Shown here piece after piece: positions 1-64,000 of a stretch of DNA of 64,000 nucleotides. Source of the stretch: Botryllus schlosseri (lineage: Eukaryota); contig CM119371.1 of the NCBI GenBank assembly GCA_051294905.1, positions 37,760,001-37,824,000 on the forward strand, in the 5' to 3' direction. Below the pieces are notes generated by a model that saw only the letters and a list, made by a program, of their open reading frames with translations, did not search any database and was not told where the DNA came from. Both the position numbers and the translations under genes were made by a program. How positions within the stretch are numbered: the stretch's first letter is position 1; each line of letters starts with the position of its first letter.

Positions 1-51
1 AGTACACCCAATGTAGCTGTAACGTAGCGGCGGAATGCGTACTGCGTAGGG

Positions 52-1154
52 CAGTGGTTCTAACCTTTTTTCACCCAGCGCCCCTTTCCACAATTGCCTG
101 AGCCTGGCGCCCCCTATTTTGAGGACTGTAGTAAAAACAATTGGTAAGTGGTCGAAGTCCGTTTTCGGGTTCGGACTTCACTGTTACACCCCTCGACTAA
201 TTAACGGTACATTTGTATGTGTTATTTTCGGGATCAAATCCACATCGTTATAACAACGATCGGGTCAGGTCTACGGGCTGATAGCATTTGGTTCGAGATC
301 GATGTCGACATCCCCAATTCTCTGCGATTGGCAGTACAGGGAAGTTAATTGCATTACGTTTTGTTTTGTTTTGTTTTATTGCTTTGTGTGACTACTTAAT
401 CAACTGAAAAAGTGGTAGGGATTTGCTCACATTAAACTGCACGAAGCTCTCAACATAACATGAAGATATTCTGGCGATTTAATTTTGTAGCTCTCAAATA
501 CAAGTATATTTAGGTAATTATTTCGGCCAGAAAGCTTTGAAACATATTTACTGTACAAATGGCATCACTCTCAAAATTTGTACCGTAGCCTACAGTGCCT
601 TTCGATTTCGACACGCAGTGCGCTGGAGGCTAAAAATATCTAGCTCAACTAGTTTTGTGGAAAATACCCCGAGCTATCAGCATAAGTATAATTTTATTAA
701 TATTTTCATCATTTCAAAACACCACAAAACTGCGATACAATGGAAAGATAAGAAGGTGTCGAGTAGCTAGCGTGACGGGCGTGTTATTACGGAGAATAGG
801 CAATCTAAAAGTACGCTAAATTCGTTTAACATGAATTAAAACATACCACTGCAATCATGGAAACATGGTCGGTGGATATTTCGAGATGAGCGCAACGGAA
901 AACGTATTAATTTGACAGAATTTGTCGAATGTTAGTTTGCAATGAGAACTCGGGGATATATAGAACTGTTGTTTTACTTTATAATCCTATATCCTTAGTG
1001 AACCATCTACTATGAGGCCATTTTTCTTTAGCGTTCTCCTTACCACCCCCTGAGCCCAGCGCCCCCTATTTAGCACCCTTGGCGTTTCTGGCGCCTTCAA
1101 AATCCAAATCGACCCTTGGGGGGGGGACGCTGGAGACAAGGTTAAGAACCGCTG
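52..1154. mobile_element. Non-autonomous hAT (Buster/Charlie-type) element
   Basis: TIRs CAGTGGTTCTAACCT / AGGTTAAGAACCGCTG; 8-bp TSD gcgtaggg/gcctaggg with central TA. Confidence 0.8.
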
Positions 1155-2061
1155 GCCTAGGGGATCGAACAACGTTTGCGTCAATCTCGACAATTGATGC
1201 CGACCGACATATGCTCAGCGTACTTCGCACAGTGCACACCATTGGTGCCATCTTCTGTATCTGGGGACTCCATCTTGTTGAAAGACAGAAACGAAGAGAT
1301 CGAGAGCGAACAAAGTGGCATCCGGACACCATAGGCTTGGGTGGCTACCATATTAAGAGAACGACACGGGTCGTTTCGGCATCCACCTATTAGTGTATTG
1401 TATCGCATTGTCATATTGTCTTTCTTTGGCGGGTGATGATAGCCTATATAATCCGACGATTAATACGATTGCAGCAGACGAATCTAAGTCATCAGGTGGC
1501 ATTATCGGGTGAAAGTATATTCTTTAATCAACGTGATTAATTGGAGGTGTTTCCTTTTCTCGTTATGAGGTGGTATGCTAGACCCTCCTTCGAATATGTT
1601 GGATATGGTTTCAACTTAAACCTCTCAACTCCAGATTCCATATATTCACAGTACATTACATGCGTTGCAATCGGGCAGACAATAATTATGGGCGGGGTGG
1701 GGTTTTAAGTTAGAGAGTTAATATTCAGGCGAGAGATGAGGATTGGGCTTCATTATGGATGGGCATTGGGCAACACCAAAATATATTTCTGCATTTAGCC
1801 TGAAATATTCAATGCTTCCAAATCTGTTTGAATCTCATTGCTGCCGAACGAATTGAACAGATCTCTCAAAAGTTGAATGATATGATTTGACGAGAATCAG
1901 TATAAACTGCGGTATTTAATAACTGGCATGTGTGTGTTTGTGCGAGTCTACGAGACGTCTTACAACACTGAAACAATGGCACATATGCAAACCACTGCAA
2001 TATTAATACTGATAATTTCGTATTAATGTGCGTTCATTAGGATCATTATGAGCCTCTATAG

Positions 2062-2130
2062 CAGGGGTGGGCAATAATTTTTCTCCTCGGGCCAAATGAG
2101 TAGCAAAAAATATGTGTGCGGGTCGAGTCA
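2062..2130. mobile_element. Orphan hAT MITE end
   Basis: CAGGGGTGGGCAA...CGGGCCAAAT terminal motif, like other MITE ends in the window; no partner end found. Confidence 0.45.
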
Positions 2131-2394
2131 AAAATGTTAGCTGTATTCTCCAGCCCATTGATTTCCTAATTGAAAGGAGTGAATTACACTAATGGTGCTC
2201 AGGGTATGTGTCGATATTGGGGAATGAGAAAGTGGCGGTTAATTACCAAAACCGTATTTAATTGCCGTCATATTTTGAAGCAATGTTAAAGAATGATACA
2301 TTGTTAACTTTATTTCAAACCCAATCCGCGTTTTTCTATCAATATATTAAAATGTATTTGGGATGTCCGAAACAGCCCGTCGTCACCCCATCAA

Positions 2395-2832
2395 ATGGTG
2401 TTGGTCTTGGCCCCTTCAACACGCAAAGACGTGCTTCCTGCACTTCAACAAAGTAATGTAGTGTACGAATATAAGTGCCACTGTGATTGTGGCTACGTGG
2501 GAAGAACGTCAAGACGTCTGCAGGACCGCATAAACCAACATGTCCCCAGATTTATTAGAACACGTGCGTCACGCGATGTGAAAAGCTCACCCTTAACTCA
2601 TCCACTTAAGATCGATGCTGATCGATCAAAGGCCATTAATTCTGCCATCGGCAAACATCTGTTGGATAATCCGATTTGTGCGAATAATTATCGAGACGAC
2701 CGATTTCGAATCGTAGGACGAGGCCGTTCACAATTCCATTTGTGTGCCTTGGAATCAACTTTTATCAAAATATACCAACCAAAACTCTGTCAACAAAAGG
2801 AGTTCGTGTACCACCTAAAAATAGTACATTGA
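2395..2832 (+). pseudogene. Penelope-type GIY-YIG endonuclease domain (C-terminal fragment of the RT-EN ORF)
   Basis: SNVVYEYKCHCDCGYVGRTSRRLQDRINQH...SAIGKHL...ALESTFIKIYQPKLCQQ: GIY-YIG motifs with the Cys/His pattern of Penelope endonucleases. Confidence 0.9.
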
Positions 2833-2994
2833 ACGCTCTCTCATTCGAAATTTCATGCTGGTGACGTCATATTTTGTGATACGATTGTTGATATACAATG
2901 TTCTTTCCAATTCTCTACTAGTTGCTGACGATTACCCCTGACGAGTGTCAGCCGAAAATATTCGGGTTCATTTCAATATGAATATACTATTTAA
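2410..2994 (+). mobile_element. 5'-truncated Penelope-like retroelement (GIY-YIG end plus 3' pLTR with hammerhead)
   Basis: GIY-YIG ORF followed by a ~165-bp segment (2826-2994) matching the 359-bp units at 7.5-9 kb and containing a hammerhead core; 5' boundary approximate. Confidence 0.9.
2924..2967 (+). ncRNA. Minimal type I hammerhead ribozyme
   Basis: ACCC-CTGACGA-G-tgtcagc-C-GAAA-ATAT-TC-GGGT; predicted cleavage after C2963; upstream GCTGAC is complementary to loop-II GTCAGC. Confidence 0.85.
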
Positions 2995-4200
2995 CCTCAT
3001 AGAGTTATAAACCAAACTCCTGGGGGCTTAGCTTCCAGACCAGACCCTATCGGAATGCACGTTATAAACTATATTATTCTGAGCGAAACTTCTTGTATGC
3101 ACTAACTGGCAACGTGTTATGCCTTAATCGCGCCACGCGCGGAATTTTTCCATGTTTCACATTTTTTATCACCTGCCGTTTTACATAAATGATATATTTT
3201 AAATACTCTCCACGACTGCGAAACGATATTATTTTGTGTGTGGATTCTCTGATCATTCAAGACGCGAAATACAAATTGACGCGATGATATCGTTTTCAAT
3301 CAAATTGCTTGTTCTAAGTGACTTTGATATGAGATGCCCTCGGGTGTATTCAAACGAAAGAGGCAGCGACCGGTCGGCGTTCAGCCCGAAAACCTCTTCA
3401 AATGAAAAAGGCATACTTACAGATGTTGATTTATTTTGCCAATTTTTTTTTGTGCCTTGGTACGCACATGTTAGAGCATATAAAACCGGTTGCATAGGTG
3501 TTAGTCGAGTCACAACCTGCAGATCGACTAGGATCCAAGTAAGAAGCGGTTTTCTTGAGTTAACGTCTTTATGCTCGTACCATGATTCCAAAACTAAAAG
3601 ATTAAGTAGGGGTACAATTGAGTTGAAATTTTGAAATGAGAATTAATGACAGTAGTCGCGCATCTGCTCTTTTTGCAGAGAACATTATGATGCGTTTGGA
3701 GCGAAAAATAATAATTTTGAAAGATATTTATGGCAGCCAATGACACCGCGCTATTTAGATGCTTTGCGTAACGTAGATCGCGTGGGGCAGTCTAATATAC
3801 GCAATTTCAGTAGCAAATATCGGGTTGCACAAACTCTTTTTGAAAGAAAAGAGAACGGGCCGGGCTACAGGAAATTCTAGGTATTGATACTGAGCGTAAA
3901 TGATCAATAAAATAACTCAATACATACAGGTCATCAAATGTGCATTCTTGAATTTGTATTCCGTAGATTGTAGATTCGAAATGAAGATTACAGTTCTTTG
4001 CCTTGTGATTTACGCTTACGTCGTCTATGCTTCCGGGGGTTAGTATTTCGCATTATGTTCCGTGAAACATACGCATCTGATACTGTTTTAACAGAAAGTG
4101 ACATGGATCCGGTAGCGCAACACGTGAGTCGTTTGCACCCTCTCATCAACGAGTGTCCACGTCAGCCATTTTTAAAATCGGGTCCACATTTTTTGCAGCA

Positions 4201-4480
4201 TGTTGTTGTTGTTTGTAGTATTCATGGTGTTTGTCGACTACTATAGTCATTTACACCTTGACAAATTTCCTCATTTTTATTCTGTAGCTGCCGACACACG
4301 GCCTGCTTCTTGGCTTTTTTATACAACACCGCTTACGCGGATGATATGGCGAGGAGGAGCTCAGATAAGCCTCCAACACTTAGCTATAGGAGTTCTGGAG
4401 TAGACCTCGGTCGGACTCGAACCCGCAACCCAATGGTGTTGCAGCTGTGGATGAAATCACTGCGCTATCTCGCCTCATTG
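4201..4480 (-). mobile_element. tRNA-derived SINE, family 1
   Basis: A-box-like TAGCGCAGTG, B box GGTTCGAGTCC, (CAA)n tail, TSD gcagcatgt; homologous to 52464-52991. Confidence 0.8.
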
Positions 4481-5399
4481 CGCAGCATGTCCAATTTGCT
4501 TCTAATTTTCAGGCAGAGCAAGATGATCCACAGGACGGATATATACCCTACACCCAGGCCTACGGACCTCAATTTCAGCCCCAACCTCGGCCTCAACAGT
4601 GGCCGCAGCCGCAGCCTTGGCCTCAGTCTCAGCGAGTCAGACCGCGGCGAAATAGCTTCCTCAACATCGACCCCATCAATATATACTTCCTAATCAGTGA
4701 GTGGTTTAATTCTAATGTGACCCCGAAAATACATCTAATGTATTCATCTATCCACACCAGTAGCCTATATGTCATTGGTAGCAGACGCATACAGACTGGT
4801 ATCTATAATAAATAAATGCGAAAGATGAACTGTTTAGAGAAATCTTCATTTCAGATGCATGAGACCGACCACAACTACAACCCCTACGACCACGATTACG
4901 ACCACAGTAACTCAGGTGAAATACATATATGTATTAGTTAATAGTCAATCGATTGTTTAACTTGCTTGTCCACTACAAACATTATTACTGATCTAGGAAT
5001 AGCAAGATATATTGCGAATGCTGTATGTGTCGCGAATGTTCTGAGTCCCAGAGAATGGCGATTATGACTTGAATATATTGCTGTATCAAGACGTGACAAA
5101 TGTATTACTGGTTTGCCATGATAACAACATTTTCTCGTAGTACCTTATTAGTGTCCTATATTCACTATTACGTGAATAGGTATATCACATCTGATGAGTC
5201 ACGAAGGTCAAGTAAATACTGCAAGGCTAAGCGTGCAAACGGCCAACATCAGTTCGAATTAAATCACGATTGATCATAACTTGCATCAGGTAATTTTTCG
5301 TGTACAGTTGATTTCGTCGATGTTATTTCGAACGTCGGAGAGACCGAAACCGGCATAGAAGAGCTTCGACTAATTACAGAGACGAGCATGCATTTCGAT

Positions 5400-5436
5400 T
5401 GAGTAGTTGCTGATAATTTACCCCGACGAGTGCCAA
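5400..5436 (+). repeat. Degenerate Penelope pLTR/hammerhead remnant
   Basis: tagttgctgataatttaccccgacgagtgcca resembles the unit sequence tagttgctgacgattacccctgacgagtgtca. Confidence 0.5.
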
Positions 5437-7534
5437 TTGTCTATTGAAGTGACGTACTTCCAAGAAGCTAAAACTATACTTTATTTATTTTTGCCGGGTT
5501 TGGATCAGATAGGGATTTATCATCATTTTGAAGATGTTTGACTTGGATATTATATTTATAATTATTATCCATTATCGTGCGGCTTATGTAGCGATATCCG
5601 CCACTGCCGGATTTGAACTTCGTCGATTTAGACATCGTATCAAAATAATTACGGACTCGGACTTGAATTTGAATCTAAAATCCGGAACAGGATTTCGATT
5701 CGAAAATGTCAAATCGGCTTGACTCTAAAACATTTTGTCCTTTGTAAATATCTGACTCCCGTAATCGTTAGCAATTCATCTATTTCATATATTCAGAACC
5801 CGTTAGCTGGTTGGACTCGAGTGGATGATTGTTATTACCTCTTGTCTTCGACCACCGCAAGCTGGGACGCGGCCGATAACGAATGCAAATGGGCAATAGA
5901 TGAAGGCAGACTAGCCGTGGTCGGTTTCAGTCAGGCGTTGGATGATATAGAGTGAGATTCTTTTCCTTGCAAATTCCTAGTACCTGATTATTTCTTCCTT
6001 ATGGTAGAGACTATGTTGACGGTACGAATTTTTGCTAATGTCAAAACTAGTAGAAGAATTACCAAAATAATTTTCTACTCAATTAGAAAAGATTTCAAAG
6101 ACATCCCTGAACTACTTCAAAAATATAAGCGCGAATTCTACTAAACTACCTGGAGTTACAGCGATTTTACAAGTATTGCGTGAATCGATTCAGAGATCTG
6201 ATGAACGAGGTTGGCGCTACAGGAACCACTTTTAGATCGGTGCAAAGGGACAGGCTGTTGACACAACAGATGTCGACAGCACCGAATTTATTGCGCCGCT
6301 GGAAGCAACCGACCCGAATTCAGGCGACTCCACATTCGATATCGAGCTATTCGACGGTGCATCCGTTACCAATGATGAGGTAGTTTGCGGTCGGGTTGAC
6401 GCCGAAGATGCAAACAACCTTCTGTTCGAAGAGTGTAACGACAAGGGTCGCCGTTACATGTGCGAAGTTTGCCCTTAAAATAGCAATTGGCATCAAATCG
6501 GATACGATGAATGTCCCTTTGGCTGAAACCGAAGAATTTAAGCCCTGTCGGATAATAGCGGATTTGATGTAATGTTATAGCCCACCCAGATGGGACAATG
6601 CGATTAAATCTTTTTTGTAAAATTGAATGATGCCAGTAGTAATATAAATGTGCGATCGGTGCGCATGCAAGGATTATAATAAACAAACAAGAATTATCAA
6701 TATAAAAGATAGTGAAAGAATTAGCTCATTCTCAATTTTGCAGCAATACTCGAGGGGAATTCCCTTCTCACTGTGCGGCAATCAAGAAGGGGGAATAATT
6801 ACCAATAGAGAGAAAACGAACAAAGAATCTTGATTGACCTTTGTACTCAGACATGAGACTTGAGTACTTCTACTTGTGCTTTTCCACTCGCCTCCTGATT
6901 CTGCCTCGCCTGACCTCTGGACACGAGACTTGCGTATTTAGTATTTTTTATATTTCGCTCGAGCAACAATGGATCGGCCTTTAATTTCAATGGTATGCAC
7001 GCCGACGAATCGGTATAGTTCTCCTGTCTTGACTTGTCGTTCCGCGGTGGGTTGATTAATCCAATTACGTGGTAAACACGACGAGGCTTGGGAATAATTT
7101 CCTCGGGTCCGTATGTGAGATCCCGGACGACGGGGCTTGATAATAGTTGCCTGCCCTGCCCTGTTGTTCCGTGGTCCAATTTCGTTGCTTGGGAACAATA
7201 GTCCGTCAAACCACCCTGGGTGACTTGTCGTTCCGCGGTTGATTCAATTTCGTGCACGGTGGGTCATAATTGCCGGTCGTGACGTCAGTATAGTTTTCTC
7301 CTAATCCGTGAGATCCTGGTGCGTGTTTTAGATGTCAATAGGCTCGGCTATACAAAGTGGCGCTTGTTGTCTGTCTCATACTGTCGTACTTGACCCCATT
7401 AATTTGTTGTCGACCCAGACAGTAACGAGAAATGTTCTGTTATGGTTATAAATATGCGTGTCATATCGAGAACAACAAGGAATGCCGTGTAGTGGAAATG
7501 TGTATTATTAAATAGTATATTCATATTGAAATGA

Positions 7535-7578
7535 ACCCGAATATTTTCGGCTGACACTCGTCAGGGGTAATCGTCAGC
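7535..7578 (-). ncRNA. Minimal hammerhead ribozyme
   Basis: Reverse complement of the motif at 2924-2967. Confidence 0.85.
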
Positions 7579-7893
7579 AACTAGTAGAGAATTGGAAAGA
7601 ACATTGTATATCAACAATCGTATCACAAAATATGACGTCACCAGCATGAAATTTCGAATGAGAGAGCGTTCAATGTCCTGCTTTTGATAAATGCTGGTAA
7701 CGTCTTTTTTGCGATACAAGCCTTCAAAAAGGCTGTTGTTGATACCGCAGTTCTCAATCTTCCCCTAGTCTTTATCAGCTGGTTTAGGATGCGCAACTGA
7801 CTTTCACTGTACCGCTTTCGGAAATATTTGAAGAGCTTCTTGGAGGTACAGAACTTCAATATACAATTAAATAGTATATTCATATTGAAATGA

Positions 7894-7937
7894 ACCCGAA
7901 TATTTTCGGCTGACACTCGTCAGGGGTAATCGTCAGC
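7894..7937 (-). ncRNA. Minimal hammerhead ribozyme
   Basis: Same motif, 359 bp from the previous copy. Confidence 0.85.
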
Positions 7938-8578
7938 AACTAGTAGAGAATTGGAAAGAACATTGTATATCAACAATCGTATCACAAAATATGACGTCAC
8001 CAGCATGAAATTTCGAATGAGAGAGCGTTCAATGTCCTGCTTTTGATAAATGCTGGTAACGTCTTTTTTGCGATACAAGCCTTCAAAAAGGCTGTTGTTG
8101 ATACCGCAGTTCTCAATCTTCCCCTAGTCTTTATCAGCTGGTTTAGGATGCGCAACTGACTTTCACTGTACCGCTTTCGGAAATATTTGAAGAGCTTCTT
8201 GGAGGTACAGAACTTCAATATACAATTAAATAGTATATTCATATTGAAATGAACCCGAATATTTTCGGCTGACACTCGTCTACTATTTAATTGTATATTG
8301 AAGTTCTGTACCTCCAAGAAGCTCTTCAAATATTTCCGAAAGCGGTACAGTGAAAGTCAGTTGCGCATCCTAAACCAGCTGATAAAGACTAGGGGAAGAT
8401 TGAGAACTGCGGTATCAACAACAGCCTTTTTGAAGGCTTGTATCGCAAAAAAGACGTTACCAGCATTTATCAAAAGCAGGACATTGAACGCTCTCTCATT
8501 CGAAATTTCATGCTGGTGACGTCATATTTTGTGATACGATTGTTGATATACAATGTTCTTTCCAATTCTCTACTAGTT

Positions 8579-8622
8579 GCTGACGATTACCCCTGACGAG
8601 TGTCAGCCGAAAATATTCGGGT
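8579..8622 (+). ncRNA. Minimal hammerhead ribozyme
   Basis: Stem I ACCC/GGGT, CTGACGA 8593-8599, GAAA 8609-8612, palindromic stem III, predicted cleavage after C8618. Confidence 0.85.
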
Positions 8623-8632
8623 TCATTTCAAT

Positions 8633-8878
8633 ATGAATATACTATTTAATTGTATATTGAAGTTCTGTACCTCCAAGAAGCTCTTCAAATATTTCCGAAA
8701 GCGGTACAGTGAAAGTCAGTTGCGCATCCTAAACCAGCTGATAAAGACTAGGGGAAGATTGAGAACTGCGGTATCAACAACAGCCTTTTTGAAGGCTTGT
8801 ATCGCAAAAAAGACGTTACCAGCATTTATCAAAAGCAGGACATTGAACGCTCTCTCATTCGAAATTTCATGCTGGTGA
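8633..8878 (+). CDS. 81-aa mini-ORF of the 359-bp unit (Penelope ORF N-terminus fused to the 3' end region)
   Basis: MNILFNCILKFCTS...AFLKACIAKKTLPAFIKSR resembles the FL..C......P.FI N-terminal pattern of Penelope ORFs; expression unknown. Confidence 0.45.
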   Translation: MNILFNCILKFCTSKKLFKYFRKRYSESQLRILNQLIKTRGRLRTAVSTTAFLKACIAKKTLPAFIKSRTLNALSFEISCW

Positions 8879-8937
8879 CGTCATATTTTGTGATACGATT
8901 GTTGATATACAATGTTCTTTCCAATTCTCTACTAGTT

Positions 8938-8981
8938 GCTGACGATTACCCCTGACGAGTGTCAGCCGAAAATATTCGGGT
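8938..8981 (+). ncRNA. Minimal hammerhead ribozyme
   Basis: Same motif, 359 bp downstream of the previous copy. Confidence 0.85.
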
Positions 8982-9331
8982 TCATTTCAATATGAATATA
9001 CTATTTAATTGTATATTGAAGTTCTGTACCTCCAAGAAGCTCTTCAAATGTGTATTAGGCGCCCCAGCATAGATTAACTTAAATAAAGTAACATTATGAG
9101 TAAAAAAATAAGTAATTGAAGAAATAGCTGATTCTCAATTTAGCTCACATCAACGTGTTAACTTCCGATTTTACGTACTTAATAATTGGTGTAATTGCTG
9201 TTCCACACCTTTACCGCGTTCTAGCGTCTTCATATAGGACATAGACAGTCCAGGCCAAACAATGTATTTATGATGGGTTCTTTTTACTGCTTCACGTCTG
9301 GTCAAGCGTAATCATGACGGTGTCTGTACAT

Positions 9332-10234
9332 CAGTGGTCGGGAACCTATGGCTCGCGAGCCATATATGGCTCTTTTGGGTATAAGATATGGCTCTTTGAC
9401 TTATTTTTAATTTTGTACTTAGTTTTATCGATATTGCAGCAACGTGTTAGTAAATTTTCATAACGGCCAGAATAATTATTCTCGTAGCAGTATAAACAAT
9501 AAACATGTATGTAAGAGGTAAAGGCAGTGGCGTATTCAAGGTTAAGGGCTCAGACCCATTTACGAAATCCTCAAATTTAAGTTGCTGTAGCGCCATCGAC
9601 CGATATCCCTCGCGAATACGATGTACCGGACATCGCGAGCTGCGTAATCTTGGATTGCACCATACGTTGGTTGATAAGAGAATAGCAGACATTGGGACGT
9701 CTCTATGACAATCTAATTTTCAAATACACATTGTCTTCCTGATCTACGCTGGAAATGAGCTGCCGTGGAAGTGACATTTTAATTACAAATTCAAATTACA
9801 AACAACGCTGCGCTATCCACTTTTCATTGGTAATTCATCCCAGCTTACTAGTAGCCTACTGCTGTTAAAATGTAGGCATGTAGTGCAACGTTCATGTTAC
9901 CGCCGAATACTTTAAGAATTGATAAGTCGATCAATTCTTGGATTTTCGGAATCAGGGTTATTGTTATATTAAATCAATATCAGTTATTATAAATTCTGAG
10001 CTAGTTACGATGAATTGCGTTATCACAGGATGATTAGTAGCCTACGAGTTTTTACAGAGAACATATGGCGCCCATGACGAATCCCATGTACTGAGTTCGA
10101 ATTAGTGCGACCATGACGTCACCAAGTTCCAATTGTGACGTAACAAGGGATCCACATGTACGGCTCTTTGGGAGTTAAAATGGAAAATATAGGGCCAACT
10201 TGGCTCTTCAGACGAAAAAGGTTCCCGACCACTG
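9332..10234. mobile_element. hAT (Buster-type) MITE in the E1 left arm
   Basis: TIR CAGTGGTCGGGAACCT; perfect TSD ctgtacat. Confidence 0.9.
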
Positions 10235-10302
10235 CTGTACATGATATACAATTTACCGCGATGCTTTACCCGTCTGTACGATATATATCGATCGCGAGCT
10301 CG

Positions 10303-10595
10303 CCACGCACGACGCACTTGTCGTTCGAGAGCGACTCATTTCGCTGCAGACAATCAGCTGTGTACCGTAACGTATCCTCAACACTTGTTATGCCAACACC
10401 TCCACGCATATTTACAATATCATACTAAGGATATATTGCTTCGGCAGCCACGCACTGTCGCTCGAAGTCGACAAATTTCGCTGCAGACAGTCAGTTGTGT
10501 TCGCGTATGTGTCGTAAATATATCCTCAACACGTGTTATGCCAATACCTCCAAGCATATTTGCGGCATCATACTGCGGATATATTGATTCGGCGA
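10303..10595. repeat. Diverged tandem duplication (~145-bp unit x2); mirror at ~19307-19599
   Basis: atttcgctgcagaca...tatcctcaacac.tgttatgccaa.acctcca.gcatattt occurs twice. Confidence 0.7.
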
Positions 10596-11259
10596 AGTGT
10601 TACCGTCAGAGAATTGCTGTGTCACACCTTTGAGTCTCGCATTTCCCGTTCGAACTCGGTAACTGCGAGTGCGATGTCAGATTCAATTGTACAGTGACGA
10701 ATCGGGGTAGCTCGCTTCATCGGGGATCAGTGGACTGACCTTATTTGGCTGAAACGCGCTCGGTGGTGCAATAATGGGAATGAATTGTGACGGATCATAC
10801 GTGATGCGATCTATAGCCTGCTTTCGGTGAGGTTTAAAGATGAGTGGGAGATTTCGAAATCGGAATCCACTGCGACTATAGGGTTGTAAAATCAAAGTCC
10901 AAAAAATCCGGCTGGCACGTAACGTCCTGGTATTTCCATGTATTAGGCTGGTAAAATGTAGCATAAATCCGACTCTCAAAGACACTTGGTCGCATCCAGT
11001 CCGGGTTTAACCAAAACTGATGAAATCTGCGCCGGGTCCGGAAACGAATCGTGACCACCCCCGTCCAGAGAAAACAGTTCTGCTGTAATGGGAGTGTCGT
11101 TGTACATTAATTTGCGTACAGCGAGACTTTGTATCGACTCATTGGCGGACTTCTGTTTGTCTGTACAGGTGTTATTAGTGTAATTATATTTGCCACCACA
11201 AGGGGCATATTGGCAAAATCACACAACGATAACAACTTTACCCGACAACAACTCTCATG

Positions 11260-11620
11260 ACTTGTCGTTGGTACGCTTCCAATTTCGATGTGGTGCGATA
11301 TACGCGAATCAGCTGTGATCAATCGAGCGTGACACAATCGATGTCAGTCATCAATCCGCCTGTTTGGAAAAACTCGCGTTTTCGGGTTGACAGCAACACA
11401 ATGCGATGTATTTGATGTCACCATCGACCCTCCTATTTTAATAGGGTTACCATACGGCCTCATTTAGGGGAGGATATGTCCTCCTTTTCCAAGATATACC
11501 CTCCCTTCGACCAAATGTACCTTGTCAATTTGCTCCCTTGTTAGCTCAAAATCTCCAAAAAACACCGCGAATTACGCAAAATGCGGCCCTAGTTTACGAA
11601 AATCGGGTAGGTAGGTAGTC
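11260..11620. repeat. Diverged direct repeat within the E1 arm (second copy ~13230-13530)
   Basis: aatcagctgtgatca.tcgag.gtgac.c.atcga.gtcagtc...aaaactcg...GGGTT.CC.TACG shared by both copies. Confidence 0.65.
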
Positions 11621-14600
11621 GAGTCGAAAAATGACCCTATGATGGCATTGCGCGGGCCATTACGTGGATACGGGTCTGTGTAAACATGTATTGGTGAATA
11701 GTTAAAGCGACCCAAGCTACCATCCCATGATGAAATCGAGCGCACTCGACCATGTCGGGGTCTACCCACCTTAGTACAGCCAAATGACCCGATGTCGTGC
11801 CGAGAATATACGGGGGAGATGGTACATCATTCTCACAAGATGTACTTTGGAACGTGTGTGAAATCGGCATCGTCCGTTACTCGACTGAAGCAAGTCGCCA
11901 CTTCAATCCCTCTCTGTGTATACACAACGTACTAGGTACTGCAGATCCAGACGAGACTACGCATTCTGGCGAGGTTATCGAGATAGCTGGAGCGCTTTAC
12001 AACACATGCTAAATTTACTTCAAATGGAAGCACAAAATATAGCTTTGAAGTACTCAAGTAGAAGTAGTTTTAAAGAAATGTCGGTATCGTGAAATCCCTT
12101 TCTATCCTAATTATAAAGAGTAGGTCCCCATAAAAACTGTCGAGCCAAAATGCAGTTTCGAAGCAATCCAGTAATTTGTAAATCTTATGGGTTGCACGGT
12201 GTGTTAATTGATTAGAGAGAAGCAGACACGGCGGTGCCTGTATAACAAGGCTGTTCTCAAACCAACATTGTCTTCGTTATTATCGGCGAGATATGGCTTT
12301 GCAGTGACATTGCGGTCGTTAAAATAGATTGATTAAATACGATTTATTCCTCGTATATGGGGATCAATGGGCGAATAATGTATCGATTCAGCAATTCGGC
12401 ACGCAAAGTACTTAATTTTCTCGTATCCGGCCCGCCGACTGAAGGAGTTGCCCGGCCCTTGTATAACAAATATGTAAATGGTGCAATAGCGACAGCTAGC
12501 GGTTGTCGATCATCAATAAAAATACACCTAACCAGTAATACAGCTGTCGAGGATAAACTAGGAATATCTGTGTGAGTCGCCTTGATTGACCCATAGGGCA
12601 AGTTTAGACACGAAAGTATTTTGAGGTGTGATATAACCCTAGTAATTGTACTGTATTTTTCCACGCACACATACCACAATCGAAAACGGGGTTCGCCCGT
12701 CTCATTCCCAGCGTTTGCCTCGAACAAAAGTATCGGAGTGACCATGGATCTACACAAGTCTGCCCCACCGCTTTTGAGTAGATATTTGGAAAGACCGGCT
12801 CGTGATCACCTCCATACAAGGCATATTATTTCTGCGTGCAGCGAAACTTTGCAGCGACCTGCGGGCTGTGCATGTGTTGTTAGTGCAATCGTGTTTAGCA
12901 CAACAAAGAACGTAGCCATTTGAGGATGAATAAAATCTTATCCCACAACGATATCAACTTTACACCCTTCTGCGACTCCAACGGTATGTATTTATGTGAA
13001 TTTCATATTACTATGAAAAGCTGATCGACCACAAGATACCGTTACGTGCCATCTTTTTTGATAGAGTTGTTAGTATTGTAACAGGATGATCGGGGAGCTA
13101 TGGCCATTTACACTAGCTCTAAAAGAGTAGGGGAATTCGTTAGTGATACACCCGTCCGACGCTGGGGTATTCGATAAAATCACTCTGTTTTACAACGGAA
13201 CCGATGATCACACTGACGGGCTCTCATCGCTTGTCGTACGAGTGCTTGTAATTTCGGTGTGATGTGCGCAAATCAGCTGTGATCACTCGAGTGTGACTCT
13301 ATCGAAGTCAGTCCTATCAGCTGCTTGAGAAAACTCGTATATTCAGTCAGGTTGACGGCAATGCGATATTTTTGATGCCCCCATTGATACTAATGGGGGT
13401 TGCCGTACGTCCTACCTCTCTAGGAAAATATCCTCCGTACAAATGTTGTGCTAATTTATCCTCCGGTTCAGCTTAAAATACCCAAAAGACGATGAGTAAC
13501 GCGAAATGAGGACCTACGAGAGACGGGTAGGGTCTATCTTGCTGTTTCGCATAATCCTGTTATTCAACCGTAGGATTCTGGTGTAGGTCTGATTGATAAC
13601 TTTATACAAGTGAAGTAAACTCATTACAAAACTACTTTCTGCTTTTTAAAGTCAAACGTGTAAAGAGGTAATTTCACCTGAAACGGTTGAGGAGTAAGTT
13701 AAAACGACTTGAGTATATAGCACAAGTACCGAGTACTCGAATCAGTAGCGTGACACGATTACTCACCCAAGTCCACAACACACAAACCGAGGAAATAATA
13801 TACAGATATGGAAATAACCCACGATATTTTCCGCTGACACGTTTCAGATTCAGTACAACCCGACAGATACAAATTCAAAGCATCTTCAGTTTGAACGTGG
13901 ACAAAGCATTTACTTATTCTCGAATCAGATAGATGGTTACACTATAGAGAGTCTATACGAATAAGCCTGCATGTCTCTGAATGACTACCTCAGATCTAAA
14001 AAATAGCTCGATCATTTCTCAATGTATTAAAACACTTGGTGATTCGTGATCCACCATACCCGGAGAAGGGAGCACTATGTTTTATATAGATTACAGACAT
14101 ATAGGAAAAAATCATGCTTTATCTAGATTACACCCGTAGCAGGAAAAATTATGCTCTGTCAGCGCCTACATTAGCGGGATTCAGGGTGTCTGGAACGTTT
14201 TTGCAGGTCCCCCATCGCGACGATCCTTTGTCGAGTTGAGATTCCCAAGTCATTCAGCGTGTTGTTCACTAATCATATCCACATATACCCCAAACTATTT
14301 GTTTCACTCGTTCGTTTATGGCCCCCAATTAGCAGACAAAATGGACCGTCCACAGCGGTAGACCGTTAAATTACGATGCAGAGCAGTGAAATGCTATGCG
14401 ATGAGTTCACCCGCAGTGCAAAGAGGCTTTCGGTATACCCTTCCGACGACTTATTTTAGCACCGGGTGATTTTAATACCTTTCTGAAGATGTCGTGTTTT
14501 ATTTGACGAAGTCAGAGGTTTGTTTCACACAGTGGTGATTACGAGCGATAAATTGCAAACATGTTTGCACACAGCAGCTGACGGGTCGCGGTACGGGACA

Positions 14601-17600
14601 ATAAAGACGGTTACCGTGCGAGACGCACAAGCCACCATAGCTACACAGAGTTTATCAGCAACGCCGCTACTTTTTATCCGGGTACTCGAGTCGATTCTGT
14701 CTACTCGCACTGCACCAAGTTATCCATGTGGCTAGCCTTCTTTAGGAAGCCACTTACTTTTAATAGTTTATAAAAGTTTAGCGACCCCCTCCGTATCATG
14801 CGACGATAGCAGAGCTATTAGGCTCGACCAGAGTTGACCACGATTCGGGCATGCATTTTCATCGGCTCGATGTGGAACTGTCTTTAAGGTTTTACCCCCA
14901 CAATACGCGGGAATAACGAGGCTTTACGTACCAACCGTATCGTTTAGAACTTCGAATTGTCGCCCTGAGCTGACATAGCATCCGAGCCATTTTTTTTCAA
15001 CCCCACGCGCGTATAAGTCTGCAAGTAGCAGATTGATGAACCGTGTCCGATCACAGTTGACCCCAGCAAAAACCTGTTTAAACGGTAACTGTGAGGATCA
15101 GTAGACGATGATTCGCCTACACTACAGTAATTCAGTCGTGGTATTTCTATGACTGATATTAATTGCCAATATGTTCTGTTGGGGATGTGGGCATAGCAGG
15201 CGAATTTAGCTTTCCATAACGAGTGTCACCAGAACATATTCAGGCTTATTTCCATGCAGATCCATTCTTGTATCGATTTGTTGAGGAAATAACGATTTCA
15301 AGGATGCAACTCTATCCGATGTACTCGATTAGGATTTGTCCATCTGTGCTATATGAGTCGTTATGTTTCAGACTGCCTCCGCTTCAACAGTTTTAGCTAC
15401 TTACTTTTCGGGTGTTGGGATTTTGAAATGTGTAAAGTAGTTTGTAAATGAATTTACCACACTCTTACGACATTATTAATCAGACACCAAAATCCTGCTC
15501 GTCTCGCTAGACAGTGGGGGTCGATCATACATAAAAACACTTGATAACCAGGCGGTATGTATGTTGGTGAGAGGGATCTAATTGAACAGTGATCTACAAA
15601 GACAACGTCGCCAAACGCGTCGCATAATTTCACAGGATAATGAGAGTTTTACGGGCATGAGTATCCCGCTATTGACCAGTCTGAGGGTGTCGCTAATCTT
15701 TATTGCCTAACCACAGAGCCGTAATATAGACAACGCGGTAACACTGTATATTTCAAGGGTGTGCAAAAGCATATCTGTTCGACAGCAGATCGACGCAAAT
15801 CGCAAAATTACTATACGATCGACACCAACATGGTATACCATTTTACACACAGCGGATTGATTACGCAGGTGGTGACCAGGTTTTGATCGATTTTTAATGA
15901 GGTCGGGTACAGGATAAAGTGGTTTGTGAATTGAATTTGCTTCACTGAAATACACAAAACAATACCACGTTTTTAGGTACCACCCCCGGTTTTTCAAACT
16001 CTTTCAAATTGCAAGCCGCAGCCAGATGGACTTGACTGTCGGGTTGTACTGAATCTGAAACGTGTCAGCGGAAAATATCGTGGGTTATTTCCATATCTGT
16101 ATATTATTTCCTCGGTTTGTGTGTTGTGGACTTGGGTGAGTAATCGTGTCACGCTACTGATTCGAGTACTCGGTACTTGTGCTATATACTCAAGTCGTTT
16201 TAACTTACTCCTCAACCGTTTAAGGTGAAATTACCTCTTTACACGTTTGACTTTAAAAAGCAGAAAGTAGTTTTGTAATGAGTTTACTTCACTTGTATAA
16301 AGTTATCAATCAGACCTACACCAGAATCCTACGGTTGAATAACAGGATTATGCGAAACAGCAAGATAGACCCTACCCGTCTCTCGTAGGTCTTCATTTCG
16401 CGTTACTCATCGTCTTTTGGGTATTTTAAGCTGAACCGGAGGATAAATTAGCACAACATTTGTACGGAGGATATTTTCCTAGAGAGGTAGGACGTACGGC
16501 AACCCCCATTAGTATCAATGGGGGCATCAAAAATATCGCATTGCCGTCAACCTGACTGAATATACGAGTTTTCTCAGGCAGCTGATAGGACTGACTTCGA
16601 TAGAGTCACACTCGAGTGATCACAGCTGATTTGCGCACATCACACCGAAATTACAAGCACTCGTACGACAAGCGATGAGAGCCCGTCAGTGTGATCATCG
16701 GTTCCGTTGTAAAACAGAGTGATTTTATCGAATACCCCAGCGTCGGACGGGTGTATCACTAACGAATTCCCCTACTCTTTTAGAGCTAGTGTAAATGGCC
16801 ATAGCTCCCCGATCATCCTGTTACAATACTAACAACTCTATCAAAAAAGATGGCACGTAACGGTATCTTGTGGTCGATCAGCTTTTCATAGTAATATGAA
16901 ATTCACATAAATACATACCGTTGGAGTCGCAGAAGGGTGTAAAGTTGATATCGTTGTGGGATAAGATTTTATTCATCCTCAAATGGCTACGTTCTTTGTT
17001 GTGCTAAACACGATTGCACTAACAACACATGCACAGCCCGCAGGTCGCTGCAAAGTTTCGCTGCACGCAGAAATAATATGCCTTGTATGGAGGTGATCAC
17101 GAGCCGGTCTTTCCAAATATCTACTCAAAAGCGGTGGGGCAGACTTGTGTAGATCCATGGTCACTCCGATACTTTTGTTCGAGGCAAACGCTGGGAATGA
17201 GACGGGCGAACCCCGTTTTCGATTGTGGTATGTGTGCGTGGAAAAATACAGTACAATTACTAGGGTTATATCACACCTCAAAATACTTTCGTGTCTAAAC
17301 TTGCCCTATGGGTCAATCAAGGCGACTCACACAGATATTCCTAGTTTATCCTCGACAGCTGTATTACTGGTTAGGTGTATTTTTATTGATGATCGACAAC
17401 CGCTAGCTGTCGCTATTGCACCATTTACATATTTGTTATACAAGGGCCGGGCAACTCCTTCAGTCGGCGGGCCGGATACGAGAAAATTAAGTACTTTGCG
17501 TGCCGAATTGCTGAATCGATACATTATTCGCCCATTGATCCCCATATACGAGGAATAAATCGTATTTAATCAATCTATTTTAACGACCGCAATGTCACTG

Positions 17601-19667
17601 CAAAGCCATATCTCGCCGATAATAACGAAGACAATGTTGGTTTGAGAACAGCCTTGTTATACAGACACCGCCGTGTCTGCTTCTCTCTAATCAATTAACA
17701 CACCGTGCAACCCATAAGATTTACAAATTACTGGATTGCTTCGAAACTGCATTTTGGCTCGACAGTTTTTATGGGGACCTACTCTTTATAATTAGGATAG
17801 AAAGGGATTTCACGATACCGACATTTCTTTAAAACTACTTCTACTTGAGTACTTCAAAGCTATATTTTGTGCTTCCATTTGAAGTAAATTTAGCATGTGT
17901 TGTAAAGCGCTCCAGCTATCTCGATAACCTCGCCAGAATGCGTAGTCTCGTCTGGATCTGCAGTACCTAGTACGTTGTGTATACACAGAGAGGGATTGCA
18001 GTGGCGACTTGCTTCAGTCGAGTAACGGACGATGCCGATTTCACACACGTTCCAAAGTACATCTTGTGAGAATGATGTACCATCTCCCCCGTATATTCTC
18101 GGCACGACATCGGGTCATTTGGCTGTACTAAGGTGGGTAGACCCCGACATGGTCGAGTGCGCTCGATTTCATCATGGGATGGTAGCTTGGGTCGCTTTAA
18201 CTATTCACCAATACATGTTTACACAGACCCGTATCCACGTAATGGCCCGCGCAATGCCACCATAGGGTCATTTTTCGACTCGACTACCTACCTACCCGAT
18301 TTTCGTAAACTAGGGCCGCATTTTGCGTAATTCGCGGTGTTTTTTGGAGATTTTGAGCTAACAAGGGAGCAAATTGACAAGGTACATTTGGTCGAAGGGA
18401 GGGTATATCTGGGAAAAGGAGGACATATCCTCCCCTAAATGAGGCCGTATGGTAACCCTATTAAAATAGGAGGGTCGATGGTGACATCAAATACATCGCA
18501 TTGTGTTGCTGTCAACCCGAAAACGCGAGTTTTTCCAAACAGGCGGATTGATGACTGACATCGATTGTGTCACGCTCGATTGATCACAGCTGATTCGCGT
18601 ATATCGCACCACATCGAAATTGGAAGCGTACCAACGACAAGTCATGAGAGTTGTTGTCGGGTAAAGTTGTTATCGTTGTGGGATTTTGCCAATATGCCCC
18701 TTGTGGTGGCAAATATAATTACACTAATAACACCTGTACAGACAAACAGAAGTCCGCCAATGAGTCGATACAAAGTCTCGCTGTACGCAAATTAATGTAC
18801 AACGACACTCCCATTACAGCAGAACTGTTTTCTCTGGACGGGGGTGGTCACGATTCGTTTCCGGACCCGGCGCAGATTTCATCAGTTTTGGTTAAACCCG
18901 GACTGGATGCGACCAAGTGTCTTTGAGAGTCGGATTTATGCTACATTTTACCAGCCTAATACATGGAAATACCAGGACGTTACGTGCCAGCCGGATTTTT
19001 TGGACTTTGATTTTGCAACCCTATAGTCGCAGTGGATTCCGATTTCGAAATCTCCCACTCATCTTTAAACCTCACCGAAAGCAGGCTATAGATCGCATCA
19101 CGTATGATCCGTCACAATTCATTCCCATTATTGCACCACCGAGCGCGTTTCAGCCAAATAAGGTCAGTCCACTGATCCCCGATGAAGCGAGCTACCCCGA
19201 TTCGTCACTGTACAATTGAATCTGACATCGCACTCGCAGTTACCGAGTTCGAACGGGAAATGCGAGACTCAAAGGTGTGACACAGCAATTCTCTGACGGT
19301 AACACTTCGCCGAATCAATATATCCGCAGTATGATGCCGCAAATATGCTTGGAGGTATTGGCATAACACGTGTTGAGGATATATTTACGACACATACGCG
19401 AACACAACTGACTGTCTGCAGCGAAATTTGTCGACTTCGAGCGACAGTGCGTGGCTGCCGAAGCAATATATCCTTAGTATGATATTGCAAATATGCGTGG
19501 AGGTGTTGGCATAACAAGTGTTGAGGATATGTTACGGTACACAGCTGATTGTCTGCAGCGAAATGAGTCGCTCTCGAACGACAAGTGCGTCGTGCGTGGC
19601 GAGCTCGCGATCGATATATATCGTACAGACGGGTAAAGCATCGCGGTAAATTGTATATCATGTACAG

Positions 19668-20570
19668 CAGTGGTCGGGAACCTTTTTCGTCTGAAGAGCC
19701 AAGTTGGCCCTATATTTTCCATTTTAACTCCCAAAGAGCCGTACATGTGGATCCCTTGTTACGTCACAATTGGAACTTGGTGACGTCATGGTCGCACTAA
19801 TTCTAACTCAGTACATGGGATTCGTCATGGGCGCCATATGTTCTCTGTAAAAACTCGTAGGCTACTAATCATCCTGTGATAACGCAATTCATCGTAACTA
19901 GCTCAGAATTTATAATAACTGATATTGATTTAATATAACAATAACCCTGATTCCGAAAATCCAAGAATTGATCGACTTATCAATTCTTAAAGTATTCGGC
20001 GGTAACATGAACGTTGCACTACATGCCTACATTTTAACAGCAGTAGGCTACTAGTAAGCTGGGATGAATTACCAATGAAAAGTGGATAGCGCAGCGTTGT
20101 TTGTAATTTGAATTTGTAATTAAAATGTCACTTCCACGGCAGCTCATTTCCAGCGTAGATCAGGAAGACAATGTGTATTTGAAAATTAGATTGTCATAGA
20201 GACGTCCCAATGTCTGCTATTCTCTTATCAACCAACGTATGGTGCAATCCAAGATTACGCAGCTCGCGATGTCCGGTACATCGTATTCGCGAGGGATATC
20301 GGTCGATGGCGCTACAGCAACTTAAATTTGAGGATTTCGTAAATGGGTCTGAGCCCTTAACCTTGAATACGCCACTGCCTTTACCTCTTACATACATGTT
20401 TATTGTTTATACTGCTACGAGAATAATTATTCTGGCCGTTATGAAAATTTACTAACACGTTGCTGCAATATCGATAAAACCAAGTACAAAATTAAAAATA
20501 AGTCAAAGAGCCATATCTTATACCCAAAAGAGCCATATATGGCTCGCGAGCCATAGGTTCCCGACCACTG
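19668..20570. mobile_element. Mirror copy of the hAT MITE in the E1 right arm
   Basis: Reverse complement of 9332-10234, including the TSD (atgtacag). Confidence 0.9.
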
Positions 20571-21717
20571 ATGTACAGACACCGTCATGATTACGCTTGA
20601 CCAGACGTGAAGCAGTAAAAAGAACCCATCATAAATACATTGTTTGGCCTGGACTGTCTATGTCCTATATGAAGACGCTAGAACGCGGTAAAGGTGTGGA
20701 ACAGCAATTACACCAATTATTAAGTACGTAAAATCGGAAGTTAACACGTTGATGTGAGCTAAATTGAGAATCAGCTATTTCTTCAATTACTTATTTTTTT
20801 ACTCATAATGTTACTTTATTTAAGTTAATCTATGCTGGGGCGCCTAATACACATTTCCACTACACGGCATTCCTTGTTGTTCTCGATATGACACGCATAT
20901 TTATAACCATAACAGAACATTTCTCGTTACTGTCTGGGTCGACAACAAATTAATGGGGTCAAGTACGACAGTATGAGACAGACAACAAGCGCCACTTTGT
21001 ATAGCCGAGCCTATTGACATCTAAAACACGCACCAGGATCTCACGGATTAGGAGAAAACTATACTGACGTCACGACCGGCAATTATGACCCACCGTACAC
21101 GAAATTGAATCAACCGCGGAACGACAAGTCACCCAGGGTGGTTTGACGGACTATTGTTCCCAAGCAACGAAATTGGACCACGGAACAGCAGGGCAGGGCA
21201 GGCAACTATTATCAAGCCCCGTCGTCCGGGATCTCACATACGGACCCGAGGAAATTATTCCCAAGCCTCGTCGTGTTTACCACGTAATTGGATTAATCAA
21301 CCCACCGCGGAACGACAAGTCAAGACAGGAGAACTATACCGATTCGTCGGCGTGCATACCATTGAAATTAAAGGCCGATCCATTGTTGCTCGAGCGAAAT
21401 ATAAAAAATACTAAATACGCAAGTCTCGTGTCCAGAGGTCAGGCGAGGCAGAATCAGGAGGCGAGTGGAAAAGCACAAGTAGAAGTACTCAAGTCTCATG
21501 TCTGAGTACAAAGGTCAATCAAGATTCTTTGTTCGTTTTCTCTCTATTGGTAATTATTCCCCCTTCTTGATTGCCGCACAGTGAGAAGGGAATTCCCCTC
21601 GAGTATTGCTGCAAAATTGAGAATGAGCTAATTCTTTCACTATCTTTTATATTGATAATTCTTGTTTGTTTATTATAATCCTTGCATGCGCACCGATCGC
21701 ACATTTATATTACTACT

Positions 21718-21845
21718 GATGCCATATATGATGATGTGATTGTCGATATACAATATTCTTTCCAACTCTCTACTAGTTGCTGCTGCCGGACGAGAATCAG
21801 CCGGAAATATTCGAATTTATTCCAATATGAATATAATATTCAATT
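21718..21845 (+). repeat. Degenerate Penelope pLTR relic (target of the E1 insertion)
   Basis: gattgtcgatatacaatattctttccaactctctactagttgctg...aatatgaatata aligns to the 359-bp unit; hammerhead core mutated. Confidence 0.75.
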
Positions 21846-22620
21846 GATGAGTGGATGTTTGGATTAGATACTATGAAACGGAAATGTGGGTGCAACTGAG
21901 TGAGAAAGGTATAAGTGCTTTGGTTATCAAAGTATTATATACATAATCCAACAAGTGAAGAGATTAGGTTACCAAAATACAATACGCCAATCTAGTTCGT
22001 ACCACAGTAAAAGTTAGTGTATCGTTTAAATGCATTACATTGAGCTTAGGCCATCTGTTCACCCCTGATACGCACTTCACCTATCTCCTACCACCATACC
22101 CAACCAACCTATAAATCAAGTCGGGGAATCACTTACACATCGTAATTAGACCAGCATGACGATCAAATAAGGGAGTTGTTTTGTCATTACGTATAGTTTG
22201 ATATACATGTCGCCAACGGTGTGGTCCTCATAAATGTCAGTCACAATGAGTTTTCATATCATTTGAAATTATTGAGCCATATTTTTGATGAAAATTACAT
22301 TTTGAAAGCGTTGGTAATTCATTATGGATACATTGTATCCTACGTTACGGGGACCTTTCATTGCTTAGTGTTCGGAGTTGATCATAAGACAGTAAAACGT
22401 ATAGCAGGGTGTTCGAAAGCATTTCCGTGCGGGCTTCCCATATTTTCGTGTTTTTATTTCGCTAGTGAACAGGCAAAAACCTGTCTGCGTATCAGGATCA
22501 CGTGACAGAGTCGTCGGCATTCGGTAATTTTGTAAGGTTGAAGCGGGCTGCCTGATATAAAATACGGTACTCATATCGACTCAAACTCCAATCCACAAAC
22601 ATTTTTGGCTACTTCTATTG

Positions 22621-23475
22621 CAGTGGTTCTCCACCTGGGGCCTGCGAAGCATTTCCTGGGGTTCCGCAGAACCTTTAATTTACGAGGCAGTTGATAACCC
22701 AATTTGTATTTTTTTAATTAGGAAAATGACGAGACAGATTCGGTTCATTACTGGTAAAACTTCAGGACTCATATCAACAGAATGACGGTCTGAGATGTAA
22801 TATTCTACTGTGCAAACTCATTTCAATTGCTAAATTACCAATAGCCTACCGATACAGCAGATGTTCTGTTAGGGATAGTGAACAAACAAAAAAAGTTGGA
22901 GAAGTAGGTCAATCACGGTGACTTCCAATTGGTTGCAAAAATGCATTTCTCATATTACATAACCACTGTTCCAAAATAACTTTAAAATGACCTGCTAGAT
23001 GGAAATTACCATGCTGGACGTTATGTGATCATTAAAAATATGTTTCTCAATTTTGGCAACATATTTGTTGCAATCGTAGCCAAAGGTGCCGTCGGAAGCG
23101 TTACACTTTATTATTACATTCGCAACCACCTATATTTGAGGAAATGGATTTTGGCACTGGTACATATCAAATTGAAGGCGCGGATTTTCAAGACACGACC
23201 ACGTATTTCAAGAAATGGAGTTGCGGAATTCGCTTTAAAATAATAAAAATCTATCCAATTTATACATAACTAATAGGCCTACGTTGCAATCTCCAAGAAC
23301 GTATATGTTGTTGCGGTTTATCACTAGCCTGGGGTAAATATTTGCACAAGACAGATGACGGTTGCATGATAATTGAGCTAAATTTGAACTAAAACTTCGT
23401 GATGGGGGGGGGGTCCGTGGCGGTCCGGGATGGCCCAAAAGGCGTCCGCGAAGACAAATAGGTTGAGAACCACTG
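22621..23475. mobile_element. Old hAT MITE
   Basis: CAGTGGTTCTCCACCT / AGGTTGAGAACCACTG; TSD degenerate. Confidence 0.7.
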
Positions 23476-25219
23476 TTTAAGTGTGAGCAGAGAGAACTTC
23501 CCTGCTTTGAATTGTATTTGGAGCAGACGTTCACGCTTTAGACTTTAGAGCATTGTTTCATGTCCGGTGTTCCACGGAACATTACTGGTTCCACGGGCCA
23601 CTTTCATGGATTATGCGGAATTTAGGAGACTCACACATATGATTTGTACGACGGTGTAGACATTGCAGGTCCTCAAACCCGATCGGTAGTGTCGTTGTGA
23701 CTGTTGCAGTGATACGTCGTGTGCTGCGGCGTACGCAGGTGGTACTGGAATTCAAAATCGAAACCCCGTCCTTCTTGAAATGACAAATATATCCCAAATA
23801 TTTATATACTCACTTCGAATTGGGCAATTGTTATCACGCTGTTGCATTTGGACCGAACCATACAATGACACTCTCCAAGGCAAAGCCGCGCATTTCTGAA
23901 CTGGTATCTGAAAGGGAATAGCAGAAGCCAGACCGATTTACAATAGATATTCACTATCATGTTCGTGTTTTGTGTGAAAATTGAAAATCAATGGGTTTGT
24001 TCTTATACCACCATGTTGATGGACTGGTCATTCAGTGCCCCCCTTCATTTGTAGTAATGAATAAGATACGGATTATCAGTAGATTTTTGTTTTTTTGACT
24101 GGGCGAACATGTGAAGTACTGCGAAAGCCTGAAGAATGGCGTATGTTGCCATTGTTGTTTGCGATAATATTGGTGTAACAGTAAGGAGCAACTGCTTTAG
24201 AGGCACCACCGGTAAAAACTTCATTGTTATCTTCATTCAGACAATAAATTATTTCATATATCCGATAATACATACAGAGTTAAAGGTCGTCAAAGTAGTC
24301 AAAAATTTCTACTCAAGTAGATGCAAGAGTGGTGATTTACAAGTAAGTAAAAGAAATAATCAAGGCCTATTTTGCCTGAAAAGCTGAAAACTGTAGTAGA
24401 AGTAGAAGAGCCGAAATAACTAACGGCAAACGCAAGAATTATTGAATTGTTTCTATAGGCCTGGATAGGGTTGTCAGACTTGCGGAATTTCCCGGACATG
24501 TCCAAAATTTCACTGTTCAAACAGCGTCCGGAAGGACATTCTAAAATTTGCCAAAATGTGGGTACGCGCACAATAAAATCAAATAATACATAGTGACACT
24601 AAAGCACGCGAAATGTGACTCAAATTTTAAATTCAATATTACCGCCCCAAAATTCTTTACTTTATGTTGATTGACGACATAACGTCATTTCACTATCGTC
24701 CGCTATCGCAATCGTAATGAGATTTTCAAATGCACAAATAACTAGGGTGCACTGTTGCAACGGAAGTGTCACTACCAGAAGCGAAGGCCGCAATCATAAC
24801 GCTGTGTGTTGAACTATGGCAAGACCAATACTTTTCTTTAGACACCGGGTCGCACTATCATCGATTCCGTCATTCAGTCGTTTCTTCGATTCCATCATGT
24901 TTCAGCTCCGAGGACTCATCCGTTCAAAATCGGTTGTGTTCACCCTTCTCCAAATCCCACCCCTTTATGAACGTTGTCATACCCGTAGCGGTGTATCATT
25001 TCATTATTGTATGTCCAGAATATCGATTTCATCGCTGATGTCCGCGCAACGAGTGTACTAGACTCAACCTTCATTTTACACTGTTTTATGTGTTATCTAA
25101 TCCCGCCACACCACCTGCTTATTTTGTTCTCTCTAGTAGTAGATTCGTATGAGTGCCTTTTTCCTGAATTTTCCTGAATTTGTTTGCGTTGTAGTCCGTG
25201 GCACATAAGACCTAAACAG

Positions 25220-25712
25220 TAGGGTGACCACATTTTGCGATCTGAACAGTAGAACGCTTTTCAAAAATTCTGAAAGCTCTTGCATCGGAAATGAAAACTG
25301 GTGATTTCGAAAAAAAAATGGTCATCGCTTTCAATCGGCTCCCGAAGTACCCGCTCTTTACGTTACAATCGTGGTGTTACCTGAAAGAAAAAAAAAAGAT
25401 AAAAAAATCATCTTTCCATCTCCACTCCCGAATTACCTGTCGCGCCGTAATTTTCGTTGATTATCGTGCCAACTTTAACGTTCGCTGCGTCGGAGTGGAG
25501 TCTTTGAGCGCATTTTAATACTTCTTCTAGTCTAGAAAAAGAGGACAAATTCCAAAAAAATAGCACAATTAGGCGTCCTCCGAGGACACTTTCAATTTAT
25601 TCGAAAAATAAAACAAATCCTCCAAGTAAAGCGTATTCGTGAAAATACGCTCAGGGCTCATGCATGAGTATGCCGGATATGAAGGGTTAAAAGAGGACGT
25701 ATAGTAACCCTA
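25220..25712. mobile_element. hAT (Blackjack-like) MITE
   Basis: TAGGGTGACCA / TAGTAACCCTA; TSD ctaaacag/ctcaacag. Confidence 0.75.
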
Positions 25713-28059
25713 CTCAACAGGTGATAAGTGGCATTGAAAACTTTTTGATATTAATTATAATGAAAATGACATCACGTTAGAAATAAGCGATGGCGGTATG
25801 ATTTCGCGTGATCTACCATTCGTGCAGAGAAAATGGTCGTTTATTTTAAATTGAAAATCTGTTTTGTGAAGGACAAATATTTATTTCCCTAACACATCGC
25901 CTTTGATACGTCGCTCACGATAGCACGCAAACCCGACAATGTATGAAGGTTAGCCCATGCCCGACTCGAATTTGCCTTCTGATCATGATTCAATGATCTT
26001 TTGGCCCTTTACGTATCGCTTGATGTAATGATGTGAAGATGTGATTTTATATTATCTTTTTTTAGTTTTCATTCAGTGAGTATGCCTCCCTGTTACATCG
26101 TCTAGGACAAGTAAGTGGGTGTCTGATTTCGAAGACTACTCAGTAGTGAGGGTTGATCAAATTGGTACGCACCAATCATGCGTGTCGAGTCCGCCCCCGA
26201 GGCTATTTACGTTCATCGTGACCGTTAGACTATAACCGTGTGTATTTAGGAGCAAATTTCGAAAAGTATGATGTCTATACAAGACTATATTCGCCAGATA
26301 TTATATTATGTGTATTTTTTCTGGATATTTAACATTAGTATGTGTATTTAGGACTTTGTATTTGGATTAGTGAGCGTTAGATGTTTTCGGCCATATAACT
26401 TTACCAAAGGCCCATTGCTTTTAGACTATCTATGTTCACGAGAACACTACAGCACCCAAGGCGAAAATAATCGAACGAACTATAGCCGCAGGCGCGCGAT
26501 TCTCAGGGCTGTAATTATACAAACACTTTATCTGCATATACGCGAACCCCAGCGTTATAACGACAGGGACTAATTAACGCGTTCTGAAGCCGTAAATTTA
26601 ATCAACTTCAATGATATGGCCATGATTTAAAGATGGTAATATCTCTTAATGACTTTATTACTCTGAATTTTAAATTATCCACACCTATTGGTTGAAATGT
26701 TGTTAAGTAACTAATGTTTTCAACATGACCTAAACGCAAAGTGCACGAATTTCCATGTTGATCAAATACCACAAACTTTGCTTGCTTTCAGAGTCAGTAA
26801 CTGAGCGCATAACAGAATTTACCCAAAATAGTCGGTACTCCGAAAATTTTGTATAGTAGAACTTTTTAAATTCATTTTACACTCGCGGTTTTATTGTTAT
26901 ATATTAAAATTAAACAATCACCTTCGCTGCAGGTACGCGATCCCTAACGTTATAATGATAGGGACAAATTAGCCGCATGAAAGCGAGTCTAATGAATATA
27001 ACGACAGACAACAAGTTAGTTGAAAAGTAAAACTAATCGTGACCGATGCATTAATGACTTCAATACTCTGTATTTTAAATTATCCACACCTTTGAGTCGA
27101 AACGTTGTTAAGTAAGTCATGTTTTCAACACAACCTAAATGCAGTGCACGAATTTCCATATCGATCAAATACCACGAATTTTGCTTGCTTTCAGAGTTAG
27201 TAACTAAGCGCGTAACATAATTTAATCGTAAGCTTTACTTGAATTTTAAGTTTCCGATTTCAAACTGAACGGTGGGATATGTATTGACCAATAAAGAGTG
27301 ACACAATATAGTAAACATGTGTGAGAAAACTCACAAGTAACCCGACATGTCAAATTTTGTTACGCATTTCATGATTGAACAACTTTAAAACCAACGCAGT
27401 TTCCCCCCGCACAATTATGAAGCCCGATTTTCTCGTTGTTATAATTAAACGAACACCATCGCCGCAGGTACGCGATCACCGACGTTATAATGATAAGGAC
27501 AAATTAGCCGCATGAAAGCGAGTCTAATGAATATAACGACAGACAACAAGTTAGTTGAAAAGTAAAACTAATCGTGACCGATGCAAGACGACGTGAAACA
27601 GCGCTTTCGCTCGATTCTTGTAGTGACCACATTTCATACGATTCAGTCCTTTTCATGTCACTAGAATAAGGATGATTAAACCGACAGTGAAACGCCGCCG
27701 GCGTCTTATAACGTAATAATGTAAGCTGCGTCGGGTGCTGCTATAATGTTCGGAGCGAATATAGTAGAAATATAACCAGTAGCTTACTTTGAAATCTCTA
27801 CTTGTAGTTGTATTGGAGCAGAATTGTGACCGATACATTAATGATTTTAATACTCTGTATTTTAAATTACCCACACCTATGAGTCGAGATGTTCTTAAGT
27901 AACTCATGTTTTCAATATCACCTAAACGCAAAGCTCCAAAATTTCCATGTTGATCAAATACCACAAACTTTGCTTGCTTTCAGACTTAGTAACAAAGCGC
28001 ATAACAGATTTCACCTAAATAAGTCGGTACTACGAAAATTTTGTAAATTAGAGCTTTTT

Positions 28060-28107
28060 GGTGATGGACTTAAGTTCCAATGAACAAGTGTTCACGTAGG
28101 TTCGAAT
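28060..28107 (+). pseudogene. tRNA-Leu(UAA) fragment (anticodon arm to T loop); mirror 38777-38824 (-)
   Basis: TGGA-CTTAAGT-TCCAA, variable arm GAACA-AG-TGTTC, GGTTCGAAT. Confidence 0.7.
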
Positions 28108-28353
28108 GGAGCAGAATTGTGACCGATGCATTAATGATTTTAATACGTACGTATTTTAAATTACCCACACCTATGAGTCGAAATTTTCTTAAGTAACTCA
28201 TGTTTCCAATATCACCTAAACGCAAAGTTCCAATATTTCCATGTTGATCAAATACCACAAATTTTGCTTGCTTTCAGACTTGGTAACAAAGCGCATAACA
28301 GAATTCACCTAAAAAAGTCGGTACTCCGAAAATTTTGTAAATTAGAGCTTTTT

Positions 28354-28414
28354 GGTGATGGACTTAAGTTCCAATGAACAAGTGTTCACGTAGGTTCGAA
28401 TCCCACACCCAGTA
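28354..28414 (+). pseudogene. tRNA-Leu(UAA) 3' two-thirds; mirror 38470-38530 (-)
   Basis: Anticodon arm with TAA, long variable arm, GTAGGTTCGAATCCCAC, 3' acceptor-like strand; D arm and 5' strand absent. Confidence 0.8.
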
Positions 28415-29076
28415 CGTTTTACGAGAATTAACATTTTTAGATTCAAATAGAGCATATTGAGTACTTTTTCAGCGCATTAGAGACGTTTACACTATGGAGT
28501 TCGTAAGCTTTGCTTGAGTTTTTTAAATTAAGGTAGAAGTAGCCATTTCCGAGTAAGTAAAACGTTAGTATTTTAGGTCCATTTCTGCTTAATGCAATAA
28601 TTATCGCGGTGTTGAAGCAGTCCAATATCATAAACACTTGAAAGAATTTGTTGCATGCAGCTAAAAACCTAATTGAGTACTCGGAAGAAGTACAAGTAGC
28701 ACAGTTTGTGGTGTTTGTATGACATCAAAATTTACGTACTTTTCGCTTACCTTATGTTAATAGTGTTCCTCGTCTATCTACTTTATAAGATTCAGTGTAG
28801 AAATTCAGTAGAAATGTAAACACGCTTGAATATGACTAAAACTCGCATAAGCATTACACTATGATTGATTATTTCAATTAGCAAGCATAATAGATCATCA
28901 CCTAATGAATGCAAGGACGAGTTCGCAAGTGGAAAATAAGTCAGATCGCTCGAAATAATAGTCCCGAGTTGCGTAAAGCTAAAATTTTGCTGGCTTTCAG
29001 AGTTAGTAACTAAGCGCGTAACAGAATTTTCCTAAAAAAGTCAGTACTCCAGAAATTTTGTAAAGTATAGCTTTTT

Positions 29077-29137
29077 GGCGTTGGACTTAAGTTCCAATGA
29101 ACAAGTGTTCACATAGGTTCGAATCCCACACCCACTA
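29077..29137 (+). pseudogene. tRNA-Leu(UAA) 3' two-thirds; mirror 37747-37807 (-)
   Basis: GGCGTTGGACTTAAGTTCCAATGAACAAGTGTTCACATAGGTTCGAATCCCACACCCACTA closely follows the metazoan tRNA-Leu(TAA) pattern. Confidence 0.8.
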
Positions 29138-30459
29138 CGTTTACGAGAATTAATATTTTTAGATTCAAATTTAGCGTATTGAGTACCTTTTCTGCCTTTT
29201 TCAGCGCATTAGAGACGTTTACACTATGGATTTCGTGAGCTTTACTTGAGTTTTATAAATTAACGTAAAAGTAGTCATTTCCGAGTAAGTAAAACGTTCG
29301 TATTGTAGGTTCATTTCTGCTTAATACTATAATTATCGTGGAGTTGGAGCAGTCCAATATCAAAAACACCCGAAAGTATTTGTTGCATATAGCTAAAAAC
29401 CTAATTGAGTACTCTGAAGAAGTGCAAGTAGCACAGTTTGTGGTATTTCTATGACATCGAAATTTAGCTAACCAGAACTTATACTTGAGTACTCCGAAAT
29501 GTACAAGTACTTTACCTTTACACGACGTTTCTGTAAAATGAATACTGATTTTATTAAAAAATAAAAAAGCACGAAAAATTACATTTTATCCCAAACCATC
29601 AGAATACTAAAGTAGCTTATTGCGTATATGGACCTAATACTAAAGTGTGTGACACAGGAGTGATTCATTAAGTATAGCGCAAGCAGGCCAAACCTATAAT
29701 TGAGTGCTCCAAAATGTACAAGTACTTCGCTATGTACTCCCTCCACGTAAAAAGTGACAGATTTAGACAAAAGTTGCTATAGAACTGCGTTAGTTTTAAA
29801 GTTGTTCCATCATGCAATGTGTGATGAAATTTGGTATGCTGCATAATCACAATGCCCTGGAGCTCATTTAGATACGTTTTTTTTAATGTAGTTACACATT
29901 CTAGTTGTTTTGATGTAAGGAAAAAATCATTCGATAACTCGATAGTTAACACGCGTTGATGTAACTTTCCTCATTTGTATGCATAGCCTACGCGAAATTA
30001 TTATTAGCATCTTCGAAACTTTTGGTCTAGTTCATCCGCTTGCATTTCGAAACAGACCATCACGACAAGACTCTAACCCACCACATCCGAGGTTTCAGTT
30101 GATCATATCGAAGAATATCATGTCCATTCGTGTTACCACCCGCAGATTGCGCCACTGCCTCATCAATAATTGTTACGTCATCATCATCACTAGCTTCCGG
30201 CTCTTTACGATACATAACGTGCTGTTCACCGTATCGATAGCACCAACGAATATTCGTGAAAGGGTTGTAATCTCGGTGAAATAGTGTACGACACATTTTT
30301 CCACAATTCGAATGCATGTCGGTTCATACTAAGACCATGTTACGGTCAAATATGTGTGTTTTTCTGTCTCCAAGTCAGCTACCCCCACATTGAATGTACA
30401 GAGTCGGTGTCAAATTTCTACAGCTACGTAAGGGAATTTTTAGGGTTACCCAGAATGAC

Positions 30460-31640
30460 GATTTTTTCAATATATTTGAGAAATGACATAACGCACCTTT
30501 AGGGCTGTGCAATCTGTTCCATCATTATACGCTTGTAAGTCGCCCCGAGCATTCGTGTGTCAACGAGTATGCAGTAATCATTTTCTTCGCTACCTGAAAT
30601 GGAACGATTTAGCTTCAAACTCAACGCATTAGCATAGCGAATCTAAGTATAGACGATAAATAATATACAGTATAGCTCTACCTAATTAATTCATAATATT
30701 GTAACCACAGCGAGATTCGAGTAATGAGCGGGGCTAGATAGTCTACCCTAAACAGAGAACTTGCATATACATTCGAATTTATGCGACTTCGGCTATATTG
30801 CCGGTTAACATTATAGCCGCGCACAGGACTGATTATTACGTTATAGCTATTTAAATGGTACGATATAGGAGAAATCTCGGTACGCTGGCGATTTTTTCAT
30901 AATAGTTGAGAAATGATATAACGCACCTTTAGGGCTGTGCAATTTGCTCCATCATCATACGCTTGTAACTCGCCCCGGGCTTGAATGTGTCCGCGAATAT
31001 ATGCCGTGATCATTTTCTTCGCTACATGAAATGAGACGATGTAGCTTCAAACTCAACGCATTAGCATGCTAAATTTAAAAAAAATAGGTCGTAAATAATA
31101 TAGCGAAGCTCTACTTAATTAAATCTTAATATTGTAATAGCACAAATTATGACGTAGCGTGATCTAGGTATTACTATAGATGTAATATATGATTATTCAG
31201 CATTCGAAATGATAAAGCTTCAGCCATGAAGCTCTGGTGATTTTTTCAATATAATTGAGAAATGATATAACGCACCCTTAGGACTGTGCCATCTGCTCCA
31301 TCATTATACGCTTGTAAGTCGTCCTGGGCTTGCGTGTGTCAACGAGTAGGCAGTAATCATTTTCTTCGCTACCTGAAATGGAGCGATTTAGCTTCAAACT
31401 CAACGCATTAGCATACCGAATTTAAATATAGACGATAAGTAATATACAGTATAGCTCCACTCAATTAATTCACAATATTGTAACCACCGCGAGATTCGAG
31501 TAATAAGCGAGGCTAGAGAGTCTACCCTTAACGGAGAACTTGCATATACATTCGAATTTATGCGACTTCGGCAATATTGCCGGTTAATATTATATCTGCG
31601 CACAGAACTAATTATTACGTTATTAGCTATTGGAGAAATC
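30460..31640. repeat. Three diverged tandem units (~350-430 bp) in the E2 arm (mirror ~35244-36424)
   Basis: ttgagaaatga.ataacgcacc.ttagg.ctgtgc at ~30476, ~30906, ~31255. Confidence 0.8.
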
Positions 31641-32199
31641 TCAACGTAATTCAATCTGCGTGCACAATCCACGTAAGCTAATACCGCATCGAGAAATTAT
31701 AGCTAAATTTAGTTTAAATCGATACAAAAATACATGGATCCTACCTTACCTGTGATGCCTGCCTCGTTCGCTGTGCACATGACAATACTTGGAACAGAAA
31801 TGTGAAGTTTTCAGAATGCGAATTACTTTACGTCGGAAGTAAACATTCTAATTCGTATCGCCAACGCAACTTTATTCATAATGTTCTAATTCGCATTATC
31901 GATGTGGCCCGACTTCTTGGAATCGTAATCAACTATATTCGTGGCACATTTACACGCGTCAATTTCTTGGAATAGTATTCGGCAACATGCGCGGCCCCAG
32001 CAATAATCGCGCAGACCCTAATGTTTTTGAGCTGCATAGCAATGAAATCTTTTGACTGCAAGCGCGAGTTCACAACTGACAAATATGTTAGATCGCACGA
32101 AATAATAGTCCCGAGTTGCGTAAAGTTAATGTTCTCCGCGTAGCTGAGATCGAGGTTTTTCAAGATTTCATCATCACACATCTAATGATGGAACACCTT

Positions 32200-32760
32200 T
32201 GAAACTATCGCAGTCGAATACCGACTTTTACGCATATCTGCTTTTCGTGAACACAGCATATACCCATACATAGTCAATTTTAATAACAGAATTAGTGTGC
32301 GAAACATCAAATTCTCACCTTGAACGTTGGTACGCAGTTGTAGGACATAATAAGAATGAACCATACCAAATTTCGTCACACATTTCATGATGTAACACCT
32401 TTAAAACCAACGCAGTTCTATACAGACTTTTGGCTAAGTCTGTTTTCCGTAGCGTAGCACGTACCTATGCATAGTCAACTTTAATAACGGAATTACCATG
32501 TTAATAATCGACTCCCGACCTTGAAACTCGCTACACCGTTGTAATACATTATGACAATGCACCATGTCAAATTTTGTTACGCATTTCATGATTGAACAAC
32601 TTTAAAACTAATCCAGTTCCATGCCGACTTTTGCGGGGGCGTAGCACGTACCTATGCATACTCAACTTTAATAACGGAATTACCGGGCTTAACATTGAAT
32701 GCGCAACTTGAAGATCGGTTCACAGGTGTAGGACATTATGACAATGGAACATACCACTGC
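32200..32760. repeat. About three diverged ~185-200-bp units in the E2 arm (mirror ~34124-34684)
   Basis: cata.tcaa.tttaataac.gaatta at ~32269, ~32470, ~32657. Confidence 0.7.
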
Positions 32761-33421
32761 GCTAACTTTCAGAATTGTTAAGTATAGTACTCGCACTTTG
32801 TGAGAATACCCAAGTAGGGTTTTTGCCTACATGCACCAAATACTCTCAAGTCCTTATGATATTGGAGTACATCAACTTCATGATAGCTAGAGTATTGAAC
32901 AGAAATGGACCTAGAGTACTAACGTTTTACTTACTCGGAAATGACTACTTCTACCTTATTTTAAAGGATACCTCGTTCGAAGCGAAATTTATGTGGTTTT
33001 GGATAATATCCAAGATATAGGCTCACTTTGAAGGGTACTTCCTAAAACTCAAATATTGCGCAAAAAGTACAATTAGGGATCTAAAAGTAACTAATATAGA
33101 TGGTTATTTCCGTAGATGACTTACCCTCTACTCAAGAGGTTTTTCAGGTGGAACTACCTACTTTTAGGACTGTGTATGTCAAAGTAGTTTGAGCTTACGT
33201 TTATATCACCTTGACAAGTGACATTATCAGACATGAAAATGATATTATCACGTAATACCAGAAGTTAACACACGTCAATGTGTTTCGGAATTCACGAGAA
33301 ATTGCTTACTAAGAGAAGTATATTCTTGTGTACACAATAGCGGAGAGAATATTTAAAATGTAGTAAGCAGGCCGATGGGTATTCATTGAGTTGTATAAGC
33401 ATAAAAAACATTCCTGCGTGC

Positions 33422-33462
33422 GCGTCTCAGGATTAGGTGGTAGGGTTAGGCAGGGTTTAGGA
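33422..33462 (+). other. Unpaired apex loop of E2 with degenerate telomere-like (TTAGG/TAGGG) repeats
   Basis: gcgtctcaggattaggtggtagggttaggcagggtttagga between arms closing on cattcctgcgtgc/gcgcgcgggaatg. Confidence 0.85.
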
Positions 33463-36400
33463 GCGCGCGGGAATGTTTTTTATGCTTATACAACTCAATG
33501 AATACCCATCGGCCTGCTTACTACATTTTAAATATTCTCTCCGCTATTGTGTACACAAGAATATACTTCTCTTAGTAGGCAATTTCTCGTGAATTCCGAA
33601 ACACATTGACGTGTGTTAACTTCTGGTATTACGTGATAATATCATTTTCATGTCTGATAATGTCACTTGTCAAGGTGATATAAACGTAAGCTCAAACTAC
33701 TTTGACATACACAGTCCTAAAAGTAGGTAGTTCCACCTGAAAAACCTCTTGAGTAGAGGGTAAGTCATCTACGGAAATAACCATCTATATTAGTTACTTT
33801 TAGATCCCTAATTGTACTTTTTGCGCAATATTTGAGTTTTAGGAAGTACCCTTCAAAGTGAGCCTACATCTTGGATATTATCCAAAACCACATAAATTTC
33901 GCTTCGAACGAGGTATCCTTTAAAATAAGGTAGAAGTAGTCATTTCCGAGTAAGTAAAACGTTAGTACTCTAGGTCCATTTCTGTTCAATACTCTAGCTA
34001 TCATGAAGTTGATGTACTCCAATATCATAAGGACTTGAGAGTATTTGGTGCATGTAGGCAAAAACCCTACTTGGGTATTCTCACAAAGTGCGAGTACTAT
34101 ACTTAACAATTCTGAAAGTTAGCGCAGTGGTATGTTCCATTGTCATAATGTCCTACACCTGTGAACCGATCTTCAAGTTGCGCATTCAATGTTAAGCTCG
34201 GTAATTCCGTTATTAAAGTTGAGTATGCATAGGTACGTGCTACGCCCCCGCAAAAGTCGGCATGGAACTGGATTAGTTTTAAAGTTGTTCAATCATGAAA
34301 TGCGTAACAAAATTTGACATGGTGCATTGTCATAATGTATTACAACGGTGTAGCGAGTTTCAAGGTTGGGAGTCGATTATTAACATGGTAATTCCGTTAT
34401 TAAAGTTGACTATGCATAGGTACGTGCTACGCTACGGAAAACAGACTTAGCCAAAAGTCTGTATAGAACTGCGTTGGTTTTAAAGGTGTTACATCATGAA
34501 ATGTGTGACGAAATTTGGTATGGTTCATTCTTATTATGTCCTACAACTGCGTACCAACGTTCAAGGTGAGAATTTGATGTTTCGCACACTAATTCTGTTA
34601 TTAAAATTGACTATGTATGGGTATATGCTGTGTTCACGAAAAGCAGATATGCGTAAAAGTCGGTATTCGACTGCGATAGTTTCAAAGGTGTTCCATCATT
34701 AGATGTGTGATGATGAAATCTTGAAAAACCTCGATCTCAGCTACGCGGAGAACATTAACTTTACGCAACTCGGGACTATTATTTCGTGCGATCTAACATA
34801 TTTGTCAGTTGTGAACTCGCGCTTGCAGTCAAAAGATTTCATTGCTATGCAGCTCAAAAACATTAGGGTCTGCGCGATTATTGCTGGGGCCGCGCATGTT
34901 GCCGAATACTATTCCAAGAAATTGACGCGTGTAAATGTGCCACGAATATAGTTGATTACGATTCCAAGAAGTCGGGCCACATCGATAATGCGAATTAGAA
35001 CATTATAAATAAAGTTGCGTTGGCGATACGAATTAGAATGTTTACTTCCGACGTAAAGTAATTCGCATTCTGAAAACTTCACATTTCTGTTCCAAGTATT
35101 GTCATGTGCACAGCGAACGAGGCAGGCATCACAGGTAAGGTAGGATCCATGTATTTTTGTATCGATTTAAACTAAATTTAGCTATAATTTCTCGATGCGG
35201 TATTAGCTTACGTGGATTGTGCACGCAGATTGAATTACGTTGAGATTTCTCCAATAGCTAATAACGTAATAATTAGTTCTGTGCGCAGATATAATATTAA
35301 CCGGCAATATTGCCGAAGTCGCATAAATTCGAATGTATATGCAAGTTCTCCGTTAAGGGTAGACTCTCTAGCCTCGCTTATTACTCGAATCTCGCGGTGG
35401 TTACAATATTGTGAATTAATTGAGTGGAGCTATACTGTATATTACTTATCGTCTATATTTAAATTCGGTATGCTAATGCGTTGAGTTTGAAGCTAAATCG
35501 CTCCATTTCAGGTAGCGAAGAAAATGATTACTGCCTACTCGTTGACACACGCAAGCCCAGGACGACTTACAAGCGTATAATGATGGAGCAGATGGCACAG
35601 TCCTAAGGGTGCGTTATATCATTTCTCAATTATATTGAAAAAATCACCAGAGCTTCATGGCTGAAGCTTTATCATTTCGAATGCTGAATAATCATATATT
35701 ACATCTATAGTAATACCTAGATCACGCTACGTCATAATTTGTGCTATTACAATATTAAGATTTAATTAAGTAGAGCTTCGCTATATTATTTACGACCTAT
35801 TTTTTTTAAATTTAGCATGCTAATGCGTTGAGTTTGAAGCTACATCGTCTCATTTCATGTAGCGAAGAAAATGATCACGGCATATATTCGCGGACACATT
35901 CAAGCCCGGGGCGAGTTACAAGCGTATGATGATGGAGCAAATTGCACAGCCCTAAAGGTGCGTTATATCATTTCTCAACTATTATGAAAAAATCGCCAGC
36001 GTACCGAGATTTCTCCTATATCGTACCATTTAAATAGCTATAACGTAATAATCAGTCCTGTGCGCGGCTATAATGTTAACCGGCAATATAGCCGAAGTCG
36101 CATAAATTCGAATGTATATGCAAGTTCTCTGTTTAGGGTAGACTATCTAGCCCCGCTCATTACTCGAATCTCGCTGTGGTTACAATATTATGAATTAATT
36201 AGGTAGAGCTATACTGTATATTATTTATCGTCTATACTTAGATTCGCTATGCTAATGCGTTGAGTTTGAAGCTAAATCGTTCCATTTCAGGTAGCGAAGA
36301 AAATGATTACTGCATACTCGTTGACACACGAATGCTCGGGGCGACTTACAAGCGTATAATGATGGAACAGATTGCACAGCCCTAAAGGTGCGTTATGTCA

Positions 36401-39400
36401 TTTCTCAAATATATTGAAAAAATCGTCATTCTGGGTAACCCTAAAAATTCCCTTACGTAGCTGTAGAAATTTGACACCGACTCTGTACATTCAATGTGGG
36501 GGTAGCTGACTTGGAGACAGAAAAACACACATATTTGACCGTAACATGGTCTTAGTATGAACCGACATGCATTCGAATTGTGGAAAAATGTGTCGCACAC
36601 TATTTCACCGAGATTACAACCCTTTCACGAATATTCGTTGGTGCTATCGATACGGTGAACAGCACGTTATGTATAGTAAAGAGCCGGAAGCTAGTGATGA
36701 TGATGACGTAACAATTATTGATGAGGCAGTGGCGCAATCTGCGGGTGGTAACACGAATGGACATGATATTCTTCGATATGATCAACTGAAACCTCGGATG
36801 TGGTGGGTTAGAGTCTTGTCGTGATGGTCTGTTTCGAAATGCAAGCGGATGAACTAGACCAAAAGTTTCGAAGATGCTAATAATAATTTCGCGTAGGCTA
36901 TGCATACAAATGAGGAAAGTTACATCAACGCGTGTTAACTATCGAGTTATCGAATGATTTTTTCCTTACATCAAAACAACTAGAATGTGTAACTACATTA
37001 AAAAAAACGTATCTAAATGAGCTCCAGGGCATTGTGATTATGCAGCATACCAAATTTCATCACACATTGCATGATGGAACAACTTTAAAACTAACGCAGT
37101 TCTATAGCAACTTTTGTCTAAATCTGTCACTTTTTACGTGGAGGGAGTACATAGCGAAGTACTTGTACATTTTGGAGCACTCAATTATAGGTTTGGCCTG
37201 CTTGCGCTATACTTAATGAATCACTCCTGTGTCACACACTTTAGTATTAGGTCCATATACGCAATAAGCTACTTTAGTATTCTGATGGTTTGGGATAAAA
37301 TGTAATTTTTCGTGCTTTTTTATTTTTTAATAAAATCAGTATTCATTTTACAGAAACGTCGTGTAAAGGTAAAGTACTTGTACATTTCGGAGTACTCAAG
37401 TATAAGTTCTGGTTAGCTAAATTTCGATGTCATAGAAATACCACAAACTGTGCTACTTGCACTTCTTCAGAGTACTCAATTAGGTTTTTAGCTATATGCA
37501 ACAAATACTTTCGGGTGTTTTTGATATTGGACTGCTCCAACTCCATGATAATTATAGTATTAAGCAGAAATGAACCTACAATACGAACGTTTTACTTACT
37601 CGGAAATGACTACTTTTACGTTAATTTATAAAACTCAAGTAAAGCTCACGAAATCCATAGTGTAAACGTCTCTAATGCGCTGAAAAAGGCAGAAAAGGTA
37701 CTCAATACGCTAAATTTGAATCTAAAAATATTAATTCTCGTAAACGTAGTGGGTGTGGGATTCGAACCTATGTGAACACTTGTTCATTGGAACTTAAGTC
37801 CAACGCCAAAAAGCTATACTTTACAAAATTTCTGGAGTACTGACTTTTTTAGGAAAATTCTGTTACGCGCTTAGTTACTAACTCTGAAAGCCAGCAAAAT
37901 TTTAGCTTTACGCAACTCGGGACTATTATTTCGAGCGATCTGACTTATTTTCCACTTGCGAACTCGTCCTTGCATTCATTAGGTGATGATCTATTATGCT
38001 TGCTAATTGAAATAATCAATCATAGTGTAATGCTTATGCGAGTTTTAGTCATATTCAAGCGTGTTTACATTTCTACTGAATTTCTACACTGAATCTTATA
38101 AAGTAGATAGACGAGGAACACTATTAACATAAGGTAAGCGAAAAGTACGTAAATTTTGATGTCATACAAACACCACAAACTGTGCTACTTGTACTTCTTC
38201 CGAGTACTCAATTAGGTTTTTAGCTGCATGCAACAAATTCTTTCAAGTGTTTATGATATTGGACTGCTTCAACACCACGATAATTATTGCATTAAGCAGA
38301 AATGGACCTAAAATACTAACGTTTTACTTACTCGGAAATGGCTACTTCTACCTTAATTTAAAAAACTCAAGCAAAGCTTACGAACTCCATAGTGTAAACG
38401 TCTCTAATGCGCTGAAAAAGTACTCAATATGCTCTATTTGAATCTAAAAATGTTAATTCTCGTAAAACGTACTGGGTGTGGGATTCGAACCTACGTGAAC
38501 ACTTGTTCATTGGAACTTAAGTCCATCACCAAAAAGCTCTAATTTACAAAATTTTCGGAGTACCGACTTTTTTAGGTGAATTCTGTTATGCGCTTTGTTA
38601 CCAAGTCTGAAAGCAAGCAAAATTTGTGGTATTTGATCAACATGGAAATATTGGAACTTTGCGTTTAGGTGATATTGGAAACATGAGTTACTTAAGAAAA
38701 TTTCGACTCATAGGTGTGGGTAATTTAAAATACGTACGTATTAAAATCATTAATGCATCGGTCACAATTCTGCTCCATTCGAACCTACGTGAACACTTGT
38801 TCATTGGAACTTAAGTCCATCACCAAAAAGCTCTAATTTACAAAATTTTCGTAGTACCGACTTATTTAGGTGAAATCTGTTATGCGCTTTGTTACTAAGT
38901 CTGAAAGCAAGCAAAGTTTGTGGTATTTGATCAACATGGAAATTTTGGAGCTTTGCGTTTAGGTGATATTGAAAACATGAGTTACTTAAGAACATCTCGA
39001 CTCATAGGTGTGGGTAATTTAAAATACAGAGTATTAAAATCATTAATGTATCGGTCACAATTCTGCTCCAATACAACTACAAGTAGAGATTTCAAAGTAA
39101 GCTACTGGTTATATTTCTACTATATTCGCTCCGAACATTATAGCAGCACCCGACGCAGCTTACATTATTACGTTATAAGACGCCGGCGGCGTTTCACTGT
39201 CGGTTTAATCATCCTTATTCTAGTGACATGAAAAGGACTGAATCGTATGAAATGTGGTCACTACAAGAATCGAGCGAAAGCGCTGTTTCACGTCGTCTTG
39301 CATCGGTCACGATTAGTTTTACTTTTCAACTAACTTGTTGTCTGTCGTTATATTCATTAGACTCGCTTTCATGCGGCTAATTTGTCCTTATCATTTTAAC

Positions 39401-40800
39401 GTCGGTGATCGCGTACCTGCGGCGATGGTGTTCGTTTAATTATAACAACGAGAAAATCGGGCTTCATAATTGTGCGGGGGGAAACTGCGTTGGTTTTAAA
39501 GTTGTTCAATCATGAAATGCGTAACAAAATTTGACATGTCGGGTTACTTGTGAGTTTTCTCACACATGTTTACTATATTGTGTCACTCTTTATTGGTCAA
39601 TACATATCCCACCGTTCAGTTTGAAATCGGAAACTTAAAATTCAAGTAAAGCTTACGATTAAATTATGTTACGCGCTTAGTTACTAACTCTGAAAGCAAG
39701 CAAAATTCGTGGTATTTGATCGATATGGAAATTCGTGCACTGCATTTAGGTTGTGTTGAAAACATGACTTACTTAACAACGTTTCGACTCATAGGTGTGG
39801 ATAATTTAAAATACAGAGTATTGAAGTCATTAATGCATCGGTCACGATTAGTTTTACTTTTCAACTAACTTGTTGTCTGTCGTTATATTCATTAGACTCG
39901 CTTTCATGCGGCTAATTTGTCCCTATCATTATAACGTTAGGGATCGCGTACCTGCAGCGAAGGTGATTGTTTAATTTTAATATATAACAATAAAACCGCG
40001 AGTGTAAAATGAATTTAAAAAGTTCTACTATACAAAATTTTCGGAGTACCGACTATTTTGGGTAAATTCTGTTATGCGCTCAGTTACTGACTCTGAAAGC
40101 AAGCAAAGTTTGTGGTATTTGATCAACATGGAAATTCGTGCACTTTGCGTTTAGGTCATGTTGAAAACATTAGTTACTTAACAACATTTCAACCAATAGG
40201 TGTGGATAATTTAAAATTCAGAGTAATAAAGTCATTAAGAGATATTACCATCTTTAAATCATGGCCATATCATTGAAGTTGATTAAATTTACGGCTTCAG
40301 AACGCGTTAATTAGTCCCTGTCGTTATAACGCTGGGGTTCGCGTATATGCAGATAAAGTGTTTGTATAATTACAGCCCTGAGAATCGCGCGCCTGCGGCT
40401 ATAGTTCGTTCGATTATTTTCGCCTTGGGTGCTGTAGTGTTCTCGTGAACATAGATAGTCTGAAAGCAATGGGCCTTTGGTAAAGTTATATGGCCGAAAA
40501 CATCTAACGCTCACTAATCCAAATACAAAGTCCTAAATACACATACTAATATTAAATATCCAGAAAAAATACACATAATATAATATTTGGCGAATATAGT
40601 CTTGTATAGACATCATACTTTTCGAAATTTGCTCCTAAATACACACGGTTATAGTCTAACGGTCACGATGAACGTAAATAGCCTCGGGGGCGGACTCGAC
40701 ACGCATGATTGGTGCGTACCAATTTGATCAACCCTCACTACTCTACTCCAAGTCGTTTCGACTCCTTCCTGTCCTTTCATTGTATCGCAGGTGCATTGAA

Positions 40801-41189
40801 ATTATTAGTATTATTATTAATGGCACATTTACAGTGGCGCTTATCGCATTTTCATGCACCACGACACGAATATTTGTAATGATCATAATTCTTTGCCTTC
40901 CGTGTTCTTGAGGACGGGTTTCACTCTTTCTCTCACTCAGACGTCAGCCTCTCTCGCTCTCATGCGTGCCCATCGTGGTCTTTGCTGCCGACTTGTAGCA
41001 CGGCTCATTTTCTGTCTGGACTTTTCAATGCACTGCAACTGCAGTGATGTCGGCGATGAGGAGCCCAGAGAAGGCGATGAGGAGCCCAGAGAAACCTCCG
41101 ACACATAGAAGGTGGTCAGAACCGGGATTTGAACCCTCTTCCATTGGTGTCGTGGCTCAGTGCGTAACCAACTGCGCCACTCGCTTCCC
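40801..41189 (-). mobile_element. tRNA-derived SINE, family 2
   Basis: A box TGGCGCAGTTGG, B box GGTTCAAATCC, (TAA)n tail, TSD-like gtg(c/g)attgaaat. Confidence 0.8.
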
Positions 41190-42402
41190 AAGTGGATTGA
41201 AATGATGGAATTGTTGAAATTTAAATTGAATTGACATAGTTTGGGTTCCAGTTTTCTGCTAAAAACCGAACCCGGTCACTAGACCTCACAAGTATGGAGT
41301 ATTCCCAAATATGAAATAGTTTTTATCACGTATTGATGATCTTTGAATGTAATCCGACGCCGGGTGTTCTGTCCAGATGTAGGTTCCACTTCACCACCAT
41401 GTGGTCATGTCTATAAGATATTGCCGAGTTCTTTGTCATTACTAGCGAGTGGCACTGGAAATGACAACGGGATCTATACTTGGAATTACCTGCCCTATCG
41501 GGAGTAGAAGTTGAGCAGACCTAAATATTTGGAATGGTCTCGAGAAGAAGTGGTAAGTAAAGAAGTGATTTTCTACTCTTTCGAAGTAGCACTGCTTTTT
41601 TCGGTGGCTATTATTGTAGACAACCTTCAATTCTTGTTAACAGTTACCAACTGTTTTGGAAAAAAAGATTTCTTTTACCAACTTGAAAGCGTTGCATCTA
41701 TCTGTTCTTAAGTAGAAATTTACCACGTTACTTCATCCTCTACCTGAGTACCAGCGATGACTGTTTTGTCCGTCTCTAGTCTCAAAGCGCAAGAATATTT
41801 GTACCGGACCGATTTAACCTCCTTTTCAGGAAATCGAAAATCTTCTCCAAGCACGCCTGAATGTTCCCCTTTTGGGATATTAGCCCCCTTGGAAATCCGT
41901 GACAGCTAGGCTAATGGACAGAGTCAACTGAAAATTGCCTTACATTACGCAGTAATGTGGACGTTCGAATGGGTCATTCGAGAGTCGAGTCGAAGTGATG
42001 ACCATTTTTTAGTCAACACCAGGGTTACCAAGCGCCAACGTTGAAACAACAACTATAAGGCTGCAGTTTGTTTATTTGTCAGATTATTCCTTGCTTTAGA
42101 CGTTGTGACTATTTCGTACCATATTCAATGTTCACCACAGGTCACAATAGTCACACGGACGATATGAATACTATAGATGGCCTCCCACTGCCTATCATAC
42201 CGAGGGCGAAAGTGATGGCCTATTTTAAATTGTCAGTTTTTTTAAATTTCGTTAGGGGTCACACTAGGACCAAAATAGATATGTCGTCCGCACTAACAGA
42301 ACATAATAACCCCTACCTTATACCAACTTTATAAATTTTCGAAATAGCTCCGTCACCATCTGTTGAAAACCACTGCTCTTACCGCTTTCCTGAAATTTTC
42401 AG

Positions 42403-42685
42403 AACCCTGATTAGCGCGATTGAGGCTACAGGCTTGAGTTTCTGGATCGGGGTGGTCACCTCGACGGACGACGAGGGGATATCCGCACCTGTGTTTATCG
42501 ATCCGCTGGCTGGAACCCCTGCAGTAGGCCAGCTCACCAACTTCGGTACGTCCCCGGCCGATGGCTTCACCCTTACTGTGGGTCAAAGTATCTGCGCGCG
42601 CCTGGATGAAATTGGTCAGGATACCCTGATATTCGAAGCGTGCGATTCCGCGAGTCACCGCTACCTGTGCGAATCTTGCGGTTAA
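42403..42685 (+). CDS. Terminal exon of a C-type lectin-domain gene (paralog of gene A exon 6)
   Basis: ttttcag acceptor, same phase as gene A; TLISAIEATGLSFWIG...ICARLD...LIFEACDSASHRYLCESCG*; frame open; upstream exons not found. Confidence 0.7.
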
Positions 42686-42866
42686 AATCCGACACTGTCA
42701 CGAATTGGATATGATCAGAGATGGTCATTAACAACTTAATTATATTTGTAGTCCTTAGCCATGACGAGTTTCCGCCGAAAACATTCGATTTTAAAAAAAA
42801 TATGAATATGTTATCCAATTGTATGTTAAAGTTTGGCTTGCCTATCTGTACGTATACATATATCAC

Positions 42867-43255
42867 TAGAGCCCGACCGATATTGGATTTTGGGCCGATA
42901 CCGATAACACCGATATATTCAGCTGATATTCAAATAAAGGTGAATCTACCTCAAAAGGCGCATTTTCAAAACTTCGGAGCATTTATTTCAACAACTTTAC
43001 AGCATTGTCATACTTGAACATGAAATAGACTATAAAGGATGTATCTGGGCACTTTGAAAGTGTAAGCTGTACGAAATATAGCAATATTCCCAGTCTAGCG
43101 GTCAAGAGTTATAGTTCACCGACTTCCTACCATCATGTTGTGACCCCACGAAAATAGCCAATATTTTATCAGCTCCAATGGCCGATACCGATAATTCATT
43201 GAAAGTGTAATATCGACTCGATATTATCGGCGAACCGATAATTGGTCGGGCTCTA
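42867..43255. mobile_element. hAT MITE
   Basis: TIR TAGAGCCCGACC; internal CCGATA repeats; perfect TSD tatatcac. Confidence 0.9.
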
Positions 43256-44944
43256 TATATCACTTACTCAGGTAGATAGACTTTTAGACTTCTTCCACTT
43301 CTATACTTAACATTTTCTTAGGCAGATCTACTGACCTCTGTGCTCTTTGATTTTATGGATTAGCGATCTTGGATAGCTTTGAAGCACTTGTACGAGTGAA
43401 ATTGTTATAGCAATCAAACCAAATAGCTCATGTATCGTGGGAACTGAATATTATTTTCAGAAAATGTACCTACTCATAGTGTATTTTGTGTTGTTCTGTC
43501 AGATGCGTTGACACTTTTACTTCTTCTTGAAGTAGTTTGTCATGTTTCGGAAATCGATGCGGTAATACTTCCACTTCTACTGCGACCACCTCTGGATAAG
43601 ATGACTGTCGGTTTACCTATTACCAATGAATTCATGGCATGCCTGATATTGCCGGATCTGATTTAATGGAATATAGCTCTGAGACCCAACAATACGACTA
43701 CATCTTTTTCGTCGATTTCGATATTATCAATATCCTTTTTCGGTTACCTGTTATGCCTATATATTGACAATCAAGAATCGAGCAATTTTTAAATACGGTC
43801 AGAATACTAATCACCCCTTATATTACCCCTTTCTTTTTCTCTTTTAATCCCGGAGCACCATTTCAAATCGCTGTTTATTCGTTACAAAATATATCCAAAT
43901 AATTTTGTGTGTGAATTGCTGGGAATACGAAAGAATATGAGTAGGTTAAATTTAATTTTGTGCTGAACCTACATCGATGGTTTGGTGTGAAAATAAACGA
44001 CTGATCGTGATAAAATGCTCCGTGACAAGATTGACCAAACAGAATTCAGCTTACGAAATCTTCGAATTGGTTGATCAAGTCAGAGCTCGGTCAAGACACA
44101 AGAACAAATGCATCGCATCTTAGCAGTTGAGCCCGCAGGGAATGTTTGATCGGGCGCTGAGTTCCTTTGTGCTACATTTCTTTTAGATTGGATTAGGCAG
44201 TAGGCAGCGTTGACACTTCTAATTTTATTTTCACTAACACGCACTAAAAGTGTGTTTTGTATTGCGCATTGGCCAATACATTATGTTCACCCGCCTTCAG
44301 ATCTACAGTGCATCAGGGCACTGATTTGATTCCTGTCGCAATTTTCGATCGGAATACTCCGTAGGAGGAAGTTAACAACCCGACCTTTATTTTGATCAAG
44401 CCCGTGCCTAAATTTTATATTATGTTGCGTATCGACCCCTGATTTTCACATATCGTCAGTTTACCAGTAAATCAGGTACCACCTACCTGAGAGGAGACAG
44501 AAATAAGAGCACGCAGGGACTATTTTTTGGAAGGGACGATTGGTAAACATTTGGGGCTATGCGCGATCTTCGGTAAAGAGGTGCAGCGTAGTGCGAACGT
44601 AAGGCTATTTCCCACGCGCTGGAAATGCTGACTACCGCTGTGTTTATCAACGAGAGCCAGCTGAAGAAATATCCGGTTCATCATATCGCATATAGGGAGG
44701 AGATAGTTAAGTTAGCTGATCCCGTAGAATGCTAATCGTGTGATTAAAAATTGCTAATCTGGACGCATTTTTGGCTGAGATAATAAAGTTGGCTTATCCG
44801 GAAGAATACTAATCGTGTGAGTACAAACTGCTAATCTGCAAGCATAAAGTTTGAAAAGGTTATACGCGCGACGATAATCCCGAGGTTGCAATCAAGTGGT
44901 CCATGCGATGATACCTGTTGCATCAGTACAGTACGTACGGTTTG

Positions 44945-45642
44945 CAGAAGGGGCGGCCACATGAGATAAACGGACCATTGCTCGGGCTGATTGAATGGTA
45001 AAGACCTTTTTCAGTCGTCCGATAGGCGCGAGCCAGATTGGGTAGCGGTTAAAACGAGACTTTTAATACAAAGCATCAAAATTAGTAACAATCATGTCAT
45101 GGGAAGTCAATGAGTATTTATGTCTTGGTTATTTATACTTATTTATGTCTTGGCTAAGCGCAAAAATTCTTCAGCATTAATGAATGAATTCAGCGAATAG
45201 CAGTGCTACTTGCATATATTGCGGGTCACTTTTATGTACTGCTGGGCTTATTCGGCAAGGACAGGATTATTCGGTGCTTGAAAGTATAATTATTTACGAT
45301 TTCGGCAAAGACGCGTGTGTCATTTTGTGCAAACGTTTTATTGTAGAGTCAAATATACCTGCCGCGAAATATTCCACTTCGTGGTCATGTACGAATATCT
45401 ACGAAATATGTGGCTGGCCCCTGGCTATATACGTCAATGGTCGGAACTAATATTTTAGTCATCGACATCCCAAATTTCACGGTCAGGCTAATCGAATTGT
45501 TGGTTGGCCTGGCGAATTTACAATAAATTACATTGATATTATTTTTTGAAATTCTAACCAATTTCGATAATTACCTTGCGGGCCACTCAAAACCTTATTG
45601 TGGGCCAAATTTGGCCCGCGGGCCACGGGCTGGCCGCCCCTG
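44945..45642. mobile_element. Degenerate hAT MITE related to 60851-61519
   Basis: Right end TGGCCGCCCCTG; internal similarity (ggacagga.tattcgg..c.tg); left end eroded. Confidence 0.6.
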
Positions 45643-45677
45643 GTATACAAGGATGGAATGCATTACAAAATAAAGAT

Positions 45678-47108
45678 CAGTGGTCGGAAATATATGGCTC
45701 GCGAGCCATATATGGTTCTTTCGGGCATAAGATATGGCTCTTTGCGAATTTTTATTTTTGTTCTTAATTTATCAATAGTGTAGCAACTTGGCATTAAATC
45801 TTCAGCACGACCAGTATAATTATTCTAGTGCCACTATAAAGATGTATTTGAGAGGTTAATATAGTGACGTATTCAGGATTAGGGGCTCGGGCCCAACTCT
45901 CAAATTCCTCAAATTTAAGTCGCTGTCGTTCCGGTGACCAATATCACTCCTAAATTAAATGTACCCGCCACGAAATCTTGGATTGCACGATATACGTTGA
46001 TGAATCAAAAAAGGGTAAGAGACATGGCGACACCTGTATCACAATGCAGTTTTAAATACACATTGTCTTCCTGATCTACGGCGAGAAAGAAACTGCCGTG
46101 GAAGTGACATTCACAATTACAAATTCAAATTATAAAAAAACGCCATAGCTGGCCTATACATGTGCTTGATTTATGACTATAGCTTTAGTCGCTGTAGGCC
46201 TGTGGCGCAACGTTATATTTTACCACCGAATACTTTGAGAATTGAGAAGACGACTCGGAATCTGTGCGACAATTAGGCTACAGTTAAATTCTATGACATT
46301 TACGATGAATTGCGCTATCACCGGTATAGGGCATGGTCCGGCCGACACTCAACTATGCCTTACCTTTCCTTTCACGCTTTGTTTTCGACAATAAATTGCC
46401 ACATTTCATGATTTTGGTAGTAAACATGTTCTAAATCTAGTAGACAGGTGAGGCTTTGCCTCAATTGGCTCCCCTGACCCCACATCATTGACTCCTTACG
46501 GCATCACACATTACAGTGGGCAGACCTAATAGTGATAATGTTTTGCTCCACCTACTTATGTCATCATGGATACTCGCATTTAAGAATAGCATCAAGACGA
46601 ACTCTACCATCCCGTATAACTGACGAAAGTCTCGTATTTTGAACGAAGCTTAACCTCAACAACAATCAGACTACAAAGCCATCAGCAATACCATGCAACA
46701 CCAGAAGACGCATTAACTATAAAAAGCATGTAAAAAGTATTAACATATTTTTACTCTTATTCACGTCTGTTGGAGATCTAAATGTTAATAGTCTTAAGCT
46801 TCTGAAATATCACATGGATCTCAGTACCATACAATTAAAAATATATAACTTGCAAAAGATCGATGTAACTCAAGTTTCGTATACTCGTTAATGAAATAAG
46901 GCAACCATCTGATTAGTACGAGTTTTTTACAGAGAAAATACGGTGCAATCGCTGAATCTCGTGTAGTGATTTCGAATTTGCGCTACCATGACATCAGGAT
47001 TTTGCAATTGTTACGTGGTAGTTGATTGACATGTACGGCTCTTTTGGAGTTAAAAGGGAATATGTGGGATCAATATGGATCTTCGGACGAAAAAGGTTCC
47101 CGATCCTG
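45678..47108. mobile_element. Older, longer copy of the 9332-10234 MITE family
   Basis: CAGTGGTCGG..TATGGCTCGCGAGCCATATATGG and AAAAGGTTCCCGATCCTG ends; collinear, with ~0.55 kb of extra internal sequence. Confidence 0.8.
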
Positions 47109-47181
47109 ATATAAATATATCGCTCTGCAATTGTGCGTGCATAATTGGTTGATTGTTGAGTGAAGCCATATTACCCACGAA

Positions 47182-47569
47182 TAGGGTAGCATTTAAAACA
47201 AACGGTGTTTTAAAACAATTTGCTTTTCAAGTAGTAAAATTATGCCATTATTGCGTAAATACTTTCGCAAAAGCTGTTGTATGAGCCTACGGACAATTAC
47301 CACCCTATTTAGCCGAGGTATATCGATATGGCGTGGTTGAAACCCTCAAAATAATTGGTTCAACAGTTATAGTGCAGATATTTCGTCAAAGGAGATATAT
47401 GTGGCCTACCCTATATTTTCAATTGTCAATATCAATCCATTATGACGTCACAATTGAATACTCGTGACGTCATGGCTTTCAAAAATGAAATTAAAAAACA
47501 TGTTTTAAATAAGTGCCTTGTTTTAAACATGTTTGTTTTAAATTGATTTTTGTTTTAAATGCAACCCTA
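47182..47569. mobile_element. hAT-like MITE (partial second copy ~48925-49200)
   Basis: TAGGGTAGCATTTAAAACAAA / TTTGTTTTAAATGCAACCCTA; TSD-like cccacgaa/cctacgac. Confidence 0.75.
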
Positions 47570-48513
47570 CCTACGACTGTTACGAGAAAATCGCCACGGT
47601 CATTATCGGAAATATTTGCGAGTACGAATGTTAGGCAGTGTACACTATACAGTTTGTTTATAGATAAATATATACTTATCTGTAGTTTTGATCTGGTTTG
47701 CTAAATCATGAGATTAATTTCCAAGTTCATGCGCTGCGATCAACCTGTGTTCTTAATCCTGGGTTGTTGAATCCTAAGGCACGCGATGATCGACTTTATC
47801 GATCATCGAACTTTATCATATCCGCCCATAGTGGTTCAAGACGGAGCCAATCGAAAATGCCACTGATGTGGCAAAGTCACTGGTTTACAGAACTCTATTT
47901 ATTTAAAGCGTTATCTGGTACGTTTAACTTCATAGAATTCCCGTAGCTGCTGTACTACACCAGTAGCTCATAGATTTATATCCGTTTTGCCAAATGGCGG
48001 ACTAGGCGTCAGCTCCTTGAACTAGAAAGGAGCTGTTTGGTACAATGAAGTGTGAAGGCCTGCCCCTTCGTACCATTGATCTGAAACACTGTGGTGGGGT
48101 GTACCAAAACGAAACGTACTGATTTGATTCCTTTGCTTCAAAGTTTGGATCGCGTGTTCCCAGGTGACTAGACCAATGCAGCTCTCGTTTAGTTATGCGT
48201 TATTTTCGGTTTTGTAACGATATCATATGCCCTCAGGGGCATTCGGGTGACGCAGTTAACAATATAGCGTCGGCTGGTCACTTTTAGCAACCAACATCTC
48301 ATGTTTCAAACAGGGATGATTTTATGTATAGATTTTTACCATGCCTTCTGATCATTGACATTTTACGGACCGTAAAAATGGGTACATGTTGATGTTGCTC
48401 TAGTCACTCACAACCTGTAGGGGGACTATGGTGACGTAACAAGTAGCATGTTCACGATGGAAGATCTGAAATAGGGTTGAATTAGAAAATCTGATTGCAA
48501 TTGATTGTTTGCC

Positions 48514-48534
48514 GAGAGAGAGAGAGAGAGAGAG
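48514..48534. repeat. (GA)n microsatellite
   Basis: About 10 GA units. Confidence 0.9.
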
Positions 48535-49575
48535 TGAATCTTCGACTTTGTTTGAGACGTGTTTAATTGTTAGGTTATATAAATATTATAACACGAATAA
48601 AATAGATGAAATGAATACGTCTCAAAATTACAACATAAAATAAGCTTATTGGAGTAGTAGTGTTGAAAGGATGTGACTCAGTACAATGCAACTCTGCCTT
48701 AGCCCCTCACGTCCTCATGAGCTGGTAAAGCAATACTGTTCATGGTTCAAGCCAGTGATGAGCGGATAGTGCTTTCTCGAGAATCCGAATCCCTCCAACA
48801 GTTTTAGTCTCTTAGCAAATCTCCATTCCACTTCGAAAATCTCAAACCCAGACTACGAGATAATCCGCAGAATATCGTCAAGCATATCCGAAACATCGAT
48901 ATCGGTAGAGGTAGGCTCCAAAAAACATGTTGTATCAGCCTACGGACAATTATTACGCGATATAGCCGACGTATACGATATCAGATGGTTGGAACCCGCA
49001 AAATAGTCGGTTCAGCAGCTCAAATGAGTTCGTCAAATGAGCTATATTTACCATATATCTTCAATCGTCAATGTCAATCCACTATGTCGTCACAATTGAT
49101 ATTCGAGATCTCATGGCTTGAAAAACAATAAAAACATTTTTTTAAAAGGAGCCTTGTTTTAAACATGTTTGTTTTAAATTGATTTTTATTTTAAATGCAA
49201 CAGGGCACAAGACTCACAATAGTTCTGCGCCGCCGTTTTTCTTATTCCGAATAAATAAATAGTTAGGCTTCGAACATCTATAAATAACAACTTTCCCACA
49301 GAAACCGCGTGGCGGATCGTATTCATCACGTTTTGACTTTTTATTTCCGAAGTAGATTGGACTAGAAACCGATAAAATAAGTACTATTAATATCTCACTT
49401 CAATTGCCGCAGTCGTTGTGGTCGTTGTAGTTGTGGCTGCTGCGGTTACGGTTGTGGTCGCTATCGCTGCAGGTGCAGTCGGAGGAACAATGGTCGTGGT
49501 CGATCTGATTGACCCTGAAACAAAATATCAAAAAATGTAAATTAGTCGGACTCTTTCCACTGCGAGCGTCTAATG

Positions 49576-50830
49576 CAGGGGTTCTCAATTTTGTCAATGT
49601 CTGTATAAATTGTGACTAAACATGTGTTTCACAACCATTCTGACGATACGATTACTGAAGATTAAACTTAATTCGTATTCTAGAAAGCTTGACAAACTCA
49701 AACTCCAGCAGTCGCGATCAACGGAGTATAGGCTGACTTCAACTTCATTTGAGCAAATTTTTGATATTCTTTGAAGATTTAGAGAAATTCCTACGTGCAA
49801 GTCATTCATTACTTTATAGCTTTGGCAGTAGCATAAATCTCTGTGCGCTAGGTAGCTGTTGTTGATAGCTGGCGAACTGCACTGCCTAAGACAGACTTCG
49901 ATGCAATATAGGTTGCCCGGTTTCGCCCTCAATTTGGCTATAAATCAACACAATTTAATTGGCAGGACAGAACGACGCCGTGCTCTCTGTAGTCACTACC
50001 AGCATCAGGATTAGTCTCAGTGCAACCTACCTTGAAATTAATTGATGTCCTTTCCAATGTTTTTTTTGTTATTTTCAAACAAGTTTGGGGAAGTTTGTCA
50101 GCAATGTAAAAGACTAAACAACTGTAATGCCGATTCAAAATTGGCGTAATATATACCTTATGTATACTATTACATCAGGGGTGGGCAGACCGTACGGCCG
50201 CATGCGGTCGTAGAAGGGAATTTGTGCGGCCGTCGACGCCTAATTTAATTAGTATGTGTTGGCAGCCGTAGACATGAAAATTGCAATTACGAATTTACTC
50301 CCGAATTTTCGAGAGATTTTATTTAATCTTGAAATTTTCTTCGCGCTCCGCGCAATTCAACAAGACTTCATTTTTCGATTTTAATGCAGTAACGCCCTTC
50401 TTAATTGGAGCAGGAATGGGAATCCTCCAGAAATAACAATTCATTCGCTGCTCTGAAAAATTTTCGCGCCCTGCGCGACAATATGCACGCCAAGCAACTA
50501 TTCATAACATTGCCACTCGCGATTTCGGTGCGTACAATAGGCCGTTGTGAAAAGTAGAATAGTCCGGAGTTCACCGGGAATGGATATGGACAGTATACCA
50601 TAGGCATTTTGCGTCCAGATCGTTCATTGCGGCTATGCCCTGGAATGCGGCCTTAGGCTACATAAGTAATCGAAATGCGGCAATGATTAGCAGGAAGGTT
50701 GCCCACCTCTGTATTAGATGATGTGCTCTGTTTGACATGACGATAAATGTAAGGGGGGAGGGTCAGGGGGGCGCGATTTTTTTGACCATCGCCAAGGGGG
50801 GCGCGTGTCAAAAAAGGTTGAGAACCGCTG
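49576..50830. mobile_element. hAT (Buster-type) MITE in an intron of gene B
   Basis: CAGGGGTTCTCAA / TTGAGAACCGCTG; perfect TSD gtctaatg. Confidence 0.85.
50176..50711. mobile_element. hAT MITE nested in the previous element
   Basis: CAGGGGTGGGCA / TGCCCACCTCTG; TSD tattacat/tattagat. Confidence 0.85.
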
Positions 50831-52463
50831 GTCTAATGAATACATTTGACGTGCCTTAATTATTTCCGTCTTTATTCTACCACTCAGTTATTAAGAATTA
50901 GATAACGGCTCTTTCTAAGCCGCTGTATCGTCGGCGGGGTACAGGAGGAGGTGGAAGCTGAGGTTGGGGTGGATCGACAGGCCTGTAGACGAGGCTTGGG
51001 TTGTAGGGCACCAATCCGCGGGTTTGATGAGTCTGGTACACTGCCTGAAATTGGAAATAAATTTGAAGAGTATGCAGTCGAGAGCTGCATAGAAAAGATC
51101 TGAAACACCGGGGCAGAGAGGACAACAATAATCGCGAATTTGTGGGGAAATAGTACAAGTACTCACGTGCTTAGCAACTGGTTTCATTCTGTCTGCTTCT
51201 GTTAAAATCAGAATCAGCGGCGGGTGTATCATGGAACAGAATGCAGAAAACTCACCATCAGAAGCGTAGACTACGAAGGCGAACATAGCGAGGCAAATAT
51301 TTGCTATCTTCATTTATAATCTACAAGCTGAAGGAATACAAACTGCAAGATTAATGCAACGATGATGATGTGGCAGCCTCGAGTTATTTTCAAGTCCATT
51401 CGTGCACGGCAACGCTCATGGGTCGCTTGCACAGTACAGGAATAATCGCGTATAAATAATATATGGCGTGTGCGCGGCAATTTTGCGAATAGACAACCGG
51501 CTAAAAGTTCTGCTAAAATATTGCGTCACTAGTTATACTTTTATCTTGAGTCTCGCGCTTGACAACGACCGAGCGTGTTGTCATATCTGTCCTGCGTGAC
51601 TCAGTTTTTCCACTTTGAAGTGATAAATAATTTCTCTTTCGTAGTTGATGGACCGAAGTCACTCATGCATACCTACTCTGTTTTAAATTTTGAACATTAT
51701 GACGACATACTAACGTTAAGACACCCCATTGCTGTAATATTTGCTCATTTCAGAATTTCAACCAAATATTCGATGCCAAGACAGGTTACTTTGTCAGAGG
51801 AACTAGATATTTTAATATTTTTATTTCTCGTACATTTTTCTGACGAAATGCCTGAAATTGTAGCAGTGAAACACAATGTTTCGAAATAATAATGACCAAC
51901 ACATCACAAAACCATTCTAACACTTCACATCGGAATCTCTGTTTCTAACTTAGCCCTTGTTTTCCCTATCTTATGTCTTCAACCTGCTACTTGAGATATT
52001 CTAATCGACTCCATCTTAACGCTGCGACTCACACATCATCTCTTAAGCCACTTAAACGTGACCTAAAACGTGACAGGAAATAAAGAGAGCGACAACGGCA
52101 CCTATATTATCCCTTTCATGTTTAAACGAGCTATTGTGGCTGAATGCCGAGTGGTATATGCCATAATGTCATGACGACGCCTGTGCATCCCAGATAAAAA
52201 TGAAAGATAAACCATTGCAAGTATACTGCTGCAAAACAGCCCAAAACAGATATACACAAGTGCTGTGGTGTTCTGTGTTTTTTCAATCTACCGCATATAC
52301 GCAAGTTAATCACAAAATGTTAATCCAACATCTTCGACATCTTCATCTATCTTCTGATCAAAAAACTAAAAGGTCGCTCCAATGTCGGATATATTCTAAT
52401 AACGAATGAACGATGATTTCGAATGGCGCTTAGAATAAAAAAAATAGGGATATTCATTCCAGT

Positions 52464-52991
52464 GGCGAGATAGCGTATAGTGGTGTGATCCACAACTGCA
52501 ACACTGGTAGAAGAGACGGTCGAACACTTCCCGCTAGTGTGCCCAGTTTATGTTTCGCATAGAGGATATTTGGAGGGTGCGACGAGACGGAACCATGTCG
52601 ACTTGACAGTACGGGCCGTATTCCTGAGTCCATGTACAATTCAGCCTGTTATTGAATTCGTATTAGACACCCGATCAATCTAATTTTTGGATATATTATT
52701 TTCGAAGTGGTCTGGTGCACAAGACCAAGTCAAGCACAATTAACCCCACATACAACAACAGCTCCAACACCAATGGGTTGCGGGTTCGAGTCCGGCCGAG
52801 ATCGACTTCAGAATTCCTGCTTAAGTGTTTGAGGTTTATCTAGGCTCACTCGTGACGCGAGTAAGCGGTGTCTTGTAAAAGGACTATGAGTAGGCCGTGC
52901 TACAAGTCGGTCAATACGGGATGAAAAAGAACGGCCTAGTGTAAAACGACCAATCTAGTCGAAACACCATGAATATCAAACAAACAAAGTA
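52464..52991 (+). mobile_element. tRNA-derived SINE, family 1, with a ~250-bp interruption in the head
   Basis: Head ggcgagatagcg..., resumes ~52757, B box GGTTCGAGTCC, (CAAA)n tail; TSD atattcattcc(a/g)gt. Confidence 0.75.
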
Positions 52992-55919
52992 ATATTCATT
53001 CCGGTAGGCCGTAGGTAGTAATATTTATCATCTCTCGGCTCGGAAAAATGCGAGTATCTGAGTACCTCGATCCCAAATCGAGTATATCTCTTTTAGTCGA
53101 TTCGTCTATTCGAGTATATAGTAGCACTGACATGTCTAAAATTGAATTGTGCTTGCTCTTTGCTACCCCAAAGAATATAATGCAAGTTCTACGTCACGAT
53201 AAATATAATTTGGTATTACGCTGTGGATCATCACGGCGTCACATATATGTCATTCTCACTAACGCGCGTACACGCGTACCAAATGTTTCATATGATGCTA
53301 TGAAACCATCAACCGATGCTTCGAAGACTGCCACAGTGGGAAAGAGTATTGAAACTATAATTTTAGTCAATAAATTACCTATTAATGGCTTAACTACCAA
53401 TGTTACTACTCGAGCTATTATAATTGATAATTCAGATTTGATCGCTCGAATCATTGTATCCTGTCCCAATCATCATAGGTAAACAGAATCTACTGCAGCC
53501 GTGCGATCGCAATGGGGCATTTCCACTTCATTCTGAACACTAGGGACGATAAAGAAAACTCGACCCAAAACTGCTTTGTTGCTACATGCTTTACTATGGG
53601 ACTGGACTAAACATTGACCTAATTTGATCTCTTGACGTACAACGAGTATGGTGATAGTATCCATATCAATATAGTTTATCCATATGGATATCAAATAACT
53701 GTTAGCGGACTGAAATGATGCTGTTTCTTAGCGTCTGTCCTCGTGATGGAAGTGCTGAAATTATGATTATATCCTTATCACCAACTGCAATGGTTCTATC
53801 ATTATAATTTTCCCGATTAAGCGGCCAAAGTTACACCAGATTAGACTGGATCCAACACAAACCCTTTCAAGATATATATGACCTCGGCCAAATGGCTGTC
53901 TGGTTGAAAGACCTCATGTCATTTCAATACTTTCCTATCCTTTAATCTCATCACTATCTGTTGGTGTTTTTAAAAGATTAAATACTAATAATACCAACTA
54001 GATCTCATCCTCCCTAATGATTGAAGGATGTACCAGTGTTGTTGCAGTTATAATACTACTAAATATCAACTAGATCTCATCCTCTCTGATCATTGACAAT
54101 TAAACGGTGTACCAGTTGTATTGTTGCAGTTATCTTGTTGAATAAAATGGAACGGTTATAGTCTATCAAGCAGAGTCCTGAATATTTTTTTGACCGACCC
54201 CGGAAATAATTTGTATGGTAAGCACGTAAACGTTGGATCGTAAAATTCTAATCAAGTATTATTCATGCTCATAATTACTCGGTTACATAATAATTCTCAA
54301 CTTGAAGGAATGTCAACCCGCTATTCGAGAAACCCATGTATGGGACTGCCCTACGACACAATGCAAAATACTTTGGTGGAAAACCAATTGATACAAATAG
54401 CATCACCATTCGCCATATCCAAGACTATTCAAGGAGAATGCTAATGTGAAACTTGCAGATTGTAAAACACAAAAATGAGCTCCCGAGCATTTATCATTCT
54501 TGATCATCGAGTTTGTCTTTGAAAATATTGAAGGTTTAGCATGATCGAGTTTGTCCTTGAAAATATTGAAGGTTAAGCTAAGTTCGTAATTGCGCTACTA
54601 ATATAATATGTATCAGATACATATAATAAGAGTCCGGGTAGCGAGCAAATTGACAGTAGTCAATAATCGTTCACTCCAGCCTGGCTCATAATCACCCCCG
54701 GCTTCACTGATATACTCTTCTGGGTTCAATATCCAAAAGCTGTAATTCAAGCCATAGAGAACACATCAGAATATCAAAGAAGAAGTTGAAGTGGCTGTAC
54801 TTGAAAAAAGTACCGTTACAATATTTGATGGATTTATCATTGGAATGGTGGTTGCTTTTCACTAAGTATGCTTCTTAGTTCTTTTGATAACGGGTGAATC
54901 AGTATAGATTCAGCTAGCCCTTTTTCAAATTCTTTAATAGTCATAACAAGATGCCGTGCCTAATGACTCTACGGTCCAGTGGCGGCTCGTGACAATATCG
55001 TGTGGTGGGGCAAGGGGTGTACGCGATTTTAATTGTCTAAATGACGTCACAATAGTGTATTGCGACGTGAAAATGTGACTTCGTGATGGTCACACACAAT
55101 TTGTATGGGGTATAGACATTAGGCATGGCATGGCATGGCCATGGGCATGGGCATGGTTAACAAAGATTACGCATTTCAAATTATTCGAGAGAAAATATGA
55201 AGTACAGTAGTTCAAACCTGCACATTTTAACGTTTGTATCAGTAGGCCTATTGCGCGCGGCGTGATTTCATAGTTGAAAAATGTTCAACGACGAGTTCAT
55301 TGAAATCTGGAATACCCGCAGAATGAGAGCGTAAGAATCGTGAGCACATCTAACGCATCGAGCCTTATCACTGCAGCAAAGTTGATAAAAAGGGATTTTT
55401 CATAGGAATTTTACAAGTTCACTAGTGGATACTACTACGGAAAAGGTGTATTGGAATATAAACCAGTCAAATCGAGTTGAGCAATGTCGACCATCGGGTA
55501 ATATCGAGACACCGTTTGCAGTAGCCCGCATGGTTCAGATCACGTTACCCAATTTCGGTCGCACTAGAGACACTGTCCCCTGGCACCAGCAGTGTAAAAG
55601 TGTATTTGTATAACAAGGCGTCCTTATCCTCGCTTATACGTCTGCCTTTCATTTTTTATCGAAGTACGTTGGGAAAAGGGTAAGAGTGCGCTTTCCTTCC
55701 GTGTACGGTTAGATCAATGGATAATTTCCAGGCTGATAAGGGCCGAGTCTTGTGTAAAAACACCGAATTTAGCGTAAAATATATTAAGGTATAGACTGAT
55801 CAAGCGATCAGCTGTTAGCCGTCATCGAAAACGAACTATAGCTAACGCGCTTGACATAGGAATGTCAGCAAATGGCTTGAAGGCCACAATTTCACGGTAA
55901 AATTGACATTGGAGAATAT

Positions 55920-58155
55920 CAGTGGCGGCTCGTCCTATAGGGCAACTGGGGCATTGCCCCACCTAAAATTCTGTTCAATAACAATTTAACCATTTATAGA
56001 CGCACAGCGCACAATATATACCGAGATCACAGCGAAACCCGCGTTCTTCTTGTGCTTTCGCTTGCAAATGCCCATACATAGCGAAGTCTCTGCGAAAATC
56101 GAATTCTCTTCTGTGTTTTCGCTTTGTGAATGCCTAGCCGGGGCTTGCCCCGGTAGCGCTCATAACAAGCTTTCACTATCTATTCTCTCAAAGCCGCGCA
56201 CAATTAAGAAACGGTGATATACTCTCTCCTATTCGTAAAATGGCCGAGCAACCGGGGCATATATGCCTGTCGCCCCTAAGGTGTGATGTAACAATCGTAT
56301 CTATGTCTGAACTCGGATACCGTGATATGCGTTGAGTCGACCTTTGCTGGTATAGGTCGATTTTGATGGTGTTTCACACCATGATAATTCTTGAAACTTG
56401 GTATGTAATGTCGTGATGGTGGTATTTAACACTGTCCTAAGTTTCAGGGTTTCTACTCAAAGTTTAGGGTAGTAATTCCGTTTTCAAAGTCGAGTGTGTG
56501 CTGATCCGTCATGTATCGCAAACATATTTCACGCAAAGCCGGTATTGGTCTCCATTAATTTTAACGATGCTCCTTAGCTAGATCCGTCATGAGCTTTTAC
56601 ATGGTATGTCTTGGTTTTAGTATCGAACGCTGTGCCAAGTCTCAAGGTTGGCACTCAATGATTAGGGCAGCAATTTCGTTATCAAGTTCGAGTATGGTAG
56701 AGATGTGCGCTGATCTGACACTTAGCCTACCTAACGCATTGCGGATTTCACGCAAAAGCCGGTGTATCTGTGTTCCATACTGAGATAGGTGATGAGATGA
56801 TGATATCATGAAACAGTTTACTAACATCCTCGGTTTGCATTCAAATATTTAGTTTTATTTTATATTCTCCAATGTCAATTTCACCGTGGAATGGTGGCCT
56901 TCGGGCCATTTGCTCACAATTACAACCCCTGTCAAGCGCGATAGCTGTTTCGTTTTCGATGGCGGCTAACAGCTTATCGCTTGATCAGCCTATTCCTCAG
57001 TAAATTTTACGCAAAATTCGGCGTTGATCAATTCGTATTAATTTTGACAGTGTACCATACCGAAAACGGTCATGAGGCTACTTCTCGATGATTTCATGTA
57101 ACAGTGTACCAAGTTTTCGGCTTTCATCCACGTATTTATTCGGTAATATATTTTCCGATGGCGATTTTGCAGCAGACATATAGACAGTAGACACTATAGA
57201 CCGTAAGCCGTATGTGTCGTGTGACAATCTCCAGCCTCAAGGTCAAAATCTCCCAAGCTGTACCGGGACCGAATTTCCGAGGATGCTATCCGTAGTTCTT
57301 CAGAATGATGTTTTGGATTCAATATGACATTTCCTTGTCCAATCTATGAGATAACAATTGCGTATGTGTCCGAACTCGTTGACCTTTCCAGTATGGCATA
57401 CGCAATCTCTCGATTTAAAGTCATTTCCATTTCTGCAGATAAGTAGTCAGGTCAAGTGCGAACATGAATCGTGTTGAATCTTTGCTCCGTACGCCGTTTA
57501 GCCAGCTGCCTTTAGAGCAAAAATTAGAGGTAAAGCGACTAGGTCCGTATCAGCCTAGAAATTGCCCATTGGTCCAATCGTACGCCGGAGGAAAACGCAC
57601 TCGTGCCTTTTCTTCAGCGCATTTCGATAAAAATGAATGGCTTACTTATATCGAGGATAAAAACGCCTTGTTTTGCTTTTACTGTCTTTTATTCGACAGT
57701 GCCGGTACCGGAAGCAGTGGCTCTTGTTGGAACAAAATTGGTTATCGCGATCTGAAGCATTTGTCATTTGTCATGCGAATGCTCTTTGTAGGTAGTTGGT
57801 CTGTGTATTTTTTGGTATAGTCTTACTCGGCGCTTACGTAATCTCTACCACGAAATCATAACGCATGCTACTAAGGATACCCTGATGATTGATTCGTGGC
57901 ATGGAAACGATTCTTAGTTCGCGTACATTTTGTAAAATATTCATTTGAATAAAAAACAATGAATAAAACATTTGTTACCGCACTTCAAGTCACGCCACCG
58001 GCAAACCTCTCGCGGCACCTACGTTAAAAATCATTGTTTACGGGAAATTCATGTGACCATCATGAACGTTGAAAAACGCTACTGTGACGTCATATTGATA
58101 ACAAGTCGCTTGCGGCCCTTGCCCCACCACCCGATATTGTCACGAGCCGCCACTG
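55920..58155 (+). mobile_element. Deleted hAT element of the same family, inner copy in the opposite orientation
   Basis: TIR CAGTGGCGGCTCGT; perfect TSD gagaatat. Confidence 0.9.
57464..57820 (+). pseudogene. N-terminal fragment of a hAT transposase (TTF-type zinc finger, ZMYM1-like)
   Basis: LGPYQP...RAFSSAHFDKNEWLTY..KNALFCFYCLLF...WNKIGYRDLKHL. Confidence 0.85.
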
Positions 58156-60850
58156 GAGAATATAAAATAAAGTAAAGATTTGAATGCAAACCGCGAATCT
58201 TAGTAACCTCATTTATGAGATCATCATCTCTTCACCTATCTCAGTATGAAACACAGTTAAAATTAGCACAGACCAACACAGGCTTTTGCGTGAAATCCGC
58301 AATGCGGTAGTTAGCATTAGGCCATGTGTCAGATCAGCACCCATCTCTACTATACTTGACCTCGATAACGAAATTAGTGTCCAAATCATTGAGTGTCAAC
58401 CTCGAGACTTGACACAACGTTTGATACTGAAATCAAGACATACCGTCCAAAAGCTCAAGACCGATCTAGGTATGGAGCATCGTTAAAATCGATAGAGACC
58501 AATACCGGTTTTGCGTAAAATCTGTTAGTGATAAATGGCGAGTCAGCTCTCACTCGACTCAGGAGACGAAATTACCACTCACATAGTTCCGTGATAAACT
58601 TAAAACTTGGTACGGCGTTCGATACTAACACTATGACTAACTATGCCAAATGTCATGACAGATCTGGGCATGAAACATCGTCAAAATCAATGGAGACCAA
58701 TACCCGCTTTTAAGTAAAATCTGTTTGCGATACATGACGGATTAGCACACTGTCAACGTTGGAAACGAAATTACTGCCCTACACTTTAATTAGCAACCCT
58801 GAAACTTGGAGCGGTGTTAAATACCACCTTCACGACATAACATACCAAGTTTCAAGAATTATCAATGTGTGAAACATCGCAAAAATCGTCCAATACCAGC
58901 TAAGGTCGACTCAACGCGTGTGCCGGTAACCTAGTTGAGATATAGATGCGATTGTTACATCACACCTTAGGGGCAACCAGGAATGTTGCCCTACTTGCTC
59001 GGTAATTTTATGAATAGGAGAGAGTAAATCACCGTTTCTTTATTGTGCGCGGATTTTAGAGAATAGACAGTGAAAGCTTGTTATGAGCGCTACCGGGGCA
59101 AGCCCCGGCTAGGCATTCACAAAGCGAAAACACAGAAGATAATTCGATTTTCGCATAGACTGCGCTAGGTATGGGCATTTACAAGCGAAAGCACAAGAAG
59201 AATGCGGGTTTCGCTGTGATATCGGTATATATTGGTTGCTGTGCGTCTATAAATGGTAAATGATTGTTATTGAACAGCATTTTAGGTGGGGCAATGCCCC
59301 AGTTGCCCTATAGGACGAGTCGCCACTGCTACGGTCTATTCATTTGAAACAGCTTTCGCTTTTGCCTTTTGACATAAACGTCTCTTCTGCAACCTCTTTC
59401 ATTGATAACAGATGGGAGTAAGAGTTTCATCAGCTCCATTGTAATTCAAACGCATGATTTTTATATGTTGTAGGACCTCAACTGCACATTACATGATTTT
59501 CCATAACGCACAACACTCATGGGGCCATGGGGGAACTGATTTACTACAGGGGAAGTATCCTACTTGGAAGTATACTACTATGATTTTGGTGAAATGATAT
59601 TTTGCAAACAACTTTTCCAGGACCAGGCATCCATACTTATCCTCCCTATAACTTTCTGTTTCTAATTGATGCATCTTTTGAGTTCAAATGACCGACATCA
59701 CTACACAATGAGGAGTAGCCTATAACAACAGCCATATCATACGACTCTCGAAATTTAACAGCAATGTAAGCTGCCACGATGTCAATGTCCATCACGAGGA
59801 CAAGGTGTCAAGAAATGGCATCCTTTTCGTCACTAACAGCTATTTGATATCCATATGGACGATTTATACTGATATGGATACTTTCATCATCCCCTTTGTG
59901 CGTCAAGAGACGAAATTAGGTCCATGTTCAGTCCAGTCTCATAGTAAAGCATATAGCAACAAAACTGATTTGGGTCGAGTTATCTCTATCGCCTCTAGTG
60001 TTCAGAATGAACTGTAAATGCCCCATAGGAATCGGTGTAAGTGACACATTTTATACCAATGGAAGGGTGTGAAATCTCAATTTAGTGCCTAAACGTGTTA
60101 GTCACCTGGGCAGCACCCTACTCTAGAATGAAAATGGCCATGGTGTAATATAATGACTGTCGTTTTAATTGGAATTTTACAAAACTTTACTCGGATCAGC
60201 AACACCCACCCTCGCGTGAGTGAGTTCCGTGGTAAACTTCCACTTTAGAAACATATAATTAAGCCAATGTTGTGGCAGTGGTCGGGTTCAGCTGTAGGCT
60301 TGAGACGTAAGACGCAATGAAGGGGCTGGATTAGGGACCAATTCCTGTGCTGAGCTGAGTAGCGATATGCCAACTTCACTCTCCAAGAAGCTGCGAAGCA
60401 GCGCTAAACAGACAGAGGAATGGCTTTACCGTGCTAGACAGTGGCTGATGACGTAGCCTACTATAAGATTTTTGGTGCCGCGGTGGTTTTGTCGCGAATA
60501 TATGAAGTCAGGAACTTGTGCATATTGTGTATCTGAAGTTTCTTTTGCTGACTGAGCGTAAACATTTTTACCGTCAATGCAATTATGCCAATGTAAATCT
60601 GCTCAGAAAACGTCGAAGGATAAAACATTTGTAAGAATCATACACAGGGACGAAACAGCACTAAGCGCTAGTCATTGGCATCTCATAGTCTTATACAATC
60701 GCCGCTGGAGTACCTTCTCTTCTTACGGCAATTTCATTACTGCCCTTATGTTGGCAATTTGCAAGGACGGTTACACACTTTCTGTAGCGAACAAAGTCTG
60801 TTGAATCACGAACGCGCTCGAATTGCTAATGGCAATCGCAAGGCGTAGGC

Positions 60851-61519
60851 CAGGGGTGGCCAACCTTTTCGGTCAAGGGGCCACATGCACAATTGAAGAG
60901 CTATTGCGCGGGCCACTAGCCGCGCGAAGCGCGAACGTTTTTAAAGTTTATCAGTCAATAATATTGTTACTTGAGTATATTGCGGGTCTGCTGTATATCA
61001 CTACGCTCAGTTTGAAGGGACAGGACTATTCGGCACCTGGACATGTCGATATCGAAAGCTTCGGCCAACGATCGTCAATCATTTTGTGCCTAGGTTTCAT
61101 CGTCGACGATCTTTCTGCGAGCGCAAACGCAATGACGTATGTTGGACGACACTTTCTCTCGTAATTGCGAATATAGTTAGACTCAATCTGGTACATTTTG
61201 AGGAGGGGTTAACATTAATAAAAGCAAGAAATCGAGTGACCAGATATTGCGCGAAGCGTGAGGAAAATTCTTACTTTAGATAAATCTAACGCAAAATATA
61301 TTAGTTTATTGTAATGTGCGAAGATCTACCGAAATGTGAATGGCCCTTGGATCTGCCAATGCGTCGGAACTGATATTTTAGTCTTTAACATCCCAAGCGT
61401 TGCGACCAGACAAATCAAATTTTCGGTTGGCCTTGCACGTTCACAATCTGGGCAACCCATTTTTGATAATATAACTAATTTCGAAAATTACCTCGTGAGC
61501 CACATGATGGCCGTCCCTG
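60851..61519. mobile_element. hAT (Buster-type) MITE
   Basis: CAGGGGTGGCCA / TGGCCGTCCCTG; TSD gcgtaggc/gcgtagtc. Confidence 0.8.
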
Positions 61520-61945
61520 GCGTAGTCTATCTATTTATCTCTATCGGATTGGTACGCACCCAAATTGCGAGTGTTCTGTTATGAAGAATTAGTGCGGAGG
61601 TGTTTTCTAGTCGCGCGAAGCGAGAAAAGTAGGACCTGCTCTATTTCAAGTTCATGAATGAAATTTGTCAATCACATTGGTAGTTTATTTATAAAATTTT
61701 TATCGTCTCTTAGTCCACGTGATCGCATTCAGCAGGAACGTTGATGTAGAATGTAGAGAATCTTCGAGAATGTAAAGAACGTCATTAAACAGTTATACAC
61801 CTTAGGCCATGTTCCTACCACACGGTTAAGACTGTTCCTGAAGGTTCTCGCTGGCTGGCTAAGGGCGGGTCCAGTGGCATTCATTACTCTGTTAAAGCAG
61901 GCTGTTATTGCGTGAGCTCAGGTGAAGATTGTCGCTACTCCCATA

Positions 61946-62014
61946 GGGTGTCGTCTGATTTCAAAGACTACTCCAAGTCGTTTCGACACCTTGCTATCTT
62001 TTCATTGCATCGCA
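61946..62014. repeat. Uninterrupted paralog of the E2 target sequence
   Basis: gtctgatttcaaagaCTACTCcaagtcgtttcgac joins both E2 flanks with a single CTACTC (61968-61973). Confidence 0.85.
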
Positions 62015-63337
62015 ATCCTGTGGTGTGTTGATTTGATAAGTTTGTTAATACTAAACTGAACTTATAAAATATTGGAATGACTTACACGTACCAGACCAAA
62101 CTTTAGACGATAAATGCTTAGGCGAGATGAATGCGATTCGAAACCAGACCAAATTAAAGAAAAAAATCATTTCTCTTCCGGAAGCATGCTTTCAATGGGC
62201 GCTCTATAGTTCTCCTCTGTGGGTCGCATTTGCATTGCGGGGCTCAGATTACAATGACAAATCTATTCTGCTCCGAACTTTTCAGCGCTTGGATACATCA
62301 ATATCGAAGTTTTCAACGAACATGGCGCGGTTATTTTGGGAAACAGTTATATCGTCGACTAGTATGTTTTGGCAGCCCACTTCACGGAGTCGAATAACTC
62401 CACGTTGATATACGAAATAGTGTTAGGCCCATTTCGAGATTGATCCTTTCCGATTGACGAGCTTGGGCTGTGGCTGTTGCGGCTCTGAGCAATTGAGAAT
62501 ATAACACCATGAAAGACTAGTGTTATGAACTAAATAGTTGACAATAGTGCCAGTCGAGAGGTAGTCAACTACGAATTACTTGGTCAATTTCATGTACAGA
62601 AATGTTTCTGGCCAGAGCATCGCCGATTGAATATTTAGTTGCTTGAGAGCGGGATCCTTAATTGTCATGTTTTCCGTGCTATATATCGCACAGGTACTGC
62701 TAACTCTTAATTTGTTGCTGTTGTTTGAGTTTATTTTAGGTACTCGACTTCTAGTGGTATTTTGCGTCAGGCCGATATTTAGGTTAGTCGTCGTTTTATA
62801 TTATTATATATTACGACCTTTGAGTAGCACATAATCTATTAGAGATGGAGGGACTTTTGTTAGTCTTTAGTTGGAAAGGAACGTCATAATATATTTATTT
62901 TCTCTCGCGGGTACTTCGCAATTGAATCTATTTAGATGGACATTAATTACTTTGTTGCGGATATAGGCTGAAGGCCAAGGCCGTAAATTCGATTTTTGGT
63001 TCTTGTAGCTGCGCATTTTGAATATCATGTAAGTTGTAAAAGTCTGATCCTATCGGAATCCACCCGTTCGTGTTTGGTTATTGAGTTGATGATTTTATTT
63101 CTTTTGATTCGTACTCAAAACTCACTTGCCTCTGCAATTATTCGAAAATATCAAATAGAAAAGTCACAACTATTCGAAAATATCCGAAATGACATCTGAA
63201 ATGGAATCGGTATTGGTGTAAATCTGGTACAAGTGCTATCCTAGTCTGAGTTATGCTGTAGTCACTGGCGGACAGTGCTCGGAGATGGAGGTCCGTTGAT
63301 CTTAACCCCTGTGCCGAAATATGTCATCTCAGTTCGA

Positions 63338-63430
63338 TTCCAATTTTCTACTAGTTGCTGACGATTACCGCTGACAAGTATCAATCGAAAATAGTTGGAT
63401 TTATTTAAATATCAATGCATTATTCAATTT
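63338..63430 (+). repeat. Degenerate Penelope pLTR/hammerhead relic
   Basis: ttccaattttctactagttgctgacgattaccgctgacaagtatcaatcgaaaata aligns to the 359-bp unit. Confidence 0.7.
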
Positions 63431-64000
63431 GGTCATATTGGGACCCACGCGTTTGAACTATTCCCAGAATTGATCATGCCAGTCATCTCTGTTATGAAAG
63501 AATTAAGCCGGTGTGTTTACGCGATTACAGGCCATTAAGTCGCCGATATTAAAGTCGCGTCATCATTCTAAACAGATCCAGAGCGATCGCGTTGCGTAAT
63601 TGCCCGGGAACATAAAACGTAGGCTCTCGCGTGACCGGTCGTGCCGGGAGGTGACGCCGGGGTTGGGAATTTCTTTGGCGAGTAAACTCTGAGTGTGACG
63701 AGGGTGTTTGGCCATTCACGATTTCTCGTGGGCGGGGGAAGCTTGTCTGCTGATATGTTATTGAATGGATTGGGAATGTTGGCGCTGAAGTTCCGTAAAT
63801 GTGGTTTCACAATCAAATATATATTATAAATAGTATAATCGTTTGATTGGCGGAAATCACACGTGGTAGATTATTGTAGGAATATTGATTGTCCGCCTCG
63901 AAGGTCAGTAGTTGGGACCTAACAACCACATATTCGTTTTTACCCCAGGCGTAGCGTTGAAGTATCATTTTAAAACGAGCAGGATAATGGATCTTAAAGA

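Follow-up and report, generated by a model that had tools for sequence, protein, structure and literature searches.

Two neighboring elements in a 64,000-nt stretch of Botryllus schlosseri DNA (the window, whose position numbers are used below) raise the question of how an element with the ends of a Maverick/Polinton comes to be a palindrome without genes. E1 occupies 6635..21717 (15,083 bp) and E2 occupies 26142..40742 (14,601 bp); no strand is assigned to features unless one is given. Each starts with AGTAGT, ends with ACTACT, and lies between perfect duplications of a 6-bp target site (TSDs) that can be read directly from the sequence, as a preliminary description had reported. For E1 the duplication is GATGCC, at 6629..6634 and again at 21718..21723 (GATGCC/AGTAGT...ACTACT/GATGCC), and for E2 it is CTACTC, at 26136..26141 and 40743..40748 (CTACTC/AGTAGT...ACTACT/CTACTC). 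The bounds returned by a repeat finder for E1 (6634/21718) include one extra chance C:G pair. The combination of 5'-(AGT)2//(ACT)2-3' ends with a 6-bp duplication is given in PMC8097293 as the commonest Maverick end type in vertebrates, and the end motif, the duplication length, and the usual repeat length are also found in PMC3014272.

The 5.7-kb and 7.3-kb inverted arms described earlier do make up the two elements, with more internal detail in E1. The arms of E2 (26142-33421 and 33463-40742; 7280 nt each) have 16 mismatches in 7280 nt and no indel, and they are separated by an asymmetric center of 41 nt, the hairpin tip (33422..33462, plus strand). The arms of E1 consist of 873 to 874 nt plus 4821 nt (5.7 kb), with 2 mismatches in 874 nt, 13 in 4821 nt, and no indels, and they flank a unique center of 2169 nt (13867..16035). 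The outermost part of E1 is a terminal repeat (6635..7100; mirror copy, 21252-21717), and the inner left arm (9046..13866) is mirrored at 16036-20856. The left arm alone carries a 1.54-kb insertion (7508..9045), in which 2.2 units of 359 bp lead into 2.1 units in the opposite orientation, and which is bracketed by a 12-nt direct repeat, AAATGTGTATTA (7496-7507, 9046-9057). A dispersed short repeat forms part of the 359-bp unit. Terminal repeats of hundreds of base pairs are usual in this class, ranging from 46 to 1447 bp (mean, 402) in the vertebrate Mavericks covered by PMC8097293 and from 100 to 1000 bp for Polintons according to PMC4196379; at 5.7 and 7.3 kb, those of E1 and E2 are extreme.

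None of the genes that characterize an autonomous Maverick (pPolB, integrase, capsid and maturation genes) was detected in either element, which bears out the earlier reading of the open frames. The whole window contains no ORF of ≥150 amino acids (aa). A Pfam scan of stop-to-stop frames of ≥70 aa in one half of each element covered 38 of 46 frames and found no family at an E value of ≤0.01 (21 of 29 frames in E1, the 8 shortest being left out, and 17 of 17 in E2). There is no pPolB by ORF, Pfam, or blastn comparison, no rve integrase in the Pfam scan of frames, and no capsid or maturation gene (major or minor capsid protein, ATPase, or cysteine protease) in E1 or E2. As had also been noted, the two elements have no common internal sequence (no blastn match). 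The arms were said to be filled with repeats and tRNA-related DNA; real tandem and dispersed repeats are present, the tandem ones being few and in two copies, but the tRNA component is not borne out (0 ARAGORN predictions and 0 Rfam matches). In our reading, E1 and E2 are probably gene-free Maverick/Polinton derivatives whose terminal inverted repeats have been extended to a whole-element palindrome.

The palindromic layout is that given by this one assembly. Chimeric long reads that fold back on themselves are known to yield near-perfect palindromes, a misjoined repeat could do the same, and contigs from four public runs do not bridge the palindrome junctions. An assembly artifact is nevertheless extremely unlikely, because the arms of E1 and E2 differ at 31 sites (23 transitions, 8 in CpG context) without any indel, both ends of the elements have unique flanks with matching 6-bp duplications, and the same architecture is found at dozens of loci on many contigs, with different duplications and with arm identities of 98.3 to 100%.

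A census of the 495-Mb genome gave 16 end pairs, including E1 and E2; one further pair, whose arms matched only in broken form (three pieces, 98.3 to 99.0%), was left out for that reason. All 16 pairs, E1 and E2 among them, start with AGTAG(T/G) and finish with ACTA(C/T)T, tips of the Polinton/Maverick kind (5'-AG...CT-3', each bearing a short tandem repeat at the terminus, commonly (AGT)2//(ACT)2). In 13 pairs the two copies of the 6-bp target sequence are identical, in 2 they agree at 5/6 positions, and in 1 they agree at 4/6. The same ends recur with different TSDs. Apart from E1 and E2, 13 of 14 pairs are long-armed palindromes, in which inverted identity of 99.6 to 100% reaches the end of the fetched interior (1.7 to 2.5 kb). 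The sole short-armed pair is a coding copy, in which inverted identity ends at 562 nt. Two copies that were fetched in full are near-full palindromes, in which the arms are 99.1 to 99.8% identical and no frame exceeds 135 aa, and the inner arm of E1 is collinear with other gene-free palindromic copies (73 to 97%). What the sequences show directly is Maverick-type ends, 6-bp TSDs, the lack of genes, and arms and a center that copies at different loci have in common. E1 and E2 represent two many-copy lineages, unrelated in sequence and alike in structure, that spread as palindromes.

Which element could supply the missing proteins is clearer for E1 than for E2. Coding Mavericks of this genome have ends that match the outer ~470 bp of E1 at 82 to 89% identity, and 6674-7100 is 87% identical to both ends of a coding copy on contig 8. 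At the level of sequence comparison, this shows homology between the E1 terminal repeat and coding Mavericks, and E1 thus has the ends of an autonomous element without its genes. Among polymerase places with ≥88% identity, 15 of 20 have an E1-type end no more than 15 kb away, and several of these have open frames of 1328 to 1381 aa. The contig 8 copy, the one coding copy examined, has a terminal repeat of 562 bp, a split polymerase, an integrase fragment, and a penton-like capsid protein. Database relatives of its pPolB carry PF03175 (E values of 8e-16 and 9e-15), and the exonuclease and DTD regions align; the PF03175 model itself has no match in this genome and none in control genomes either. 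The integrase assignment is based on an rve fragment (E value, 3.7e-5; 24.4 bits, under the Pfam curated cutoff of 32.6), one relative with PF00665, and weak matches to foamy virus integrase cores. The structural model of the penton-like protein (pLDDT, 83) has the mavirus penton as its best PDB match (E value, 1e-7), and PDB ranks 1 to 39 are all penton or vertex proteins. There is also a Peptidase_C5-like lead and a weak P-loop hint, and a major capsid protein was not identified in this copy.

For E2, the search for autonomous Polintons with the same termini succeeded less well. The places scored, which were 56 of the 314 candidates for polymerase and 40 of the 200 to 500 for ends, included no coding Maverick bearing ends of the E2 type, and 0 of the 56 polymerase places lay within 25 kb of such an end. 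Together with the lack of sequence in common between E2 and either E1 or the coding copy, this would fit a different origin for the E2 group, namely, a foldback-type transposon or some other DDE family that makes 6-bp TSDs and resembles Mavericks only at the tips. We consider this quite improbable. The tips, 6-bp duplication, size range, and architecture of E2 are those of the E1 lineage, whose ends match coding Mavericks, and E2 contains no transposase-like frame. At least three polymerase clades are present in the genome, and their ends fall outside the comparison. Neither element has the arm composition or duplication length of Foldback (FB) elements, since tandem repeats in the arms are few and two-copy and the duplication is 6 bp.

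The centers of the palindromes indicate how these elements are propagated. The E2 center has a computed DNA fold of -55 kcal/mol (z, -15.5). It keeps its orientation in other copies, matching at 93 to 98% one way versus 84 to 87% reversed (40 places scored out of 650 candidates), and it is joined by both arms at ≥27 loci, at least 5 of which are midpoints of known E2-type end pairs. Because this center and its adjoining arms recur at so many loci, we infer that the palindrome is passed on whole and transposes as a single piece. E2 is also a symmetric mosaic, in which the outer 313 nt resembles one set of copies and the interior another (99.0 to 99.4%), with an identical pattern on both arms. 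The E2 center contains telomere-like words (GGTTAGG and GGGTTTAGG), and in some E2-type copies one arm is cut short at the center. The center of E1 is found elsewhere in the genome as both arms of close inverted pairs, for example, one on contig 10 at 3116937(-)/3119605(+) and one on contig 7 at 20134383(-)/20137245(+), the latter within an E1-type end pair. Since its center is two-armed sequence elsewhere, the left arm of E1 is shortened relative to the right.

These observations bear on the mechanism first proposed, in which a helper polymerase folded back to copy the strand it had just made and the resulting snap-back genome was integrated, each palindrome having a separate origin. The symmetry break differs among copies, the E1 center being arm sequence elsewhere and one arm being truncated in some E2-type copies, and a precedent is offered by adenovirus, whose defective genomes can carry long inverted duplications of a terminus. 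Central deletion is a known fate of long palindromes, and later deletions explain differing centers equally well. Beyond the ~470-bp terminal repeat, blastn against the coding copy found no helper sequence in the arms. Gene-free copies have arm interiors in common, and centers are shared by loci with different target duplications, including the one 41-nt center that recurs in the same orientation with adjoining arms. One-off snap-back events are thus very improbable as the source of the individual copies; a snap-back as the original event is possible.

Another reading credits the likeness of the arms solely to gene conversion within the chromosome, as in large sex chromosome palindromes, with the transposition cycle uninvolved. 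Close inverted repeats do convert each other, and 3 of 16 copies have decayed TSDs while their arms are still ≥99.6% alike; these three (99.6 to 99.96%) hint at either in-place homogenization of the arms or rearranged flanks. In E1, by contrast, the one-sided 1.54-kb insertion and an off-center 2.2-kb piece persist beside arms that are 99.7% alike, indicating that symmetry was not restored in place. Arm differences (0 to 0.4%) are no larger than the difference between the closest copies (0.6 to 1%), in keeping with insertion of copies whose two arms matched exactly. Conversion alone also leaves unexplained a palindromic master lineage that stays symmetric through mosaic changes to the last base of the element. 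We think this explanation unlikely.

The best explanation as a whole, and in our judgment the probable one, is that E1 and E2 belong to nonautonomous Maverick palindrome lineages that are moved in trans and whose arms are kept alike via a hairpin. The integrase of coding Mavericks would insert these elements, and the helper's protein-primed polymerase would copy them, with the (AGT)2 end repeat possibly serving as a slide-back signal. PMC4196379 describes the terminal tandem repeat of Polintons and a proposed single-stranded "racket" intermediate. At such a stage a full palindrome would fold into one long hairpin, in which one arm could be the template for mending its partner. Arms would then stay 99.7 to 100% alike even as copies drift apart, and rearrangements would come out symmetric. 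The length of ~14 to 19 kb may, more speculatively, be retained so as to fit the helper's capsid. An extension of this idea, which we find doubtful, is that these are gene-free satellite genomes of an animal polintovirus, replicating through hairpins, packaged in helper capsids, and traveling with the helper between cells or individuals.

Among known systems, Mavericks are the closest to these elements. They share with Polintons/Mavericks (polintoviruses, adintoviruses) the tips, the 6-bp duplication, and an overall length of 14 to 19 kb, and E1 resembles nonautonomous Maverick copies in having ends homologous to those of copies that encode pPolB, integrase, and penton. Unlike usual Mavericks, they have zero genes and terminal repeats of 5.7 to 7.3 kb that meet in mid-element, and their lineages have an interior unrelated to the helper, a high copy number, and a conserved hairpin center. 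Drosophila FB elements have a 9-bp target duplication, and their arms are built from arrayed short tandem repeats. FB and similar long-inverted-repeat transposons are similar to E1 and E2 in that inverted arms, partly repetitive and often noncoding, make up most of the element and are closer within a copy than between copies; E1 and E2 differ in arms of mostly complex sequence, the 6-bp duplication, and Maverick tips. Adenoviruses show both long inverted terminal duplications in defective genomes and panhandle repair of terminal repeats. The defective genomes likewise derive from a linear protein-primed genome with one end duplicated in inverted form, and in the panhandle one terminal repeat mends the other via an intrastrand duplex, as we propose here. 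Those genomes are transient, occur in infected cells, and contain helper sequence, whereas E1 and E2 are chromosomal, heritable, and multicopy, with helper sequence only in the terminal repeat (E1). MITEs are also gene-free, hairpin forming, and mobilized in trans via common ends, but are ~0.1 to 0.8 kb, while E1 and E2 are roughly the size of the helper genome.

Gene-free passengers are common among cut-and-paste transposons. To our knowledge, they have rarely been described for Mavericks/Polintons, whose copying is known to us only as a model. A literature search found no published description of gene-free palindromic Mavericks, and this form of mobile element is apparently unusual and undescribed. 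Long near-perfect palindromes are usually unstable, and here an animal-sized genome tolerates dozens of them at 10 to 15 kb with spacers of tens of bases, which is relevant to genome stability and to assembly quality control. If the satellite reading were true, the palindrome would be adaptive, giving the element two origins, arms that repair each other, and a cheap "stuffer" length, and would be no accident, and its abundance would be indirect evidence of a virion-based cycle still completed by animal Mavericks. A passenger population that has kept only the ends and has stayed near the helper in size, its members being near-perfect palindromes whose hairpin tip is conserved, is a natural experiment on what Maverick replication, integration, and possibly packaging require in cis, and it bears on how terminal repeats stay identical.

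E1, the first of the two palindromic elements, occupies positions 6635 to 21717 (15,083 bp) and reads GATGCC/AGTAGT...ACTACT/GATGCC, and E2 occupies positions 26142 to 40742 (14,601 bp) and reads CTACTC/AGTAGT...ACTACT/CTACTC. Both elements of the preliminary description are real at the positions assigned to them, with AGTAGT/ACTACT tips and perfect 6-bp duplications (GATGCC and CTACTC). Their attribution to Mavericks/Polintons agrees with published descriptions of tips and duplication, in two sources (PMC8097293 and PMC3014272); in the former, (AGT)2//(ACT)2 tips with 6-bp duplications are the commonest vertebrate Maverick end type. The near-complete build from inverted arms also holds. E2 is composed of two arms of 7280 nt flanking a 41-nt center, and E1 has arms of 873 plus 4821 nt around a 2169-nt center that is unique within E1; its left arm alone carries a 1.54-kb insertion (7508 to 9045) with a 12-nt direct repeat on both sides. 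The arms differ from each other at 16 of 7280 positions in E2 and at 2 of 874 and 13 of 4821 positions in E1, with no indels, and 23 of these 31 mismatches are transitions. The mismatches look like ordinary point mutation following a moment of identity, and a folded read as the source of the arms is disfavored by the same pattern (23/31 transitions and no indels).

No blastn match was detected between E1 and E2, in line with the earlier remark that they have no obvious common internal sequence. The claim that they are gene free was borne out: the whole window contains no open reading frame of ≥150 amino acids (aa), and of the 46 frames of ≥70 aa in a single half of either element, 38 were scanned and none matched a Pfam family at an E value of ≤0.01. 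Searches for tRNA genes and Rfam families found none, so that the reported tRNA content was not substantiated. The two unrelated elements lie only 4.4 kb apart in this window devoid of long frames, and their closeness may mean that the region is poor in genes and rich in repeats or that such insertions favor it. A dispersed repeat of ~180 nt is found at 7508 to 9045, 2817 to 2994, 21717 to 21846, and 63338 to 63440; the insertion in the E1 left arm consists of 359-bp units that are built from it, and it adjoins the right end of E1 (21717 to 21846) with 80% identity. An inverted repeat pair at 55920 to 56649 and 58596 to 59328 (737 nt, 87% identity, ~2 kb apart) probably marks a further transposon whose terminal repeats are long.

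Among the pieces listed from four public runs under one organism label, which are short contigs, none bridges the right junction of E1 or the left junction of E2 (compared over 21200 to 26700), and no empty-site joint was seen there in the short contigs of those four runs. Twenty of the run entries listed contain part of the 10-kb E2 stretch from 25600 to 35599. Among them, runs labeled as four other organisms, and metagenomes of marine or sea-water origin, contain 21 to 45% of the sampled 31-letter words from this stretch; closely related species, mixing of samples, or interspecies transfer could explain such occurrences.

In the 495-Mb assembly (219 contigs), the terminal 500 bp of E1 gave 42 matches (40 scored of 329 candidates) and that of E2 gave 51 (40 scored of 497 candidates), many of which form inverted pairs with 8 to 22 kb between them. 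The two fetched ends were compared for 17 such pairs, 15 of them apart from E1 and E2. In 13 of these 15, inverted identity is 99.6 to 100% across all of the fetched interior (1.7 to 2.5 kb); in one, the inverted match is in three pieces of 98.3 to 99.0%; and in one, which is the coding copy on contig 8, it ends at 562 nt. Tips and flanks were read for 16 pairs, the pair with the fragmented arm match being omitted. All 16 start with AGTAG(T/G) and end with ACTA(C/T)T. The 6-bp duplication that the preliminary description had proposed to seek in other copies is perfect in 13 of the 16, with a sequence that differs among loci, and matches at 5 of 6 positions in two pairs and at 4 of 6 in one. 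The enzyme that integrated these elements acts at Maverick tips and cuts with a 6-bp stagger. The three imperfect duplications accompany arms that are ≥99.6% alike, which hints at some in-place homogenization or at rearranged flanks. Two E1-type copies that were read whole are near-complete palindromes with arms 99.1 to 99.8% alike and a longest frame of 135 aa; three elements in all were read whole, and the family figures cover the scored candidates. With ≤3 mismatches allowed, the 24-nt start of E2 is present at 32 places, versus 0 for the control, and these places make up 12 inverted pairs of 3.3 to 22 kb, 7 of which span 13.6 to 17.8 kb. E1 and E2 are members of large families in the Botryllus schlosseri genome. 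Two frames lie just outside palindromic copies, one with a match to the Ulp1-type Peptidase_C48 (E value of 1e-5; L016:306-1475, + strand) and one with an OTU protease match and a weak PHD finger (E value of 8e-5; L041:2284-3000, - strand), and these are probably other mobile elements adjoining the insertions.

A 241-nt probe over the E2 center matched 93 to 98% in one orientation versus 84 to 87% in the other (40 places scored of 650 candidates), and therefore the asymmetric 41-nt tip has been kept together with its polarity. With a 2-kb probe ending just beyond the center, both arms were found to join there at at least 27 loci on many contigs (39 scored of 1519 candidates), and at least 5 of these loci sit at midpoints of known E2-type end pairs. 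Because the center and both arms recur, the polarity is conserved, and the 24-nt tips pair up, we conclude that the palindrome with the E2 tip is ancestral to the family and was not remade at each locus. The proposal that such elements are snap-back derivatives, if it means that each was formed separately at its own locus, does not accord with an E2 center and arms common to at least 27 loci. In its arm interior, E1 runs collinear with further palindromic copies that lack genes (73 to 97%) and not with the coding copy. One side of the center is shortened in some E2-type copies, and the "unique" center of E1 is arm sequence in other copies; both observations fit later central deletions or occasional refolding. 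The E2 center (33422 to 33462) is rich in the telomere-like words GGATTAGG, GGTAGGGTTAGG, and GGGTTTAGG on one strand only, in an orientation conserved in other copies. This center might derive from a linear end that was once capped or folded back, or the words might be there by chance.

The short-repeat pair on contig 8 spans 17.7 kb, and a series of frames runs along one of its strands. A polymerase of ~1300 aa is split there into frames of 811 and 564 aa; it has four database relatives, two of which have PF03175 (E values of 9e-15 and 8e-16), and alignment extends over its exonuclease regions and the region of the DTD motif. The PF03175 profile itself had no match in the Botryllus genome and was also silent in control genomes, and the polymerase was located through the database relatives. 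A frame of 163 aa has an rve integrase core match with an E value of 3.7e-5, under the Pfam cutoff, and the frame next to it has a weak chromodomain match. For the integrase there are also weak matches to foamy-virus integrase structures and one relative with PF00665. A 278-aa frame has 2365 relatives at an E value of ≤0.001. Its model built with 59 relatives (pLDDT of 83; the single-sequence model, with a pLDDT of 38, was unusable) has the mavirus penton protein as its best solved match (E value of 1e-7). All PDB ranks from 1 to 39 are penton/vertex proteins, which come from adenoviruses, virophages, and one chlorovirus, and among viral models an adintovirus protein matches best. The family profile of this frame matched nothing among PDB sequences and Pfam, and the frames of the contig 8 copy gave nothing useful against PHROGs and PDB sequences. 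Based on the polymerase, integrase, and penton-like frames, the contig 8 copy is a Maverick/polintovirus with a split polymerase. Beside its end, a 213-aa frame is similar to Peptidase_C5 clusters from the same viral phylum and is, as a lead only, a candidate Peptidase_C5-like (adenain-type) protease; a homology search returned one relative and nothing more. This frame and one of ~257 aa (L017:577-1215 and 2-772, respectively) overlap by ~200 nt, alike in seven coding copies (L017, L012, L018, L020, L021, L024, and L025). Such regularity points away from decay and toward genes that overlap, a short intron, or a programmed change of frame.

The polymerase query scored 56 places of 314 candidates, in at least three clades with 88 to 92%, 58 to 62%, and 37 to 40% identity to the query, and many of these places have uninterrupted frames of 1300 to 1381 aa. 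The Maverick population of this genome is unusually rich and apparently young. The expectation of autonomous Polintons with the same termini was realized for E1, which matches the contig 8 copy at 87% over 6674 to 7100 only, that is, over the terminal repeat, with no match in the interior. Among the matches listed, an E1-type end lies within 15 kb of 15 of the 20 polymerase places with ≥88% identity. For E2 it was not: neither co-location of the scored polymerase places with ends nor the 24-nt end pattern revealed a coding Maverick with E2-type ends.

The integrase and the protein-primed polymerase would be supplied in trans by coding Mavericks. In the Polinton model, as outlined in PMC4196379, the terminal repeats close a single-stranded "racket", and protein priming uses a short tandem repeat at the termini. 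A full palindrome would form a single hairpin of 5.7 to 7.3 kb, in which one arm could correct the other; computed folding covers the tip of this hairpin. The terminal repeats of adenoviruses are corrected through a panhandle. The arms are 99.7 to 100% alike, versus differences of 0.6 to 1% from the closest copies and up to at least 20% from distant ones, and E2 has the same mosaic on both arms, the outer 313 nt being like one copy group and the interior like another. Hairpin correction together with protein priming would account for the alike arms, the identical mosaic, and the retained (AGT)2 tips. Two unrelated lineages are near 15 kb, slightly under three coding pairs (16.6 to 22.6 kb), and neither type has been reduced to MITE size. 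We speculate that this size reflects a length requirement such as packaging; part of the length clustering is merely due to recent copies of one master.

Vertebrate Mavericks have terminal repeats of 46 to 1447 bp (PMC8097293), in contrast to the inverted arms of 5.7 to 7.3 kb here. In the full-text literature searched, we found no description of a gene-free, fully palindromic or foldback Maverick or Polinton derivative. Elements of the E1 and E2 kind are apparently non-autonomous Mavericks of foldback architecture that form large families and share a conserved hairpin tip, an undescribed form of a known element.

Follow-up and report, generated by a model that had tools for sequence, protein, structure and literature searches.

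Maverick/Polinton elements were reportedly recognized by Kapitonov and Jurka in 2006 and by Pritham et al. in 2007 as virus-like transposons with (AGT)2 ends. To our knowledge, their replication has never been directly observed, and the protein-primed, virus-like cycle attributed to them is deduced from their genes. According to the available text of PMC8097293 (Barreat and Katzourakis, 2021), the hallmark of these elements is a pair of 5′-AGTAGT...ACTACT-3′ ends flanked by a 6-bp target duplication, and intact vertebrate copies have terminal inverted repeats (TIRs) of 46–1,447 bp. The available text of PMC5499653 defines Polintons as encoding, without exception, a protein-primed polymerase together with a retrovirus-like integrase. 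In the literature searched, with most subscription journals and Repbase outside the search, we found no description of a Maverick that is palindromic over its whole length. Here we report on an element with Maverick ends, E2, which is a palindrome from one end to the other and lies in a 64,000-nt window of Botryllus schlosseri DNA, the whole stretch that was analyzed.

Geometry and ends of the E2 palindrome

E2 is a real DNA palindrome of 14.6 kb. A repeat search of the window paired positions 26142-33421 (left arm, + strand) with 33463-40742 (right arm, - strand, the reverse complement of the left), giving 7,280 nt per arm, 41 nt between them and a total of 14,601 bp. Ungapped base-by-base comparison of the arms revealed 16 mismatches in 7,280 nt (0.22%), comprising 13 transitions and three transversions, and zero indels. 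Pairing halts exactly at the outer ends, and positions 1–15 outside are unpaired. The first-pass annotation had described a hairpin with about 41 unpaired bases and only scattered substitutions without net indel, essentially one 7.3-kb end sequence present twice. The arm comparison bears out this description, and the mirror sum of 66884 that it proposed holds at every base pair of the arms. An inverted repeat of 7.3 kb with 99.8% identity cannot have originated by chance. The arm has 0 blastn matches elsewhere in the window at E ≤ 1e-5.

The left end of E2 is AGTAGT, i.e., (AGT)2 (26142-26147, + strand), the Maverick end motif as given in the available text of PMC8097293, and the right end is ACTACT (40737-40742, + strand). 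The target duplication was said to be intact, and it is: a perfect 6-bp CTACTC occurs at 26136-26141 and identically at 40743-40748. The TIRs are extreme, at 7,280 nt each. We examined 14 elements, E2 and 13 others that were picked by similarity to E2's own ends, and the end motif is present in all 14. The 6-bp duplication is perfect in 11 of these, has one mismatch in two and is absent from one.

The left arm is non-coding, with a longest stop-to-stop frame of 112 aa, and contains several repeats (all + strand). A dispersed family of 251-nt direct repeats (family D2, 26665-29124) has four copies, starting at 26665, 27857, 28151 and 28874, and within it TRF detected a 294-nt tandem of two units (27814-28401). 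Two 271-nt direct repeats (family D7, 28464-29466) are 90% alike at a spacing of 732 nt, and two 385-nt direct repeats (30460-31623), 91% alike at a spacing of 779 nt, are kin to a 515-bp tandem array in a coding copy, C8x, that is described below. Staggered blastn matches suggest degenerate repeats of about 200 bp at arm positions 6030-6615 (32171-32756), where TRF was silent.

E2 encodes neither the polymerase nor the integrase of the Polinton definition, as it has no ORF longer than the 112 aa of its longest arm frame. The 30 ORFs of C8x gave zero tblastn matches in E2, and an Rfam search of 5000-42000 returned no family. Because it lacks coding capacity, E2 is a non-autonomous derivative and not an autonomous member of the group. 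Together with the ends, the duplication and the TIRs, this establishes on sequence grounds what E2 very probably is: a Maverick-derived, palindromic, non-autonomous element.

Fold-back chimeras are a familiar long-read error, and we asked whether mis-joining or a chimeric read of this type could have produced the palindrome during assembly. Gaps of 100 Ns and doubled apexes do occur at two related loci, C5 and C7b. The public runs consist of short Logan contigs, and among those listed none spans an arm and none bridges the apex. One contig, from run X1 (probably the source sample), matches 25572-26168 without difference and reaches 27 nt into E2, under the 31-nt bridging rule. Another, from run X7 (organism C, depth 2), ends exactly at 26141 plus three letters, which fits either an empty site or the end of the contig. 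An artefact is nevertheless hardly credible, as the transposon motif is present at each outer end, next to matching 6-bp duplications in unique flanks, the arms differ by substitutions with a 13:3 transition bias and by no indel, and the same palindrome and loop occur at other loci with other duplications.

Elsewhere in the window, E1, the element next to E2, belongs to the same type and shares no nucleotide similarity with it except for the end motif. Pfam searches of the window ORFs at 2308-2832, 17097-17558 and 53015-53482 found nothing, and a GIY-YIG domain considered for the first of these was dropped, having no Pfam support.

Coding and palindromic relatives in the same genome

The same genome contains a coding relative with the same ends. 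This copy, C8x, is 16,790 bp in length and has a 243-bp TIR, E2's end type and a 6-bp duplication. It encodes an rve integrase with a chromodomain (E = 2e-14) and a Pox_A32 ATPase (E = 8e-9), along with Bcl-2 and BIR. A 425-aa ORF provides a weak lead to a double-jelly-roll capsid protein, based on a PF21738 match that is under the cut-off (E = 0.013) and on Atlas neighbours. The integrase has 119 matches in the genome, 113 of which are free of internal stops. We found no ORF for a protein-primed polymerase in C8x, and a PF03175 search of the organism's own genome gave 0 matches from nine candidates, at an uncertain sensitivity since the control fired in 0 of 14 genomes. We identified neither a resolvase-like gene nor a nickase gene in C8x, which also lacks the hairpin module found at the center of E2. 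Among the loci listed, contigs C1 and C2 have no hairpin inside coding elements. On C6, 9 kb separate an intact integrase (114716) from a one-sided match to the apex (124802), and this locus may represent a coding parent or else a pair of adjoining elements.

Gene-less Maverick palindromes number in the hundreds in this genome and share a small hairpin at their center. On C13 and C12, copies that are palindromic along their entire length have the same apex as E2 and match it at 99.1–99.4% identity over arm positions 314–7321. One of the two has its own 6-bp duplication, and the C13 copy has none (GGCAAG versus GGTAGG). The six whole palindromes measure 14.6–15.4 kb, and among 28 end-motif pairs the median length is 15,358 bp, with 22 of them at 13.5–18.1 kb. 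E2 has 87% of the length of the coding copy (14,601 versus 16,790 bp). The hairpin lies 7.26–7.70 kb from an end in eight of the nine elements that have the module on both strands.

The end motif, the perfect duplication and the sister palindromes on two other chromosomes uphold the earlier claim that E2 integrated as a unit. The palindrome could otherwise have formed in place, either from two head-to-head insertions or by a break and fold-back repair of an inserted element. Fold-back inversions at short inverted repeats near breaks are well documented in yeast, in the available text of PMC7467729. However, a single duplication flanks the entire element, whereas two head-to-head insertions would each have a duplication of their own and would not share a loop, and repair by fold-back would not supply a second proper end whose duplication matches the first. 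With the identical architecture also present in sister copies on other chromosomes, we give formation in place almost no weight.

The Maverick Bcl-2 gene is present on each arm of two further sister palindromes, C3x and C5x. This bears on the idea that E2 serves the host as a source of hairpin RNA, in which read-through transcription would yield long dsRNA and small RNAs, and these would silence those Mavericks with which it has modules in common. There is a parallel in Mu killer of maize, where inverted transposon duplicates silence their family. The support here is structural: the arms have end sequences and repeat modules in common with coding copies, including the repeat family shared between the E2 arm and the C8x tandem array. 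Against this, E2 itself has no coding sequence in common with C8x. Such a role is compatible with the other readings, and we regard it as improbable.

Symmetry and the apex hairpin

The center of E2 is a hairpin. Its left stem (33363-33421, + strand) is 59 nt in length and terminates in CCTGCGTGC, and its right stem occupies 33463-33521 (- strand); the predicted DNA fold has an energy of -79.8 kcal/mol (z -21). Between the stems is the unpaired 41-nt loop (33422-33462, + strand), with the sequence GCGTCTCAGGATTAGGTGGTAGGGTTAGGCAGGGTTTAGGA, which is G-rich on the + strand and includes TAGGGTTAGG, a 10-nt stretch of the telomere repeat that the host uses (TTAGGG). The stem-top pattern occurs at 245 loci, compared with 0 for the control, and the apex is common to at least 40 loci at 93–99% identity. 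We scored 40 apex loci, and at 35 of them the symmetry extends for at least 233 nt to either side. At three others, the boundary of the stem is, on one side, also the boundary of symmetry, which stops exactly 59–61 nt from the loop and gives way to differing sequence. The apex is thus a discrete conserved module with three parts: a stem of 59 bp, a GC clamp and a telomere-like loop of about 41 nt.

The loci with short hairpins were considered as gene-bearing progenitors, and this was rejected for L040 and L041, which resemble palindromes in which one arm was shortened at the stem boundary. A third, L039, continues into unrelated DNA.

We aligned the six arms of E2, C12 and C13. Within a copy the arms differ by 16–23 substitutions, versus 34–58 between copies (the within-copy counts include half of the asymmetric loop, and the clean count for E2 is 16, not 25). 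The arms cluster by copy. Fixation on both arms, in either one or two of the copies, is seen for 46 substitutions, and another 30 are confined to a single arm. The ends of the three copies also differ: each has a distinct first ~32 nt and a distinct block of 313–606 nt, and each block is mirrored within its copy, with three mismatches in 313 nt in E2 and none in 606 nt in C12 and C13. The terminal block of E2 (arm positions 1–313; 26142-26454, + strand) is a mosaic by comparison with other copies. Its first ~38 nt match C1x and C12x, its positions 21–310 match C5 at 98.6%, and it is missing from the C12 and C13 copies, which are otherwise 99% identical.

Given that the arms group by copy and that differing end blocks are mirrored within each, we infer that the symmetry of the palindrome was probably renewed through copying and not merely inherited. 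The symmetric substitutions in the interior could have arisen via chromosomal arm-to-arm gene conversion. Conversion could not readily copy a block that reaches the very tip, however, since the flanks of the element share no homology. Renewal by copying also affects how the age of E2 is read. The first-pass annotation called the integration recent, which stands in relative terms, as the arms are 0.22% apart compared with ~0.5–0.8% to the sister copies. It does not stand as a date for the family, whose age cannot be told from an arm identity that copying renews.

A simpler history would have a single palindrome originate once and be inherited, moving whole by cut-and-paste or copy-and-paste, with its arms kept alike by intrachromosomal conversion as in other large genomic palindromes and the hairpin being just the old center. 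The 93–99% identity of the apex across at least 40 loci is consistent with a single origin, and inheritance with conversion would likewise group the arms by copy. At one locus, L042, 171 bp are missing beside the loop, the kind of central deletion that is typical of chromosomal palindromes. On the other hand, the end blocks differ among three 99%-identical copies yet are mirrored to the last base, and conversion requires homology past the tract, of which the flanks have none. Moreover, C3x keeps the stem and loop type of the hairpin despite otherwise unrelated arms, which indicates reuse of a module and not one old center. On balance, we consider inheritance with conversion unlikely.

The best explanation of the whole, to which we assign a probability of roughly 60%, is that a Maverick-derived snap-back genome, formed by turnaround at the hairpin, was inserted as a unit. 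Under this explanation the hairpin module would be the turnaround point. A polymerase copying a linear extrachromosomal element from one end would fold back or switch strand at the hairpin, and would then recopy its own product to the start, giving a snap-back molecule made of an arm, a loop and an inverted arm. Each round of turnaround would renew the mirror symmetry, transmit any new end block to both arms and convert one end into two valid ends. E2 was inserted as one unit, and both of its ends are the same Maverick (AGT)2 end. The rve integrase supplied in trans by coding copies elsewhere would presumably join these ends to the chromosome, leaving the 6-bp duplication. The family would thereby consist of near-genome-length, snap-back defective genomes integrated in trans. 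Taken by itself, the step at which extrachromosomal replication turns around at the hairpin has, in our view, a little less than an even chance of being correct.

The apex also resembles a replicated hairpin telomere, with its perfect stem around a short asymmetric loop. The natural form might then be a linear duplex of ~7.3 kb with a covalently closed apex and an open Maverick end, maintained by rolling-hairpin or telomere-resolution replication, and E2 would be its integrated, unfolded dimer-junction form. Consistent with this, no protein-primed polymerase was found in the local coding family (though the PF03175 control was silent too), and hairpin priming is proposed, in the available text of 10.64898/2026.07.28.741278, for virophage and polinton-like elements that have terminal palindromes and no such polymerase. 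A closed-ended duplex is quite improbable, however, as C8x has no identified gene of the resolvase or nickase kind, every integrated copy seen is in the unfolded form, and it is the total length, not half of it, that matches the coding element.

This match in length bears on the snap-back explanation as well. The proximity of 14.6–15.4 kb to the 16.8 kb of the coding copy weakly suggests a limit, such as capsid packaging, as in defective interfering genomes. The similar lengths could instead come from shared ancestry, and we regard a packaging-limited defective genome as doubtful.

Even more speculatively, the central hairpin may act in cis as a "turnaround telomere." Gene-less Maverick satellites would replicate through it as snap-back mini-genomes that repeats bring up to capsid length, parasitize coding Mavericks in the manner of defective interfering genomes and enter the germline in hundreds of copies, while the tip may borrow host telomere proteins against hairpin-opening nucleases or damage signalling. 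The single-stranded loop displays TAGGGTTAG, which corresponds to the minimal site for POT1, a telomere protein. We see this extended scheme as a long shot.

Significance and comparison with known systems

The palindrome family may be a natural record of a replication intermediate. If the turnaround is true, it implies a linear extrachromosomal stage and a strand turnaround at a defined hairpin, and if the length limit is real, packaging is implied. The hairpin module, species of 7.3 and 14.6 kb and the loop sequence provide probes for the extrachromosomal stage. We know of no earlier defective-interfering-like or satellite lineage of a Maverick, and the family would be the first. Palindromes of 15 kb are also likely to be fragile sites and possible sources of dsRNA, with a bearing on the stability of the host genome and on transposon silencing.

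Several known systems resemble E2 in part. The rDNA palindrome of Tetrahymena is nucleated by a short inverted repeat. Palindromes of this type, in Tetrahymena and in yeast (available text of PMC7467729), have a short repeat and a non-palindromic spacer at their exact center, comparable to the 59-bp stem and 41-nt spacer of E2. The E2 family likewise has a discrete central repeat with an asymmetric spacer, which is also found without a large palindrome. However, palindromes of that type arise at breaks in host chromosomes, whereas that of E2 has the ends of a transposon and is mobile as a unit.

Foldback transposons such as Drosophila FB and Galileo share with E2 very long inverted arms, a scant center and repeats in the arms. 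The arms of FB consist of short repeats in tandem arrays, and foldback target duplications are 9 or 7 bp. In E2, by contrast, the ends are those of Mavericks, the duplication measures 6 bp and the arms are mostly non-tandem. E2 does not fit the FB type in the size of the duplication or in the TRF result of one 294-nt × 2 array in 7.3 kb.

The terminal palindromes of endogenous virophages and polinton-like viruses (available text of 10.64898/2026.07.28.741278), like E2, combine a hairpin palindrome in the Polinton supergroup with the lack of a protein-primed polymerase and a proposed hairpin replication. Those palindromes are 52 nt in length and form the tips of coding protist viruses, whereas in E2 the hairpin sits at the center and the palindrome takes in the whole of a gene-less element. 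With Maverick/Polinton elements themselves, E2 shares the AGTAGT...ACTACT ends, the 6-bp duplication, TIRs and a total length inside the range of 12.7–24.6 kb. It differs from them in that they have genes and short TIRs, while E2 is gene-less, has a TIR that is the whole element and contains a conserved central hairpin module.

Defective adenovirus molecules were reportedly found to be inverted duplications (Daniell, 1976). As in the snap-back defective genomes of linear DNA viruses, E2 has one end duplicated in inverted orientation, has kept its cis-acting ends, has lost its genes and is near unit length. The viral genomes are extrachromosomal or encapsidated and were observed in the laboratory, whereas the E2 family is integrated in the germline in hundreds of copies and has a dedicated apex module.

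Architecture and identity of E2

A repeat search of window positions 24000-43000 recovered a single dominant inverted pair in the palindromic element E2, 26142-33421 against 33463-40742. The first-pass annotation had described E2 (26142-40742) as a 14.6-kb hairpin with about 41 unpaired bases, mirrored at a coordinate sum of 66884, with scattered substitutions and no net indel. Geometry and symmetry were both borne out: the arms are 7,280 nt apiece around a 41-nt spacer, and the arm-to-arm divergence count that it proposed, run ungapped and base by base, gave 16 mismatches in 7,280 positions (0.22%; 13 transitions and 3 transversions) and no indels. Pairing ends abruptly at either outer end. 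The target-site duplication, rightly read as intact, is the 6-bp CTACTC, identical outside both ends, and the arm has no second match anywhere in the window outside E2. Thirteen arm differences could be polarised by sister copies; the derived state lies on the left arm in 11 and on the right in two, an excess that could reflect chance (about 2%), conversion bias or a polishing effect. The single duplication and the proper ends contradict both an assembly artefact and formation in place, as do the sister copies and the fact that the arms differ by substitutions only.

The ends of E2, 5'-AGTAGTG...CACTACT-3', carry a signature described for Mavericks by Barreat and Katzourakis (2021; PMC8097293), where intact elements are given as 12.7-24.6 kb (mean 16.9 kb) with terminal inverted repeats (TIRs) of 46-1,447 bp. 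E2 is a derivative of the Maverick/Polinton, an already known kind of element. It has no coding capacity: the longest stop-to-stop frame is 112 aa, tblastn with the 30 ORFs of 80 aa or more in the coding copy C8x gave no match to E2, and an Rfam search of E2 returned no family. A role as a source of hairpin RNA is possible and compatible with the other readings discussed below.

The neighbouring element E1 (window 6635-21717; 15,083 bp) is likewise non-coding and of Maverick type: its ends are AGTAGT...ACTACT, and the 6-bp GATGCC is duplicated on either side. A unique centre of 2,169 bp separates arms of about 5.7 kb in total, made up of 873 nt (2 mismatches) and 4,821 nt (13 mismatches), and the element has no nucleotide similarity to E2. 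The E1 end has 54 genomic matches, many as +/- pairs at 8-22 kb spacing. A 1,538-bp block (window 7508-9045) occurs in the left arm only, between copies of a 12-bp direct repeat, AAATGTGTATTA; this block, in turn a palindrome built from 359-bp repeats (729-nt arms, 45-nt loop), is probably a later insertion or expansion. Elsewhere, window 53504-60034 holds nested inverted repeats of 557 nt at 87% (55986-56542 / 58704-59260) and 202 nt at 85% (53504-53705 / 59833-60034), probably part of another, older transposon.

Palindromic relatives and the apex hairpin

Across the 495.5-Mb assembly (219 contigs), in which the window occupies C1:37,760,001-37,824,000, a 17-nt end pattern occurred 73 times, against 7 for a reversed control, mostly in +/- pairs. 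Median length over the 28 pairs is 15,358 bp, and 22 of them span 13.5-18.1 kb. We fetched 12 more elements, six via paired E2-end matches and six from the 28 pairs, a set skewed toward E2 relatives that reaches 14 with E2 and E1. All 14 have the AGTAGT...ACTACT motif. The 6-bp duplication is perfect in 11, has one mismatch in two (C9 and C12x) and is absent from C13, whose flanks differ (GGCAAG vs GGTAGG), possibly through rearrangement or inter-copy recombination. Beside the C13 palindrome lies a 631-aa ORF that has a MULE transposase domain (E 8e-8).

C12 (15,187 bp) and C13 (C13:24,817,999-24,833,204, loci L009/L010; 15,206 bp) are whole-length palindromes; between arm position 314, counted from the outer end, and the loop, their identity to E2 is 99.1-99.4%. 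C1x, C3x and C15x are palindromes too: C1x (15,214 bp) and C3x (15,422 bp) each have 99.7% arm-to-arm identity, C15x (15,415 bp) is symmetric over 98.7% of its length, and C5x has an inner palindrome of 11.2 kb. C5 and C7b, with symmetry of about 90%, were not used as palindrome evidence because both have 100-N gaps and doubled apexes.

The centre of E2 is a 59-bp stem (33363-33421 / 33463-33521) around the loop at 33422-33462. A 301-nt query spanning this apex gave 40 scored loci from 756 first-look candidates. Symmetry extends at least 233 nt on both sides in 35; in three the second arm is cut to 60-61 nt, one (L042, C3:37,181,601-37,185,000) has a 171-bp deletion beside the loop, and one has no listed partner. 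The three truncated loci share a symmetry boundary 59-61 nt from the loop, beyond which their sequences differ. At L040 and L041, one arm is shortened to the 59-61-nt stem and joined to an array of roughly 200-bp repeats at the same repeat phase; these two loci and L042 look like products of palindrome-centre instability.

The stem ends in ...AAAAAACATTCCCGCGCGC, and the loop is 41-48 nt long and rich in TTAGG-like units. The stem-top pattern with a 35-60-nt gap was found at 245 genomic loci, against none for a control. Loops of all subfamilies consist of degenerate telomere-like units around the core TAGGGTTAGG, which equals 10 nt of the host telomere repeat TTAGGG; (TTAGGG)4 occurs 11,717 times in the genome, some of them in a long terminal array of contig C1 (CM119371.1), and (TTAGG)5 occurs 45 times. 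As single-stranded DNA the module is predicted to fold at -79.8 kcal/mol (z -21), as expected for a palindrome.

These sequences show the apex hairpin to be a modular unit. C3x has the same stem and loop type as E2 at its centre; apart from these, only short modules are common to the arms of C3x and E2. Nine elements have the module on both strands, and in eight of them its distance from an end is 7.26-7.70 kb, even with arms that are different mosaics. Among the examined elements it is absent from C8x, C5, C9 and E1, and C7a has the stem motif on one strand only.

Probable renewal of symmetry

For E2, C12 and C13, all six arms were aligned, starting at arm position 330 and moving inward. In this alignment 46 substitutions are fixed on both arms of a copy, in one copy or in two (patterns 000011, 001100 and 001111), and 30 are private to a single arm. 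Arms differ by 34-58 substitutions between copies and by 16-23 within a copy, the latter counts taking in half the asymmetric loop (clean E2 value, 16). There is no grouping of left arms against right arms in this alignment.

The end blocks are the stronger evidence. The first ~32 nt exist in three versions, and the 313-nt end block of E2 is replaced in C12 and C13 by one of about 606 nt. Within each copy the block on one arm mirrors that on the other, differing at 3 of 313 nt in E2 and at none of 606 nt in C12 and C13. The E2 end is itself a mosaic, with matches to C1x and C12x over the first ~38 nt, to C5 over positions 21-310 (98.6%) and to C12 and C13 over the remainder.

Symmetry in the E2 family thus appears to have been renewed, beyond mere inheritance. 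Inheritance of the palindrome, with its arms kept alike by chromosomal gene conversion, explains the pattern in part: it accounts for the internal symmetric changes but leaves the mirrored end blocks without account. Since the ends differ between copies yet are mirrored in each, a swap at one end must pass to the other, to the last base; chromosomal conversion is a poor fit there because it requires a tract with homology at either side, which the flanks do not provide. If one arm were copied from its partner in a free, linear molecule, mirrored ends would follow naturally.

A coding relative and a possible route to palindromes

The one coding element of the 14, C8x (C8:25,651,428-25,668,217, loci L037 and L038; 16,790 bp, TIR 243 bp) has ORFs for an rve and chromodomain integrase (E 2e-14), a Pox_A32 packaging ATPase (E 8e-9), a Bcl-2 family protein (181 aa, E 8e-21) and a BIR/IAP protein (211 aa, E 3e-18), the last two being accessory genes of anti-apoptosis type. 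A 425-aa ORF gave only a weak double-jelly-roll signal (PF21738, E 0.013, under cut-off); among its Atlas neighbours, 24-30% of members have PF21738. C8x has no polymerase-sized ORF, and its left 5 kb, a stretch in which one might expect a polymerase gene, is a tandem array of 515-bp repeats that are related to E2 arm positions 4553-5852. A genome search with PF03175 found no protein-primed polymerase, a result of little weight because its control was silent too.

The C8x integrase has 119 genomic matches, in identity groups of about 96-100%, 67-70% and 53-55%. As 113 of them lack an internal stop, integrase-coding Maverick copies are abundant and their integrase genes mostly intact. At C6:114,716-125,095 a one-sided E2-apex match is found 9 kb away from an intact integrase gene with 96% identity to the C8x gene; the two may mark either one gene-bearing element that includes the hairpin module or two adjoining elements.

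The Bcl-2 ORF is full-length in C3x, C5x and C9 (76-78% amino acid identity to C8x), is reduced to its first 80 residues in C5 and C7b, and has no remnant in E2, C12, C13 or C1x: a gene-loss gradient across sister palindromes. Part of the C3x arm runs collinear with the accessory-gene end of C8x, as duplication of one end would predict.

We infer that the cycle includes a linear extrachromosomal stage, in which synthesis starting at one end would reverse course at the hairpin, through fold-back or a switch of strand. Copying back would then yield an arm, a loop and an inverted arm, so that both ends are functional and identical, and the abundant Maverick integrase would join the product to the chromosome in trans. 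A hairpin-ended 7.3-kb replicon resolved at the apex is compatible with these data; it fits the apex anatomy and what a recent preprint proposes for polymerase-less polinton-like elements (10.64898/2026.07.28.741278), but a resolvase was not seen, and the coding copy is matched by the total length, not half of it. The (AGT)2 end is similar to the reiterated ends used for jumping back by protein-primed polymerases. The adenovirus CATCAT end is of this kind.

The six whole palindromes span 14.6-15.4 kb, near the 16.8 kb of the coding copy, and the arms are padded with dispersed and tandem repeats. This narrow range and the padding recall defective genomes held near packaging length. In adenovirus, some incomplete-particle DNAs were reportedly found by Daniell in 1976 to be inverted duplications. 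Incomplete particles of adenovirus are described as containing DNA from the left genome end (PMC5033970).

What appears to be new is the occurrence of whole-element palindromic, gene-less, genome-length Maverick derivatives with a conserved hairpin module. A full-text literature search, with subscription journals and Repbase outside its scope, found none described; the nearest case reported there is that of butterfly polintons, whose gene-bearing TIRs are ~2 kb long (preprint 10.1101/2025.02.07.637071).
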